Made by a program: the position numbers and the translations under genes
Virus record (IMG/VR): IMGVR_UViG_3300009164_004014
Span: 824-64,823 of that record
Strand: one strand, 5' to 3'
Origin: a virus
Lineage: Duplodnaviria > Caudoviricetes
DNA length: 64,000 bases
Part shown: positions 1-64,000 of the stretch, in pieces
How the letters are laid out: the number at the start of each line of letters is the position of its first letter
How positions within the stretch are numbered: position 1 is the first letter of the stretch
Notes under the pieces: generated by a model
Seen by the model: the letters and a program-made list of their open reading frames with translations, nothing else
Databases searched by the model: none
What the model was told of the DNA's origin: nothing

Positions 1-464
1 ACTTTAACATGAACCATATCATCTACTTCAGCTTTAGTGGTTACATCTTCTAAATCAGCAAAGATTTCATCTGGGTCAGTTTCATCAAATTCAAAGATAT
101 CCTTTGCTGTTTTCTTTTTAACTGTTTTGCGGGGAACTTTTGGGGCTACCGGGACATGATCCCAATTCATTACACGAAATACTAAATCTGTTACAGGGAT
201 AGATTCTGGATCAACACTATCTTTAACCCCTGCTTCTAAACTTAATCTAGTTGCCCTAGTTTCTTTTGCTTGTTGAATTGTTTCGGGTTTAAATGCGTAT
301 TCTAAACTTTCTTCAATAGAAGATTGGGGCATATCCACAATAAAATCGTATCTATGATATTCTGGTTTTGCAAAATGACAGTATGCATTTTTGCTTTCGT
401 GTATCTCTTTTAGTATATCTTTGTTATTTAAATAATTGACGGGTTTTCTTGAGGGTAATGACAT
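1..464 (-). CDS. gp55: T4 gp55-like late-transcription sigma factor (runs off left edge; absent from ORF track)
   Basis: Manual translation from ATG at 464: MSLPSRKPVNYLNNKDILKEIHESKNAYC..., open to the window edge. AAGGAG SD upstream. NYLNNKDIL resembles the gp55 N-terminal NYVNNK motif, and T4-type late promoters occur throughout the window. Confidence 0.7.
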   Translation of the reverse strand, partial: MSLPSRKPVNYLNNKDILKEIHESKNAYCHFAKPEYHRYDFIVDMPQSSIEESLEYAFKPETIQQAKETRATRLSLEAGVKDSVDPESIPVTDLVFRVMNWDHVPVAPKVPRKTVKKKTAKDIFEFDETDPDEIFADLEDVTTKAEVDDMVHVK

Positions 465-496
465 AGGTCTCCTTGAGTTATAGTTATGCTGTAGTG

Positions 497-525
497 AGTA
501 TAGCATAATGGTTGCAGAAAAGCAA
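497..525 (-). promoter_or_regulatory. Sigma70-type promoter for the sigma-factor gene
   Basis: Minus strand reads TTGCTT-17 nt-TATACT with an extended -10 TG (TGcTATACT), about 30 nt upstream of ATG 464. Confidence 0.6.
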
Positions 526-559
526 CATATTTTATGTAGAAAAGGTAAAATACTAGTAT

Positions 560-576
560 TATTTATCGACTAAATA
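560..576. promoter_or_regulatory. Back-to-back late promoters (TATTTA tcgac TAAATA)
   Basis: TAAATA on minus (560-565) and plus (571-576) strands between divergent genes; matches the core of the T4 late promoter TATAAATA. Confidence 0.65.
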
Positions 577-599
577 GTGTATAAGGATAAGAATAATAT

Positions 600-2321
600 A
601 TGCCATCATATTCTAGTGTAAACATCCCGCTTACGGGTTTTGCCGTTGACGTAACTCTGAATACAACATCAAACGAGATAACCATCTATGTTTCGGGCCC
701 AAACGGAAAAACCGCAGAGGCAACACAACCCTATCCCGGTGCGGCTAATAGCGCATCTTTTCCTGCATTGTTGTCACAACTTCAAGCCTCTGGCGCATTG
801 CCAGCAGGTAGCAATCCCCCCGGAGCCACAGCCATTTACAATGCGGTTAGGTCTACAGTTGACGCAGCAGTGGCGCAGGCGGATAGGGCAGAAAAAGCAG
901 CAAGAGCGACCGGTACCCCGGTAGCACAAAATCCAGCACCCCCTCCAGGTACTAACAACGCAACTAATCCTGCAGTCCCGCCGGCAGCAAACAATACTCC
1001 GCCGGTAGAAAATCCTAAACCCGCAACAGTTACGCCTCCGGTCGTAGATGAACTATCTGCATTCCCACCAAACACAGTAGCGCAACAATCTACTGAGATA
1101 GATGAAGAATCCGCATATCCGGAAAACCCAGTGGGTCAATTACCAAGCGGAGTGGATGAAGAATCTGCTTACCCGCCGGCTACAGTAGCACAACGATCAA
1201 CCGAAATAGATGAAGAATCTGCTTACCCTCCAAACACAGTAGCACAACGATCAACCGAAATAGATGAAGAATCTGCATATCCACCGAACCCAGTAGATCA
1301 AGTACAGCCCGAAATAGATGAACTATCTGCATATCCGCCAAACACAGTAGCACAACGATCAACCGAAATAGATGAAGATTCTGCATATCCACCAAATCCA
1401 GTAGATGTTGCTGCAAAGGCACAGTTATTAGCAGGTGTTGGTAGGACTGCCCCTGGAGAAGCACTAAAGGGATTGACGGCTCAACAATTAAACACTAATT
1501 CGCAAGCTACACAACAAGACACCTCTAATTTTGCTCAGAAAAAAGATTGGCGTGTAAAATTAAGTTTAGCTCCGGGGGCCACTTACTTGTATAAAAATGC
1601 TAATCCAGGCATATTGGCGCCACTTCAAGCAACCAATGGAGTTATATTCCCGTATACTCCTGCAATCACTGTGGCATATAATGCAAGTTATGACCCCACT
1701 GATCTAACTCACAGTAATTATAAATATTTCACATATAGAGGTAGCGCAGTAGATTCAATATCATTGGGCTGTGAATTTACAGCACAAGATACTACTGAAG
1801 CAGCATATCTATTAGCAGTAATACACTTCTTTAAATCAGTTACTAAAATGTTTTATGGACAAGATAAAAATCCCATTGCAGGTACACCTCCCCCGTTGTG
1901 TTATCTAACTGGATTAGGTACATTTCAATTTGATAATCATCCATTGGTAATAACTAGTTTTACCTACACACTACCTGTAGATGTTGATTATATTCAAACA
2001 AGTGGTAGTTCTCCTCCCGGAGTCAACACTGCACCAGGACAATCTAAAGGTTCACCAAATGCAGATCCGGGTAGTAGCAGACGGGACGCAGGAGGATTAA
2101 ACACAGGTGCTGTAGCCTCTCCCCCTAATTTCACTCCAAATACAGGCGCTGCTTCAGGGGGTGCATCAGATCCTACGTATGTCCCTACAAAAATGCAAAT
2201 AACAATTGGTGCGGTTCCAATCGTCACTCGTGCTGATATTAGTAACACATTTAGTTTAGAAAAATATGCAACGGGCGAACTACTAAGAGGAAGTCAACGC
2301 AAAGGCGGAGGAATTTGGTAA
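600..2321 (+). CDS. Baseplate tail-tube initiator/cap-like protein (gp48/gp54-like) with long Pro-rich, repeat-containing N-terminal extension
   Basis: 573-aa ORF. C-terminal domain WRVKLSL...GVIFPYTP...THSNY...GTPPPLCYL...PLVITSFTYTLPVDVDYI looks like a tube-fold baseplate protein. Lies directly upstream of a gp53-like gene. Confidence 0.6.
   Translation: MPSYSSVNIPLTGFAVDVTLNTTSNEITIYVSGPNGKTAEATQPYPGAANSASFPALLSQLQASGALPAGSNPPGATAIYNAVRSTVDAAVAQADRAEKAARATGTPVAQNPAPPPGTNNATNPAVPPAANNTPPVENPKPATVTPPVVDELSAFPPNTVAQQSTEIDEESAYPENPVGQLPSGVDEESAYPPATVAQRSTEIDEESAYPPNTVAQRSTEIDEESAYPPNPVDQVQPEIDELSAYPPNTVAQRSTEIDEDSAYPPNPVDVAAKAQLLAGVGRTAPGEALKGLTAQQLNTNSQATQQDTSNFAQKKDWRVKLSLAPGATYLYKNANPGILAPLQATNGVIFPYTPAITVAYNASYDPTDLTHSNYKYFTYRGSAVDSISLGCEFTAQDTTEAAYLLAVIHFFKSVTKMFYGQDKNPIAGTPPPLCYLTGLGTFQFDNHPLVITSFTYTLPVDVDYIQTSGSSPPGVNTAPGQSKGSPNADPGSSRRDAGGLNTGAVASPPNFTPNTGAASGGASDPTYVPTKMQITIGAVPIVTRADISNTFSLEKYATGELLRGSQRKGGGIW
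1044..1421 (+). repeat. 7 x 54-bp in-frame tandem repeat (18 aa, IDEESAYPPNTVAQRSTE-like)
   Basis: Units start every 54 nt from 1044 to 1368, with core GATGAA(G/C)..TCTGC.T..CC. Confidence 0.95.
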
Positions 2322-2629
2322 TGGCAAATAATTTATACCCGGCAACAAGCCCATACTATTTTAGTGATATAGTTAATAATAACTTTTTAGATGTTATGAT
2401 TAATAGACCTATCCCTATGCAACCATCTGATATATATTGGGAGATTACAGTTGCCTATCAATATAGACCTGACTTGTTAGCATATGACTTATATAGTGAT
2501 AGTAGATTATGGTGGGTATTTGCAAGCAGAAATCCAAACAGATTAAAAGATCCTTACTTTGATTTTGTTGCTGGGGTGGGTATATACTTGCCTAAACAAG
2601 ATTTGTTATCATCAGTGTTAGGTATATAA
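2321..2629 (+). CDS. gp53: Baseplate wedge subunit, gp53/LysM-like
   Basis: YQYRPDLLAYDLYSDSRLWWVFASRNP motif. ATG at 2321 overlaps the upstream TAA (TAATG). Confidence 0.8.
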   Translation: MANNLYPATSPYYFSDIVNNNFLDVMINRPIPMQPSDIYWEITVAYQYRPDLLAYDLYSDSRLWWVFASRNPNRLKDPYFDFVAGVGIYLPKQDLLSSVLGI

Positions 2630-2630
2630 G

Positions 2631-5600
2631 ATGTCAGCAGCGTTAGACCTTTTACAGCAACAAGCAAATGAAATAGATGCTGCACTTGCTGCCTTTAGCC
2701 CAGTAGTTCAATCAGTAACAGAAAGACTGAATGCAGTTGATCCAAAAGATCCAAAAGCATTAGAACAAATTGCTGCCATACAAGCAGAATATAAAGCAGC
2801 CAGAGACATATATGTAGGTATAGTAAAGCCATTGTTTACTACTATGGCACAAGAAGTTAATGCATTACCGACTGATGAAAGAGCAGCAGGATCAGCAATA
2901 TATGAAGCTGCTGTAGCACGTAACGATGCTACCAGTGCACTGGCAAAGGTTTATACCACATCTAGAGATGCAAAAAAAGTTGAAGCACAAGCAGCAGTAG
3001 ATGCTAAAAACAAAGAAGTAGAAGCTAACGCTGCTAAAACTCCAGAACAAACTGACCAACAAAATAAACAATATGCTGCTGGGGGAGGAGCCCAAGACGA
3101 TAAAAGTAATCCTCCTCAAGCAGGACAAACTAATAACACATCAACCAGTAATACTTCTCCAGGACTACCTACTCCTGCAGTTGCGACACCTACAACACAA
3201 GCAGCATCACAGGCAGCTCCCGTAGAATTGGATCCTGTAACTATTACTGGTAAAAGAATAGATAATAAATTACCAGGCAAACGATTAGAAAATCCATTGA
3301 GTAATTTTAGTAGCTACACATACAAAATATCATTGTATATGATAACTCCTGATGCATATGAAGCATTTGTATCATCTGGTAGAAAAAACTTAAATGCTAT
3401 ATATAATATATCTGCTGACGGGGAAAAGGCAACGGCTAAAGCTAACGAACAATCAGCAAGAGATTTAACCACAAGTAACAACGCTCCCTCAGTACTGAGG
3501 GGAATGGGGGGAGGTCCGCCTGCTTCATCTTCATCTTCTGCTAAACCAGTAAAACAAGGTGGTGCATATTTAATTGCTCAAAGTGGGGGAATTAATAACT
3601 CATTTGAAAAACGTGCCCCTAATTTTGATTTAGATTTTTATATTGATGACTTGAAAATTACTCAGGCAATTTCAGGCAAAGATGTTCAAGGTCCCACGAA
3701 TGTAACTGAATTTTCTTTTACCATAACAGAACCGTACGGGTTCTCATTATTAACAAAATTAAGATTGGCTCAAAATGAATTAGCTGCTAATACTAATAGT
3801 AAAAATTTTCCATTAGTTCAAAATCCGGGTAGGCAAATGTTTATATTAGGTATTAGATTTTTAGGATATGATAAAGATGGAAATGTAATAGACCCCTCTA
3901 AAATTCCTGGTTTTGATGGAAATCCAGAAGGAAATGCGTTTGGATTATACGAAAGATATTATGATATACTGATCAGAGATTTGAAATTTAAAATAACAGG
4001 TAAACCAACTGTTTATAATATTCTTGCTAAAAGTGCCGGAGAAGTAGTTGGATTTGGATCAAAGTTTTCTACAGTATGGTATGATACCCCAATAGTAGCA
4101 AATAATGTATATAATGCATTAATGGGTGGAGCAGGTGCAGGACTTAAACCTAATGAAAATCCTAATACTGCCCCTGCAACAGGTGCAGGCGCAATGGTTG
4201 GGTTATTATCAAAATTAAATTATGATCAACAACAATTAGTAGGTAAAGGTGGGGTTACGATCCCCAGAGAATATACTGTAACATTTATTGGGCCTGATTC
4301 TGATTATATAAAAGATGCTTCTTTAATTAGTAATGCTGATATAGATTTTAGAAAAATGCCTACCTCTACTGCAACAAAAACTTCAGAATCTACCATAGCT
4401 ATTGCATTAGCTAATGGTAATCCGGATACTACATTAAGAACCATAAAAATAGCACAAGGCACACCTATAATTCAAGCTATTTCAGATATTATAAAACAAA
4501 GTCAATATATGGAAGATGCATTAGCTGCAATTGATCAAACTAGTTTAACTCCTGATGAAGATAAAAAATCTAGTGTACAGCAACCCACCGAAAAACCACG
4601 TAGACTTAATTGGTTTTCAATAACTGCCGAAGTAACAAATTTGGGATGGGACCCAAATCAAGGTGATTTTTCATATAAAATTAATTATATTATCCAAGAA
4701 TATTTAACTCCTGTCGTAGTTGCGGCTTCCGCTTCAAATCTTAGTCCATATTATGGGCCACACAAAAGATATAACTATTGGTATACTGGAAAAAACTCAG
4801 AGGTAATAAGTTACGAACAAAATTTGGATTACACATTTTATAATGTGACACTAAATGGATTTGGTGTTAATGATGTTGCACAAGGGGGTGCTGCTGATAT
4901 ACCAATGTCTGTTGGACAACCACAGGGACAACCTGATCAGGGTAGAATAAATGAAGGTATGGAAGCACAAAATATGTATATGAATAGTTTGTTCTCTACA
5001 AAAGATTTTGGAAATGTTAAAATTAAAATTTTAGGTGATCCTGATTTTTTAATGCAACCTACCCCTAGTAGCATAAATTCTTTATATAACAGATATTATG
5101 GAACTGATGGATATACAGTTAATCCAAATGGCGGTATGGTTTTTATTGAGATTAATTTTAAAGAACCAAAAGATTATAATAATCAAAAAGGTACAATGAA
5201 TATTAATGACTCAATCAAATTTTTTAATTATCCAGATTCTATACAAAAGGGCATTGATAGTCGGGGCGGCGGAGTTAGTCTAATGGTAAAAACAGTAGTA
5301 AGCACTTTTAGTAAAGGTAAATTTGAACAAGATTTAAATTGTTCTTTAAACACATTTGGCGACCCTGGAAAAAAATCTACAGAAGATGGTAGTGATAATA
5401 GATTTGCACGACAAGGAACACCTACTGCTACTGGTTCAGCGGATCGTAGTGGTACAACAGGCGTAGCACCAACTGCAAATGCTGTGGGATCCGCATCTGG
5501 TACTGGGTTTTCTGCAAGCGCCGCAGGACTACCTAGTGCATCAACTTTTTTAGATCCGGCACAAAGAGCACAATTGGCATCACTTAACTCCGTAGGAAGT

Positions 5601-5741
5601 ATCAACAATGTAATGGATCCAATGCAAAGAATGCAGCAAAATCAAAGTATAACAATACTTACTAAATCTGGACCAGTTGCAGACGGTGAAGCAGGAACTC
5701 CCACAACAGCTACATCACCTACTATTTTTGGTAGAGGATAA
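2631..5741 (+). CDS. Baseplate hub protein (gp27-like) with helical N-terminus and low-complexity linkers
   Basis: 1036 aa, positioned between gp53-like and gp5-like genes. Motifs NPLSNFSSYTY, FTITEPYG, KILGDPDFL, STFSKGKFEQDL. Confidence 0.55.
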   Translation: MSAALDLLQQQANEIDAALAAFSPVVQSVTERLNAVDPKDPKALEQIAAIQAEYKAARDIYVGIVKPLFTTMAQEVNALPTDERAAGSAIYEAAVARNDATSALAKVYTTSRDAKKVEAQAAVDAKNKEVEANAAKTPEQTDQQNKQYAAGGGAQDDKSNPPQAGQTNNTSTSNTSPGLPTPAVATPTTQAASQAAPVELDPVTITGKRIDNKLPGKRLENPLSNFSSYTYKISLYMITPDAYEAFVSSGRKNLNAIYNISADGEKATAKANEQSARDLTTSNNAPSVLRGMGGGPPASSSSSAKPVKQGGAYLIAQSGGINNSFEKRAPNFDLDFYIDDLKITQAISGKDVQGPTNVTEFSFTITEPYGFSLLTKLRLAQNELAANTNSKNFPLVQNPGRQMFILGIRFLGYDKDGNVIDPSKIPGFDGNPEGNAFGLYERYYDILIRDLKFKITGKPTVYNILAKSAGEVVGFGSKFSTVWYDTPIVANNVYNALMGGAGAGLKPNENPNTAPATGAGAMVGLLSKLNYDQQQLVGKGGVTIPREYTVTFIGPDSDYIKDASLISNADIDFRKMPTSTATKTSESTIAIALANGNPDTTLRTIKIAQGTPIIQAISDIIKQSQYMEDALAAIDQTSLTPDEDKKSSVQQPTEKPRRLNWFSITAEVTNLGWDPNQGDFSYKINYIIQEYLTPVVVAASASNLSPYYGPHKRYNYWYTGKNSEVISYEQNLDYTFYNVTLNGFGVNDVAQGGAADIPMSVGQPQGQPDQGRINEGMEAQNMYMNSLFSTKDFGNVKIKILGDPDFLMQPTPSSINSLYNRYYGTDGYTVNPNGGMVFIEINFKEPKDYNNQKGTMNINDSIKFFNYPDSIQKGIDSRGGGVSLMVKTVVSTFSKGKFEQDLNCSLNTFGDPGKKSTEDGSDNRFARQGTPTATGSADRSGTTGVAPTANAVGSASGTGFSASAAGLPSASTFLDPAQRAQLASLNSVGSINNVMDPMQRMQQNQSITILTKSGPVADGEAGTPTTATSPTIFGRG

Positions 5742-5750
5742 TACTTTAGG

Positions 5751-5756
5751 TAAATA
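5751..5756 (+). promoter_or_regulatory. Late promoter TAAATA, 4 nt before ATG (probable leaderless start)
   Basis: TAAATA-atat-ATG(5761), with no SD in between. Confidence 0.6.
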
Positions 5757-5760
5757 ATAT

Positions 5761-7812
5761 ATGGCAACAGATGATTTTAAAGCAAAAGGACAAGCAAAGT
5801 CAACAAAACCTGACGCAGGTGGCGGGGTCATACGTTCTGTGCCAGTACTTGGTGTAGTAAAAAATAATATTGATGCTACACGAGCAGGCAGAATAGATGT
5901 TTACATTTCAGACTTTGGTGCACCAGATCCTAATGCAAAAAGTAGTTGGATAACAGTAAGTTACTTAAGTCCTTTTATGGGCAACACCCCTGCGTCAGGT
6001 GGAAGCAAAAATACCGAGTATGGAAGTTTCACTAGTAACCCAAGTTCATATGGTATGTGGTATAGCGCGCCGGACATAGGTAGCACGGTAGTTTGTATTT
6101 TTATTAATGGTGATGTTAACTATGGATACTATATTGGTGGAGTATTAACTCCGCCGCTATTGCAAATGGTGCCGGCTATAGGAACTTCAGATAATGTAAC
6201 ATTAAATTCTGGAGAAGCAGGGGGATATGGTGGCTCAGGAAAATTACCTGTATCTAACTTAAACACCAATAATCCAAACGCAGCTTCTAACTTAAATTAT
6301 TTGAGTGCTGCAAAACCTGTACATAGTTATTCGGCTGCAATATATCAACAACAGGGATTACTTAGAGATCCAATAAGAGGGCCAGTGTCATCAAGTGCAT
6401 TAAGAGAAACTCCATCAAGAGTTGGATGGGGAGTAAGTACACCGGGTAGACCTATATTTCAAGGTGGGTACACAGATAGTACTATATTAGATAATTTAAA
6501 ATCTTCTCCAGAATCTTTAAAAATAATTGGTAGACGCGGCGGACATACACTAGTTATGGACGACGGCGACGTGACAGGAAACGACCAAATGATACGCCTT
6601 AGAACTTCATTGGGTCATCAAATATTAATGAGTGATAATGGACAAACTTTATTCATCATTCATAGCAATGGTCAAAGTTATATTGAGTTAGGAAAAGAAG
6701 GTACAATTGACATGTACTCTACCAATAGTGTTAATATTAGAACACAGGGAGATTTAAATTTACATGCAGATAATAATATCAATATCAATGCTAAAAAAGA
6801 TTTAAACATTGCTGCAAATAACATAAACATTAATGCAGCTACTGATTTTAAATATAGAGTAGGTGGAAATTATAGTGGTTATACTTTGGGAAAATATACT
6901 ATTAAAGTGAATGGAGCAATGAGTATGGCAGCGGGAGGAGAGGGTTCTTATGCTAGTGCAAATGATATGTATATCAACGGCAGTAAGATTTATTTAAATA
7001 CCGGCGCCACCTCTGTAACACCTGCTGAAGTTCCTTTGATACCACAGACCGCACATACTGACACATTGGGAGATGCAAAGAAAGGATTTGCAGCAGCACC
7101 GGGTCTTCTTTTGTCAATCGTTAGTCGAGCACCTGCACACGCACCATGGGCTAGTTCAGGGCAGGGAGTTGATGTAAAAGTATCTACCAGTGCTAGTGCA
7201 GCACTACCTGCTGCTCCTTCGCCCGCTGTTGATTCAACCAATAGTGCAAGTAGTACTGCTCCTGCTACACAAACTAGTCCAGCAGTATCGTCTACTGTCC
7301 CCGGTAGCAACAAATTAAGTGATGCAATTAACCCAGGAGTAGCTTCAGCATTAGTAAGTAGTGCCGCAGTTGGTGCAGCAGCTTCAGCTGCCAGTGTTGT
7401 AAACGGCGGAAGTGGGGTCGTATCAGGTCTTACTGGTCAACTTAATGCAGCAGTAGGCTCACTCGCACTATCACCAGATCAAATGAGTAGTGTATTAAAA
7501 CCTGGAGCAGCATCATTGGTTACAGGATTAGTACAAGGTGGTGCAAGTGTGCAATCAGCATTAACTGATAATTTATTCAAAGGTGCACCCGGAGCAGAAA
7601 ACTTAAGTTCATTTATACAAAATACCGGTGCTCAAATTGGTGCTCAAGTTGATAATTTTCAAAAGGCACAGACAGGCTTAACAAATGCAGGATTAATAAC
7701 AGGTAATGAATCAGCCGGGGCAATTGCAGGTTTAGTTAATGCAGCAGCCACAGTAGGGTTAAAAGATACAACTGCTTTTATAAAAAATTCAGCAAACACG
7801 TTAGGGGGATAA
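5761..7812 (+). CDS. gp5: Baseplate central spike, gp5/VgrG-like (OB fold + beta-helix + C-terminal extension)
   Basis: GVVKNNIDATRAGRIDVYI, SYGMWYSAPDIGSTVVCIFINGD, GGHTLVMDDGD..IRLRTSLGHQILMSD, then beta-helix-like NINI repeats. Confidence 0.8.
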   Translation: MATDDFKAKGQAKSTKPDAGGGVIRSVPVLGVVKNNIDATRAGRIDVYISDFGAPDPNAKSSWITVSYLSPFMGNTPASGGSKNTEYGSFTSNPSSYGMWYSAPDIGSTVVCIFINGDVNYGYYIGGVLTPPLLQMVPAIGTSDNVTLNSGEAGGYGGSGKLPVSNLNTNNPNAASNLNYLSAAKPVHSYSAAIYQQQGLLRDPIRGPVSSSALRETPSRVGWGVSTPGRPIFQGGYTDSTILDNLKSSPESLKIIGRRGGHTLVMDDGDVTGNDQMIRLRTSLGHQILMSDNGQTLFIIHSNGQSYIELGKEGTIDMYSTNSVNIRTQGDLNLHADNNININAKKDLNIAANNININAATDFKYRVGGNYSGYTLGKYTIKVNGAMSMAAGGEGSYASANDMYINGSKIYLNTGATSVTPAEVPLIPQTAHTDTLGDAKKGFAAAPGLLLSIVSRAPAHAPWASSGQGVDVKVSTSASAALPAAPSPAVDSTNSASSTAPATQTSPAVSSTVPGSNKLSDAINPGVASALVSSAAVGAAASAASVVNGGSGVVSGLTGQLNAAVGSLALSPDQMSSVLKPGAASLVTGLVQGGASVQSALTDNLFKGAPGAENLSSFIQNTGAQIGAQVDNFQKAQTGLTNAGLITGNESAGAIAGLVNAAATVGLKDTTAFIKNSANTLGG

Positions 7813-7813
7813 T

Positions 7814-9601
7814 ATGGCAGATAACTTATTATCATCTCCAATTACTCTTACAAATTCAATTTCAGGCAACGCAGTTGCTAGTGCTATTAATGCAGGAAAT
7901 TTTGCCTCAAATATGGCAACAAATGTTACTGGAGGATTAGGCTCAATTGCTTCATCATTGAGTGCAGTAAATCCTGTTTCTTCTTTGACTGGAGCAGCAG
8001 GTGGCGCATTGGGTGGATTAGCTGGTGCAGCAGGCGGAGCATTAGGTGGATTAACAGGAGCAGCAGGCGGAGCATTAGGTGGATTAACAGGAGCAGCAGG
8101 TGGTGCCTTAGGTGGATTAACAGGAGCAGCAGGCGGAGCATTAGGTGGATTAACAGGAGCAGCAGGTGGTGCCTTAGGTGGATTAACAGGAGCAGCAGGT
8201 GGTGCCTTAGGTGGATTAACAGGAGCAGCAGGCGGAGCATTGGGTAAATTGGCCGGAGAAGTACCCAAACTATCAGCCGCCGGAGCATTAGATGCGGCAA
8301 AAGGTATAGCCGGTTCAGCGTTCTCTGCTATAACAGCCTCATTCAAACCTTTGGCAGCAGGTGTACCTCAAAATCTAACAGCAATTGCTGAGAAAAATTT
8401 AGCAGAAGCTGCATCACAGGGAACCGGTGCAGCCGCAGATGCAGCAAAATCAGCAGCCGGTTTGGCAGGATCAGCCGGCGCAGCAATATCCGGGGCTGCT
8501 GGGGCGATAGGTAGTGCAGTTCCAGGTTTAGCTGGTGCAGCAGGTGGTGCATTAGGAGGGTTAGCTGGTGCAGCAGGTGGTGCATTAGGAGGGTTAGCTG
8601 GTGCAGCAGGTGGTGCATTAGGAGGGTTAGCTGTTGCAGCAGGTGGAGCATTATCTAGCGCAGCAGGTGGTGCATTAGGAGGATTAGCTGGTGCAGCAGG
8701 TGGAGCATTATCATCAGTGGCATCTGCTTCATCATTAGCTAGTGGAATCAGTAGTCTGCCAGGGGGATTTGCAGCAGTAGCCGGTGTAACATCTGGTGCA
8801 GTTCCCGGTCTTTCTGGATTAAAATCAGCAGTTGGTAGTATATCTTCTTCAGTTCAAAACGGTATAAGCGTTCCTTCTAGTATAGGAAGTAGTTTAGCTG
8901 GTGCAGCAGGTGGCGCATTGGGTGGATTAGCTGGTGCAGCAGGTGGCGCATTGGGTGGATTAGCAGGAGCAGCAGGTGGCGCATTGGGTGGATTAGCTGG
9001 TGCAGCAGGTGGCGCATTGGGTGGATTAGCTGGTGCAGCAGGTGGCGCATTGGGTAAATTGACCGGAGCAGCAGGTGGATTAGGTGGACTAGCTAGCGCC
9101 GCCGCCGGAGCATTAGGATCACTGACAGGTAAAATTGATGGAGGAAAATTGGGACTAGCTGCGTTGGCAAGTGCAGGATTGTCGCCGGCAGCATCCGCGC
9201 AATTGTCCGCAAGTTTAAATTCATTAAATTCATCAAGTCCTTTCCCAATAAAAATGCCAATAGTAGGTCAAGGAACATTAGATAGAAGTGAAATATCTGC
9301 TTCAATTAGTACAGCACTGGGTGATTCAAGAGTACCGGCCCCAAATTTTTCTAGTCAAGAAGAACAGTTAGCAGCAGCAAAAAAATATCTTGCTGAATCT
9401 GAAACCAAACTAGAAAAAACAAGAAAACTTATTGCTGCTCTTAACGCTGGCCAAGCTAAGTCTGAAGAAAAAAAGAAAATATGGAAAAATCTACGTGATA
9501 CTTTACCAGAAGGTGATCCGGCAATAAGTGCCGCATATCAAGAATATAGTGCTGCTTGGGACGCCAAAGATGCATTGAGAACTGAACTTATAAACTCTTG
9601 A
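7814..9601 (+). CDS. Gly/Ala-rich glycine-zipper repeat protein with C-terminal helical domain
   Basis: 595 aa with about 21 copies of GAAGGALGGL(T/A). Located between gp5-like and gp25-like genes. Confidence 0.75.
   Translation: MADNLLSSPITLTNSISGNAVASAINAGNFASNMATNVTGGLGSIASSLSAVNPVSSLTGAAGGALGGLAGAAGGALGGLTGAAGGALGGLTGAAGGALGGLTGAAGGALGGLTGAAGGALGGLTGAAGGALGGLTGAAGGALGKLAGEVPKLSAAGALDAAKGIAGSAFSAITASFKPLAAGVPQNLTAIAEKNLAEAASQGTGAAADAAKSAAGLAGSAGAAISGAAGAIGSAVPGLAGAAGGALGGLAGAAGGALGGLAGAAGGALGGLAVAAGGALSSAAGGALGGLAGAAGGALSSVASASSLASGISSLPGGFAAVAGVTSGAVPGLSGLKSAVGSISSSVQNGISVPSSIGSSLAGAAGGALGGLAGAAGGALGGLAGAAGGALGGLAGAAGGALGGLAGAAGGALGKLTGAAGGLGGLASAAAGALGSLTGKIDGGKLGLAALASAGLSPAASAQLSASLNSLNSSSPFPIKMPIVGQGTLDRSEISASISTALGDSRVPAPNFSSQEEQLAAAKKYLAESETKLEKTRKLIAALNAGQAKSEEKKKIWKNLRDTLPEGDPAISAAYQEYSAAWDAKDALRTELINS
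7991..8254 (+). repeat. 33-bp tandem array 1 (8 copies, GAAGGALGGLT)
   Basis: ggagcagcagg(c/t)gg(a/t)gc(a/c)ttaggtggattaaca units counted directly. Confidence 0.95.
8534..8716 (+). repeat. 33-bp tandem array 2 (about 6 copies, some truncated)
   Basis: ggtgcagcaggtggtgcattaggagggttagct units. Confidence 0.9.
8900..9127 (+). repeat. 33-bp tandem array 3 (about 7 copies)
   Basis: ggtgcagcaggtggcgcattgggtggattagct units. Confidence 0.9.
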
Positions 9602-9607
9602 TAAATA
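9602..9607 (+). promoter_or_regulatory. Late promoter TAAATA, 4 nt before ATG (probable leaderless start)
   Basis: TAAATA-tagt-ATG(9612). Confidence 0.6.
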
Positions 9608-9611
9608 TAGT

Positions 9612-10061
9612 ATGGCAACATATATTGGATTCAGTACAATTCACGCAAATGATCCTAGATCAACCAATCTTCCTAGAGGAAAAGACGGCGGTGCAGGCTC
9701 TATGGTTCAACCCGTCTCGATTGGAAATAAATTTCAACTAGTTGACACCCCGTTAGTCGTTCAAGATTTTATTAATTCACTAAATATTCAACAGGGACAA
9801 AAAGTAGGACAACCGGGATATGGCACAACACTATGGAGTTTTGTTTTTGAACCCAACACTGCCGACGTTCAATTTCAATTAGAAAATGAAATAAGACGAG
9901 TAGCTAGTCTAGATCCTAGATTGATACTTAATACCGTAAGAGCCTATCCACAAGAAAACGGAATCTTGTTGGAAGTAGAAATGGCCATAGCCCCGTTCAA
10001 TAACGCATTTGCATTGAGTGTATTTTTCAATAACTCAACAAATACTGCGGTATTACAATAA
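9612..10061 (+). CDS. gp25: Baseplate wedge subunit gp25-like
   Basis: 149 aa; LNIQQGQKVGQPGYGTTLWSFVFEP...IRRVASLDPRL is the GPW/gp25 pattern. Precedes gp6. Confidence 0.85.
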   Translation: MATYIGFSTIHANDPRSTNLPRGKDGGAGSMVQPVSIGNKFQLVDTPLVVQDFINSLNIQQGQKVGQPGYGTTLWSFVFEPNTADVQFQLENEIRRVASLDPRLILNTVRAYPQENGILLEVEMAIAPFNNAFALSVFFNNSTNTAVLQ

Positions 10062-10092
10062 ACTAACTAAAAAACCATATTTACAGGTATGA

Positions 10093-10098
10093 TAAATA
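10093..10098 (+). promoter_or_regulatory. Late promoter TAAATA
   Basis: Intergenic, upstream of ATG 10116. Confidence 0.55.
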
Positions 10099-10115
10099 CT
10101 TGAAAGAGAATAACT

Positions 10116-13100
10116 ATGGCTACAAGTTCACGACAATCAGCATTATTTGGAGTAAATGACTGGAAAGCAATATACCAGACATTTAACCAAGCCGACTTCA
10201 GAAGTTATGACTATGAAACACTACGTAAAAGTTTCATAGATTACTTACGCATTTATTATCCAGAAACATTTAACGACTACATTGAAAGTTCTGAATTTAT
10301 AGCATTAATGGATGTTATGGCTTTTATGGGGCAAGGTCTTGCCTTCCGCAACGACTTAAATACCCGCGAAAATTTCATTGATACCGCTGAACGTAGAGAT
10401 AGTGTTATTAAATTGGCTAACCTAGTAAGTTACACACCAAAAAGAAATTTAACAGGTCAGGGTTATCTTAAAGTAACAAGCATACGGACTACACAAAATA
10501 TCACTGACATCAATGGATTTAATTTGAGCAATCTTACTGTATTATGGAATGATCCTGCAAATCCATATTGGTTAGAACAGTTTAACACGATTATTAACGC
10601 TGCATTAATCAATACACAAAGAGTTGGGGTTTCTGGAAATACCGCACAGATTTTAGGTGTTACTACAGATGAGTATGCGTTACAAATACCAGCTGGTACA
10701 GTACCTGTAATACCATTTAACTCTAATGTTAATGGATTGAATATGAATTTTGAATTGTGTAGTGTAAGCACAGTTGGTGAAAACTATGTTTATGAATTGC
10801 CACCTGCACCAACTAATCAATTTAATATGTTATATCGTAATGACAAATTGGGATATGGTAGTCCAAATACAGGATTCTTCTTTTACTTTAAACAAGGTAC
10901 TTTACAAAACTTTGATTTTGTTTTACAAAATCAAATTTCTAATCAAGTAATTAATGTTGATATACAAGGTATTAATAACACTGATACTTGGTTGTATCAA
11001 ATAAGTCAGGTTAACGGATCTTTTGGATTATGGGAACAAGTAGAAAATGTTTATGCAAACGCATATTTGCAAACTGAAAACAGTCTAAGACAAATATTTT
11101 CAGTCAATAGTAGATTCAATGATCAAGTAAGTTATGTATTTGGTGACGGAGTATTTAGTCAGATACCAGTTGGTAACTTTAGAGCGTATGTTCGTGCGGG
11201 AAATGCATTAACATATACAATACAACCTACTAATATGCAAGGTATTAGTATTTCAATTAGTTATGTAAGTAGAGTAGGAAGACAAGAAACTTTAACAATT
11301 GGATTATCACTACAAGTGCCAGTGTCAAATGCACAAGTACGTGAAAGTCTTGCTCAAATTAAACAACGTGCTCCAAGTCGTTACTATACTCAAAATCGTA
11401 TGGTCAATGGTGAAGATTATAATAACTTCCCATATACCTTGTATAGTTCTATTATTAAAAGTAAAGCTATTAATCGTAGTAGTGTAGGTATAAGTAAAAA
11501 TTTAGATTTACTAGATCCAACTGGAAAATATAGTAGTACAAATAGTTTTGCAAATGACGGAGGCATTTGGTTAAATAATGCAGAAGGTTATGCAAATTTA
11601 AACATTGCTAATACTAGCGACATCATAACATTTTTAACCGGTACCTTAGCAAATATATTAGCAAACAACCAATCACTACAATACTATGCTCAAAATTATA
11701 CACGATATAATATTAACTCAAGTTCAGGTGACGGAATAGTATACTGGAATACTAGTACTGTAGATGCAAATAGCATGACTGGTTACTTTTATAATATTAC
11801 TAATGGTGCCGATACTCCCATACCAGTAGGAACATATTCAACCTATAATGCAAAGTATATTACACAAGGAGCACTATTAAAATTTGTAGCACCGGATGGA
11901 TTTTATTTTGACAATAATAATAGATTAGTAAGTGGTGTAGCTAGTCCGGCTGACGTAACATATTTGTGGACAACTGTATTAAATGTAATAGGTGATGGCT
12001 ACAACAACGGGGTTGGTCAATTTACAAATGGAACAGGACCTATAACTTTAAATGCTTATATACCACAGGGTGCTATACTCACAGTAGTATTGCCGGCTTT
12101 TAGTAACACCTTACCAACTACGGTCATACAAGAAGCTATAATAAAACTACAACTACAACAAAATTTTTCATTAGTGTTTAATAATTCGTTGACTGTGGCA
12201 CAAATTCGCTGGAGTGTTGATACATTTAATGCAACAAATTATTTTGTTAATTTTCAAAGTGTGGGTTACAATAGGTATACTGTAACATATCGTTCTCTTA
12301 AATATTATTTTGGTAGTGTAGCAGATACTAGATTTACGTATGAACAAGATAAATTAGTTTATGATCCATTTACTGGAAAAATATTACAAGATTTTGTAAA
12401 TGTATTAGCAACTAATACACAACCAGGATCAAACTATCCGTTAGCGCATTCAATTAATGCTAGCATTATTGGACAAACCGTACAATCAGATGGGTACGTA
12501 GATGATTTTGAAGTTGAAGTTGCTAGTATTGATGCTAACAATAGAACAATAATAGAAAATCCTGATTTCTTTAATGAAGTTACTGGGTATATTACCGGTA
12601 ATACCAATATAGGAATATATGCATTTTTTGAAGAAGTGCAAGATGCTATAAATTTAACACGTAAACAATTAATTCCCACTACTGATGTAGTATATCAATA
12701 CGCTACATTATCTCAAATTGATATTATCAAATATCAATATCCAGTAGGACAATTGTTTTATGCATATTCAGCTAATTTATTTTATATAACTGTTCAAGAT
12801 CCACTAATAATAACACCTTATTTTGAATTGGCAATACAACCACAATATAGTGTTTTACCAGGTCGTCAAGGTTTGCAATTTCAATATCGTCACAATAGTA
12901 ATAATACTACACGCATTGATCCAGCAACAACTAACATAATTGATTTATACGTTGTTACACAATCATATTATACTCAATATCAAAATTGGATTCAAGATAC
13001 GACCGGAACTGTGCCAATGCCATCTAAACCAACTATTAATGAATTGACAACTGAATATAGTAAAATTCAAGATTATAAAATGTTAAGTGATAGTGTAGTG

Positions 13101-13487
13101 TTAAACAGTGTTGTGTTTTTACCTTTGTTTGGGTCTAAGGCGCCGGCGGCACTAAGAGGAACAATTAAAGTTATTAAAAATTCTACAACCAATGCAAGTG
13201 ATAGTGAAATACGTAGTGCGGTTCTTACAACAATGAATGATTATTTTAATATTAATAATTGGAATTTTGGAGACACTTTCTACTTTAGTGAATTGAGTGC
13301 TTACATACATAATCAAATTGGTGATTTTGTAAGTTCTTGTGTATTGGTCCCTAACGACCCTAATTTAAATTTTGGTGATTTATATGAAATTAAAAGTGCC
13401 CCATATGAAATTTTTGCTAATGCAGCCACATCTAATGATGTAGTAGTAATTGCTGCACTTACTCCGGCGGAATTACAAATAGCATAA
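10116..13487 (+). CDS. gp6: Baseplate wedge subunit gp6-like
   Basis: DFRSYDYETLRKSFIDYL, ENFIDTAERRDSVIKLA..VSYTPKR, FGDGVFSQIP, ESLAQIKQRAPSRYYTQNRMVNGEDY. Confidence 0.85.
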   Translation: MATSSRQSALFGVNDWKAIYQTFNQADFRSYDYETLRKSFIDYLRIYYPETFNDYIESSEFIALMDVMAFMGQGLAFRNDLNTRENFIDTAERRDSVIKLANLVSYTPKRNLTGQGYLKVTSIRTTQNITDINGFNLSNLTVLWNDPANPYWLEQFNTIINAALINTQRVGVSGNTAQILGVTTDEYALQIPAGTVPVIPFNSNVNGLNMNFELCSVSTVGENYVYELPPAPTNQFNMLYRNDKLGYGSPNTGFFFYFKQGTLQNFDFVLQNQISNQVINVDIQGINNTDTWLYQISQVNGSFGLWEQVENVYANAYLQTENSLRQIFSVNSRFNDQVSYVFGDGVFSQIPVGNFRAYVRAGNALTYTIQPTNMQGISISISYVSRVGRQETLTIGLSLQVPVSNAQVRESLAQIKQRAPSRYYTQNRMVNGEDYNNFPYTLYSSIIKSKAINRSSVGISKNLDLLDPTGKYSSTNSFANDGGIWLNNAEGYANLNIANTSDIITFLTGTLANILANNQSLQYYAQNYTRYNINSSSGDGIVYWNTSTVDANSMTGYFYNITNGADTPIPVGTYSTYNAKYITQGALLKFVAPDGFYFDNNNRLVSGVASPADVTYLWTTVLNVIGDGYNNGVGQFTNGTGPITLNAYIPQGAILTVVLPAFSNTLPTTVIQEAIIKLQLQQNFSLVFNNSLTVAQIRWSVDTFNATNYFVNFQSVGYNRYTVTYRSLKYYFGSVADTRFTYEQDKLVYDPFTGKILQDFVNVLATNTQPGSNYPLAHSINASIIGQTVQSDGYVDDFEVEVASIDANNRTIIENPDFFNEVTGYITGNTNIGIYAFFEEVQDAINLTRKQLIPTTDVVYQYATLSQIDIIKYQYPVGQLFYAYSANLFYITVQDPLIITPYFELAIQPQYSVLPGRQGLQFQYRHNSNNTTRIDPATTNIIDLYVVTQSYYTQYQNWIQDTTGTVPMPSKPTINELTTEYSKIQDYKMLSDSVVLNSVVFLPLFGSKAPAALRGTIKVIKNSTTNASDSEIRSAVLTTMNDYFNINNWNFGDTFYFSELSAYIHNQIGDFVSSCVLVPNDPNLNFGDLYEIKSAPYEIFANAATSNDVVVIAALTPAELQIA

Positions 13488-13488
13488 G

Positions 13489-13494
13489 TAAATA
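13489..13494 (+). promoter_or_regulatory. Late promoter TAAATA
   Basis: Intergenic, upstream of ATG 13511. Confidence 0.55.
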
Positions 13495-13510
13495 ATAGAG
13501 ATTTATAAAA

Positions 13511-16500
13511 ATGGCAACAAGAATTAGAACATTAGATTTTCTTCCTGAAATATTCAAAACACCTACCAATAGTCAGTTTCTTCAGGCAACGCTGGATCAA
13601 TTAACTGCACAACCAAATACCAAAAAAATAGAAGGGTATATTGGAAGTACGTTTGGATATGGAATAAACGCCAATGATTATTATGTTACTGAACCAACTA
13701 AAGTTAGAACCGATTATCAATTAGATCCGGGAGTTGTATTTTTAAAAGAAGATACATCTACTGCTAATGATTTTATTAGTTACCCTGGAATTGTTGATTC
13801 ATTAACGATACAGGGTGGAGTAACTAATAATAACAATCGATTATTTAACAGTGAATTTTATTCATGGGATTCTTTTACTAATTTAGATAAAATAATTAAT
13901 TTTAATCAGTACTATTGGTTACCTGTTGGTCCTGAACGTGTAGTTGTTACAAGTGATATAGTTTATAATTCTTCAGATTATGTTGTTATTAGTACACCAA
14001 CTGAATATTTAATTTCATCTGAAACTTTAACTACACCTACTGCTAACCCATCATTAACCTTACTAAGAGGTGGTACGTACACATTTACAGTAAATCAAGA
14101 TACTGAATTTTGGATACAAGGTCAGCCGAGTGTCACCGGTTATAGCCCAACTCAACCAAATGTACAAACACGAAATGTATATGGTGTTACTAACAATGGC
14201 GCTTCAATAGGGACAATAACATTTACTGTACCTGAAAAAAATGCGCTAGATGAATATAATTTTCCAACTGGACCCGGTGTTGATGTAATATCTAGCATAC
14301 CCTTTGATGAATTAAACGGAGCATTTGTAAATGACATAGGTGGAGTAGACGGGATTACTGCATTGGATGGGTTAACAGTACTGTTCTACAATACTGGAAT
14401 ACTTGATGAAATAGGATATGTTGAAAAATTTTATGATCAAACATTATATGATCAAGAGACAAGCGGTTCAGTTAGCCCGGGCGGCGGAGTACCATATGAT
14501 AATACAACAGATTATCCCGGAACATCAATCTTTAATTATAATTATGAAGGTGGATATTATACAACAGTAAATGCTAATTTTTATACTATAACATTATTGG
14601 GTGATCAAGATAATCCTCAAATTCAACTTACACCAGCAGGCACTGTTCCTACTAATTTAACGATAACACCAAATTTTGGTGACTCTTATGCTAACCTTAA
14701 ATTCTATAGAAATACGGCGGGTTATATTTCACTTGTTCCCTACAACAGTGCAATATTAGATACGTTATATTATCAAGATGGAACTAATCCAAATAAAGTT
14801 GGTGCAATAAGATTAATTAATAGTAATATTACTAACACTATAAATGTAGTAACTCAGATATTAGGTAAAAGTAGTTATACTTCTCCTAACGGTGTAGTGT
14901 TTACTAATGGATTGAAAGTATTATTTCAAGGTGATATTTACCCCGAAAGTTATAACAACGTAGAATACTATGTAGAGGGTGTAGGAGATTCTATTGAATT
15001 AATACCAGTAACAACTTTGGTGACACCGGGATTGTTTTCTGAGGGAACATATATTCCTTTTGATACCACTCCATACGATGTTGGTAATTATGACATTAGT
15101 TTAAATATCCCCATTACACCGGATTATATTACTATTGCTAGAAATGCAATTAATAAAAATGCTTGGTCAAGAAGTAACAGATGGTTTCATATTGATGTTA
15201 TTAGGGCTACCGCGGAATATAATAATACACCCGCATTGATCACTCAATTAGCAACATTAAATAGTAAAGCAAAGCGTCCAATTATTGAGTTTTATCCAAA
15301 CTTACGTTTATTTGATTCTGGTGTATACGGAAAATCCCCGATTGATTTTATGGATACTAGAACTACTGACGCATTTAGCTATGTAGCAGGTCAACCTAAT
15401 TATTACCCTGATACGGCAGGTTATACAAATTCAGTTGCTACTATTGCTCCAGTTACCGGATCTCTTACAAAAACAGCAACAGTAACGGTGGCTTTATTAA
15501 ATCAAGTAACATTATCTAATACTACTGGTATACACGTTAACGATACTATAACATTTACTGGAAGTGCGTTTGGTGGAATAAGCACTGACCCTACAAACAA
15601 AAATAATGTATATTATATTTTAGATATATTAGGAAATAATGTAATAATATCAAAAACAAAACAAGGAACTCCGGTTGTATTGACCACTGCATCGGGATCA
15701 ATGACAGCAGCAGTGTATCCATATAGTACTTCTATTACAGTACCTAGTACAGATGTATTTGGTTTGTTTAGTGTTGGTCAATATATTACAGATTCTACTA
15801 ACTTACTACCTTCAATTACTTTTGTTACTGATGTGTCTGTGGTAAGTTCTAATACAATAATCACGGTATCTTGGGATAACCAATCTATCGTATACGGTAC
15901 ATCTGTTGCATCAGTTGTTACTGCCGACACGCCTTTAGACAATTATGCACTTTTTGATGGATCAAGAATAGTTTTTGCAGCCGACACAAATTTAGAAGTA
16001 AGAAATAAAATATATATTTCACATTTTTCTACTATCTCTGGATCAACTACTCCAGTAATTACACTTACTGAAGCAGCAGATGGTACTGTATTATTAGATG
16101 AGCAAACGGCAGTATATAGAGGATATAATAACAAAGGTAGTGATTTTTACTTTGACGGACTTAATTGGTATAAGGGACAGCAGAAAACTAATGTAAATCA
16201 ACCACCTCTTTTTGATATATTTGATAGTAATGGTATAAGTTTTGGTAATAAAGAATATTATATAGGTACGTCTTTTGTAGGATCTAAATTATTTTCTTAT
16301 GGAATAGGTAGTGGATCAAACGATTCAATCCTAGGCTTTCCTTTAAGATATAGTTCTGTTGATAACGTGGGTGACATTAGCTTTGATGTTACATTGAATA
16401 GTCAAACTTTTAACTATGTTACCGGAACAAAACCCATAACACAAAATGTAAATACTGGATATGTATATAATTATACTGCATATACAGACACTAGTTTATC

Positions 16501-19500
16501 TGTTGTCAAACAATTGGGATGGCAAACTGCTGTATCCCCAAGTGTTCAATATCAAATTTTTGAGTTTGATTATAACCCGTTAGTAACTGTAAACAACACC
16601 TTTGCTTGTGACATTGCAGCAATAACTAACACAAACTGGCCACCAATTCAGGTATACATTAATAATAATTATGTATCTAAACAAAAGGGTGCTTCTCAAA
16701 TAATTGGAAATGTTGTCTCAGTAGGAATAGACCCCCAAACCATATTGAATTCACTTTTCCCCGACGCAATAACCGGCGACGCGGTGCTTGATAATTTATC
16801 CGGCAGTCTTTGGGTTAAAGGTGGGTTATTGTGGACAAGTGTAGGACAAATGAAAGGTTGGATAATTACAAATGCTTCAACTGACACTACTACTGAAGTT
16901 TATGTTCCAAATTTAGGTGCAGTTGAAACTGTCGTACAAATTTTAATATTAAGCAACCAAGTAAGTAAAACTGCGTACTATCAAACTCCAATTAATTTAA
17001 ATAATAATCCATTGAATCAAAGTATTACTACTGCTAATATAGGTGATATTCGTGGTCAATATCAAAGTATTTTTTACAACAATCCAAATACAACCGGCGA
17101 AGTATTTGGATCAAACAACTATCGTGACTTAGGTAACTTAGTGCCATGGGGCAATAGAATTATTCAAAATAGTGCATCATTAGTATTGCCGGGCGTATTT
17201 TTACGTAAACCCAGTCATAATTTATTTGATGCATTGATGTTTAACAGTTATCAGTATATTAACTTTAAAGCATTATTAATAAACACAGTAAATGACACTG
17301 CGTATTCTACTATAAATACTCCTGCCGAGATGTTAGATGGTGCATTAGATATAATGAACGCTTCCAAAACAGAAAGTGAATCTTTCTTTTGGAGTGATAT
17401 GTTACCGTCAAAATCACCATATATAACTAATACATATAGTTTTGCGAATTCATTAGATATTAGCATTTATCCTTTAAGTAAAATTTATAATTTTGCAACT
17501 GCAAATTATAATGGTATTTTGGTATATTTAATAAGAAATGGTGAACAAACACAACTAGTTAAGGGAGTTGATTATACTATAAGTACTGACAGCCCTTCAC
17601 TGACTATTACTGTTGATTTATTGGCAAATGATACTATAACAATTAATGAGTATAATCAAACATATGGTAACTTTGTGCCAAATACTCCAACTAAGTTGGG
17701 ATTGTATCCTGCAACAATTCCTAATGTTACCTTAGATACCGCATATTCTAATCCTACTTATTTTATTGTAGGACACGATGGGTCATTTAATAAGTTATAC
17801 GGAAGTTATGATTCTACTACAGGCAGTTTAACTGATTTTAGAGATCAAGTGTTATTAGAGTATGAAACTCGTGTTTATAATAATTTAAAATTATCTGAAA
17901 CTGTACCAGCTGGCTCTTATCAAGGTGTTGTGATACCAGGCTTCTTTAGACAAACAGATTATTCATATGATGAGTTTTTGCAAATTTATAGTGAAACATT
18001 TTTAAATTGGATTGGTAAAAATCGTATTGATTATAAAACTCAATTGTATAATGTTGCAAATCAATATACTTATAATTATAGACAGTCTGGTAATAGAATA
18101 AATCAACAACCGCTGGATCAAGGATATTTTAGAGGATTGTATTTATATTTTTATGATACCTCTACGCCAGATCAAACCCCATGGGAAATGCTAGGGTTAG
18201 CAAATAAACCAGCATGGTGGGAAACTAGATACGGTCCTGCACCGTATACAAGTGATAACTTGATATTATGGGATGATTTAGCTGAGGGTTTAGTTTGGAA
18301 TAACGGCAACTCATTCATAAAACCTAGTTATGCTCGTCCTAACTTGTTGGAAGTAATTCCGGTTGATAGTTACGGCAATTTAGTTTCACCTTTTGTTTCT
18401 ATTGTAGGAAATTACGATGATAACTTATTTAAGCGTGATTGGATAGTTGGCGATGTGGGTCCCGCTGAGTTTAGCTATCGCAGAAGTAGCACGTGGCCTT
18501 TTGATTTGATGCGTATATTAGCAGTAACTAAACCTACAGATTTCTTTAATTTGGGTGTTGACGTTGACAATTACAAATATAATATTGAATTTAATCAATA
18601 CCTGGTAAACAATAGGAGTCATTTGGCGTTGTCTAATATTCCAATATATGGAAATGGAACTGCGGCAACCAGTTATATTAATTGGATAGTAGACTATGAA
18701 AAACAAGTTGGTATTGATGCAACTACCAATATAACAACATTGTTGAATAATGTTGATGTTCGTTTGGTTTATCGTTTGGCAGGATTTAGTGATCAAGCAT
18801 TGTTGAAATTCTTTGTAGAAAAAAGTTCAGCTAATAGTAATAATAGTTCATTGTTGATACCAGATGAAAGTTATGATGTATTACTTTATGAAAATCAACC
18901 GTTTGATAAAATTGTATATAGCGGCGTAGTAATTCAAATATCAGAATATGGTTTTAAAGTATTTGGAAATTCACAAACAAATGCATACTTTAAAGTATCA
19001 GTTCCGGCAAATGATGGTAAAGTTGAACGTATAACAGTTGAAGGTGACTCTGTATCATTGCCAATTACTTTTACTAATAATGTTCAATTAATTCCATACG
19101 GATTTGAATTTTATAATATACAAGAAGTTGCAATTTTCTTAACTAGTTACGGTAATTATTTAAAAACACAGGGTATGAAGTTTGATGAAGTTGAAAACGG
19201 AATACCAGTGACATGGACACAAATGGTTGGTGAATTTTTATATTGGGCTCAGACCGGCTGGGAGATAGGTAGTATTACAACAACAAATCCATGCGCTAAT
19301 TTATTAGCAATAGATAAAGATAGTTACATTGTACAACCATTAACATTGAGACAATTAAATTTTGTATTGAATCAAAATTTATATCCTATTCAATCTAATG
19401 ATCTAGCAGTAGTACGTGACAATACCTTGTTTACAGCAGCACCATTAAATGTAGGAGATTCAATAAGTTACGGACAATTTAATATTAGCAATATAGAACA

Positions 19501-22500
19501 TGGAATTGTTTTTAATAATGTTACATTGTTCAATGATGTAATTTATAATTTAATTACTGGCTTACGTCAAAATAGAATTTATGTACGTGGAACTAAAACT
19601 GCTGATTGGAACGGTACGGTAGATGCATATGGATTTATTTTAAATCAAGATAATATTAAAGCCTGGGATAAAAATATAAAGTATACTACAGGTTCAGTTA
19701 TAAAATATAAAAATAAATATTGGATAGCAATAACTATAGTTCAACCTAAAGAAATTTTTGACGAACGTGAGTGGAAACAAACTTCTTATAATGAAATACA
19801 AAAAGGATTGTTACCTAATAGCCAAACACGTTCATATGAAAGCACATTGTATTATGATACAAACAATGCTAATCTAGAAAAAGATGGTGATTTATTAAGT
19901 TTTTCATTAATTGGTTATCGTCCTAGAGACTACATGACTAGTGCTGATTTAACAGATGTTACACAAGTTAATGTTTATCAAAATTTAATTAAAGAAAAAG
20001 GTACAAAAAATGCAGCCAGTGCTTTTAGAGGAGCCACACTAGCACAAGGTGGAATTAACTATGACCTGTATGAAAATTGGGCAATAAAATCCGGAGAGTT
20101 TGGTGGAGTTTTAAATAGTAACTTTGTTGAAATTCCATTACAAGAAAGTGTATTGACTGGAAATCCTTCTATTGTGGGGTTAACTAATGGGGTATATACC
20201 GACGGAGTTCAACAAGAAGTGCCTTTATACTCTATAACAAATTACGGTAGACCAATAAACAGTCCAAACATACTACCTACTATTGCTCTGGATACTCCTT
20301 CTACTTTATTACCAACTGCCGGTTATGTTAATTTTAACGATGTTAAAATGGCAAGCTATTTTTATTCAGGTTTGGCAAATGCAGTAAATGCATCAGGTAC
20401 CGTAATTCCAATAAATCAATTTTATGTACGTGATTATGTTTGGTTAGCAAATTATCTTTCAACTTGGCAAGTGTTTACTCCTGCTAGTTTGGGATCAATT
20501 GTTAATGCTAAAAATAATTTAAACAACACTGTTACTATAACATTTAGCCAAGCACATAACTTAGTTAAGTATCAAGTCTTTGCAATAGTTAATTTTAATG
20601 CTTCAATTGATAATTATTATAGTATTGCAGCGGTTGTAGATCCATTTAATGTTATTATAAACCTGTCATTAGATCCTGGCATAAGAAATATTACTGGATT
20701 GGGTGTTGGATTTAGAATGCAAACTCAACGTGTTGCAACTGCACCGGAAATTATTAATTTACCATTATTAGATAATGAATTTAATAAATTAAAAGTATGG
20801 GTAGATACAAACAATGACGGCAGCTGGGCAGTTTATCGTAAGAGTATAAACTATCAATATAATAAAGAAATAACAAATTCTCAAACTAGCCAAAGTTTTG
20901 GTAGCGCAGTAGCCTACACATCAACTCTGGGTTATTTAATTGCAGATAGTGGTGTTGGAAGTGTTTATAGATATCGTTACTATAGTGAAATAAATTCTTA
21001 TTCAATAATTCAAACTATTACTAAGGGTTCATCATTTGGTTCAAACATAACATACACTGATGATATTTTTATAATTTCTGAACCCACCGGTGCTAAAAAT
21101 GTTTATGTATACCAATTAATAACTACTGCATTGGTCAATGACCTTGAATTGATTCAAACAATACCCTATACAGATGGTACAGGAGTAACAAACTGGGGTA
21201 GTTCAACTTCATTATCAGGAGATAAAAATTGGCTTTATATATCTGACATTAATAATAATAGTGTCTATGTCTATAGAAAATCTGTTGTTACTAGTTTGTA
21301 CGAAAAAGTAAACGTACTTGACGGTGATATATTAGGATTAACATCTGCTGGCGATAACTTTGGATATTCTATCTCTACTGATTATTATGGAGATACAGTA
21401 GTCATTGGTACACCTAAGCAAGATTACTCTACTCTTGCTAACTATGGATATTCTTATGTTTTCTCTCGTCTAGTACAAAATTTTACTGCTACGAATACCA
21501 GTCAATTATATTCACCTTCAATCTTTAATTTAGCATGGACTATATCTCCGGCTCTATTATCAACAACTGCAAATACTATATCAAGTAATTATATCACATT
21601 GGGTAGCGTAGCCGGTTTAAGTTCTGGTGCTACTGGAACCCCTGTTGTATTTACAGGTTCACCCTATGGTGGATTAGCAGCAAACACAGTTTATTATGTA
21701 AAATCAATAGTAGGTTCTACTATTTCAGTATCTTTAACTAGAAACGGTACTGCATTGACATTAACAAACGGTACAGGCACAATGACCGCAGTTGGTCAAA
21801 CATATCCATTATTTGTTACAGTCAACGGTACTGCTTTAGCAGATAATTATTATAGTATAATAGGATCAACTTTAAATGTTTATAGTTCTCAAGTTCCTAC
21901 ATTAAATGCAGGTGATATACTTAATGTTAGTGGTATGAATTTTGTACTTGTACAAACATTAGATACTGAGCAAACTCCTAAAACCGGTGTGCAATTTGGA
22001 ACAAGTGTTGATACTAATAAATTTGCAAGCGAAATTTTAATTGGTGCACCGTTTGAGTTAGATTCTCAAAATCATGAGGGTGCAGTATATCGTTATACTA
22101 ACGGCGGTGAAAGTTATGGTGTCATAATAGGAACTTCTGTTTGTTCCATTACAACACCAAGAACTATAATGTTAAATGGTTATGCTATTGTGTTGCCAGC
22201 CGGCAACGCAAGTGCAGCAGTACAGGTAATAAATCAAACAAGAGTGACTAATATTACTGCAAGTGAATTTAACGGTAAATTATTAATTCAATTGATAGAT
22301 AATGCACTAGGAACCCCAAATAATAAGTTGTCTCTAACCGCAGTAGAGTCAGCTACATTTGCCGAAATGGGGATAGATATTTATGCTCAAACACAAACTA
22401 TTAATTGCCCGCATTTGACCGGCACAACTCAATTTGGAACAAAAATAAAATTTGATAAATCAGATTCGGGTTCTTTTATTGCAAGTGCTCCAACCGGAAT

Positions 22501-25500
22501 TAGGTTCTCTGCAACTACATTTGACTTTACAGATGATGAATTAGACAATGATACTGTGTTTGATAATAACGCCACTCAGTGGATAGATACTTTTAATAAT
22601 GCCGGTGCAGTTTACATGTTTGATTACTTGGCTGCGTATAATGAAAATCTATCTAATCTTGGTAAATTTGTATATGCACAAAGTACAAATGCATTGAATA
22701 TTGATTATGGCAGTCAACCTCTATATGGAACCGCATTGGATTTCAATGAAAACACAGTTACTGTTGGTGCACAAAACTTTAATCCAACTACTGATAATAT
22801 TGATCTGTTTGGACAAGTAGTAACTTACACAAGTTCAAGTGCTACTCCCGACTGGACGGTATATAGATATTCATCTCCAATTGTTGATGTCAATGGAATA
22901 GGCCCAATTCAATTGTATAGTGCTTCAACAAATGAAACATTAATTAATTTAGATTATTTTGATCCAATGCAAGGTAAATTGTTAGGGGCTGTTCAAGAAA
23001 ATATTGACGTTATATCAAATGCTGATCCAGCTAGATATAACTCAGCTAATAATCAAGGTGGATTAGTTTGGGGAGCAGATAAAGTTGGTCAAATTTGGTT
23101 AGACACTTCAAGTATTAGATTTATGAATTATCATCAAAATGATGATGTTTTATACAATAGCAGATTTTGGGGAAGAGTTTTTCCCGGAAGTAATATTGCG
23201 GTTTATACTTGGATTTCAAGTAATGTTCCCCCGGCACAATATATCGGGCCCGGAACACCATTATTAATAGACACCTACTCTATTCAAGGTACAGTTAACG
23301 CAGAAGGATTAGTAGTTCCAATATACTTTTTCTGGGTCAGAAATACAAATATAGTTTTTGAAACAATAGGAAAAACATTAGCTGATTCTACCTTAGAATT
23401 ATATATTGCTCAACCCCAAGGAACAGGAATTAGTTATCTATCACCTTTCTTACCTAATGTGTTTGGATTATATAACTGTTCAAATTATGTCAATGCTTTT
23501 GATACAAGATTGCATTTAGGATATGCTACTAGCAATACCAACGACGATCCAATGCACAACCAATATAGTTTGATTAGATCAAACTATGCAGATGATTTCT
23601 TGCCCGGGCTACCTAGAAATAGTCAGTCATATTCTGCAAATACGTCTTACATTGATGCGCCAACAAGTTTATATAACAAATTACTAGACAGCATGTGCGG
23701 TGTTGATATTAGCGGAGCAGTAGTACCAAATCCATTATTACCAAAATTGGTGCAGACCGGGGTTATGTCAAGACCAAGACAAGGATTTTTCTATGATAGA
23801 TTTGGTGCATTGAAAAATTATTTACAATATGCCAATACTATATTGGCGCAATTTCCAATAACAGAAAGTAGAAGCGCAGCATTTTTGTCAACATCTGGTG
23901 TGTTTTTCAATACCAAAGATTATTGGAATTATATAAACTGGTGGGAGACCGGCTACAATGACAATACTAAAGCAACCTTGCAAGTTCCCATATATGCAGA
24001 TTTAGCTACTTTGAATGTAGCAACAGGTACAATTGTTTCAGTGTTGTCTAACAGTACTGGTAATACTGAAACATACATATACAATGGTGATACAACTTGG
24101 ACTAGAATTGGACTAGCAAATGGTACTATAGAATTTAGCAGCTACTTATGGGATTACTCAGCGGCTAAGTTAGGCTTTGGTGATAATTTTTACGATACCA
24201 ATGTGTATGATGAATATCCTAGCGAAGAAACAAGATATATTGTTCGTGCTTTAAACGAAGAAATTTATACCAATGAATTATTAATTTTTAGAAATAATAG
24301 TTTGATTTTATTGTTTGATTATATTCAAAGTGAAACTGCTGAAAATCAAAACTACTTACCATGGTTAAATAAAACTTCATTAGTAGACGTATCACACACT
24401 ATACGAGAATTATTGCCACTAGAAGTATTTAGGTCAGATAATCAAATATTTTTAGAAGGTTATATCAACGAAGTTAAACCATATCATGTGGTTATAAAAG
24501 ATTTCTTATTTAAATATACCAAGACTGATGTTTTTGAAGGAGACATCACTGACTTTGATTTACCATCTGAATGGAACTCAACTTACCAACAATTCATATC
24601 TCCTCAATTAGTATATTCTAATCCTGGTGATATAAATCAATATTTACCAAGTGATCCGATTTGGCAAACTGCTCAATACAATCAGTGGTTTAATAATTAT
24701 GGATTGAGTGTTGGTTATCGTACAAATAATACTATTACCGGTGAGCAAGATTATCCTATTACATTGTTAACATCATATGTTTCTTTAAATTCAAGTAATT
24801 TGTTTGTTGAAAATGTTTCGGGGTTCCCTGTAACAGGTACAATATTAATAGGTACAGAATTAATTGGATATGCCGGAGTAAATTTATTAACAAATCAATT
24901 AATTGGATTATCTAGAGGTAGAAACAATACTATTACACAAATACATTTACCGAGTGAACAAATTTATATTGATTTGCCTGCGGTAATAGTACTAAATTCA
25001 GGAAGAAATTACGCAGAACCTCCCCGTGTTACTGCATATATTGATACTAATTTATACCCTGCGCCTAGAGTACCGGCGCAACTTGCTCCAATAATGGCTC
25101 TAGATAAAGTCATAGGAGTGGAAGTAATTAATCCCGGAGAAGGTTACGCTGTTCTTCCAACTATTAACATTGATCCTGCATTTACCATTACTGTAAATAG
25201 CACAGCAGTTGATATTATTAATGATGCAATTGAAGTAACTTCAGCAATCATACAAACAGGAGACATTGCAATATATCAGCCAGCAGCCGGCTCAACTAAA
25301 ATTGGTGGGTTGTATGCAGGACAAAGATACTATATTAGAGTATTAGAAACTACTCCGTCAAAATTAATTGCGTTCTATGAAAGTTATATTAATTTAAATA
25401 ATGATCACGACCGTGTTTTGTTGACTAGTACTGGATCCGGTAATCAATATTTTAGTATAGGTGCGATAGCTTCTTGTATTACAAGTTCTATACCAATACG

Positions 25501-28500
25501 AGAAAATACTATTAAATTAAGATTTGATAGAACATCATATACTTCTCAAGTATATGATTGGGTTCCCGGAAGTTTCTACGGTTCTTTCTATGCTGGATCA
25601 TTTAATGATTCTGCTCGCATTGCATCTTCATCTATATTATTGCCAAATACACAAGAAGATGCATCGGAACCAGTAAAATCAATACTAGCAAGCAATCACG
25701 GTGTAGTATTTGAAATATTAGATGTAGAAAATTTACAAACTTCATCTTGGTCATCACGCACTAGAGATACTGTTCAAACATATGGACCTGCAACATCTTA
25801 TCCAAATGCAATAAGAATTAATCCAAGTGAAGGCGGCTCATCGGTTGACTTACTATTAGGCTCGACTATAGGTTTCTATGTAGGTATGCCAGTTAAATTT
25901 GAGGGAGAAATACAGTCAGGAAGTCCAATAACAAATTACACAACATACTATATAAAATCATTAGTTAAGTTGCCAAATATTACTGTTGGTAGTCCGTATT
26001 ACGGTCAACTAGAAAACACTGGATTTACAATTTCTACTAGTGTAGATGGCGCCGGAGTTCCAGGATCAGTACTAACATTAACGACTGCAACAGTCCCTGC
26101 AGCAGGATTAACTTTATATGTGGGCGAAGTAACTAATAATGCATTATTAACTATCAACTATGATGGCATTAGAACTGCGACTGCTACTACAGCGGGAATA
26201 AATGCTATTACAGTTCCGTTGACACCCACTGGATTAGGTGGAACGATCAATTTTTATTCAGGGCTTACTGTATTCTTTACCGGTGATGTATTTGGACAAG
26301 TGATAGAAAATGAACAGTATTATGTAACTACTGTGATAGACTTAGAACATTTTACAATGTCAGCTACTAATACACCAACCATACTTGATATTACTGCTAC
26401 AAGTTCAGTTGGTTCTAAAGTAACATGTAACAGTACGCTAGATTTATATGTAAATGAACCTATAATATTTACTGGAACAACTTTTGGTAATATAGTTGCT
26501 GGAACAACATATTATATTAGAGAATTATTTTCAGGAAATGCAACATTCTCTATTTCTCAATCAATCAATGGTCCTTTGTTTGTATTGACTACTGCCACTG
26601 GTTCGTGTACTTGCACAAGTCAAGCAGATACTGTTGTATTATCAACAGTATCTGATAAATCAATGACATTGAATGTTGGAATACCAGTAAGTCCAGGACA
26701 AATCAACGGTCAAGAATTAACATTCTATGGTTCAGGTGGTCCATATGTTGGTGTATCAGGAACTGTTTCTAACTTATTAACTAGAGAAATTACTTCAACA
26801 TTAACGTCGGTAAATAGAATTTGTTTATCAGCAGCTAGCGGCGGTATTACTAATATCTATAATAACATGAATTTTAATGTCGCTAGTAATATAGGTGGAT
26901 TAACAACATCAAGTGGTCCATACACTGTTGTAACAAATGGTGTTACTTCAATAACAGTAACTAATACTAGTGGGACAGGAAATTGGTTAACATTGCCTGT
27001 TGCGTCTAACCCCAACACAACTGCTATCTTGTATGTTGGCATGCCAATATACTTCAGTGGAGTATCGTTGGGGGGAGTATCATTGAATACAGTTTACTAT
27101 GTTTATAGTATTGATGGCAGTCCACCAGCTAACACCGGCAGATTTAAAATTGCAGATGCAATTGATAGCGTTTCTCCTGTTACTGTTTCAAACGATAATG
27201 GTGTAATGACTGGTACAGGAGAAACTTATATTACTGTAAGTAATAGTTTATCAACACAGATTGGACCTGTAGCGTTGACACAAGCAGTTGGCACTACTCC
27301 AACATTCAATGTAAGCTATACTTTAGGTGGTTATAGTACAGTTCCTGTAATTACAGGTAGTGGATATGCAGTTAATAATATTATAACTATCCTTGGCACA
27401 GATATTGGTGGAACAACTACGACAAATGATTTATCATACCAAGTATTAACTATAAATTCAACCGGCGGAGTATTGACGGGCATAGTTACAGGAACCCCTG
27501 CAGGCAACGAACAAAAATATTATGCCAAAGTTTATTCTGAAAATCAAATCGAGTTATATTCAAACCCTACATTAACCTCAGCAGTAACTGGACAAAACTT
27601 CCCGTATGTAGGAATAACATTAACAACCGCAACACAATCAGTTGCATCGACTGATAGAATTACTGTAGGAAGTTCTGCTTCATTTAATATCAACGATCCA
27701 GTGGTGTTCACTGGGACAGTGTTTGGAAATATTGTATTGGGTAGTACATATTATATTAATGGCAAACCTACATCTACTACAGTAACAGTAACTGAAACAA
27801 TTGGTGGAAGCACATTCCAACTAGCCGATGCAACAGGATCAATGACTATGGCCAAAACAGGTGATTACACCTTCTTACCAGAACCATTCTTCTTTAGTAG
27901 TAGTATAGTTAAATTTAATAACCAAGTATATCAATGTATTATTAGTAATAATGATCAAGATTTCATTGTAGGTAAATGGGAATTATTAACTTCTGGCAAC
28001 AGTAAATTAAACGCATTGGATAGGGTAATAGGATATTATCAACCTACAGTAAATATGCCGGGTGTAGATTTGACTCAATTGGTAACTGGAATAACATATC
28101 CAAATAGCACATACTTGGGTAATGCATTTGCTCCGGCAGATGAATATCCGTTGGATACTATACTAATTGATCAACCTTTCTATCAAACTGGTATAAATTT
28201 AAAAACAATAATTTGGAATGGCACAGTTTATTTGGCTGGAGCAGATTTAAGTACATATTCTTCAGTTAACATAAGTGCTGACGCCATGACATGGGATATT
28301 GCTAAATTAGCAAATCAACCTATTAGTGTGACAGATTTTATATTTGCTGGTGGAAGATATGTAATTACTAGTAACAATAGCGCAACTCCTATATTAGTAA
28401 GTGATAACGGATACAATTGGATAACTAATGGATTGTATACTCCTTACAGTAGTGTTGGTTGGGACGATACAACATTTGACATATCATCTATTCTTGCCCC

Positions 28501-31500
28501 TTCACTGTCATTAAATAGTGTTGCGTATTATAATGGAATATATGTTGCAGTAGGTAATAATATTATATCTTCTACTGATTTATACACTTGGACTGAAAGA
28601 TATAGTTTCCCTAGCACTCTACCTAACAATGTATTCAACGGGGTAGCCTATGTAAGTACTGCTGGATTTACTGGATTTATTGCAGTTGGTCTAGGTCAAA
28701 CTGTAGGAAATAATAATGCACTTTTAAATGTAAGTATAATATTTACAAGCACTGATGGTTACTCATGGACTCAGATACCGTTCGGTAGTTCAACGTTTGC
28801 ATTTAATGCTATAACATCTAATGGACAGACTATTGTTGCAGTGGGCAATAATGGAATTATTTACACAAGTTTTAATGCTACTACATGGTTCGCACAATCA
28901 TCAGGAACTGTTCAGAATTTAAATAGTATTATTTGGAATAATGTTAGTGGATTGTTTGTTGTAGTAGGAGACAATGGTACTATATTAACAGCTGGGTCCG
29001 ACGGAGGCACATGGACTCCAAGAACATCAGGAGTTAGCTATAGCTTACAAAGCATAGTGTGGAATAACGCAAACACAGAATATGTTGTTGTGGGTTATAA
29101 TAATACAGTGTTGAGAAGTTCAAACGTGAGTACATGGACTGCATCGTCTACCTTTGTTTCGGCACCGTCAGTTTACAGTGTTCAGGGTAGTGAATTTACT
29201 GATGGTTATGGACCAGAAGAAATGATTCCGGGTGTTGTAACAGACACTATCACAATGATAACTAACACACGTCCCGGAACTAACTGGGACGAAACTATAT
29301 ACCAACATGTTGGATACAATGTAGTTTCATTGGAAATATCTCCTACGTCAGGAACACAAAAAACATATAGTTTTGCTGACGCAGTTACTACCCCGGCACA
29401 ACTTGGTATTTTTGTGATTAGTTATATAACTGGATTGAGCACCTCATTATATGAAGGCATTGATTATACAATTAATTGGATAACAAAGACTGTTACATTA
29501 GAAAATTCAATAACATTTGTTCCTAACGGTATTTCAGATAAATTGCGTATTGATGTATATGAAGTAGGCAACGGAGATCAATTAGTAAAAGCTAACACCG
29601 AAACTGATCCAATAAGATATAATACAAATACTACTTTTAGTGAGATTTATCTTAACGCAAACTTTACTGCTGAAATTTATCAAGGATCAGGTCTTGTACG
29701 TCCATCTACACAACCAATCGTAGTTAATGCAATTGAAACTAACTCAGTTTCTAATGCAATAACATGTACAGAGGTAAATGATTTTGTACTTAATAGTCCT
29801 GTCAGATTTAGCGGAGCAGTTTTTGGTAACATAGTAGAAGATCAAATTTATTATGTAAAATCTATAAGTAGTGTATCATCAAGAATTACTATATCAGAGA
29901 CATATAATACTACAACAGGAACTGCTGGATCTACCTTTGAGTTAGCATCCGCTACGGGAAGTATGGGTGTTATTATTCAGACTAGCACTGCACAAGTTTG
30001 GACAGAACCTAGTATATTCCATAACGGGACTGCATTGATTTTAGGAACCTCTGAGAATGTTTTAAAAACAAAATCAATTACTAATACTATTACAACGGTG
30101 ACCACTAGTGGATTGATTCCAAATACTCCTATTGTGTTTAGTAGTACTATTTTTGGTGGCATAACTCCAAAGACAACATATTATATAAAAACTATATACG
30201 ATGCAAATGAATTTACCATTTCAACTACTCCGGGAGGAACTGTATTTCCATTAACTGATGCTACTGGCGGCGCAATATTTATAACAAATGATTATGCTAT
30301 TGGAATGGCTAGCAATGGTATTAACGCCTCAATTATGTTCCCGGTAAATTACGATGCTACTGTTGACTATATAACGTATACATTAATGGGTCAAACAATA
30401 CCTATTCAATATGGCTATACATTGCCGCAGACACAATTTTTCACCGGTAACGGCAGTGCATCTTCATTCAATTTGACAAATTATATGGGAGGAACAAACC
30501 CAAATAATGCTATAGTAGAAGTAAATGGTATTAGACAAAATAAATCAGCCTATACTATTAATTCTTCAACTAACACATTACTTTTTAATAATACTCCACC
30601 GGCAAACGGGGACTTAATATGCGTAACATCATATAATTTAACTGACCGTCAATATTTAAATTCACAGTACAACGTTACTGGTATTAATAGTATAGCTAGT
30701 ATTACTGTAAGCAACACTACAGCAACTGGAATACCTTTTGATTACGGTATACTTGCTGGAAGTTTTGTTGTTGGACAACGCTATACTATACAATCACTCA
30801 ATGATAATGCATATCCAACCCCTGGCGCAAACACAGATTTTACAGCAATTGGTGCATCATCTAATACAGTTGGTGTTACATTTACTGCAACTGGAGCAGG
30901 TACAGGCACAGGGTCTGCTATTATAGCCGGTGATGGATTTGATGCAACTGTCCAATCAGCTGGTTCATTTATACTTGGACAAAGTTACACTATAGTAACA
31001 TTGGGTACTACTACAAATACTCAATGGAATACTATTGCTGGAACCTCAGCGATAACGTATTCAGTTGGTAGCACATTTACTTGCGCTAACATAGGAACTG
31101 GACTTGGTACTGGAACAGCGTATACAGTAGGGTTATACAGTCAGTCGTTGAATTATTTGACATTGGCATCAGGTTCAACTAGCAGCTTAGTACTCAATAG
31201 TGCTATAGTATTTGAAAACGTAATAGGTGGAATAATTGCCGGACAAACTTATTACATAACACAAATATTAAATTCTACTGACTTTGTTATTTCTACTCAA
31301 GTTGGTGGAGTGCCGTACGAAGTTACTACCGCTAGCGGAGCAATGACCAGTGTTGTTAAGGGCCTAACCGTGTCACCTATAGTGGGCGTTGATTCTAACA
31401 TCAGCAATCAACTAAGAATTGGAGTATCCGGTACAGTAGGTGCAACTGATTATGTAATATGTGACTCAACTGCAGGTATGGTTGAAGGTCAAGATATTGT

Positions 31501-33364
31501 TTTTCAAGCACCAGTCTTTGCAATCAATTCTGCATTAATAGTTACCTATCAATATGAAATAGTTTCTTTGGGTAACACTACACAATTGCAATGGAACGAT
31601 GCTGCCGGAACTTCGGGAGTTGATTATGCAGTTGGAGATAGATTTACGGCAGCGACAACTGGTGTGGGTACCGGTACAGTGTTCCTTTCTGACTTGGGTG
31701 GAATTAGCACACTTGGTCAAATATATTATGTAAGAGAAATTAATATTGATGGTATACATTTTAGTATCGAAAATCAAGAAGGTGATATAATTAATCTTTC
31801 TAATTCTTCTAGTACAGTCATAGCATTTATGGGCGGTTTAACTGCGGTAAGAATTGTTACTGGAATTGATAATAATTTCACACAGAACCAAATAGTAAGA
31901 CTTGATGGATTGGGCGGATCAGTTCAATTAAACAATAATACATATTATGCTAGAATAATTAGTAACACTGAATTTGATTTATATAATCAACCGTATGTCC
32001 CATATTATGGCGCTGCAAATAGTCCAGTAACTAATATATCTGCATATACTTCAGGTGGGTATGCATGGTTAGATCAATTATTTACTATTGTTGACACTAC
32101 AACTATTAGTACTAAATCATCAACTAATAGAATTGTAGTTGATGATGCAACTATGATGGTATCAGGAACACCGGTATATTTCACACAAGCTGCTGCGGTA
32201 ACAGATCAAAATATTTTAAGTAATATAAAAGCAAACCATGAATATTATGTATTAGATGCAACACCAATTACTATTGCTGGAAATTTTGTTGTAGGCTTAC
32301 AATATCAAATCTTAGATTTGGGTACTACTACAAACACTCAGTGGAATACTATTGCAGGAACATCGGGTGTTACCTATCAAGTAGATGATATCTTCACCGC
32401 TGCAACAGTGGGTACAGGAACAGGAAGTGCTTCCGGTTTGCAAGAATTTACTATTACCGACGATAGATATCCAAATGAAGCTGAAGTTGTATTAACAAAT
32501 GCTACAGGTGTAGTAAATGTTACTCAGTTCCAGCAAGTTAACGTAGACAGATTATGGGTAACCGTTAACGGATTAAGAGTTCCATCTTCATCATTAAAAT
32601 TAAATGCATATAACAACTTGAGTATTTTGACAACTATTCAAACAGGTGATGTAGTAATCATATCTAGTATGATGCCAACAGCAACTCCTAACGAAGAAAC
32701 TTACTTATTAAATGTAAATACAACCAATCAAGCAGTGGTATATAGAGCAAACACACAAACTAGAACTTGGTTAACAAGTCCTTTATCATATACCAATGAT
32801 ACAATCTATTTGAATGATATCTCAAGAATTACTGATAGTATTGTTCAAAATAACACTTGCCCTGCAATTGATTTAGATACAGGGACATATTTAATAGGAT
32901 TAATTTCTAATAAAAACACATTATGTCATCTTACAGTTTATAATGATACTACAGGAAATTTAATAGACCCTAGTCATTGGAAAATAGTTATCATTGATAC
33001 TGCCCCAACATTACAAATTACTAATCCTAATGTTCCAGTAGTAACAACGGGAGATTTATTAACAATTACATCTATTGAAGGCAGGGTTTTATATGTCAAT
33101 GGTGAACAAATTGGATTTAGTGAATGTGATTTGATTGCAAATACAGTAACTCAATTATTTAGAGGAGCGAACGGCACAGGTGTTCAAAATTATATCCCTA
33201 AATATTCAGAAGTGTTTGGATTAACTCCTAATAATAAAATGACAAGTGTGTTGTATTCTGAATTATGGAATCCAATCCCAGGAATTTATAACACAGTTGA
33301 AGGGGATCCTTTACAAATAGCTGATACGCAGGGAGCAAACTTCTTGCGAGGGGACATAAACTAA
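13511..33364 (+). CDS. Giant (6617 aa) gp7-like baseplate wedge / adsorption protein with many inserted beta-rich modules
   Basis: Single uninterrupted ORF after gp6. N-terminal LDFLPEIFKT..FLQATLDQL and internal YINEVKPYHV resemble wedge-protein motifs. Contains FG-GAP-like and BNR-like propellers and many repeated modules; Thr/Ser/Asn-rich. Confidence 0.7.
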   Translation: MATRIRTLDFLPEIFKTPTNSQFLQATLDQLTAQPNTKKIEGYIGSTFGYGINANDYYVTEPTKVRTDYQLDPGVVFLKEDTSTANDFISYPGIVDSLTIQGGVTNNNNRLFNSEFYSWDSFTNLDKIINFNQYYWLPVGPERVVVTSDIVYNSSDYVVISTPTEYLISSETLTTPTANPSLTLLRGGTYTFTVNQDTEFWIQGQPSVTGYSPTQPNVQTRNVYGVTNNGASIGTITFTVPEKNALDEYNFPTGPGVDVISSIPFDELNGAFVNDIGGVDGITALDGLTVLFYNTGILDEIGYVEKFYDQTLYDQETSGSVSPGGGVPYDNTTDYPGTSIFNYNYEGGYYTTVNANFYTITLLGDQDNPQIQLTPAGTVPTNLTITPNFGDSYANLKFYRNTAGYISLVPYNSAILDTLYYQDGTNPNKVGAIRLINSNITNTINVVTQILGKSSYTSPNGVVFTNGLKVLFQGDIYPESYNNVEYYVEGVGDSIELIPVTTLVTPGLFSEGTYIPFDTTPYDVGNYDISLNIPITPDYITIARNAINKNAWSRSNRWFHIDVIRATAEYNNTPALITQLATLNSKAKRPIIEFYPNLRLFDSGVYGKSPIDFMDTRTTDAFSYVAGQPNYYPDTAGYTNSVATIAPVTGSLTKTATVTVALLNQVTLSNTTGIHVNDTITFTGSAFGGISTDPTNKNNVYYILDILGNNVIISKTKQGTPVVLTTASGSMTAAVYPYSTSITVPSTDVFGLFSVGQYITDSTNLLPSITFVTDVSVVSSNTIITVSWDNQSIVYGTSVASVVTADTPLDNYALFDGSRIVFAADTNLEVRNKIYISHFSTISGSTTPVITLTEAADGTVLLDEQTAVYRGYNNKGSDFYFDGLNWYKGQQKTNVNQPPLFDIFDSNGISFGNKEYYIGTSFVGSKLFSYGIGSGSNDSILGFPLRYSSVDNVGDISFDVTLNSQTFNYVTGTKPITQNVNTGYVYNYTAYTDTSLSVVKQLGWQTAVSPSVQYQIFEFDYNPLVTVNNTFACDIAAITNTNWPPIQVYINNNYVSKQKGASQIIGNVVSVGIDPQTILNSLFPDAITGDAVLDNLSGSLWVKGGLLWTSVGQMKGWIITNASTDTTTEVYVPNLGAVETVVQILILSNQVSKTAYYQTPINLNNNPLNQSITTANIGDIRGQYQSIFYNNPNTTGEVFGSNNYRDLGNLVPWGNRIIQNSASLVLPGVFLRKPSHNLFDALMFNSYQYINFKALLINTVNDTAYSTINTPAEMLDGALDIMNASKTESESFFWSDMLPSKSPYITNTYSFANSLDISIYPLSKIYNFATANYNGILVYLIRNGEQTQLVKGVDYTISTDSPSLTITVDLLANDTITINEYNQTYGNFVPNTPTKLGLYPATIPNVTLDTAYSNPTYFIVGHDGSFNKLYGSYDSTTGSLTDFRDQVLLEYETRVYNNLKLSETVPAGSYQGVVIPGFFRQTDYSYDEFLQIYSETFLNWIGKNRIDYKTQLYNVANQYTYNYRQSGNRINQQPLDQGYFRGLYLYFYDTSTPDQTPWEMLGLANKPAWWETRYGPAPYTSDNLILWDDLAEGLVWNNGNSFIKPSYARPNLLEVIPVDSYGNLVSPFVSIVGNYDDNLFKRDWIVGDVGPAEFSYRRSSTWPFDLMRILAVTKPTDFFNLGVDVDNYKYNIEFNQYLVNNRSHLALSNIPIYGNGTAATSYINWIVDYEKQVGIDATTNITTLLNNVDVRLVYRLAGFSDQALLKFFVEKSSANSNNSSLLIPDESYDVLLYENQPFDKIVYSGVVIQISEYGFKVFGNSQTNAYFKVSVPANDGKVERITVEGDSVSLPITFTNNVQLIPYGFEFYNIQEVAIFLTSYGNYLKTQGMKFDEVENGIPVTWTQMVGEFLYWAQTGWEIGSITTTNPCANLLAIDKDSYIVQPLTLRQLNFVLNQNLYPIQSNDLAVVRDNTLFTAAPLNVGDSISYGQFNISNIEHGIVFNNVTLFNDVIYNLITGLRQNRIYVRGTKTADWNGTVDAYGFILNQDNIKAWDKNIKYTTGSVIKYKNKYWIAITIVQPKEIFDEREWKQTSYNEIQKGLLPNSQTRSYESTLYYDTNNANLEKDGDLLSFSLIGYRPRDYMTSADLTDVTQVNVYQNLIKEKGTKNAASAFRGATLAQGGINYDLYENWAIKSGEFGGVLNSNFVEIPLQESVLTGNPSIVGLTNGVYTDGVQQEVPLYSITNYGRPINSPNILPTIALDTPSTLLPTAGYVNFNDVKMASYFYSGLANAVNASGTVIPINQFYVRDYVWLANYLSTWQVFTPASLGSIVNAKNNLNNTVTITFSQAHNLVKYQVFAIVNFNASIDNYYSIAAVVDPFNVIINLSLDPGIRNITGLGVGFRMQTQRVATAPEIINLPLLDNEFNKLKVWVDTNNDGSWAVYRKSINYQYNKEITNSQTSQSFGSAVAYTSTLGYLIADSGVGSVYRYRYYSEINSYSIIQTITKGSSFGSNITYTDDIFIISEPTGAKNVYVYQLITTALVNDLELIQTIPYTDGTGVTNWGSSTSLSGDKNWLYISDINNNSVYVYRKSVVTSLYEKVNVLDGDILGLTSAGDNFGYSISTDYYGDTVVIGTPKQDYSTLANYGYSYVFSRLVQNFTATNTSQLYSPSIFNLAWTISPALLSTTANTISSNYITLGSVAGLSSGATGTPVVFTGSPYGGLAANTVYYVKSIVGSTISVSLTRNGTALTLTNGTGTMTAVGQTYPLFVTVNGTALADNYYSIIGSTLNVYSSQVPTLNAGDILNVSGMNFVLVQTLDTEQTPKTGVQFGTSVDTNKFASEILIGAPFELDSQNHEGAVYRYTNGGESYGVIIGTSVCSITTPRTIMLNGYAIVLPAGNASAAVQVINQTRVTNITASEFNGKLLIQLIDNALGTPNNKLSLTAVESATFAEMGIDIYAQTQTINCPHLTGTTQFGTKIKFDKSDSGSFIASAPTGIRFSATTFDFTDDELDNDTVFDNNATQWIDTFNNAGAVYMFDYLAAYNENLSNLGKFVYAQSTNALNIDYGSQPLYGTALDFNENTVTVGAQNFNPTTDNIDLFGQVVTYTSSSATPDWTVYRYSSPIVDVNGIGPIQLYSASTNETLINLDYFDPMQGKLLGAVQENIDVISNADPARYNSANNQGGLVWGADKVGQIWLDTSSIRFMNYHQNDDVLYNSRFWGRVFPGSNIAVYTWISSNVPPAQYIGPGTPLLIDTYSIQGTVNAEGLVVPIYFFWVRNTNIVFETIGKTLADSTLELYIAQPQGTGISYLSPFLPNVFGLYNCSNYVNAFDTRLHLGYATSNTNDDPMHNQYSLIRSNYADDFLPGLPRNSQSYSANTSYIDAPTSLYNKLLDSMCGVDISGAVVPNPLLPKLVQTGVMSRPRQGFFYDRFGALKNYLQYANTILAQFPITESRSAAFLSTSGVFFNTKDYWNYINWWETGYNDNTKATLQVPIYADLATLNVATGTIVSVLSNSTGNTETYIYNGDTTWTRIGLANGTIEFSSYLWDYSAAKLGFGDNFYDTNVYDEYPSEETRYIVRALNEEIYTNELLIFRNNSLILLFDYIQSETAENQNYLPWLNKTSLVDVSHTIRELLPLEVFRSDNQIFLEGYINEVKPYHVVIKDFLFKYTKTDVFEGDITDFDLPSEWNSTYQQFISPQLVYSNPGDINQYLPSDPIWQTAQYNQWFNNYGLSVGYRTNNTITGEQDYPITLLTSYVSLNSSNLFVENVSGFPVTGTILIGTELIGYAGVNLLTNQLIGLSRGRNNTITQIHLPSEQIYIDLPAVIVLNSGRNYAEPPRVTAYIDTNLYPAPRVPAQLAPIMALDKVIGVEVINPGEGYAVLPTINIDPAFTITVNSTAVDIINDAIEVTSAIIQTGDIAIYQPAAGSTKIGGLYAGQRYYIRVLETTPSKLIAFYESYINLNNDHDRVLLTSTGSGNQYFSIGAIASCITSSIPIRENTIKLRFDRTSYTSQVYDWVPGSFYGSFYAGSFNDSARIASSSILLPNTQEDASEPVKSILASNHGVVFEILDVENLQTSSWSSRTRDTVQTYGPATSYPNAIRINPSEGGSSVDLLLGSTIGFYVGMPVKFEGEIQSGSPITNYTTYYIKSLVKLPNITVGSPYYGQLENTGFTISTSVDGAGVPGSVLTLTTATVPAAGLTLYVGEVTNNALLTINYDGIRTATATTAGINAITVPLTPTGLGGTINFYSGLTVFFTGDVFGQVIENEQYYVTTVIDLEHFTMSATNTPTILDITATSSVGSKVTCNSTLDLYVNEPIIFTGTTFGNIVAGTTYYIRELFSGNATFSISQSINGPLFVLTTATGSCTCTSQADTVVLSTVSDKSMTLNVGIPVSPGQINGQELTFYGSGGPYVGVSGTVSNLLTREITSTLTSVNRICLSAASGGITNIYNNMNFNVASNIGGLTTSSGPYTVVTNGVTSITVTNTSGTGNWLTLPVASNPNTTAILYVGMPIYFSGVSLGGVSLNTVYYVYSIDGSPPANTGRFKIADAIDSVSPVTVSNDNGVMTGTGETYITVSNSLSTQIGPVALTQAVGTTPTFNVSYTLGGYSTVPVITGSGYAVNNIITILGTDIGGTTTTNDLSYQVLTINSTGGVLTGIVTGTPAGNEQKYYAKVYSENQIELYSNPTLTSAVTGQNFPYVGITLTTATQSVASTDRITVGSSASFNINDPVVFTGTVFGNIVLGSTYYINGKPTSTTVTVTETIGGSTFQLADATGSMTMAKTGDYTFLPEPFFFSSSIVKFNNQVYQCIISNNDQDFIVGKWELLTSGNSKLNALDRVIGYYQPTVNMPGVDLTQLVTGITYPNSTYLGNAFAPADEYPLDTILIDQPFYQTGINLKTIIWNGTVYLAGADLSTYSSVNISADAMTWDIAKLANQPISVTDFIFAGGRYVITSNNSATPILVSDNGYNWITNGLYTPYSSVGWDDTTFDISSILAPSLSLNSVAYYNGIYVAVGNNIISSTDLYTWTERYSFPSTLPNNVFNGVAYVSTAGFTGFIAVGLGQTVGNNNALLNVSIIFTSTDGYSWTQIPFGSSTFAFNAITSNGQTIVAVGNNGIIYTSFNATTWFAQSSGTVQNLNSIIWNNVSGLFVVVGDNGTILTAGSDGGTWTPRTSGVSYSLQSIVWNNANTEYVVVGYNNTVLRSSNVSTWTASSTFVSAPSVYSVQGSEFTDGYGPEEMIPGVVTDTITMITNTRPGTNWDETIYQHVGYNVVSLEISPTSGTQKTYSFADAVTTPAQLGIFVISYITGLSTSLYEGIDYTINWITKTVTLENSITFVPNGISDKLRIDVYEVGNGDQLVKANTETDPIRYNTNTTFSEIYLNANFTAEIYQGSGLVRPSTQPIVVNAIETNSVSNAITCTEVNDFVLNSPVRFSGAVFGNIVEDQIYYVKSISSVSSRITISETYNTTTGTAGSTFELASATGSMGVIIQTSTAQVWTEPSIFHNGTALILGTSENVLKTKSITNTITTVTTSGLIPNTPIVFSSTIFGGITPKTTYYIKTIYDANEFTISTTPGGTVFPLTDATGGAIFITNDYAIGMASNGINASIMFPVNYDATVDYITYTLMGQTIPIQYGYTLPQTQFFTGNGSASSFNLTNYMGGTNPNNAIVEVNGIRQNKSAYTINSSTNTLLFNNTPPANGDLICVTSYNLTDRQYLNSQYNVTGINSIASITVSNTTATGIPFDYGILAGSFVVGQRYTIQSLNDNAYPTPGANTDFTAIGASSNTVGVTFTATGAGTGTGSAIIAGDGFDATVQSAGSFILGQSYTIVTLGTTTNTQWNTIAGTSAITYSVGSTFTCANIGTGLGTGTAYTVGLYSQSLNYLTLASGSTSSLVLNSAIVFENVIGGIIAGQTYYITQILNSTDFVISTQVGGVPYEVTTASGAMTSVVKGLTVSPIVGVDSNISNQLRIGVSGTVGATDYVICDSTAGMVEGQDIVFQAPVFAINSALIVTYQYEIVSLGNTTQLQWNDAAGTSGVDYAVGDRFTAATTGVGTGTVFLSDLGGISTLGQIYYVREINIDGIHFSIENQEGDIINLSNSSSTVIAFMGGLTAVRIVTGIDNNFTQNQIVRLDGLGGSVQLNNNTYYARIISNTEFDLYNQPYVPYYGAANSPVTNISAYTSGGYAWLDQLFTIVDTTTISTKSSTNRIVVDDATMMVSGTPVYFTQAAAVTDQNILSNIKANHEYYVLDATPITIAGNFVVGLQYQILDLGTTTNTQWNTIAGTSGVTYQVDDIFTAATVGTGTGSASGLQEFTITDDRYPNEAEVVLTNATGVVNVTQFQQVNVDRLWVTVNGLRVPSSSLKLNAYNNLSILTTIQTGDVVIISSMMPTATPNEETYLLNVNTTNQAVVYRANTQTRTWLTSPLSYTNDTIYLNDISRITDSIVQNNTCPAIDLDTGTYLIGLISNKNTLCHLTVYNDTTGNLIDPSHWKIVIIDTAPTLQITNPNVPVVTTGDLLTITSIEGRVLYVNGEQIGFSECDLIANTVTQLFRGANGTGVQNYIPKYSEVFGLTPNNKMTSVLYSELWNPIPGIYNTVEGDPLQIADTQGANFLRGDIN

Positions 33365-33368
33365 AAGA

Positions 33369-33374
33369 TAAATA
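33369..33374 (+). promoter_or_regulatory. Late promoter TAAATA, 4 nt before ATG of a small ORF
   Basis: TAAATA-atat-ATG(33379). Confidence 0.6.
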
Positions 33375-33378
33375 ATAT

Positions 33379-33531
33379 ATGAACAATAATACGGAAGAAA
33401 CTAAACAATTACCACCGCAGGTACAGGAGAAAAAACCCAATGAAAACGGGGGTTTTTACTTTTCTTCCAGTATAAAAATAACGGACCCAGACTCAAAAGA
33501 AATACTAGTCCAGATGCGAGGCGATAATTAA
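33379..33531 (+). CDS. 50-aa small protein (below ORF-track cutoff)
   Basis: MNNNTEETKQLPPQVQEKKPNENGGFYFSSSIKITDPDSKEILVQMRGDN*. Fills the gap exactly, and its stop abuts the next ATG at 33532. Confidence 0.75.
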   Translation: MNNNTEETKQLPPQVQEKKPNENGGFYFSSSIKITDPDSKEILVQMRGDN

Positions 33532-34152
33532 ATGTCAGTAATAACACTATCATATAAAGTAGATGGATTTATCAAAATCTATGACCCTAACAACGGGAAG
33601 GTATTTGTAGACAAGAAAAATGCTATAAATTATGAAACTATGTCAGAGGCTATTGCTGATACGTTAAGCAGTCGCGGTTACGGGGAAATTTATGAAATGG
33701 CTTTTGGGAACGGCGGCGCAAGTGTTTCTGACACCGGAGTTATTACTTACTTGCCCCCAAACGTAACTGGACAGAACGCAGCACTATACAACCAAACTTA
33801 CGCTAAAATCGTAGATGATACCAGCGTTTTTAACTTAGACCCTACACGCAATAAAATGACGGTTACCCATACTACGGGTAAATATTATACTGATATACTA
33901 GTACAATGTTTACTAGATTACGGCGAACCGTCAGGGCAGGCAGCGTTTGATAATAGTACGCAAACTGATGGGGCGTATGTTTTTGATGAATTGGGATTAC
34001 TTGCAAATTATGGTACAGATAGTTCCGGACAAGTGATTACCAGATTACTAACTCATGTAATCTTTCATCCGGTTCAAAAGAGTTTAAATAGACAGATTCA
34101 GATTGATTACACCGTTAGAATTCAGAGTTTGACTAATTTAGTAACAATATAA
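33532..34152 (+). CDS. Baseplate/tail-associated structural protein
   Basis: 206 aa; MAFGNGG and FDELGLL..LLTHVIFHPVQKSLNRQIQIDYTVRI. Lies between the wedge and fibre genes. Confidence 0.55.
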   Translation: MSVITLSYKVDGFIKIYDPNNGKVFVDKKNAINYETMSEAIADTLSSRGYGEIYEMAFGNGGASVSDTGVITYLPPNVTGQNAALYNQTYAKIVDDTSVFNLDPTRNKMTVTHTTGKYYTDILVQCLLDYGEPSGQAAFDNSTQTDGAYVFDELGLLANYGTDSSGQVITRLLTHVIFHPVQKSLNRQIQIDYTVRIQSLTNLVTI

Positions 34153-34154
34153 GA

Positions 34155-34160
34155 TAAATA
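34155..34160 (+). promoter_or_regulatory. Late promoter TAAATA
   Basis: Intergenic, followed by GGAG SD and ATG 34184. Confidence 0.55.
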
Positions 34161-34183
34161 ACAGATATCGGAGAGATTTTAAA

Positions 34184-35431
34184 ATGGCATATACAATTGT
34201 AAAAACAAATGGTTCAGTATTAACAACCATTGCTGATGGTACTATTAATACCAGCAGTACATCATTAGCATTACCGGGTAGAAACTTTGCTGGTTACGGA
34301 CAATACGTAGACACAAACTTTGTACATCAATTAGAAAATTTTGCTAATACAAGTCCCCCGGCTAATCCATTACAGGGACAACTATGGTATAATACAAATG
34401 CTAATACATTGTATGTTTGCCCGGCAGACGGAACCAGTAACGCAAATGCTTGGTTAGCATTAACTTCAACTTCTAGTGGTGGTACAACAACTTTTGGCGC
34501 AATAACAGTCACTGGAAACATTGCTTCTAACAACTTGACCGTTACTAATGGTATAACTGCTGATACTATTACTGTACGTTTGGCAACCGTAACTTCAACT
34601 GCAAATATAGCAACAGGTAATATTACTACAGCTAATTTAGGAACAACAAACACTCAATTAATTTCTGCTGGTAGCAACACAACAGCCGGCACACTTACCG
34701 GTACTTGGACTGTAAATGGTGGCGGAACTGCAAACTCACTAGCCGGTACATCAATGTGGATTCAAAATGGTAATCTATTAATTTCAGGTGGATCCAATGT
34801 TGGTATTCTTACAGATAATTATCGTTATGCTAATGGAAATGTAGTTAGTTTTGCAGGTACATATAATAACGCCAATGTATCAGAATACTTGTCAAATGCA
34901 AGTGTATCTGGCGGACGTTTTGCTGGTGCAATTTTTCCGTCTAGTATCACTACTGCAAACGTAACAACTGGAGCAAATTCTACCGCTGGTCAACTCACTG
35001 GTAATTGGTCATTAACTACTGGATCAAGACTTAATGCAACATATGCTGACTTGGCAGAACGTTTTGCAGCAGATGCGTATTATGATGCAGGTACTGTAGT
35101 TGAATTGGGCGGGGACAAAGAAATTACTAGTGTTAAGTACGAACTAAGCGAAGATATATTTGGTGTTATTTCAGATACTGCTGCTTATTTAATGAATTCG
35201 GGTGCAGGTGATAATACAACTCATCCGCCGGTAGCTATGACAGGTCGTGTACAAGTAAAAGTCACTGGTATAGTAAAGAAGGGTGATCGTCTAGTTAGTG
35301 CAGGAAATGGAATAGCCCGTGCAGCACAATCAGGCGAAGCAACAGCGTTTAATGTTATTGGAAGAGCATTGGAAAACAAAACAACAAATAGTATTGGAAC
35401 AGTTTTAGCAATTGTTACTGTTTCTAAATAA
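34184..35431 (+). CDS. Tail fibre/spike protein with C-terminal Peptidase_G2-like intramolecular chaperone domain
   Basis: N-terminal attachment-type domain (GRNFAGYG..NFVHQLENFA..P..GQLWY), a T/N/G-rich shaft, and C-terminal YADLAE...GVIS...VAMTGRVQVKV..KKGDRLVS. Confidence 0.7.
   Translation: MAYTIVKTNGSVLTTIADGTINTSSTSLALPGRNFAGYGQYVDTNFVHQLENFANTSPPANPLQGQLWYNTNANTLYVCPADGTSNANAWLALTSTSSGGTTTFGAITVTGNIASNNLTVTNGITADTITVRLATVTSTANIATGNITTANLGTTNTQLISAGSNTTAGTLTGTWTVNGGGTANSLAGTSMWIQNGNLLISGGSNVGILTDNYRYANGNVVSFAGTYNNANVSEYLSNASVSGGRFAGAIFPSSITTANVTTGANSTAGQLTGNWSLTTGSRLNATYADLAERFAADAYYDAGTVVELGGDKEITSVKYELSEDIFGVISDTAAYLMNSGAGDNTTHPPVAMTGRVQVKVTGIVKKGDRLVSAGNGIARAAQSGEATAFNVIGRALENKTTNSIGTVLAIVTVSK
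35425..35430 (+). promoter_or_regulatory. Late promoter TAAATA overlapping the upstream stop
   Basis: TAAATA-AGGA..ATG 35443. Confidence 0.4.
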
Positions 35432-35442
35432 GGATTTAACAA

Positions 35443-36402
35443 ATGTCATACGCACAATACGGAACAATAGCAGCATCAGACTATAATGGATTAGTGGGCG
35501 CAGCTAATTCAACTACCAGTGGAACATTAAATGCAGTTTGGGCAACAGGTGGGACTAGTGCTGGATATGGTCAAACTGCTGAAGCAAACGTAGCAGTGGG
35601 TGACACGGTTACTGCTACCAAATGGGCTAATCTTGTAAACAAAACTAGTAACTCAGCATCACATCAAGGAACTTCAATTACTGCGGTAACCGCACCTGCA
35701 ACAGGTGGAACAGTCACTTATTTGTCTGCAATTCCAACAAATTTAACCTCAATATATACTGGTAGATTAAATTCCGCTACATTAGGTTCAACTGCTGCTA
35801 ATTCTGCTAATCGCGGAACATCATGGTCAAACAATCTAGTAGCAACACTTACAGCTACTTTTGCTAATGGTAATGCTGCACGTTACTTCTTTAACTCAGG
35901 TGGGCAACTTAAATTAACATTCAGTCACCCAACCGGATCAACTATTGATAACTCATTGAATGCACTTGCAACCGCATGCGGAACTGTTGTTATCTCTGCC
36001 CCTTCAAGTGGCACAATTACAGTAGCTTCAGTTTCATTTAATGGGGTCACTAAAATAGGCGGAAGCGGGACAGTAAATGCAATATCAAATAACTCAGGGT
36101 ATTTTGGTTTGACTCCGGCTAATGCCAATGTTCAGATATTTAAACAATTAGTAGCATCTGCTCCATCAGGGTACACTAATACTAATATTAATATCAATGC
36201 AAAAACAAACGGCACTCAAGGTTCAAATGGTGACAACGGTAGTGTAATTACTATATATTGTCAATGGGCAGAATTAAATTCTACAGGATTAACCGCTTCA
36301 GCTGGGTCAAATTCAATATTAACTGTCGCTTACCCAGAAACAACATATCTTTCTAACTCTTGGGGAACAGTTACCACTTCTGCATCAGTATCAGGTACAT
36401 AA
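35443..36402 (+). CDS. Putative virion structural protein (Ser/Thr/Ala/Asn-rich)
   Basis: 319 aa, very few charged residues, in the fibre cluster; AAGGA SD. Confidence 0.6.
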   Translation: MSYAQYGTIAASDYNGLVGAANSTTSGTLNAVWATGGTSAGYGQTAEANVAVGDTVTATKWANLVNKTSNSASHQGTSITAVTAPATGGTVTYLSAIPTNLTSIYTGRLNSATLGSTAANSANRGTSWSNNLVATLTATFANGNAARYFFNSGGQLKLTFSHPTGSTIDNSLNALATACGTVVISAPSSGTITVASVSFNGVTKIGGSGTVNAISNNSGYFGLTPANANVQIFKQLVASAPSGYTNTNININAKTNGTQGSNGDNGSVITIYCQWAELNSTGLTASAGSNSILTVAYPETTYLSNSWGTVTTSASVSGT

Positions 36403-36428
36403 TTTTTTATGGGTGTGTGATACCTATC

Positions 36429-36434
36429 TAAATA
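36429..36434 (+). promoter_or_regulatory. Late promoter TAAATA heading the glycosyltransferase / radical SAM operon
   Basis: Intergenic, followed by AGGAG SD and ATG 36451. Downstream genes overlap or abut through 48177. Confidence 0.6.
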
Positions 36435-36450
36435 CTTTTAGGAGTACCAG

Positions 36451-36756
36451 ATGGATATCAAAAACTTACTTATAGAATCTAAGGCTAGATTTAATCACAA
36501 TTCAGCTAAAGCATATCTTGCAGAAAAATATAAATCAAAATTGATTGTAGCTGAACAAGGTGGGTTATGGAAAGCCAACCATGATACCATTGCATTCCTC
36601 AATAGCCTTTCATCTGACCAAATAGTTATTATTGACACATTTGATACACCAGTCAAAGTAAATCGTCAAGAACTATTAGAAAAACTTCAACAAGTATACG
36701 AAACTACTATGGAACAATGGTACGTTGAGTGGAAAGAACTTGAGAACAAGAGATGA
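36451..36756 (+). CDS. Hypothetical protein
   Basis: 101 aa with strong SD; ATGA overlap with the next gene. Confidence 0.75.
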   Translation: MDIKNLLIESKARFNHNSAKAYLAEKYKSKLIVAEQGGLWKANHDTIAFLNSLSSDQIVIIDTFDTPVKVNRQELLEKLQQVYETTMEQWYVEWKELENKR

Positions 36757-37565
36757 CACGAGGCGCAATTTTATTTGCTTTCAATACTGAGAAATTTAAT
36801 TATTATGAAATGGCAGAATATGCTGCCAAACGCATTAATCACTTTCTTAATCTACCAGTAACAATTGTCACCGATGTAGATTCATATCCAGAAGATACAG
36901 ATTACGTTTGGGACAAGGTAATCAAAATTGTTCCTGACAAAAATAATACACGAGTATGGGGTACATGGATTAATAAAGGAAGATGGCAGGCATATGAATT
37001 TACACCCTACAATGAGACATTACTATTAGATGTTGATTACATTGTAAATTCATCAAACTTGTTAAAAATATTTGACTTTTACGATGATTTTTGCTGCCAT
37101 AACACTATTGACTTTTTAATGCAACCAAATGCAGAACAAGAAAAGATAAGTTATTACGGATACAATAGTCTTTGGGCTACTGTAGTTGCATTTAAAAAAA
37201 CTCAAAAAGTTGAAAATATTTTTAGCTGCATGAAGATGGTGCAAAATAATTATGAATTTTATATGAACCTACATTCATTTAACACAGGGATATATAGAAA
37301 TGACTATGCACTAACTATTGCATTAAATATTGTCAATGGTCATTTAACTAACAACCGTGATTTTATTCCATGGAATTTGTTGCACATTGGAAGTAATACT
37401 CAAATTTATAAAACTAGTGACGAAGAATTGAATACAGAATTTACTGTAACATTTGATAATTGGCAGCGTGGTAAAATTCGTAAAGAATATATTAATGTCG
37501 AAAATTTAGATTTTCATGTAATGAACAAAGAACTTTATGTGGAGATAATTCAAAATGGAAAGTAA
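36753..37565 (+). CDS. GT-A fold glycosyltransferase-like protein
   Basis: RGAILFAFN..PVTIVTD..AYEFTPYNETLLLDVDY (DxD motif)..RNDYALTIA. Confidence 0.65.
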   Translation: MTRGAILFAFNTEKFNYYEMAEYAAKRINHFLNLPVTIVTDVDSYPEDTDYVWDKVIKIVPDKNNTRVWGTWINKGRWQAYEFTPYNETLLLDVDYIVNSSNLLKIFDFYDDFCCHNTIDFLMQPNAEQEKISYYGYNSLWATVVAFKKTQKVENIFSCMKMVQNNYEFYMNLHSFNTGIYRNDYALTIALNIVNGHLTNNRDFIPWNLLHIGSNTQIYKTSDEELNTEFTVTFDNWQRGKIRKEYINVENLDFHVMNKELYVEIIQNGK

Positions 37566-38316
37566 TAAGGGCTTTGTAATTATGGCACAAGGTGATGACT
37601 ATATAAAATGTGCCCGTGCATTAGAACTTAGCATCAAACGTGCTATGCCTGATGCCAATGTAACTATTATAACAACTGATATGTTACCGCACGGAGATCA
37701 ATGCTCTGATACATTTTGGAAATTACAAAACGATTGGCAAGTTTATGAAGCTAGCCCATATGAATATACAATCAAGTTAGAATCAGATATGTACATCCCA
37801 AGACCAATTGACTACTGGTTTGATTCATTAAAAGATAGAGATGTTGTTATTTGCACTAGAATAAAAGATTTTATGCAGGAAGATTCTGATGTTACTTTTT
37901 ATCGCAAATTTATAATTGATAACAAATTGCCCAATACATATAATGGTATTACATATTTTAAAAAATCTATTATTGCTCAACAATTTTTTGAAACAACTAA
38001 AAATATTTGGGAAAATTGGGAAGAAGTTCGCAGTACGTTACAGTGCAATGTAAATGAATTTGCTACTACCGATTGGGTATATGCAATTGCTTCACATATT
38101 ATGGGAGTAGAAAAAACCACATATCCTCAGTTTGAGCCAATGGCAATGGTTCATATGAAAAAATATATTAATAAGATTCCATCTGAAGATTGGACAGATA
38201 TCTTTACCTGTGAAATTCTACAGCACTCTATAAGAGTAAATACTATTCCTCAATTATATCCGTTTCATTATCATGTAAAACATTTTGCAAATACTATTTT
38301 GGAGACAGCCAAATGA
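37555..38316 (+). CDS. GT-A fold glycosyltransferase-like protein (paralogue of previous gene)
   Basis: KGFVIMAQ..VTIITTD..YEASPYEYTIKLESDM (ExD variant)..TDWVYAIA. Confidence 0.6.
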   Translation: MESNKGFVIMAQGDDYIKCARALELSIKRAMPDANVTIITTDMLPHGDQCSDTFWKLQNDWQVYEASPYEYTIKLESDMYIPRPIDYWFDSLKDRDVVICTRIKDFMQEDSDVTFYRKFIIDNKLPNTYNGITYFKKSIIAQQFFETTKNIWENWEEVRSTLQCNVNEFATTDWVYAIASHIMGVEKTTYPQFEPMAMVHMKKYINKIPSEDWTDIFTCEILQHSIRVNTIPQLYPFHYHVKHFANTILETAK

Positions 38317-38657
38317 TTAATGATGAAGAAAAATATATAATTATTTGGGAACCTCCCGTATTAGAAAAGCCTGAATTTAGACTATATTATGATGACTTAG
38401 GCAAGATTATATGTTATACTGGAGAGAAGTTAGAAGGAAACTATATTGTAGTTGATGCTATGACCTTTGCTGAAAGTAGGCAAGATATTAGAGTAATTGA
38501 TGGTAGAATTGTTAAAGATTCTTCTAATGCAACTATAGTTAGATTAACGCCGAGTGATTTCGGACATTTATGTGCAACAGAAGACCTAAGTATTATCGTA
38601 ACTAATGATGATGCGATTGAAAAACAATATTGGAAATTAACAGTTTATGAGTTTTGA
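38313..38657 (+). CDS. Hypothetical protein
   Basis: 114 aa, overlapping both neighbours in the operon. Confidence 0.7.
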   Translation: MINDEEKYIIIWEPPVLEKPEFRLYYDDLGKIICYTGEKLEGNYIVVDAMTFAESRQDIRVIDGRIVKDSSNATIVRLTPSDFGHLCATEDLSIIVTNDDAIEKQYWKLTVYEF

Positions 38658-39600
38658 TAATATTGTTGACGTGGCAGATTTAGATTGTATCTATCTAAGC
38701 TATGATGAGCCTCAAAAAGAAGAATTTTGGCTTAAGATAAAGAATATGATTCCATGGGCCAAGCGTGTTGATAGTGTTAAAGGTAGTGATGCTGCACATA
38801 AAGCAGCGGGTCTAGCTAGTGACACAGAACGATTCATTCTAATCGACGGTGACAACATGCCAGAAGAAAGTTTCTTCAACATGCAATTAGACTTCACTGA
38901 CAAAGACCCTAAATATAAATTAGCACAATATCGTTGGAAAGCTGTGAATAGTATTAACGGATTGCGTTACGGCAACGGCGGCATGAGTAGTTGGACTAAA
39001 ACTTATGTTGCCAACATGCAAACTCACGAAAATCAAAAAAACGGCGATGTAGCACGTATTGCTGATTTCTGTATGGATGGCAAAGATAACTTATACTGGG
39101 CAATGCATGATTGTTATTCTATTACTTATCCTAATTATACTCCGTTTCAAGCGTGGCGTGCTGGATTCCGTGAAGGAGTAAAGATGGTTCTTGATAAAGG
39201 TGCAAGACCTGATATCAATACATTTAAAGAAACTGTTGCTAGTCGCAACTTAAACAACTTAACTATATGGCACAATGTTGGTAGTGATGTTGAAAATGGA
39301 TTGTGGGCTATCTATGGCGCACGATTAGGCACATACATGACTATGCTAACTGATTGGGAACATACCAATGTTCAATGGTTTGATAACTATATAGTATTGT
39401 GGGAAGAACAAGAATACAGAGACCCAAAAATTGAAGCAGAGTCTATTGGATCAGCATTAAGTGATAAACTTGGGTTACCTATGTGTACATTAAGTAGTGA
39501 ACAAAGCAAATTCTTCAAACGTCACTATAATGCAGACAAATATAATTTGGGCCCACTCGTAACTGAGATGGATGTTATTCGTAGAATAGAAGGTTGGTAA
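38647..39600 (+). CDS. Glycosyltransferase-like protein (GT2-like, DxD)
   Basis: DCIYLSYDEP..RVDSVKGSDAAHKAA..FILIDGDN..QAWRAGFREGVKM. Confidence 0.6.
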   Translation: MSFDNIVDVADLDCIYLSYDEPQKEEFWLKIKNMIPWAKRVDSVKGSDAAHKAAGLASDTERFILIDGDNMPEESFFNMQLDFTDKDPKYKLAQYRWKAVNSINGLRYGNGGMSSWTKTYVANMQTHENQKNGDVARIADFCMDGKDNLYWAMHDCYSITYPNYTPFQAWRAGFREGVKMVLDKGARPDINTFKETVASRNLNNLTIWHNVGSDVENGLWAIYGARLGTYMTMLTDWEHTNVQWFDNYIVLWEEQEYRDPKIEAESIGSALSDKLGLPMCTLSSEQSKFFKRHYNADKYNLGPLVTEMDVIRRIEGW

Positions 39601-40994
39601 TGAGTAGTGAACATCAAAAAATACAAGATATCAAAATAAAAATTGAAAATGAAGTAGGCCCCACGTTTTGTCTGGCTAAATTTCACCATGTGACTATGTA
39701 CTTGCAGTCAGGTGAAACACATAGTTGTTATCATCCTCAACCACATAAGATTCCATTAGCCGAATTAAAAGATAATCCATCTGCATTGCATAATACAATT
39801 CAGAAAAAAGAAGAACGTAAGTTAATGCTTGAAGGGGGTAAACCCACTGGATGTAAATACTGCTGGAACATTGAAGCAATGGGACCTGATTATATTAGTG
39901 ACCGTCATATTCGTAATGCAAGTATCTTTACAGAAGAACGTTATGAACAAACAGTTAAAGGTCCGTGGGATCAAAACATTAATCCAGAATACTTAGAGAT
40001 TAACTTTGGTAACGAATGTAACTTCAAGTGCGGTTACTGTCATCCAAAGTATAGTACAAGTTTCTATAATGAAATTAAGGTCAATGGCCCTGTAACAACA
40101 GTAAAGAATCATCGTTGTGATATTGACTGGATGAAACTATATCAGCGTGAGGAAGAAAATCCTTACGTTGATGCATTCTGGAAGTGGTGGCCTGAACTAC
40201 GCAAGACATTGAATATCATGCGTGTTACAGGAGGTGAACCAACAATGCATACTAGTACATGGAAGTTACTAAAAGAGATTAACAATGACCCCATGCCATG
40301 GTTAGAGTTAAACATCAATAGTAATTTGGGTACTAAGACCGGATTGGTTGAAAAGTTAAGTGATAGTGTTAAGCAACTATGTGACGACGGAAAAATCAAG
40401 TCATTTAAGTTGTTTACTAGTCTAGACACATGGGGACCTAAAGCTGAATATATTCGCACAGGACTAGATTTAGAGTTGTGGGAGAAGAATTTTCACACAT
40501 ACTTACAACGTACTAGCAGTCCAATAACGTTTATGATTACGTTTAATATCTTTAGTGTAACTACATTTAAAGAGTATTTGGCTAAGTTTTTAGAATGGCG
40601 TGAACAATATGGCTGGTACGATGACATAAAAAGCCATCGTGTTCGTTTTGATACTCCATACTTGCGTGACCCAATACAGTATGATATGAATATTCTTCCC
40701 AAAGAAGAATTCATGCCCTATATGCACGATGCACTAGAGTTTATGTTAGCTAACGTAGATGACAATGCAAGTAATAAATTTACTACAGTTGAATATGAGA
40801 AATTTAAGCGTGTAGTAGATTATATGGCCGAGACTGTTTATCCCGATGATAAATTAATAGAAGGCCGAAGAGATTTCTACAATTGGTTTAACGAAATAGA
40901 CGAGCGTAGAGACACAGACATGTTATCTATATTTCCTGAATACATGGGATTCTATAGATTATGTCAAGAAACAAATCAACTAAATCCATTATGA
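39600..40994 (+). CDS. Radical SAM protein with N-terminal Twitch/SPASM-like domain (1 of 6)
   Basis: FCLAKF..HSCYH..CKYCW; CNFKCGYC; TGGEP. Start taken at ATG 39600 (TAATG overlap). Confidence 0.9.
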   Translation: MSSEHQKIQDIKIKIENEVGPTFCLAKFHHVTMYLQSGETHSCYHPQPHKIPLAELKDNPSALHNTIQKKEERKLMLEGGKPTGCKYCWNIEAMGPDYISDRHIRNASIFTEERYEQTVKGPWDQNINPEYLEINFGNECNFKCGYCHPKYSTSFYNEIKVNGPVTTVKNHRCDIDWMKLYQREEENPYVDAFWKWWPELRKTLNIMRVTGGEPTMHTSTWKLLKEINNDPMPWLELNINSNLGTKTGLVEKLSDSVKQLCDDGKIKSFKLFTSLDTWGPKAEYIRTGLDLELWEKNFHTYLQRTSSPITFMITFNIFSVTTFKEYLAKFLEWREQYGWYDDIKSHRVRFDTPYLRDPIQYDMNILPKEEFMPYMHDALEFMLANVDDNASNKFTTVEYEKFKRVVDYMAETVYPDDKLIEGRRDFYNWFNEIDERRDTDMLSIFPEYMGFYRLCQETNQLNPL

Positions 40995-42244
40995 ATGATA
41001 AAGAATATTTAATAAACAAAAGTAAATCGTTTTGCATGTTACCTTGGGTGCATGTTTATACAACTCCCTCAGGTGAGGCAGGACCCTGTTGCATTGCAAA
41101 AAATCCCCGAGACAAATTTGGAAGACATATTCCAATAGCCAATTCAACAAAAGATAATATGATGGAAATTGTAAATTCTGATGGCATGAAAAAACTTAGA
41201 GTGGATATGCTGTCTGATGTTAAAAATCCCATATGTGAGACTTGCCATGCTCAAGAAGATTTAAATATCGTAAGTTCACGAATTTCCTATAATCATCAAT
41301 TTGTTAAATATTTTGATGAATCAATGAGTGCAACAACTGACGATGGTTCTTTGTCTGAATTTAAAATGAGATATTTTGATATTAGGTTTAGTAATATTTG
41401 CAATTTTAAATGCAGAACATGTGGTCCTGCTTTTAGCAGCCAATGGGAACAAGAAAATATAAGAAATGGTATATATCAACACCCTATAGCAAAAAATGAT
41501 AGAAAAGAATTCTTACAAGAAACACTTGATCATATACCAAATTTAGAAAAAGCCTATTTTGCAGGCGGAGAACCACTAATTACCGAAGAACATTATATAA
41601 TGTTAGAGGAAATGATACGTCAAGGACGCACAGACATTACGTTAATGTATAATACAAATTTAAGTAATTTGAAATTTAAAGACAAAGATTTAATGAGTCT
41701 TTGGAAACACTTTACTAATAATATAATGATTTACGCTAGTGTGGATCATTATGGTGAACGTGCTGAATATATACGTAGTGGAACAAATTGGACAACTGTG
41801 GAAGAGAATTTTTTATTAGTTAAAAAATCTTCAAACATTAATCTTCAAATGAACACAGTTTTAAGCCTATATAATTACAAAACATTTTTAGAATTTTATG
41901 AATATTTGTATGACAAAAATTTGTACACAAAAGATGATTATACTTATTCAATTTATAATATGAATTCACCTGAGCATCTTAGTTCAAATATTTTACCACA
42001 ACATCACAAAGAAGAAGGAAAATTAAAAATATTAAAACTATTAGAGATAATTAAAGAAAAACAACCAAACTTTCAGAAAATTAAAACAGTTAAAAGTATT
42101 ATTGATTGGACTATGGCGCCTGGTAGACATGAATGGGATAATTATAAAAACTTATTTAGATTTCACACCACACAAAGAGATAATATCAGAGGGGAAAGTT
42201 TTGTTAAAACTTTTCCGGAACTTGCTGATCTAATGGAGGATTAA
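40991..42244 (+). CDS. Twitch-domain radical SAM protein (2 of 6)
   Basis: FCMLPW..PCC..CETC; CNFKCRTC; YFAGGEP. Start taken at ATG 40991 (ATGA overlap). Confidence 0.9.
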   Translation: MNDKEYLINKSKSFCMLPWVHVYTTPSGEAGPCCIAKNPRDKFGRHIPIANSTKDNMMEIVNSDGMKKLRVDMLSDVKNPICETCHAQEDLNIVSSRISYNHQFVKYFDESMSATTDDGSLSEFKMRYFDIRFSNICNFKCRTCGPAFSSQWEQENIRNGIYQHPIAKNDRKEFLQETLDHIPNLEKAYFAGGEPLITEEHYIMLEEMIRQGRTDITLMYNTNLSNLKFKDKDLMSLWKHFTNNIMIYASVDHYGERAEYIRSGTNWTTVEENFLLVKKSSNINLQMNTVLSLYNYKTFLEFYEYLYDKNLYTKDDYTYSIYNMNSPEHLSSNILPQHHKEEGKLKILKLLEIIKEKQPNFQKIKTVKSIIDWTMAPGRHEWDNYKNLFRFHTTQRDNIRGESFVKTFPELADLMED

Positions 42245-42245
42245 T

Positions 42246-43484
42246 ATGGTGCATGATACCAAATACTTATTAACAGAAAGTAAGACATTCTGCATGTTAC
42301 CGTGGGTTCACTTTATGGCCATTCCTTCAGGTGATGTGTTTCCCTGTTGTGTTGGAGTAACAGAGAAAGCTATGACCAAAGTTAACCCCGATTCAACCTT
42401 TGAATCTATTATCAACGATGATAGTTTTAAAAAATTACGCAAAGATATGTTAGCGGAGATTAAAAATCCAATTTGTACTCATTGTTATGATACTGAAACT
42501 TTTACCAGTGCAAGTTGGAGATCTTTTGGTAATGAGAATTTTCACTCAAGTATAGATGAAGTATTAAAGAACACCAAAGAAGATGGTACACTTGAAAATT
42601 TTAAAATGAAATATTACGATATTAGATTCAATAATATTTGTAATTTTAAATGCCGCATGTGCGGTCCGGATTATAGTACATTATGGGCACAGGAAGAGAA
42701 CCAACGATTATCTCCCCCGTATAATAATGTGCCGATATATAATTTATCCAAAACTACTAAAATTTTGAAAGAATTTTTGGAATATGTAGATGATGTTGAA
42801 TTTGTTTACTTTGCAGGTGGAGAACCGCTAATCACCGAAGAACATTATCTTATTTTAGAGGAATTGATTAGAAAAAATAAAACTAATATTAAAATAAGGT
42901 ACAACACTAATTGTAGTGTACTATCATATAAAGATAAAAATATATTTGATTTATGGAAACATTTTGATCATGTTGACATATCTGCAAGTATAGACCACAT
43001 AGGTGAACGTGCGGAATATATTAGAACCGGTACTGATTGGGGGAAAGTTGAACATAATTTACAAAAGTTTAATAGCAAAGACAATATAACATTGTCAGTT
43101 AATACAGTACTTAGTGTCTACAATTATACTACATTACCGTTGTTATATGAATATTTGATTAATTTTGGACTGTTTAATGGTGAATCATTTAATAGTTTGG
43201 TATGTACAAAAACTCCTGAATATTTTTCATCTACAGTTTTGCCTAAAATTTTAAAAGACAATTGTTTGCCAAATCATTTGAAATTGCTTGATAAGATGAA
43301 AAATCTATCAAAAGATTGGAGACATTTAATTGAACCTGCAATAAAATTTACAAACTCTAGTGATGACTGGTCTACTCAAAAAGAAAACTTTTTAAAAGAA
43401 ACATTAATACGAGACTCTATTAGAAATGATTCATTTGAAAAAACTTTTCCTGAATTAGTAATGATGATGGACACCTCTTTATGA
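42246..43484 (+). CDS. Twitch-domain radical SAM protein (3 of 6)
   Basis: FCMLPW..PCC..CTHC; CNFKCRMC; YFAGGEP. Confidence 0.9.
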   Translation: MVHDTKYLLTESKTFCMLPWVHFMAIPSGDVFPCCVGVTEKAMTKVNPDSTFESIINDDSFKKLRKDMLAEIKNPICTHCYDTETFTSASWRSFGNENFHSSIDEVLKNTKEDGTLENFKMKYYDIRFNNICNFKCRMCGPDYSTLWAQEENQRLSPPYNNVPIYNLSKTTKILKEFLEYVDDVEFVYFAGGEPLITEEHYLILEELIRKNKTNIKIRYNTNCSVLSYKDKNIFDLWKHFDHVDISASIDHIGERAEYIRTGTDWGKVEHNLQKFNSKDNITLSVNTVLSVYNYTTLPLLYEYLINFGLFNGESFNSLVCTKTPEYFSSTVLPKILKDNCLPNHLKLLDKMKNLSKDWRHLIEPAIKFTNSSDDWSTQKENFLKETLIRDSIRNDSFEKTFPELVMMMDTSL

Positions 43485-44713
43485 TCACCAACAAAAACTA
43501 TTTACTAAATGAAAGTAAAGTGTTTTGTATGTTTCCGTGGATGCATTTAAATGTAACTCCTAAGGGAGATATATATCCCTGTTGTAGTAATGATTATACT
43601 GTACCATTTGGTAATACAAAGCAATCTAGTCTCAAAGATGCATTTAACAATGAACTAATGAAGCAAATGCGCTTGGATATGTTAGCAGATAAACCAAATA
43701 AGATATGCAACTTTTGTTACAAGCACGAAGAAGCAGGACCGCATAGTTTTAGAAATTATAGTAAAGAACAATTTGGTAAACATTTTGATGAATTAATACC
43801 TACAACACTTGATGATGGCACTGTGCCTGAATTTAAAATGCATTACTTTGATATTCGATTCAGTAATATATGTAACTTCAAATGTAGAACATGTGGCTCA
43901 GAATTTTCTAGTCAATGGGGAGCAGAGATGCGAGCCAATTATGATCCAAATCATCCTATTGTAATTCATGCTGACGAGAAGGGCAATTTGTTACGTGAAA
44001 TACTAGATCAAGTAGAACATATTGATTTAGCTTACTTTGCAGGTGGTGAACCTACACTAACAGAAGAACATTATATAATGTTAGAGGAAATGATACGCAA
44101 AGGTCGTACTGACATTACACTACGTTACAATACAAATGCTAGCAATATCAAGTTCAAAGACTATGACTTACTAGACATGTGGAAGCACTTTAAGAAGATT
44201 GAGTTAAGTTGTAGTATTGACCATTATGGTGAACGTGCAGAATGGTTACGGCATGGAACTGATTGGGGATTAGTTGAAAGCAATCTATTAAAATTCCGTG
44301 AATTAGACTATGTTTCATTTCAAATTAATACAGTATTTTCAATATTCAATTACTTGACCATAAGTGAATTTTATTCATATTTAAAAAGTAAAGGGCTTGT
44401 TAGACCACACGACTGGTATAATAGTTTATATTTAGCAGTGCATCCAAGTCATTATAGCGGTAAAAGTTTGCCCAAAGAGTTAAAAATTGAAGCAGAAGCT
44501 AAGGCTCTATCTTGGGCTGAAAACAATAAAGACGATAATACTTCATTGTCCAGACTAGTTAATGATGCAGTAAACTTTGCCAAAGAGAAGGATGCATGGG
44601 CTGATAATAAAAAAGAATTTATGATGCACACTGGTTCTGGTGATAAGATACGCAATGAAAGTTTCTGGAAAACGTTCCCTGAATTAAATAAATTGCAAGA
44701 CTTGATGGAGTAA
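43481..44713 (+). CDS. Twitch-domain radical SAM protein (4 of 6)
   Basis: FCMFPW..PCC..CNFC; CNFKCRTC; YFAGGEP. Confidence 0.9.
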   Translation: MITNKNYLLNESKVFCMFPWMHLNVTPKGDIYPCCSNDYTVPFGNTKQSSLKDAFNNELMKQMRLDMLADKPNKICNFCYKHEEAGPHSFRNYSKEQFGKHFDELIPTTLDDGTVPEFKMHYFDIRFSNICNFKCRTCGSEFSSQWGAEMRANYDPNHPIVIHADEKGNLLREILDQVEHIDLAYFAGGEPTLTEEHYIMLEEMIRKGRTDITLRYNTNASNIKFKDYDLLDMWKHFKKIELSCSIDHYGERAEWLRHGTDWGLVESNLLKFRELDYVSFQINTVFSIFNYLTISEFYSYLKSKGLVRPHDWYNSLYLAVHPSHYSGKSLPKELKIEAEAKALSWAENNKDDNTSLSRLVNDAVNFAKEKDAWADNKKEFMMHTGSGDKIRNESFWKTFPELNKLQDLME

Positions 44714-44715
44714 AA

Positions 44716-45993
44716 ATGCAAGATCCCTTAGTAATAGAAAATTTAGTAAAGCACGGTAAACATTTCTGTGTGCTACCTTGGGTACATTTCCATTCATGGC
44801 CCGACGGTAAAGTAATGCCCTGCTGTATTGCAGACAGTGACATGCCGGTCGCAAACATTAATAATAATGAATCTATTATTCAGATGATGAATAGTGATGA
44901 ATATAAAAAAATACGTGCCGGTATGTTAATTGATGAGCCAGTGGCAACTTGTAAACGGTGTTATGACTTAGAATTAATGGGCACATGGACAATGCGTCAA
45001 AGTCATAATATGCGTAGAGGACTTGAATATGTTGATATGATTTCAAAGAATACAGAAAATGATGGTACATTATCTGAATTTCAAATGAAATACATGGATT
45101 TGCGTTTTAGTAACATGTGTAATATGAAATGTCGTAGTTGCGGCCCGGGTTGCAGTAGTCTATGGGCACAAGAATATGTTGATGAAAAAGGTTTAGGGGA
45201 ATACGAAAAATATTTTCATACTAAAAAAATTATAGTCAATACTGCTGAAGAAATGAGTTTTATGAGTAAATTAAAACCCTATCTCAAAGACGTATTAGAA
45301 GTTTACTTTGCCGGCGGAGAAATAATTATCACTCCTGAACATTACGAATGTTTAGATTACTGGATTGAGAACGGACTTACTGACCAAGTTGAATTAACAT
45401 ATACTACTAATTTTAGTTCATTAAAATACAAAGACAAAGATTTAATTGGTTATTGGAAACAGTTTTCTCAATTAAAAATTTGGGCTAGCTTAGATGCTCA
45501 CGGTGATGTAGCAGAGATTATACGCAAGGGTTCAGATTGGGAACGTATTGTCAAAAACATTAAAACACTAAAAGAACAAGTACCGCATGCACAATTTCAA
45601 ATTACTCCAACGTTAAGTATTTGGAACGTATTTGATTTTCCTGACTTTTTTGATTATTTGATTAGTGAGGGATTGATTGATGACAAAACTACTAGCCCTA
45701 GATTTAATCTATTGACTAACCCATGGTATGCAAACATTATGATATTACCCGTGTCAGTTAAGCGAAGATTAATAGAATTATATCGTGTATATGCAGATAG
45801 ATATGAAAATGTTAATACTGAGTTACACAATGGTTTTAAAATGATCATTTATAATCTAAGTGTTGGTGATGAGAATAAGGGTGGCATATTAGAATTTAAA
45901 AAATTCAATGAGCAAATAGATGAATATAGAAATGAAAAAATAGAAGATATCATCCCAGAACTTAAAGAGGTTTATCAGTGGGCAGAAAGTTAA
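44716..45993 (+). CDS. Twitch-domain radical SAM protein (5 of 6)
   Basis: FCVLPW..PCC..CKRC; CNMKCRSC; YFAGGE. Confidence 0.9.
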   Translation: MQDPLVIENLVKHGKHFCVLPWVHFHSWPDGKVMPCCIADSDMPVANINNNESIIQMMNSDEYKKIRAGMLIDEPVATCKRCYDLELMGTWTMRQSHNMRRGLEYVDMISKNTENDGTLSEFQMKYMDLRFSNMCNMKCRSCGPGCSSLWAQEYVDEKGLGEYEKYFHTKKIIVNTAEEMSFMSKLKPYLKDVLEVYFAGGEIIITPEHYECLDYWIENGLTDQVELTYTTNFSSLKYKDKDLIGYWKQFSQLKIWASLDAHGDVAEIIRKGSDWERIVKNIKTLKEQVPHAQFQITPTLSIWNVFDFPDFFDYLISEGLIDDKTTSPRFNLLTNPWYANIMILPVSVKRRLIELYRVYADRYENVNTELHNGFKMIIYNLSVGDENKGGILEFKKFNEQIDEYRNEKIEDIIPELKEVYQWAES

Positions 45994-46955
45994 TAGCCAT
46001 TCAGGCCCCAGAGCCTTACCTAGCAGTTACATGGCAGGTGAACAATTATTGTAACTTTAAATGTAGTTATTGTAATCCGGGTAATTGGGGAGGAACTGAC
46101 GTTAATGATGGCAATACTGATTTATATATTCGCAATCTAGAAACAATAATCAATCGTTATAAAGAAGTTGGATATAAAAATTTTAAGTTCTTTTTTAGTG
46201 GTGGAGAACCAACTGCATGGCGCAATTTTATTCCAATTTGTGAATGGTTGTATAATGAGTTACCCCAAGCCACCTTGGCAGTTAACACTAATCTAAGTCG
46301 TCCATTAAAATGGTGGGAAAAGAATCACTATCTATTTGATGATGTAGTTGCTAGTTTTCACGTAGAGTTTGCAGACAAACAACGTTATGAAGAAAACAGT
46401 ATATATCTATGTGATAAGGTAAACTACTTAGCAACTAAGATGCTATTACATGAAGAAAGATTCTGGGAAGTGGTGGAGTTTGGGAAATATTTAAAAACAG
46501 TCATGCCAAATTATTTTTTAGAATGGACACCGTTGTTTGATGAAATGAGTGTTAACACGGGACCATGGTCATATAAAGATCCAGCAAAGACTCAGTTTAT
46601 CAACGATTGCACTAGTGAGCACTATCAATCAAAACCAAAACCAAATAAAAGAACTAGATTTACGGTAAGTTACAATAAGTATGATGATAATCATTTTGAA
46701 GTCTGTAACAGCAATGAATTAATTGTCGCTGGTAATAATTTTTTCAGTGGCTGGAACTGTAATGTTGGCGATGCAATTTTTATTAGCCCAATTGGCGACA
46801 TGAGTTTAGCAAGTTGCGGTATGGGAGGTAGAGTTGGTCATATACTAACAGATATTTCTCGTGTTGGACCCAAACAAATTGTATGTAAAAAAGAACATTG
46901 CCATTGCGGAACTGATATTATTATTCCAAAATTTATAAAAAATGACAATACTTAA
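45978..46955 (+). CDS. Radical SAM protein with C-terminal Cys-rich (SPASM-like) domain (6 of 6)
   Basis: CNFKCSYC near the N-terminus, FSGGEPT, and C-terminal WNC..ASC..CKKEHCHC. Confidence 0.88.
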   Translation: MGRKLIAIQAPEPYLAVTWQVNNYCNFKCSYCNPGNWGGTDVNDGNTDLYIRNLETIINRYKEVGYKNFKFFFSGGEPTAWRNFIPICEWLYNELPQATLAVNTNLSRPLKWWEKNHYLFDDVVASFHVEFADKQRYEENSIYLCDKVNYLATKMLLHEERFWEVVEFGKYLKTVMPNYFLEWTPLFDEMSVNTGPWSYKDPAKTQFINDCTSEHYQSKPKPNKRTRFTVSYNKYDDNHFEVCNSNELIVAGNNFFSGWNCNVGDAIFISPIGDMSLASCGMGGRVGHILTDISRVGPKQIVCKKEHCHCGTDIIIPKFIKNDNT

Positions 46956-48177
46956 TAGAAATAATTACTCTAAAATAAATACCAGTTTTGAAAGAATAGG
47001 TTCTGAATTTTGGACACCTCCTATTCATGAAATTATGTATGATGGAAATATTTTATTGGATTGTATTCGTACAGATTTTAAAGATACAGAGTATTGGTTT
47101 ATTGAAATATACAACGGAAATGCATTTCAAGCATACCCAATAGAAACTATAATACCCATAGATGTATTAAAGAAAATTTGGAAAAGAGAAACATTTTTAA
47201 TAATAAGTAACGGTCATGAAACTTATCATGATGTAGTCACCGGAATTTATAGAGATTTAATAGTACGTGCTAATATTCCAATAGAACAAATAATATTAAT
47301 AAGTGAGTCTGCTGATATAATAGAAGAAGTAAAAATAGTTAGTAAAAATTATAATTTAGATCAAATAAAAGTAGAATGGGTTAGAGCATTTGAATATAAT
47401 GCAAAAACTCAATTTAATGTTTCTCTTAATGAAAAAATAACACCCACACTTGAAAATAAACATTATAATAAAAAATTTTTAAGTTTTAATAGACACATGA
47501 TGACACATGGTAGACTGCATCGGGGCAGCCTTATTTCATTACTATGTGCTATGAATATGTTAGATTATGGATATATTAGTGCCGGGATGTTTTATGATTA
47601 TCCTACATGGGCTGACATATTAGAAGAATTAAAAAAATATCATAATGATAATATAGAAATACTGTCCTTGCTAAATGATAATGAACAAAAAATATTGAAT
47701 ATTGAAAAACTTACAGTTGATGCAGATTATTTAACTTTACAGATACGTAATAATGCTGATTTACTTCCGTCAACTACTGAGTTCTATTCTAATAGTTATT
47801 TTAGTGTAGTTACCGAAACAAACTGTTTTGCTAGAGGAAAATATCCAAATGAGTTATTTTATCCGGGAAGATTACTTAGCGAAAAAACATTTAAAACTAT
47901 TGTGCAAAAGCACCCCTTTGTTATAGTCGCACCCGTAAACACACTTAGTCTATTAAAAGAAATAGGTTATAAAACATTTAGTCCATGGATCAATGAAAAT
48001 TACGATACAGAAACAAACGAATCAATGAGAATGCTAATGATTGTAAAAGAAATCAAAAGATTGTGTGAATTATCGCCCGAACAATTAACTGATTTTTTAA
48101 ACAATGTTAGAGAAATATGTGAGCATAATTTTAATATATTGCTTAACAAAACAGAGTGGATTACTAAATTAAATTAA
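46942..48177 (+). CDS. Putative glycosyltransferase-like protein (paralogue family A, copy 1)
   Basis: KKFLSFNR..HR..SYFSVVTET..LSEKTFK..HPF..GYKTFSP.I.E.YD, shared with 50793 and the C-terminus of 54777. The SEK motif recalls GT-B families such as GT10; function is inferred. Confidence 0.5.
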   Translation: MTILNRNNYSKINTSFERIGSEFWTPPIHEIMYDGNILLDCIRTDFKDTEYWFIEIYNGNAFQAYPIETIIPIDVLKKIWKRETFLIISNGHETYHDVVTGIYRDLIVRANIPIEQIILISESADIIEEVKIVSKNYNLDQIKVEWVRAFEYNAKTQFNVSLNEKITPTLENKHYNKKFLSFNRHMMTHGRLHRGSLISLLCAMNMLDYGYISAGMFYDYPTWADILEELKKYHNDNIEILSLLNDNEQKILNIEKLTVDADYLTLQIRNNADLLPSTTEFYSNSYFSVVTETNCFARGKYPNELFYPGRLLSEKTFKTIVQKHPFVIVAPVNTLSLLKEIGYKTFSPWINENYDTETNESMRMLMIVKEIKRLCELSPEQLTDFLNNVREICEHNFNILLNKTEWITKLN

Positions 48178-48524
48178 CCGTACTTTTTAATTTCTTTAAC
48201 TGGGTCATTTAATTTATCAGCCATTTTATTTTTCAAATCATATCGTTTATGCATTACATCTCTAATGTATAATGCTCTACGCCCAACTTCAGCTAAATCG
48301 TACATATGTTCAATTCGATTTTTTTTAAAATCATCTTCTAAGTCCCATACCTCAGCGTGTACCTCATATAATTGATCTAAATCTTCTTGGATCAACATGA
48401 AATCAATATCGTGCAATTGATCGGTATAAAAGTCCAATTCTTCTTTGTTTGTACCAAGTTTTGCAAATTTAAGTTTTGCAATACAATAGCGATCTACTAA
48501 TTCAATAACGGGAAATTTATACAT
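48174..48524 (-). CDS. Small helical protein, DUF6165/DUF4254-like
   Basis: ELVDRYCIAKLK..LYEVHAEVWDLEDD..RRALYIRD..RYDLKNKM pattern; last gene of the minus-strand sugar cassette. Confidence 0.5.
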   Translation of the reverse strand: MYKFPVIELVDRYCIAKLKFAKLGTNKEELDFYTDQLHDIDFMLIQEDLDQLYEVHAEVWDLEDDFKKNRIEHMYDLAEVGRRALYIRDVMHKRYDLKNKMADKLNDPVKEIKKYG

Positions 48525-49731
48525 TTATTATTTCTACCTTTGGAAAATACTTTAAAAAAATATCTTGCTTCATGTTACGTATATTTTTTATTTTTTTGCT
48601 TATTTCTGTAACAAAGTTCCAAGCTAATGGCATAAAAACAATTTTATCATCCAAGCTAAACTCCTTGATAAAATTAGGTCCTTTGATAAGAATCTTTGTT
48701 CCCGGAGTATATAAATTTTGTTTTAATGGGTTGTCATCTATAATAAAGTCTAACTTAACATCAATAAAATTTAGTAAAGTGTTACCCTTAGCAGCAGCAC
48801 CGTATCCTACAACCTTATACCCTTGTTGTTGGTAGTTTAATATAGCTTCTTTTAAGTTAATCATGTTAGATTTAACATTATTTTCCCATTGAATGTATGT
48901 GTCTAATTTTTGCAAAGATTCTTCCAGTTTGATTTTATTTTCAATATTATAAACTCTACTATTTTTACAACTTAGTACAAATACATAACTACTGCCGTGA
49001 ATTGGAGTTTTGAAAACATCTATTAGGTTCAACCCTGCTCTTATAGCTAATCTGTTCATACTATTAATATTAAAGAAATTTATATGTTCATGGTATATAG
49101 TATCAAACTCATTATTTAAAATCATATCTGCTTGGCTTGTTTGAATAAACAATAAGGTATCATCTGACATTAATTTTTTACATGTAGTTAAAAAACTATA
49201 CGGATTTGGATTATGTGCCATAACGTTCTGTGCAATAATAGCATCAAAGTTATACTTAATTTTTTCTATTATAGAAGGACCAAAGAAATCACAAATAACA
49301 TCATGTTTTGCAGAACTGATAGGATGAATATTTTCAGCTGGATCAACTCCAAATGTATTGTATCCTCTACTTTTAAAATAATCTAATTGAGTGCCGTCAT
49401 TACACCCAATATCTAGTATATTAGAGGTCTGTCTATCAATTGATTCTACTACGTATCCGGCAAACCAATCACTGTATTCTTTTATAGTATTATTAGTTCC
49501 GGTAATATAAAGATAATTTTTATATATAATTGATGGATCAATCGTATGTGTTAATTGTAAGTGATAGCAATCCTTGCATACATTAACACCTAAGGGATAT
49601 TTTTTTTCATGTTCACTACTTGAAGTCAAGTAACTATTGGCTAATGGTTGATTTCTTAAGTCAAGTGAGAGCAACAAGTTAGTGCTACCGCAAGCTAAAC
49701 ATTTACTATTAACATTACAACCATCTGTCAT
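48517..49731 (-). CDS. NDP-hexose C-methyltransferase (Zn-binding N-terminus, class I SAM MTase, C-terminal GYGAAAKG domain)
   Basis: CLACG..QPLANSY..CKDCYHLQL; LDIGCNDG; NVMAH; FDTIYHEH; GYGAAAKGNTLLN. Confidence 0.88.
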   Translation of the reverse strand: MTDGCNVNSKCLACGSTNLLLSLDLRNQPLANSYLTSSSEHEKKYPLGVNVCKDCYHLQLTHTIDPSIIYKNYLYITGTNNTIKEYSDWFAGYVVESIDRQTSNILDIGCNDGTQLDYFKSRGYNTFGVDPAENIHPISSAKHDVICDFFGPSIIEKIKYNFDAIIAQNVMAHNPNPYSFLTTCKKLMSDDTLLFIQTSQADMILNNEFDTIYHEHINFFNINSMNRLAIRAGLNLIDVFKTPIHGSSYVFVLSCKNSRVYNIENKIKLEESLQKLDTYIQWENNVKSNMINLKEAILNYQQQGYKVVGYGAAAKGNTLLNFIDVKLDFIIDDNPLKQNLYTPGTKILIKGPNFIKEFSLDDKIVFMPLAWNFVTEISKKIKNIRNMKQDIFLKYFPKVEIINV

Positions 49732-50746
49732 TTTTTAATGTCCACTCAACCATTTGTTTCAATCTCAAATCAAAATCATATTTGGGTTCCCAGCCTAGGC
49801 CTTTCATATATTCACCACTTAGGCTGTATCTGAAATCATGTCCAGGACGTTGTAAATCGTAACCTACCATGGTATATTTTAATTCTTTGCTTAAAATATC
49901 TGCTATCTTTTGTGCAACTTCTAAGTTACTAACTTCATATTGTCCCACAATGTTAAACTTAGGGCAAGTTGCTATCCCGGCATCACTTGCTAGCTTGAAT
50001 TTCTTATGCGGTAAATCAACTATAAACATAGTAGCATCTGCAACATCGGCTGCATGTACCCAATGTCGTAGTCCTGATTTTGTACCGGTTTCTTCATCAC
50101 AGTGAATAGTAACTGGTTCATCCGCTAATATCTTACGCATAGCAATACCAATAAACTTTTCAGGTAGTTGTCTCTCTCCAAATACATTCATAGTGTGAGT
50201 ACAGTATATAGGCATTCCGTACGTGTTCTCATATGCTACGCACAATTCTTCTGCGCCCGCTTTTGATGCACTATACGGACTACGACTGTTATATCTATCG
50301 TATTCTTTGAAATCAACATCATCAGGTGCTGATCCAAACACTTCATCTGTACCAAAATTAATAAATTTTTCTAAGTTGGGTAGATATTTTCTTGCATAGT
50401 CTAATAGATTGCATGTCCCCACTACATTATCTAATACGAATGCTAATGGATTTTCAATGGATCTAGTAACATGACTACCTGCTGCCATATGAACGATAAT
50501 ATCTATGTTTCCTAACTGTTTAGCTAATTGGTCATTTATTTCAGCCTTTAAGTCATGATAAATGACTTTTACCCTATGTATATCTGCTGGGAATTCATCT
50601 TTTAGTTCTGCCAATCTATTAAGATTTCCTGAAAAATCTAATCTATCCAATGATATGATATTATATTCGGGATGCTTTAATAGACGCCGAATCATATGGT
50701 GTCCTATGAATCCGGCACCACCAGTAACTAATATTGTTTTTGTCAT
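49715..50746 (-). CDS. rfbB: dTDP-glucose 4,6-dehydratase-like extended SDR
   Basis: TGGAGFIG, HMAAGSHVTRSI, GTDEVFG, PYSASKA, RPGHDFRY. Confidence 0.88.
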   Translation of the reverse strand: MTKTILVTGGAGFIGHHMIRRLLKHPEYNIISLDRLDFSGNLNRLAELKDEFPADIHRVKVIYHDLKAEINDQLAKQLGNIDIIVHMAAGSHVTRSIENPLAFVLDNVVGTCNLLDYARKYLPNLEKFINFGTDEVFGSAPDDVDFKEYDRYNSRSPYSASKAGAEELCVAYENTYGMPIYCTHTMNVFGERQLPEKFIGIAMRKILADEPVTIHCDEETGTKSGLRHWVHAADVADATMFIVDLPHKKFKLASDAGIATCPKFNIVGQYEVSNLEVAQKIADILSKELKYTMVGYDLQRPGHDFRYSLSGEYMKGLGWEPKYDFDLRLKQMVEWTLKNDRWL

Positions 50747-50753
50747 AATGATT

Positions 50754-50785
50754 TATTTATTTGATTAAAACACTAACAATAAATA
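50754..50785. promoter_or_regulatory. Divergent pair of late promoters (TAAATA minus 50754-50759; plus 50780-50785)
   Basis: Both lie in the 46-nt gap between divergent genes, each 7 nt before an ATG. Confidence 0.5.
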
Positions 50786-50792
50786 ATGTACT

Positions 50793-51911
50793 ATGATTAT
50801 CAATTCTAAAGGCTTTTACTATATTGACGACCAAAATATAGAAAAACGAGCAATGAGCACCTACACTTATCTCTCGGGCTTCAATGAACACAAGTATTAT
50901 TACATAGAATTTAAAAGTAGTTTGAATAAACTAGCTGACTGTTTAGTTGAGAATGATCTTTTAAATAAATTAATAAATGAAGATTTGTATTTGATTTTAT
51001 GTAACAGCCATGAAGCCTTTCATTGGATAGTTTCAGAAGTATATAATAAAGCAATAATAGAACTAGGAATACCGGAACATAAAATTTTATTACTAAGTGA
51101 ATCTGCGGATATTTTAACTGAAGTTAAAAAAGTAGCTGCAAATTTGAGTAAACAAGAAATAAAAGTCAAATGGACTAGAATGTTTGAATGGTCTTGTACT
51201 CAACAAGCTATACATAATCATAAAAAAAATCCAAAATTAATTAATAAACACTTTAATAAGGCTTTTCTAAATTTCAATAGAAGATGGAGATTGCATCGTG
51301 TTGCCCTTGTAGCTTTATTATATAGCACCAATTTGTTAGATAGGGGTCACGTAAGTTTAGCACCAGTAGAAGGTCAAGATTGGGATAGGGTATTTTGGCA
51401 GCTAGAAATACAGCACAACGAAGAAATGAAAGAATTGTTTAAACAAAATAAACAAGGAATACTTAATTTACCACCGATGTATTTAGATACTACTAATTTA
51501 AATGAAAACCATGCAAGGTGTAAACCATCTACAGATTATTTATATGCTGACAGTTATTTTAGTGTAGTGTCTGAAACAAATTTTTATAAAGATGCACCGG
51601 GTAGATTTTTAAGTGAAAAAGTATTTAAACCTGTTGTACATGAACATCCCTTTATTTTGGTTTCTAGACCACACTCATTAGAAGCGTTTCGTAGTTTGGG
51701 TTATAAAACATTTAGTCCATATATAAATGAAAGTTATGACCTTGAAGAAGATGAATCAAAAAGACTTTTTATGATAATAGCAGAAATAAAAAGATTATCA
51801 ACTTTAAATCAATCCGAACTAAATGAATTTTTACACGGGTTGAAAGAGGTATGTGATTATAACCTAGAAGTTTTGTTAAACAAAACAAATTTTATTACGG
51901 ATTTAAATTAA
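50793..51911 (+). CDS. Putative glycosyltransferase-like protein (paralogue family A, copy 2)
   Basis: NSHE..SESADI..FLNFNRRWRLHR..SYFSVVSETN..LSEKVFK..HPF..GYKTFSP. Confidence 0.5.
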   Translation: MIINSKGFYYIDDQNIEKRAMSTYTYLSGFNEHKYYYIEFKSSLNKLADCLVENDLLNKLINEDLYLILCNSHEAFHWIVSEVYNKAIIELGIPEHKILLLSESADILTEVKKVAANLSKQEIKVKWTRMFEWSCTQQAIHNHKKNPKLINKHFNKAFLNFNRRWRLHRVALVALLYSTNLLDRGHVSLAPVEGQDWDRVFWQLEIQHNEEMKELFKQNKQGILNLPPMYLDTTNLNENHARCKPSTDYLYADSYFSVVSETNFYKDAPGRFLSEKVFKPVVHEHPFILVSRPHSLEAFRSLGYKTFSPYINESYDLEEDESKRLFMIIAEIKRLSTLNQSELNEFLHGLKEVCDYNLEVLLNKTNFITDLN

Positions 51912-51912
51912 T

Positions 51913-52725
51913 ATGATTATAGATTTTAAAAATATAGATTTTACCAAATACAAACGTTTTTTTGTATTTGGTTGTAGTTTTACTGAATATCGATGGCCAA
52001 CTTGGGCTAATGTATTGTCAAAAGAAATGCCTACTGTGGATTTTTATAATTTTGGTCATTGTGGAGGCGGCAATTCAATGATATCCAATCGTATTACTGA
52101 AGCTAATTGTAGATTTAATTTTACTGAAACTGATTTAGTTATTCCAATGTGGACTACATTTTGTAGAGAAGACAGGTATAAGTTTGGTAGTTGGTTAAGT
52201 GTTGGTAATATGTTTTCTCAACAAGAATATAGTGCAGAATTTGTGAAAAAATATTGTGATCCAAAAGGATATTTATTGAGAGATTTAGCAATAATTACTA
52301 TTACTAGTGCCTATCTTAAAAATTTACCATGCGACTCGTTTACGTTAGCTAGTGTACCTTACAATTATCAAATGATAATGAATGATAACCATAAACCAAC
52401 TCCATCAGAGATATTGGACGTGTATAAAGATACTATCAATTTAACACCGCCGTCGTTAATAGATTTAGAATTAGATGGAGAATTTAAGTATGGTCATACA
52501 TATAAAAGAAAAGATAGTGAGGAAATTTATATTGATTATCACCCTCACACATTAAATTATTATAATTATCTTTCTAAAATAGGATTGCCCCTAACAAATA
52601 AATCGTTAGAATATACTGAAAAATCTATGGAATTATTAAAATCAACGACAACTGAAATAGAACTTCTTGAATGTTTTAAGTCAATGCAATGGCAAAGAGT
52701 CATTAAAGTAAGAAGTATTTTTTAA
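51913..52725 (+). CDS. SGNH/GDSL-like hydrolase or acyltransferase
   Basis: FGCSFT (block I), NFGHCGGGN (block II), DYHP (block V). Confidence 0.6.
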   Translation: MIIDFKNIDFTKYKRFFVFGCSFTEYRWPTWANVLSKEMPTVDFYNFGHCGGGNSMISNRITEANCRFNFTETDLVIPMWTTFCREDRYKFGSWLSVGNMFSQQEYSAEFVKKYCDPKGYLLRDLAIITITSAYLKNLPCDSFTLASVPYNYQMIMNDNHKPTPSEILDVYKDTINLTPPSLIDLELDGEFKYGHTYKRKDSEEIYIDYHPHTLNYYNYLSKIGLPLTNKSLEYTEKSMELLKSTTTEIELLECFKSMQWQRVIKVRSIF

Positions 52726-52747
52726 ATAAGAAAAAACAAAAAAATTC

Positions 52748-54685
52748 CTACTTCATTGAATTAATATCTTGAGTAATAATAGTTTTACCAAAATTACGCT
52801 TTCTACCAAAATACATATTTTCTAAAAATCTATCTAGGCTAATATCTTTACTTTCGTGAAAATCAAAATTATATCTTACATTAGTTTCTAATTTGGTATT
52901 ATCTATAATGTATCCAAGAAAGTCATAGTCAAATTCTACCGTATACGGAAACTTTGAAATATCATCATAATTTATCACATAGTTCTTTTGTAACAATAAT
53001 AACTGTTTTAAACAATTGCTCTCTAAATCAAATTCGTTAGTTACAAATCGTTCTATCAAATCAAAAACATATTCGTATCGTCTATCCTTGTGCATTTGCA
53101 GAGTAGTTCTGTGTATAAGATTCCATCCATGGATTTCAATATTACTAATATTAGAGTGGTTGATCTTACCTAATGTAATCCAATTTCTATAATACATACG
53201 AACAGCATCTCTTTCTTCTATAAACCACGAATCCTCAATGAGGTACTTCCATAACTTTTCATAGAACACAGAGTAGTCTATACCTGCTTTTTTGTGTAAG
53301 AATCTACTGATATATGTAGTAAGGCCATTAATATGAAACGTCTGCATAAACCAACTGAATATTTGACTATCTAGCATTTCTTCTACAGACATATCTTTGG
53401 TGCTAGTAACTACATTTACACATTCTTCTAACTCATGATAGTTATAACTGCCGCTCATATAATCGTAAACAGGTACACTGGTAATTTTGTACAGTTTTTC
53501 TTGTAGTAGATTCATTTCGGCATTTTCTAACATCTGTGCTTGCAGAATATTAATGCCTGTATGATTACCGGCACGAAAAATCTTGTAGAAACCTTCCTTC
53601 CAACTTGCAACGGTTTCACCGGGCAAGCCTAAAATAATTTCAGTGTACACCGGTACATTGTTTTTATCGCACAATGCAAAAATATTTTCAATTTTATGTT
53701 GTGCAAGGTTCTTGCGTTTGATATTCTCTAGTACATCTAAGTCCATGCTTTGTACACTAACAGTGAGCCCTTGATTAAACTTGGGATTTTTAATTAATTT
53801 GAATATAATATCAAACACTTCTGGCTTTTGATCCTTGGCCCATGTCATACTAAAACTGTTAGGATAACCGTACTTCTCTTGTACTTCAATTAGTTTATCT
53901 GCAATAGCATTATCACGTTCAACAAACATACCAAAGTTAGCATCAGCAACAGTAACAAACCCACATCCTTTCTTACCAATCCATTCTAATTCTGCAAATA
54001 CTTTTTCTAAACCAAATTTTTTAACCTTGTTATAGGTTAAGCTGCCCCAATCACAGAATGTACAAGCATATGGACATCCTCGATTAGTCTCGATAGTTGC
54101 GTTCCACTCTATATCAGTTACTTCACGCATGATCTTGTCAAAGACTCCTGTAAGATAAGGACTAGGTAAGTTTTTTAAATTGCTAATGCGGTCGCCGCTG
54201 CCGGTATCTACTGCTACTCCGTCTTTGTTAATTAATAATCCTTTGATATCAAACCAAGCAGTGTTGTCTGAAATTGCGTCTAACAGTTGTCGTAGTATTA
54301 GTTCACCTTCTGATTTAATAACAACATCTATGAAGGGCAACTTTTTAAATATATCTTTCTTTGTTATTGGCATTTCTGGGCCACCAAAAAATATTATACA
54401 GTTGGGATTACGTTCCTTTACCTTACGTGCTAAGGTATAATTATAATTCTTGTTCCATACATAGGTACTAAATCCCACAATGTTGCATTGAGATAGTTTA
54501 GTAACAGTATCCTCAATGTTGTCTCTGCGCCATATCAAATCTTCTAATTGGTAATTAGATTTAATTGAATCAAATTGATTAACATATGCCCATAACACTC
54601 CTATGCTATATGGCAAATAGTGTGCATTGTATTCTTTTGGGCCTTGTTGAAAATTGGGCTGAACAAAGCTAATTTTTTTATTCAT
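52748..54685 (-). CDS. Cobalamin-binding (class B-like) radical SAM enzyme
   Basis: LPYSIG..VGFSTYVWN..FGGPE..ETNRGCPYACTFCDWG..DANFG..ILGLPGET. True start probably ATG 54685 (MNKKISF). Confidence 0.88.
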   Translation of the reverse strand: MNKKISFVQPNFQQGPKEYNAHYLPYSIGVLWAYVNQFDSIKSNYQLEDLIWRRDNIEDTVTKLSQCNIVGFSTYVWNKNYNYTLARKVKERNPNCIIFFGGPEMPITKKDIFKKLPFIDVVIKSEGELILRQLLDAISDNTAWFDIKGLLINKDGVAVDTGSGDRISNLKNLPSPYLTGVFDKIMREVTDIEWNATIETNRGCPYACTFCDWGSLTYNKVKKFGLEKVFAELEWIGKKGCGFVTVADANFGMFVERDNAIADKLIEVQEKYGYPNSFSMTWAKDQKPEVFDIIFKLIKNPKFNQGLTVSVQSMDLDVLENIKRKNLAQHKIENIFALCDKNNVPVYTEIILGLPGETVASWKEGFYKIFRAGNHTGINILQAQMLENAEMNLLQEKLYKITSVPVYDYMSGSYNYHELEECVNVVTSTKDMSVEEMLDSQIFSWFMQTFHINGLTTYISRFLHKKAGIDYSVFYEKLWKYLIEDSWFIEERDAVRMYYRNWITLGKINHSNISNIEIHGWNLIHRTTLQMHKDRRYEYVFDLIERFVTNEFDLESNCLKQLLLLQKNYVINYDDISKFPYTVEFDYDFLGYIIDNTKLETNVRYNFDFHESKDISLDRFLENMYFGRKRNFGKTIITQDINSMK

Positions 54686-54689
54686 TGAG

Positions 54690-54753
54690 TATTTAATCAA
54701 TTTTTTTTCACAGAGCATTAAATTTTTGGCACCATTGATACTTTAGTTAAATA
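54690..54753. promoter_or_regulatory. Divergent late promoters (TAAATA minus 54690-54695, 4 nt before ATG 54685; plus 54748-54753)
   Basis: Minus strand TAAATA-ctca-ATG; plus strand TAAATA followed by AAGGA SD and ATG 54777. Confidence 0.55.
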
Positions 54754-54776
54754 TATTATTAAAATAAGGATTGTAA

Positions 54777-57170
54777 ATGAAAACAGTAGCAATGATAGGC
54801 GTGGGTAAGTTAGGACAAGATTGTGCTGAAGTAATGGCAGCGGCTGGTTATGACGTAGTGGGTTATGATGTAGAACCAAGAACTCCCGAATTTCCCATGT
54901 GCAATACAATACAAGAAGCAGTAAAAGATAGAGACTTTATTTTCATTGCGGCTCCTACTCCGCACGACTCAATGTACGGTGGGGAAACTCCAACTAGTCA
55001 TTTACCAAATAAAGATTTTGATTATACTATTGTAACAAATATTCTTAATGAGGTTAATTTATACGTAAACAAAAGTCAATTAGTTATATTAATAAGCACA
55101 GTATTACCCGGGACAGTTCGTAATCAGTTGGAACCGTGCATCACCAATGCACGTTTCATTTATAATCCTTACTTGATTGCAATGGGAACAATTAAATGGG
55201 ATATGGTTAATCCAGAAATGGTTATTATTGGAACAGAGAGTGGTAGTTTAACAGGTGATGCAAAAGAATTGATTGATTTCTACAAAGTGTTTATGGAGAA
55301 TGACCCTAGGTATGAAGTTGGTACATGGGATGAAGCTGAGTCAATTAAGATTTTCTATAACACATTTATTAGTACTAAACTAGCATTGGTAAACATGATA
55401 CAAGATGTAGCCGAGACTAATGGAAATATCAATGTAGATGTGGTAACAACAGCATTAGCAAAAAGTACGTATCGCATTATGGGTCCAATGTATATGAAAG
55501 CTGCGTTTGGAGATGCAGGTGCATGTCATCCTAGAGATAATATTGCATTGCGTTATCTTGCCGATAGGTTAGATTTGGGGTACGATTTATTTGATAGTAT
55601 AATGACAGCCCGTGAAGTACAAGCAGAGCGTATGGCATTGCGTTGTTTAAAAAACGGAAAAAATGTTACTATCATCGGTAAGGCGTATAAACCAGGAGTA
55701 CCCTATACCAATGGCAGTGCTAGTATGTTAGTGGGATATTATATTGAAAAACATGGCGGAAACGTAAATTATTATGATGAGAATACCAAAGATTTAGATT
55801 TAAAATTAAGTTGGACAGAAGTATATTTAATTGGTTATTGGGAAGATTGGGTATATTCTTTAATGCCAATAATAGGTCATCAACAACGATCAGTAGTAAT
55901 AATAGATCCATGGCGGAATCCTAAGTATAATGATCCAATGGAAAAGATAATGTATGGTAATACTAGACCAACTTTTAATTTTGGTGTACTCCCTAACGAC
56001 TTAGAACATTGGAAAATTGGGGCCGAGAAAAATGTAATTGAATTGTTTCCTAAAATTGAAAAATACAAAGATATTATACATATAATTGATGCTGAAGTGG
56101 GTCCTACTAATTTTGGAATGAGGCCCACGGAACTCATTGTAGAAGAAATGATGGAAGCCAAACGTAATGGAAAAACTAAATTTTTATTCTATAATTTAGC
56201 TGAAGGTTATTTAAACAATGTAGTAGAGAAAATTCATCGTATTGCAAATATAGTTGAAAATCAGATAGATTCAAAAGATATATTTTATTTGTGTGCTTCT
56301 CCGGGTTCGGAAAAAACTTATGAAAATATATTTAACATTAAAAATTTAACAAAAACAAATTGGAAAAATAAAATTTCAATATTAGCAACTGCATCTTTTC
56401 AGTATTTTGTTCAACACAATGGCGCGGGGCAATTTAAAGATGTTGTGTATACAGTTAAAGAAAAACCCAAAAAGTTTTTATGTTTTAACAAATTGCCCCG
56501 CGCACATAGAGTTAAATTAATTGAAAAATTTTTAGAACATGATATATTAGATGAAGGTTTTTATTCGTTTTTACCAATGAATGGGATGGATACTAAAGAT
56601 TTTTCATGGATAGATACATTACCAGACACATTTGTGAATGTAAAAGCAAATAAAGATAAATTTCCATTAAAATTAAATTTAAGCCCTCACCGAAGTATGA
56701 ATCCATCGATGTTAGATATAGAAGATTTACCTTGCTTTGATGATAGTTATTTTAGTATAGTTACGGAAACTACTTTTTATTCTAATAGAACAAAACATTC
56801 TGATTCTTTTAATAAATTTCAACGACATGCTACTTTAGATGATATTTTTATAACTGAAAAAACTTTTAAGTGCATCCCTGCAATGCACCCGTTTATAATA
56901 TTTTCATATCCGGGAATACTGTCTGCATTAAGAACTCTTGGATATAAAACATTCTCTCCCATGATAGATGAAACATATGATACTATTATCAACGATGATG
57001 AAAGATTTAATGCTCTTTGGAATGAAATAACTAGATTATTACAAAAGACACCTGAAGAATGGATTCAGTGGCAGACCGAGATTAAGGAAATTGTTGAATA
57101 TAATAAAAATCATTTTTATTCTAACACAAATCATAATTCAACTAAAGACATTTCTCGTTTGTTTGAGTAA
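54777..57170 (+). CDS. UDP-glucose/GDP-mannose dehydrogenase family protein fused to a family-A GT-like domain
   Basis: N-terminal half: IGVGKLG, APTP, ISTVLPGT, YNPYLI, IKIFYNTFISTK, GDAGACHPRD, GKAYKP. C-terminal half: KKFLCFNK..HR..SYFSIVTET..ITEKTFK..HPF..GYKTFSP. Confidence 0.85.
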   Translation: MKTVAMIGVGKLGQDCAEVMAAAGYDVVGYDVEPRTPEFPMCNTIQEAVKDRDFIFIAAPTPHDSMYGGETPTSHLPNKDFDYTIVTNILNEVNLYVNKSQLVILISTVLPGTVRNQLEPCITNARFIYNPYLIAMGTIKWDMVNPEMVIIGTESGSLTGDAKELIDFYKVFMENDPRYEVGTWDEAESIKIFYNTFISTKLALVNMIQDVAETNGNINVDVVTTALAKSTYRIMGPMYMKAAFGDAGACHPRDNIALRYLADRLDLGYDLFDSIMTAREVQAERMALRCLKNGKNVTIIGKAYKPGVPYTNGSASMLVGYYIEKHGGNVNYYDENTKDLDLKLSWTEVYLIGYWEDWVYSLMPIIGHQQRSVVIIDPWRNPKYNDPMEKIMYGNTRPTFNFGVLPNDLEHWKIGAEKNVIELFPKIEKYKDIIHIIDAEVGPTNFGMRPTELIVEEMMEAKRNGKTKFLFYNLAEGYLNNVVEKIHRIANIVENQIDSKDIFYLCASPGSEKTYENIFNIKNLTKTNWKNKISILATASFQYFVQHNGAGQFKDVVYTVKEKPKKFLCFNKLPRAHRVKLIEKFLEHDILDEGFYSFLPMNGMDTKDFSWIDTLPDTFVNVKANKDKFPLKLNLSPHRSMNPSMLDIEDLPCFDDSYFSIVTETTFYSNRTKHSDSFNKFQRHATLDDIFITEKTFKCIPAMHPFIIFSYPGILSALRTLGYKTFSPMIDETYDTIINDDERFNALWNEITRLLQKTPEEWIQWQTEIKEIVEYNKNHFYSNTNHNSTKDISRLFE

Positions 57171-57200
57171 TAAATTATCTTTACCCCTTTGTAAAACTAT

Positions 57201-57206
57201 TAAATA
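57201..57206 (+). promoter_or_regulatory. Late promoter TAAATA
   Basis: TAAATAgtgtat, the same 12 nt as at 571. Confidence 0.55.
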
Positions 57207-57238
57207 GTGTATGAGAGAACATACACGGGAGATTACTT

Positions 57239-59476
57239 TTGGACTTTAATTTAAAATCACTTGCGGTAGATAAACTAGTACCAAAAGAAAAACCAACTGA
57301 AGATATAGCAGACGCACGCCATCGTAGCATGATGGAGGCAATAGCACCCTACGCTAAAAAAACAGTTCAAAAAAACTTAACTCCGGTATATGTGGATTAC
57401 AAAACACGAAAAACTAAATTAGTTTTAGTATTGTGTCCAGAATGGAGTCCCTATATGCCCCCATTTAGCCTTGCAAGATTAAGTGGAATAGCAAAAAGTT
57501 CAGGATATGAAACACACATTATGGACTTGAATGTTAAGGCATACAATGAATTTATGAATGATTGGTTGCCCAATAAAAAACTACCATTCAGATTATGGGA
57601 TCCTAGTAGTAGTTGGCACTGGTTAGGTGACACATATATGAATGATATTCATCCTGTGCTAGAACCTATACTTAGTAAAGCAGTAGATGACATTGTTGCA
57701 TTGAATCCTGAAGTCGTTGGGTTTAGTATATATTATATCAGTGAAGAACCTAGTAAATGGATGTGTCGTGAATTGAAGCGCAGACTCCCTAACGTGAAAA
57801 TAGTTGTAGGTGGACCAAATGTGCATAAGAGTTGGTTTAATATTGAACCTTATTATGATTATGTTGTAGTGGGTGAAGGTGAAGCAAACTTGTTAGTATT
57901 ATTAGAAGAAGTTGAAAATGGTGTAAATCACTCTAAACCAAAAGTATTAGATCAACCGGAAGATCAACGTATCAATATTAATGGCTTACCTATGCCAGAT
58001 TATGAATCTATCGACTTTAGCCAATACGAATTGCCCAACGGTATCAATACTGAGATTAGTAGAGGGTGTACAGCTAAGTGTACATTTTGTGAAGAAACAC
58101 ATTTTTGGAAATATCGTCAACGCCAAGCAGTTGACTTAATTGACGAAATTGAATGGCTTTATTATAATAAGGGAACAGATGTTATTTGGTTCATTGATAG
58201 CTTAGTTAACGGTAATTTGAAAGAACTCAGGGCATTTGCTAAGGGTGTTGCAGCAAAAGGACTAAAAATTAAATGGACAGGTTATGCCCGATGCGACGGT
58301 CGCATGGATTTAGAATATATGGAAGATTTAGCCGCCGGCGGCTGCATTATGTTCAATTATGGAATTGAATCCGGTAGTCAAAAAGTACTAGATGATATGG
58401 CAAAGGGTGTTACTATTGCCGAGATGGAACAAAACTTTATTGATGGAAAAAAAGTAGGTATATGGGCAGCAACAAACTGGATTGTTGGGTTCCCCACTGA
58501 AAACTTTCAAGACTACGCTGATAGTATGACATTGTTATGGCGTATGCGTAATAATAATATTAATAACGCCGGATTGGGTGTAGGGTATGGATTGGGGCCA
58601 GAAACAATTGTTGGTCAAAATCCACATAAGTTTAATATTAGTTGGCACAAGTATCAAGGGCATTGGATAACAAATGATTTTAAAATTGGCGGTACACATG
58701 TAATGATACGTGTTAAAACATTTCATATGTTTGCTGATTATTTAAGGGGATGCAGTGAAGTACCAATTAGTTATCCGATAAGAGTTAATTTGGCTAAAGA
58801 ACATTATAAGATTTTATTAAATAATCCTAAAAATATCAAAGAAGTTGAATATGAAAATTTTGACTACAATATAATTAAACCAAACATTAATCCTTTTGCT
58901 GATACTCTTGTAAACGAGATGTGGCCATTTTTTAGAATGTTGTGGAGAACTAGAGGCGGTTATAGATCAATAATTAAATTTAATCCTGAAATTGATTTAA
59001 AAGAGTTTGGTGGTCAATTTGGTCCCGGTATGTTCAATGCAGTATACAAATTTTCTATCACTGATGACGGCAAATGGCAAGCTGACTTTAATATTAACTT
59101 TGAGCAAGTAGATAATATATTTGATGATAGAGAGCCATCACGCAAGGGACCATTTTATGCACAAGACTATAGTAGATTGCAAAGCAACACGACCAAACGT
59201 GCTAGAAAATTAGCAAAACCAACATGGAGTGACGAGGATGGTCGTAGCGGTCAAGACTTTATGGATTTGCTTAATGAAGAAAAAATGCTAAATGAAACTA
59301 TTGATTTCTCATTTAAATTGCATTGGGTAGAATCAGGTGATTGGAGTAATTATGATGATTACAAAGTAAAAGTTTCTGATACTACAAGTGTCATTATACC
59401 CGAAAAAGAAGCAATGGATAAAACAGAATTTGTATCTATTGACATATCATCTATCAAAAAGAATAAAAATGACTAA
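57239..59476 (+). CDS. Cobalamin-binding radical SAM enzyme with C-terminal extension
   Basis: PPFSLARL..VVGFSIY..VVGGPN..GEGE..EISRGCTAKCTFC..GIESGSQKVL..IVGFPTE. TTG start with GGGAG SD. Confidence 0.88.
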   Translation: MDFNLKSLAVDKLVPKEKPTEDIADARHRSMMEAIAPYAKKTVQKNLTPVYVDYKTRKTKLVLVLCPEWSPYMPPFSLARLSGIAKSSGYETHIMDLNVKAYNEFMNDWLPNKKLPFRLWDPSSSWHWLGDTYMNDIHPVLEPILSKAVDDIVALNPEVVGFSIYYISEEPSKWMCRELKRRLPNVKIVVGGPNVHKSWFNIEPYYDYVVVGEGEANLLVLLEEVENGVNHSKPKVLDQPEDQRININGLPMPDYESIDFSQYELPNGINTEISRGCTAKCTFCEETHFWKYRQRQAVDLIDEIEWLYYNKGTDVIWFIDSLVNGNLKELRAFAKGVAAKGLKIKWTGYARCDGRMDLEYMEDLAAGGCIMFNYGIESGSQKVLDDMAKGVTIAEMEQNFIDGKKVGIWAATNWIVGFPTENFQDYADSMTLLWRMRNNNINNAGLGVGYGLGPETIVGQNPHKFNISWHKYQGHWITNDFKIGGTHVMIRVKTFHMFADYLRGCSEVPISYPIRVNLAKEHYKILLNNPKNIKEVEYENFDYNIIKPNINPFADTLVNEMWPFFRMLWRTRGGYRSIIKFNPEIDLKEFGGQFGPGMFNAVYKFSITDDGKWQADFNINFEQVDNIFDDREPSRKGPFYAQDYSRLQSNTTKRARKLAKPTWSDEDGRSGQDFMDLLNEEKMLNETIDFSFKLHWVESGDWSNYDDYKVKVSDTTSVIIPEKEAMDKTEFVSIDISSIKKNKND

Positions 59477-60221
59477 AAAAAAGATAATGTTAATTGCAGG
59501 GTGCAGCCATTCTTCAGGTTCAGAAATAGATGGTAGCCAAGACTCTGCATATAATAGACAACATTCATTTGGTAATGTATTAGCAATTAAAATGGGATAC
59601 ACGCCTGTTAATATAGCAGAGCCCGGCTCTACTAATCCTTCAATTGCAAGAAGTGTTTTACAATGGTTCAGTGAAAAGTATGATAGTGAATCCATGGAAG
59701 TTTTTGTATTAGTAAGTTGGACTGATAGTTCTAGAATGGAAGTGCCGTGGGAAGGAAAAACATGGTATGGAGATCACAATCCGTTTAACGACTATTATGC
59801 TAGTACTGGTGAAGATTACGTTCGTATAAATTTAGGATGGCCTGGTGGAAATGCAGAAGAAAAAATATTTATTGCAGAATATCAAAAATTTATGGTCAAA
59901 AACGAAACGTATTTAGAGATAGTAAGTGCCAATTTAATATTACAATTACAATATTTTTTTAAATCAAAGGACATTAATTATTTAATGTGTAATTCTTCTC
60001 ATATGTTTGATAAAAGAAATATACACACCAATTTTTACCTAAATCAAATTGATACTACTAAATATTACAATATAGAAGATATTGAGCAGTCTTTTTATAT
60101 AAAATACAAAAATGCAGGATATACTAATCCAAAAGCAAAATATTGGCATCACAACGAAACTCCACATCAATTATATGCTGATGAGTTGTATAACTTTATA
60201 GAGGTAAACAAATGTTTATAG
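59469..60221 (+). CDS. SGNH/GDSL-like hydrolase or acyltransferase
   Basis: AGCSHSSG, NIAEPGSTN, WTDSSR, WHHNETPH. Start taken at ATG 59469. Confidence 0.6.
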   Translation: MTKKKIMLIAGCSHSSGSEIDGSQDSAYNRQHSFGNVLAIKMGYTPVNIAEPGSTNPSIARSVLQWFSEKYDSESMEVFVLVSWTDSSRMEVPWEGKTWYGDHNPFNDYYASTGEDYVRINLGWPGGNAEEKIFIAEYQKFMVKNETYLEIVSANLILQLQYFFKSKDINYLMCNSSHMFDKRNIHTNFYLNQIDTTKYYNIEDIEQSFYIKYKNAGYTNPKAKYWHHNETPHQLYADELYNFIEVNKCL

Positions 60222-60310
60222 TAAGATGGTTTAAAAATTTAGTCAGAGAATATAAATACCGCAAACGTTTAAAAGAACTACGCAAGCGTGATCCATTTAT
60301 TTACAAATGA
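60212..60310 (+). CDS. 32-aa basic microprotein ending DPFIYK (below ORF-track cutoff)
   Basis: MFIVRWFKNLVREYKYRKRLKELRKRDPFIYK*. GAGG SD at 60201; ATGA overlap with the carbamoyltransferase start. Confidence 0.75.
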   Translation: MFIVRWFKNLVREYKYRKRLKELRKRDPFIYK

Positions 60311-61788
60311 ATTATATTGGTATTTCGGCTGGATTCCATGACGCGGCAATAAGCGTTGTAGATGATTATGGCAATATATTGTTTGCTGGACATAGTGAAC
60401 GATATAGTAAAAACAAACATGACAAAGATGTTTGTAAAGAATTATTAATAGATGCTCTAAAACATACTAATTCGGCTTATTTACAATATCATTACTACGA
60501 ACGTCCTTGGTTAAAGTCATTGCGTCAATTACGCAGTGGTGAAGGCTTTAGTTGGCCGTCTTGGGAAAAGATACTAGGTTCTACTTATCATCAGATGGGT
60601 ACTCCTAAAATTTACACACATGGGCATCATCTATGTCATGCTGCCGCTGGCTTTCAAACAAGTAGTTTTCAAGATGCTACTATAGTAGTCATTGATGCCA
60701 TTGGTGAGTTTGACACTGTTACTATATGGGATGCTTGGTATGATTTTTCAACGGGCAAAGCAGAATATCAAAAACTATGGAGTATGCGATACCCAGATAG
60801 CATTGGACTATTCTATTCAGCAATGACTGAACGAGTTGGACTACGCCCACTTGATGAAGAATATATACTAATGGGTATGGCAGCATACGGCGAACCAGTT
60901 CACCTTCAAGAAATGATTACTGAGTTTGTAGATAATAAAGATATATTTACGTTCAAACAAAATCTACACACTGGAGTTGATAAAGATTTCTTACACGATG
61001 CTAATCCAATGAACATTGCCAGTAGTACTCAATATCTAGTAGAACATATGATTACTAGAGTAATGAGTAAAGCTAGAACATTAGGTCGTAGTAAAAATTT
61101 AGTATACGGCGGTGGTGTAGCATTGAATTGTTTAGCTAATAGATTATTAGGAAATTTCTATGAGAATATTTGGATCATGCCTAACCCAGGCGATGCGGGC
61201 AATAGTCTTGGTGCGGCAGCATTGGGATACGGTTGTAAAGTTAATTGGACTAATGCATATCTTGGTAGTAATATTGCTGGCAATTATCCTGTTAATTCCC
61301 TGCTCGATGTTTTGCTCTCTGATAAAATTGTCGGTGTTGCGTCGGGAAGAGCTGAATTTGGTCCAAGAGCATTGGGCAACAGAAGTTTATTAGCAGACCC
61401 TAGGGGTGATGAGATAAAAGATAAAGTAAATGAGATTAAACGCAGACAAAAGTTTAGACCTTTTGCCCCTGTTATCTTAGAAGAATATGCTGATCAATAT
61501 TTTGAAATGCCTAAACACTGGCATGATAGCAGATATATGCAAGTGATTAGTAAGTGTAAGTACCCTGAGAAATTTCCTGCTATTGTACACCATGATTGGA
61601 CTAGTCGTGTTCAAACTGTTCCAAAAGATGGATCAGGAATTAGAGAACTATTAGAGAAATGGTATGTGTTGACTGAATGCCCAATGTTACTAAACACAAG
61701 TTTAAACATACGTGGCGAGCCAATGGTCAATGATAGAGATGATGCTGATAGATTTGAAAAACTATATGGGGTTAAAGTTTTATCATAA
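60307..61788 (+). CDS. O-carbamoyltransferase, NodU/CmcH/TobZ family
   Basis: GFHDAA, HSERYS..KHD, HHLCHAA, DAIGE, MGMAAYG, GGVALNC, GDAG, EFGPRALGNRS, FRPFAP, SRVQTV, LNTSLN. Confidence 0.93.
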   Translation: MNYIGISAGFHDAAISVVDDYGNILFAGHSERYSKNKHDKDVCKELLIDALKHTNSAYLQYHYYERPWLKSLRQLRSGEGFSWPSWEKILGSTYHQMGTPKIYTHGHHLCHAAAGFQTSSFQDATIVVIDAIGEFDTVTIWDAWYDFSTGKAEYQKLWSMRYPDSIGLFYSAMTERVGLRPLDEEYILMGMAAYGEPVHLQEMITEFVDNKDIFTFKQNLHTGVDKDFLHDANPMNIASSTQYLVEHMITRVMSKARTLGRSKNLVYGGGVALNCLANRLLGNFYENIWIMPNPGDAGNSLGAAALGYGCKVNWTNAYLGSNIAGNYPVNSLLDVLLSDKIVGVASGRAEFGPRALGNRSLLADPRGDEIKDKVNEIKRRQKFRPFAPVILEEYADQYFEMPKHWHDSRYMQVISKCKYPEKFPAIVHHDWTSRVQTVPKDGSGIRELLEKWYVLTECPMLLNTSLNIRGEPMVNDRDDADRFEKLYGVKVLS

Positions 61789-61796
61789 GTAATTAA

Positions 61797-64000
61797 ATGC
61801 TAAGAGATGTATTTTATTACGGTAATAAACCTAACGTTCACCCAAGAGAAAAATTTGCAGCTTCATTAGAAGATGCTAGAAATCAATGCACAACTAAACA
61901 TTTTTGGATAATCAACGAATACTGTGATTATACTAATTTTGATTGGGATTGGGATTTTGAATTTCTACCCGATGAAGATGTTTGGGCAGAAGAACACAAC
62001 AATGTATGGCCTAGTCAACACCAAAAAGATAGCGGAACTTGGCTATGCAATACAACTAATAATCAACCACTGACAGTGTATCGGGCTGATGTTAATGCCA
62101 TTAAACGTAAAAACATCACTTCAGATAATTGGGTTATTCTATCCCCTATAGACAATCTTAAATTTGACTTTAGCTGGCACCCAGATCCAACTGACCCTCC
62201 GTATATTTATGTATGGGGTAATCAATGGCATTCTGGCAAAGTTATGTCTACAATTGAGTATCATGTATTTGGTGCAACATCAATCAAATATGTTGAAAAT
62301 AATATTGCTATACTTGCACAACAACCTAAAAACTTTGATGTGTTTGAAGAAGTATCAGACTTTGATTTTAGTTGGGTCCCAAATCCAACCAGCCCGCCGT
62401 ATATTTACGTTTGGGGGAATCAATGGAATACTCCAGAAGATGCGATATCTATTCAATATGTTGTTGAGGGTGCAAAAGAATACAAATATATGCAACAACG
62501 TGCAATTCGTAAACCGTGTAAAGATAATTGGCACATACCCACTGACGTTGATGTAAATGCGTTTGATTTTAGTTGGGTGCCTTCACCGCATGATGAGCCG
62601 TTCATATATCAGTTTGGAACACAATGGCACGACAGGGGTGGACCAAGATATGTACCCGAATCTATCGTTAGATTATCATCCGGTGAACCAATTGGACAGA
62701 TTAAGTATGTAACCGATATTGTTGCTACATTAATTCAAAATAAAGCTAGATGGATTATACCTAATAATATTGATACTAGTGATTTTGACTTTAGCTGGGT
62801 GCCTCATCCAGATGAACAACCGTATATACATCAGTTTGGAACTCAATGGCAAAAGACAGGTGGACCTCAGTATATTGCTCCAGAGATTGTTAAATTATCA
62901 AATGATAATTATTTAGGTCCAGTTAAGTATATTGATATTCAAACAGCAAAAAAATTACCAAGTAAAACTGATTTTAATATATTAGATGACAACGTTATAG
63001 ATGATTTTGATTATTCATGGCACCCAGATGACACAGAGCCTCCCTACATATATGTATTTGGTAATAATCAATATCCTGCACAAATAATGCCAACAGTTGA
63101 ATATGTAGTCAAAGGTGCGACTCAAGTTAAACACATGCATAATATAGTTGCTACTTTGGGTGTAAATAAAACCAATTGGGTCATACACCAACCTATTGAC
63201 GAAACTAAATTTAACTTAAGTTGGGTACCCAACCCCAAATCCCCTCCTTACATATATGTTTGGGGCAATAAGTATATTGAAGCAATATTAAAACCTACTG
63301 TAGAATATGTTGTGCCGGGTGCAACTGAATACAAGTACATGGAAAAACTGGTAGAAGTTACCCCTGAATGGGACAAGTGGATAGAAGTTCAAGTAGTAGA
63401 TAAAACTAAATTTGATTTTACATGGAGACCTGATCCACGTGAACCTGCATACATTTACACTTGGGGAAACAAGTACATTGCTGGTGAATTAATTCCGACA
63501 CTTGAATATCATTGCGAAGATGCAACTGAACGAAAATATATGAGCGATGATGTTTGTGTGTTACCCGAATTTAATAAATGGGTGATACCTTCTAACATTG
63601 ATGATAGTTCATTTGATTATACTTGGAGACCTGATCCACGTGAACCTGCCTTTATCTATCAATTTGGTACACAATGGCAAAAGACAGGTGGACCAAGATA
63701 CGTATGTGAAGATGCAACCGAAATAAAATATCTGGATAATCAAAAAGTTAAAATATTACCAAATAAAGAAAATTGGACAGTACCTACTAACATAGATATT
63801 AGTGAGTTTGATTTTAGTTGGCATCCAGACGATACAAGTCCGCCGTATATTTATAGATTTGCTACTCAGTGGGCAATGAGTGGAGGTCCTGTTTATATAG
63901 TACCTGATGCTATAGAGGTTAAATATATAGATGCTACAAAGGCTATAGCTTTATCCAATCGTGCAAATTGGGAAATAGGTGAATACATTGATGCTGATAG
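61797..64000 (+). CDS. Long W/P/Y-rich repeat protein (over 734 aa, runs off right edge; absent from ORF track)
   Basis: Manual translation MLRDVFYYGNKPNVHPREKF... is open to the window end. Preceded by TAAGTA (61786), a possible late-promoter variant. Confidence 0.85.
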   Translation, partial: MLRDVFYYGNKPNVHPREKFAASLEDARNQCTTKHFWIINEYCDYTNFDWDWDFEFLPDEDVWAEEHNNVWPSQHQKDSGTWLCNTTNNQPLTVYRADVNAIKRKNITSDNWVILSPIDNLKFDFSWHPDPTDPPYIYVWGNQWHSGKVMSTIEYHVFGATSIKYVENNIAILAQQPKNFDVFEEVSDFDFSWVPNPTSPPYIYVWGNQWNTPEDAISIQYVVEGAKEYKYMQQRAIRKPCKDNWHIPTDVDVNAFDFSWVPSPHDEPFIYQFGTQWHDRGGPRYVPESIVRLSSGEPIGQIKYVTDIVATLIQNKARWIIPNNIDTSDFDFSWVPHPDEQPYIHQFGTQWQKTGGPQYIAPEIVKLSNDNYLGPVKYIDIQTAKKLPSKTDFNILDDNVIDDFDYSWHPDDTEPPYIYVFGNNQYPAQIMPTVEYVVKGATQVKHMHNIVATLGVNKTNWVIHQPIDETKFNLSWVPNPKSPPYIYVWGNKYIEAILKPTVEYVVPGATEYKYMEKLVEVTPEWDKWIEVQVVDKTKFDFTWRPDPREPAYIYTWGNKYIAGELIPTLEYHCEDATERKYMSDDVCVLPEFNKWVIPSNIDDSSFDYTWRPDPREPAFIYQFGTQWQKTGGPRYVCEDATEIKYLDNQKVKILPNKENWTVPTNIDISEFDFSWHPDDTSPPYIYRFATQWAMSGGPVYIVPDAIEVKYIDATKAIALSNRANWEIGEYIDAD
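62163..64000 (+). repeat. At least 9 diverged copies of a 65-74-aa unit, F[DN][FYL][ST]WxPxxxxPx[YF]I[YH]x[WF]G..
   Basis: Units begin at about 62163, 62361, 62562, 62784, 63006, 63210, 63411, 63612 and 63807. Confidence 0.9.

Follow-up and report, generated by a model that had tools for sequence, protein, structure and literature searches.

The window analysed here, 64,000 nt of a tailed virus (Caudoviricetes) from IMG/VR, contains an island of ~25 kb (36451-61788), directly 3' of the tail-fibre genes, that very probably encodes a sugar-nucleotide and glycan pathway of the phage's own. Pfam provides no family for 10 of the 23 island proteins and names none of the glycosyltransferase (GT)-like ones. 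A sequence-only reading of this DNA had drawn up an inventory of enzymes and proposed HMM and structure searches as checks; these searches (Pfam/NCBIfam, fold and motif) recovered almost all of the listed items and support eight radical SAM (rSAM) enzymes, an RmlB-like protein, a C-methyltransferase, a dehydrogenase, a carbamoyltransferase and the GT-B folds.

Sugar-nucleotide and accessory genes

The sugar-nucleotide, carbamoyl, SGNH-like and small genes are the following:
48174-50746, minus strand: branched-sugar cassette, including a 116-aa ORF (Pfam, TIGR01181)
48517-49731, minus strand: NDP-hexose C-methyltransferase, TylC3-type (PF08421, PF13489 and PF08484, all over cut-off)
49715-50746, minus strand: RmlB-like 4,6-dehydratase (PF16363, PF01370)
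60307-61788, plus strand: NodU/CmcH-family O-carbamoyltransferase (PF16861, 163.7 bits; PF02543, 120.7 bits; phrog_1601, E 1.5e-93)
51913-52725, plus strand: SGNH-like protein (GCS ... GGGN ... DxH motifs, invariant columns)
59469-60221, plus strand, likely start ATG 59469: second SGNH-like protein (GCSH ... PG..N ... HH in the alignment)
60212-60310, plus strand: conserved gene of a basic 32-aa peptide, its stop overlapping the carbamoyltransferase start codon
36451-36756, plus strand: first island gene, 101 aa (nearest named Atlas cluster DUF4376 at 0.89, a lead only)
38313-38657, plus strand: 114-aa protein

The RmlB, C-methyltransferase, nucleotide-sugar dehydrogenase and O-carbamoyltransferase of the earlier inventory are all present according to Pfam, the RmlB-like dehydratase scoring 242 bits against TIGR01181, below the cut-off of 365. 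The two SGNH proteins stand at the level of motifs and lack Pfam support over cut-off: the assignment of 51913-52725, which is related to 59388-60221 (hhalign 88%), has neither Pfam nor PDB support, and 59469-60221 matches DUF6071 at E 0.0058, below cut-off. For the rSAM paralogues, at least 613 relatives were found in IMG/VR, and 75 loci were kept for a comparison. In it, the C-methyltransferase is matched in L001 and L002 only; the dehydratase is without a match in these two loci and has just 24-28% matches in 11 others. The 114-aa protein, for which Pfam, NCBIfam and PHROG searches gave no family match, is present in 27 of the 75. Pfam gave a family to 13 of 36 scanned clusters from the variable cassettes of the relatives, and these all represent enzymes of sugar metabolism: epimerases, a DegT aminotransferase, RmlC, NeuB, KDO8P synthase and an FkbM methyltransferase.

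Glycosyltransferase-like proteins

Six transferase-like domains are encoded in the island:
36753-37565 and 37555-38316, plus strand: two paralogous GT-A/GT8-like proteins (hhalign 99.6%; invariant columns)
38647-39600, plus strand: GT-A-fold protein (residues 6-186) with a helical C-terminal half (invariant D67 and D69, DxD)
46942-48177, plus strand: GT-B-fold paralogue 1, 40% identical to 50793-51911
50793-51911, plus strand: GT-B-fold paralogue 2, the modelled protein (pLDDT 88.6, pTM 0.87)
54777-57170, plus strand: fusion of an NDP-sugar dehydrogenase (residues 1-345; PF03721, PF00984) and GT-B paralogue 3 (residues 561-785)

The claim of three GT-A-like proteins holds at the level of fold or motif, not of Pfam naming. 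The two GT8-like proteins, the first of which contains a DxD motif (D93, D95), match glycogenin-1 weakly (E 0.03-0.9), while the structure model of 38647-39600 (pLDDT 75.4) matches BcsA, HAS, WrtF and PBCV-1 A64R in Foldseek (E ~1e-4), as well as viral GT-A proteins, with VIA Z of 9.3-7.5, level with nucleotidyltransferases; this protein has at least 8000 unnamed relatives. The three further GT-like domains proved to be real paralogues with a GT-B fold. The model of 50793-51911 matches OtsA, glycogen synthase and SdgB (Foldseek E ~3e-5, probability 1.0) and reaches VIA Z of 10.7-9.2 to GT-B enzymes, and the fusion protein matches phrog_9148 at E 2.8e-96.

In the proposed pathway, the dehydrogenase would oxidise host UDP- or dTDP-hexoses to a uronic acid, and its fusion to a GT-B transferase suggests direct hand-over of this product; other hexoses would be 4,6-dehydrated and C-methylated to yield a branched 6-deoxy sugar. 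The three GT-A-like and three GT-B-like transferases may then build the chain.

T4 BGT (Z 10.7) and AGT (Z 10.3) share first place among the GT-B matches, so the fold matches do not reveal the acceptor. Phage DNA glycans are reportedly known (Pyle et al. 2024), and the GT-B model aligns to these two T4 enzymes as well as to any other, as expected if the transferases glycosylated modified phage bases and the other enzymes tailored those sugars. Such DNA hypermodification is nevertheless very improbable. The absence of a thymidylate synthase, noted in the sequence-only reading, is true of the window ORFs scanned (no PF00303 match) but is an artefact, because the contig ends where the window ends and the 335-kb relative G001 encodes DHFR and ThyA ~8 kb after the island. 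A PF00303 search of three relatives, for which CheckV gives a completeness of 95%, 92% and 58%, yielded a single homologue in each (351-360 bits) and no second, hydroxymethylase-like copy, and that of G001 adjoins DHFR, as expected of a true thymidylate synthase. The late-type promoter and structural-module position of the island are likewise unlike T4, the DNA-modification genes of which are pre-replicative.

Radical SAM enzymes

The eight rSAM enzymes, six of the Twitch/SPASM type and two B12-binding, are present as the sequence-only reading had them:
39594-40994, 40961-42244, 42246-43484, 43481-44713 and 44716-45993, plus strand: five N-terminal-twitch rSAM enzymes (NF033640, N_Twi_rSAM)
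45978-46955, plus strand: sixth rSAM enzyme with a Cys-rich C-terminal extension (PF04055; CX3CX2C and five conserved C-terminal Cys)
52748-54718, minus strand: B12-binding rSAM enzyme, class B, KedN5-like (PF02310 and PF04055)
57239-59476, plus strand: second B12-binding rSAM enzyme (PF02310, 43.4 bits; PF04055, 59.1 bits)

Of the 23 island proteins scanned, the five N-terminal-twitch enzymes exceed the NF033640 cut-off of 170 bits, scoring 306.8-369.5 bits or 1.8-2.2 times that value. Four of these five (39594-45993) have Pfam SPASM at residues 16-96, and the invariant Cys of their alignment are C16, C35, C76 and C79, followed by C131, C135 and C138. In the sixth enzyme, C25, C29 and C32 together with C261, C280, C303, C308 and C310 are conserved in 11 aligned sequences, and the class B enzyme scores 252.8 bits against NF033712, below the subfamily cut-off of 700. 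NF033640 is a named family for which no function was found, and its accession was not found in a literature search; the island enzymes share with it an N-terminal Cys cluster before the CX3CX2C core, whereas their arrangement, five paralogues in tandem within a phage glycan island, is a setting apart.

Among solved structures, the rSAM core is nearest to viperin (E 9.5e-5) and MoaA, both of which bind nucleotides, and this fits nucleotide-linked substrates. The six twitch-type and two B12-type enzymes, the carbamoyltransferase and the two SGNH-like proteins would tailor the sugar chain, by radical chemistry (C-methylation, redox, epimerisation or dehydration), by O-carbamoylation, and by addition or removal of acyl groups. 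It is decidedly unlikely that the rSAM enzymes instead cross-link, epimerise or harden the fibre or repeat proteins, with the sugar enzymes serving a separate function. Auxiliary-cluster rSAM enzymes include many peptide maturases, the twitch region gives weak NCBIfam matches to the DynA, StsB and GeoRSP models (E 1e-5 to 1e-3), and giant repetitive structural proteins flank the island; against action on protein stand the viperin- and MoaA-like core, the interleaving and translational coupling of the rSAM genes with the transferases (ORF ends overlap), the joint occurrence of rSAM genes and sugar cassettes in relatives, and the failure to find a recognisable gene for a precursor or an RRE.

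The sugar-tailoring rSAM enzymes of antibiotic pathways include BtrN, DesII, AprD4 and BlsE, and those of class B are of the GenK, Fom3 and KedN5 types. The island resembles these pathways in that twitch-type and B12-type rSAM enzymes stand beside an NDP-sugar dehydratase, a C-methyltransferase and a carbamoyltransferase, but its scores are far under the cut-offs (BlsE 19 vs 400, AprD4 30 vs 500 and KedN5 253 vs 700 bits), and the twitch domain of the N_Twi proteins is N-terminal, not C-terminal as in the antibiotic enzymes. This likeness, including the TylC3-type methyltransferase, would suit a free or peptide-linked natural product, that is, a diffusible aminoglycoside- or nucleoside-like compound or a modified small conserved peptide. 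Twitch/SPASM enzymes often act on peptides, according to reviews, and the gene of the 32-aa peptide is translationally coupled to that of the carbamoyltransferase; G001 keeps 27 of the 32 residues, although its DNA differs by synonymous changes. We consider this explanation quite unlikely: the presence of six glycosyltransferase-like domains suggests that an oligosaccharide is built on an acceptor, the link to the fibre genes is conserved, and the island is without an export gene, self-resistance gene or membrane protein.

Genomic position, late-type promoters and synteny

The features that bear on the acceptor and on timing are as follows:
34184-36402, plus strand: two fibre genes directly 5' of the island (Pfam, composition)
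34184-35431, plus strand: fibre gene with a Peptidase_G2/IMC C-terminal domain (PF11962)
35443-36402, plus strand: fibre gene rich in Ser/Thr/Asn (composition)
61797-64000, plus strand: start of a giant Trp/Pro/Tyr-rich repeat protein with repeats of ~67 aa, running off the contig end
36421-36450, plus strand: late-type promoter motif (TAAATA, 36429-36434) and ribosome-binding site, the motif 22 nt 5' of the ATG
3-506, minus strand: gp55-like late sigma factor (phrog_12791, 'sigma factor for late transcription', E 2.1e-15), running off the window start

The island is preceded by gp6, whose closest counterparts are those of RaK2/121Q-like jumbo phages (32-35% identity), and by a 6617-aa protein; in our reading it belongs to the tail-fibre module of a jumbo myovirus of this kind. 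The 734 aa of the repeat protein contain 10 motif matches, with 9 units aligned; matching open frames in three relatives span 1444-2312 aa, and 521 long relatives are unnamed. Searches of Pfam, PDB and phage databases gave no match to it.

The synteny check proposed earlier found the block that follows the fibre genes again in contigs from IMG/VR, and also in Ralstonia phage RsoM2USA. An orthologue of 39594 preceded by at least 6.5 kb of sequence is present in 48 loci. The GT-A-fold gene lies upstream in all 48, the GT8-like genes in 43 each, and fibre B and fibre A orthologues in 33 and 25, respectively. G001 is collinear from the baseplate through the repeat protein. The source phage is giant, uncultured and from freshwater. 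In RsoM2USA, which is cultured, the fibre-like ORF355 is followed by two GT8-like genes, two GT-A-fold genes and an rSAM gene; in the available part of its description, where major bands only were identified, the neighbouring ORF356 and ORF361 are among the ORFs assigned by the authors to virion gel bands.

Intergenic DNA, 753 nt in all, contains 16 copies of TAAATA, compared with 3.2 +/- 1.7 in shuffles, none of 2000 of which reaches 16, and the motif is 14 times denser there than elsewhere. The contention that it heads each transcription unit needs trimming: the copies at 36429, 54748 and 57201 sit at suitable distances (22-38 nt) 5' of their ATGs, but those at 50754 and 50780, a divergent pair kept in G001, lie just 7 nt from their ATGs, and that at 54690 is misplaced: it falls within the ORF if translation starts at the first ATG, and just 5 nt upstream of the start if the second ATG is used. 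Late-type expression of the island is suggested by the gp55-like sigma factor and by the motif before the first island gene, which is kept, with varying flanks, in 25 of 25 close relatives (upstream regions whose orthologue is at least 50% identical); the motif also precedes fibre gene orthologues in 33 of 39 cases. In six distant relatives, however, a near-consensus sigma-70 promoter replaces it, and in Vibrio phage K566 an N-twitch-like rSAM gene cluster is located far from fibre genes; both observations count against generality. The proposed pathway also has against it the contexts of cellular homologues, which are mixed and clearly sugar-related in only one of the seven loci scanned.

Acceptor of the glycan

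No island protein has a 19-residue hydrophobic window that reaches KD 1.6 in a hydropathy scan, and the island is therefore without a flippase, polymerase, exporter or membrane-embedded initiating transferase. LPS-core GT8 enzymes are peripheral and likewise lack membrane segments, so this result leaves room for a lipid-linked acceptor. The island enzymes might alter the host LPS O-chain, capsule or another surface glycan, which would block superinfection or prevent progeny from adhering to debris. Two island proteins are weakly GT8-like; one cellular homologue (L103) adjoins a nucleotidyltransferase, two GT2 genes and a polysaccharide deacetylase; and for a similar island in pelagimyophages O-chain modification is favoured in the sections consulted of PMC7029224. 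Host-envelope remodelling is still unlikely, given the missing membrane and export functions, a late-type motif that fits poorly with exclusion, which is needed early, and the fixed place of the island among the structural genes of a jumbo phage of lytic type.

Gene position, presumed timing and the absence of membrane and export proteins make the virion a candidate acceptor, at about even odds; among acceptors, the most likely are one or more of the phage's own structural proteins, either the upstream fibres or the giant repeat protein downstream. The sequence-only reading, which had the product made for the tail proteins, is borne out as to a fibre-linked phage glycan pathway behind a late-type motif, while attachment rests on position and presumed timing. 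The full scheme, a late-expressed and entirely soluble pathway in which unusual nucleotide sugars are assembled into an oligosaccharide that is edited and placed on structural proteins, has roughly half our confidence. What the sequences themselves establish is the gene content, the paralogy, the folds, the conserved synteny and the promoter motif, whereas the chemical steps, the expression timing and the acceptor are inferences.

Relation to known systems

The virion glycosylation systems of mycobacteriophages and chlorovirus PBCV-1 work with few transferases and with ordinary sugars and have been proved by mass spectrometry, whereas the island, known here from genes alone, combines six GT-like domains, eight rSAM enzymes and branched-sugar and carbamoyl chemistry. 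The PBCV-1 capsid glycosyltransferase A64R (PDB 2p6w, 2p72) matches 38647-39600 at Foldseek E 1e-3 and VIA Z 8.2. These systems (for mycobacteriophages, Freeman et al. 2023, as summarised in PMC12619734) reportedly share with the island virus-encoded soluble transferases beside structural genes. The 'host recognition cluster' (HRC) known from pelagimyophages and cyanomyophages (Zaragoza-Solas et al. 2020, PMC7029224) is, in the parts of that account consulted, a variable island known from metagenomes only, located between VrlC and gp14 of T4-like phages of ~150-200 kb, with tail fibres, GT8 transferases, a UDP-glucose 6-dehydrogenase and radical SAM cassettes. Both islands lie in the structural region and join fibres with GT8-type or GT8-like transferases, a sugar dehydrogenase and radical SAM enzymes, but the present one follows gp6 and the 6617-aa protein in a phage with a RaK2/121Q-like gp6, and the same parts of the published account are without an rSAM subfamily, fold assignments or promoter analysis. 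For the phage described here, a heavily edited sugar coat would be the most likely product of the island.

Genomic setting of the island

The sugar, glycosyltransferase-like and radical SAM (rSAM) genes that occupy about 25 kb (36451-61788) behind two fibre genes comprise a conserved, fibre-linked, predicted phage glycan island with an unusually large rSAM complement. The window is nearly the whole of a 64.8-kb virus contig with a G+C content of about 30-47%, in which no tRNA genes were found. Its left half encodes gp53-, gp5-, gp25- and gp6-like baseplate proteins, and the gp6 homologue shares 32-35% identity with its counterparts in the RaK2/121Q-type jumbo myoviruses 121Q, Serratia BF, Yersinia fHe-Yen9-04, Agrobacterium Atu_ph07 and Sinorhizobium Phosso.

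Landmarks outside the island
3-506, minus strand: gp55-like late sigma factor (phrog_12791, E 2.1e-15)
13511-33364, plus strand: Thr/Ser/Asn-rich ORF of 6617 aa, between gp6 and the fibre genes
34184-35431 and 35443-36402: the two fibre genes; in one, Pfam identifies the C-terminal domain as Peptidase_G2/IMC
61797-64000, plus strand: repeat protein with Trp/Pro/Tyr-rich units of about 67 aa, open to the contig end

The island is thereby placed between the fibre genes and a second giant repetitive protein. The 6617-aa ORF, for which a Pfam scan gave a sub-threshold FG-GAP repeat only, has an orthologue of 6344 aa in G001, a 335-kb relative (95% complete by CheckV) that is collinear with the window from the baseplate to the island end. 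Its counterpart in Ralstonia phage RsoM2USA, ORF361 (2541 aa), was assigned to virion gel bands by the authors of that phage's description. Matching open frames for the repeat protein in three relatives span 1444-2312 aa, and its family includes 521 long relatives (1286-3670 aa), none with a name. Searches with it gave no Pfam family, no phage-database match and no Atlas match, the sole PDB profile match being a PKD domain (E 0.65), and a profile of its repeats shows no relationship to the GT-A-fold family of the island. It could be a fibre protein, a decoration protein or a glycan acceptor. In G001 the repeat protein is followed by AAA, DUF2201, DHFR, thymidylate synthase (ThyA) and terminase genes. 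The absence of a thymidylate synthase, remarked on in the sequence-only reading, is thus true of the window but not of the lineage, since by the G001 gene order the "missing" gene lies past the end of this contig.

The segment 33401-43400 is present as DNA contigs in the 20 runs listed, which are freshwater, lake-water or unspecified metagenomes; no RNA run was among those listed. Two further features of the left half were observed. A 595-aa protein encoded at 7814-9601 (plus strand; 22% Gly, 25% Ala), with a weak tape-measure-like PHROG match only, sits in a stretch of 47% G+C, compared with 31-36% across most of the window. A 50-aa ORF at 33379-33531 (plus strand), between the giant protein and the ORF at 33532-34152, has TAAATA 4 nt upstream of its ATG and keeps about 30 C-terminal residues in G001.

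Radical SAM enzymes

Pfam assigned a family to 13 of the 23 island proteins and none to the other 10. The eight rSAM enzymes initially recognized in the sequence-only reading were confirmed by Pfam, NCBIfam and conserved cysteines, and they comprise five proteins of the N_Twi_rSAM (N-twitch) type, a sixth Cys-rich rSAM protein and two B12-binding enzymes. The five tandem proteins encoded at 39594-45993 score 306.8, 368.1, 362.5, 369.5 and 364.5 bits against NF033640 (N_Twi_rSAM), whose curated cut-off is 170 bits for the whole protein. In four of the five, Pfam assigns residues 16-96 to SPASM and the stretch from about residue 126 onward to Radical_SAM, and all five share invariant C16, C35, C76 and C79 followed by C131, C135 and C138, so that the SPASM/twitch cysteine region is N-terminal rather than C-terminal to the CX3CX2C core. 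The sixth protein (45978-46955), with 30 bits to NF033640, is not a member of this family and has five conserved C-terminal cysteines. No paper citing the NF033640 accession was found in the literature search.

Viperin is the nearest solved chain to the N-twitch proteins (E 9.5e-5, over the core alone); it and MoaA, which both bind nucleotides, are the closest relatives of the rSAM core. This kinship is among the grounds on which a sugar-editing role is proposed below; action of the rSAM enzymes on protein is considered very unlikely.

In both remaining enzymes, encoded at 52748-54718 (minus strand) and 57239-59476, a B12-binding domain precedes the radical SAM domain, with PF02310 scores of 32.6 and 43.4 bits (cut-off 32.1) and PF04055 scores of 41.4 and 59.1 bits (cut-off 29.5), respectively. 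One of the two reaches 252.8 bits against the KedN5 subfamily NF033712, over residues 24-402 only. Membership was rejected, as the score is far under the cut-off of 700, and a similarity to KedN5-type C-methyltransferases remains.

Sugar-nucleotide enzymes, carbamoyltransferase and SGNH-like proteins

The enzymes expected to supply activated sugars were confirmed, within the limits set by the scores given here. The RmlB-like protein scores 178.8 bits against PF16363 and 167.9 against PF01370, both above cut-off, and 242.3 bits against the dTDP-glucose equivalog TIGR01181 (cut-off 365.1); it is therefore described as an RmlB-like NDP-sugar 4,6-dehydratase. The NDP-sugar C-methyltransferase is of the TylC3 type, with the Zn-binding N-terminal domain PF08421, a methyltransferase domain and PF08484 (63.5, 70.2 and 92.8 bits, each above cut-off). 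The predicted nucleotide-sugar dehydrogenase has the N-terminal NAD-binding (59.2 bits) and central (54 bits) domains, both above cut-off, and matches phrog_9148 over residues 3-345 (E 2.8e-96), but it scores under the TIGR03026 cut-off (135.1 bits against 189.8), and the model of the C-terminal UDP-binding domain is absent among the matches listed.

The O-carbamoyltransferase is of the NodU/CmcH type (Carbam_trans_N 120.7 and Carbam_trans_C 163.7 bits, above cut-offs), and its 130.6 bits against a NodU equivalog cut-off of 1000 indicate that it is not NodU itself. It is preceded by a small gene:

60212-60310, plus strand: basic peptide of 32 aa, whose stop overlaps the carbamoyltransferase start codon

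This peptide is identical in 27 of 32 residues in G001 despite synonymous changes in the DNA. In G001, TAAATA and a ribosome-binding site precede its gene.

The two proteins taken for SGNH proteins in the sequence-only reading were compared with SGNH/GDSL blocks I (GxSx), III (GxN) and V (DxxH). The corresponding motifs are invariant G-C-S, G..G-N and D..H in 51913-52725 and GCSH, PG..N and HH in 59388-60221, and the two proteins are related to each other (hhalign 88%), but neither has a Pfam or PDB match.

Glycosyltransferase-like proteins

Profiles of the GT-A-fold and GT-B families gave nothing meaningful against PDB sequences, so a comparison of folds was needed. The three paralogous GT-like domains noticed earlier (46942-48177, 50793-51911 and residues 561-785 of the dehydrogenase protein) proved to be of the GT-B type. 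A family model built from 15 homologues (pLDDT 88.6) contains two facing Rossmann-like domains; in Foldseek it matched OtsA, glycogen synthase and SdgB with E about 3e-5, and of its 104 PDB matches at E <= 0.001 all those listed are GT-B enzymes. The VIA Z scores of 10.7-9.2 over 240-280 residues form tied rows, including T4 BGT and T4 AGT, TarM, alpha-1,3-fucosyltransferase and GtfC, so that neither CAZy family nor acceptor can be read from the fold. Glycosylation of DNA, the acceptor that BGT and AGT among these tied rows might bring to mind, is regarded as most improbable, and PF00303 has one strong homologue in each of the three relatives searched, with no second copy.

The three proteins described as GT-A-like are more tentative assignments. 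For the product of 38647-39600, the model shows a GT-A/nucleotide-diphospho-sugar-transferase fold, the DxD motif (D67, D69) is invariant, and the VIA Z scores of 9.3-7.5 over about 140 residues are tied with nucleotidyltransferases; its family has at least 8000 metagenomic relatives without names. The other two are the GT8-like paralogues encoded at 36753-37565, with D93 and D95, and at 37555-38316, and their outside matches are to glycogenin only and weak (E 0.03-0.9).

Conservation and variation among relatives

At least 613 relatives of the rSAM paralogues were found in IMG/VR, 75 loci were kept, and synteny was assessed at the 48 of them in which the 39594-40994 orthologue is accompanied by sufficient upstream sequence. 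In 48 of 48 loci the GT-A-fold gene lies upstream of this orthologue, as does each GT8-like gene in 43; fibre genes B and A are upstream in 33 and 25 loci, respectively, and 13 loci have neither fibre gene at >=40% coverage. Synteny of fibre genes with the GT/rSAM block recurs across loci. The cassettes themselves are exchanged: G001 has no KedN5-like rSAM gene, another SDR replaces the RmlB-like gene, and a DegT fragment and a GT-B gene are added. Of 62 accessory clusters, 37 occur in at least two loci; representatives of 36 of these were scanned (one 123-aa cluster was left out), and 13 of the 36 contain a Pfam family. Those within the island encode epimerase/dehydratases, a DegT aminotransferase, RmlC, an E1-type ThDP enzyme, an FkbM methyltransferase, KDO8P synthase, NeuB, a 2OG oxygenase and another rSAM protein. 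Judged by these assignments, the variable, sugar-only cassette repertoire is the one expected of a glycan locus.

Among 50,697 GenBank phage records, megablast with 23.6 kb of the island gave no match, and the island core was found in RsoM2USA only, in the order fibre-like ORF355, two GT8-like genes, two GT-A-fold genes and rSAM. In the accessible part of the RsoM2USA paper, only ten virion gel bands are assigned to ORFs, including the neighbouring ORF356 and the giant ORF361. Between structural genes of this phage lies ORF358 (9585-10562), annotated as hypothetical, which is SDR epimerase/dehydratase-like and 25% identical to the RmlB-like protein. Separately, Vibrio phage K566 carries at 12473-22767 three annotated rSAM genes with hypotheticals, 21% identical to the N-twitch paralogues, among small genes near NAD-salvage genes and away from fibres.

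Cellular homologues of the rSAM family were collected at 48 loci, mostly in MAGs of Bdellovibrionota and Flavobacteriales. These loci contain no GT8-like or GT-B island genes, and the GT-A-fold gene is weakly matched (27-31%) at two of them. The neighbours, scanned for 96 of 133 listed ORFs at 7 of 10 chosen loci (all but L099, L100 and L108), show mixed contexts, and the cellular homologues give no clear help on function. A gammaproteobacterial MAG contig carries at about 3000-17000 at least eight rSAM genes, several with N-terminal SPASM, beside a PNP_UDP_1 phosphorylase; this array represents either the cellular equivalent of the phage arrays or a virus that was mis-binned.

Promoter motif and predicted timing of expression

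The T4-type late unit comprises a TATAAATA-like -10 element without a -35 element, plus a gp55-type sigma factor. The window has a gp55-like ORF and an enriched, conserved TAAATA core, and its island heads lack the full 8-mer TATAAATA. In 753 nt of intergenic DNA, TAAATA occurs 16 times when both orientations are counted (3.2 +/- 1.7 in shuffles; 0 of 2000 reach 16), about 14 times more densely than in the rest of the window, and it stands upstream of baseplate genes, fibre genes and island units alike. Where the first-gene orthologue is >=50% identical, TAAATA and its flanking block persist upstream of it in 25 of 25 distinct regions, mostly at -21 or -22, and TAAATA is kept upstream of 33 of 39 fibre-gene orthologues. 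Such comparative conservation is stronger support for the motif than the intergenic counts.

The assignment of TAAATA heads to all island units held in part. The sites at 36429, 54748 and 57201 are well placed, that at 54690 falls inside an ORF when translated from the first ATG, and those at 50754 and 50780 are only 7 nt from start codons. This divergent pair (50747-50792 in the window, 46338-46381 in G001) lies 5-7 nt from start codons in both genomes and persists although the minus-strand gene differs between them, so the two sites may be real but unusual, and they may give leaderless or very short-leader late transcripts. A perfect TATAAATA at 60251 was rejected as a late promoter of the carbamoyltransferase because it lies inside the conserved 32-aa ORF, with synonymous differences there in G001. 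A search for sigma-70-like promoters in 46000-64000 was likewise discarded (106 sites against 100.9 +/- 11.1 in shuffles, no excess). In six distant relatives (L017, L019, L038, L039, L040 and L041), near-consensus TTGACA-N17-TATAAT/TATACT and no TAAATA were found upstream of the orthologue of 36451-36756; as read from these promoters, they speak against a universal late programme, and different lineages may express the island at different times.

Proposed pathway and relation to known systems

A Kyte-Doolittle scan of all island proteins predicted only soluble proteins; the set includes no exporter, flippase or polymerase and no initiating transferase bound to the membrane. Together with the dehydrogenase-GT-B fusion, the minus-strand cassette and the nucleotide-binding kin of the rSAM enzymes, this led us to propose a cytoplasmic pathway in which unusual sugars would be made, linked and edited late in infection. 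The fusion suggests that a uronic acid could be passed directly to a transferase, and the minus-strand cassette would be expected to yield a 3-C-methyl-branched 6-deoxy sugar. A free or peptide-bound product is deemed improbable for a gene set with no exporter.

The closest described system is the host recognition cluster (HRC) of pelagimyophages (PMC7029224), a variable structural island with fibres and GT8, UGDH and rSAM cassettes, for which the accessible part of the paper gives no enzyme-level analysis. Our island resembles it in having fibre, GT8-like, dehydrogenase and rSAM genes in the structural module and cassettes that vary between relatives. However, the HRC lies between VrlC and the neck gene gp14 in T4-like pelagi- and cyanomyophages, whereas the island lies behind gp6 and the 6617-aa ORF in a phage whose best gp6 matches are RaK2/121Q-like jumbo phages. 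Remodelling of the host envelope, proposed for the HRC in the accessible part of PMC7029224, is also conceivable here; we consider it unlikely for the island, all proteins of which are predicted to be soluble. Literature searches on jumbo phage rSAM, nucleotide sugars, carbamoyltransferase and virion glycosylation found nothing closer than the HRC, and the accessible parts of the moraphage (PMC12619734) and cyanophage S-SCSM2R (PMC12801897) papers do not describe the island.

The preferred acceptor for the cytoplasmic pathway is a structural protein of the phage, a proposal in which our confidence is evenly balanced; we infer this acceptor, the timing and every reaction. A glycan detected on a structural protein marks the demonstrated virion glycosylation systems; for the island, decoration of the virion is predicted from its genes. 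A bolder and rather doubtful extension would make the N-twitch paralogues a novel type of glycan editor, acting on nucleotide sugars or on the chain on fibres or the repeat protein to give C-C-branched, epimerised or deoxygenated sugars, possibly cross-linked to protein, as a virion "glycan armour" abundant in fresh waters. If this were true, hosts and competitors would be unable to hydrolyse or recognise such a radical-chemistry coat.

Phage-encoded virion glycosylation is known from a handful of cases with simple sugars. The island is a new form of phage-encoded glycosylation, with predicted chemistry and target: a widespread freshwater jumbo-phage lineage devotes about 25 kb to predicted glycosylation, and five of its eight rSAM enzymes belong to a named family (NF033640) without a known reaction. 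Since the core is carried by one cultured phage, RsoM2USA, the question is open to bench testing. Should the fibres prove to be decorated by the product, there would be consequences for host recognition, for how well virions withstand enzymes and grazers and for the evolution of variable phage surfaces. The enzymes would also add new radical chemistry of carbohydrates.
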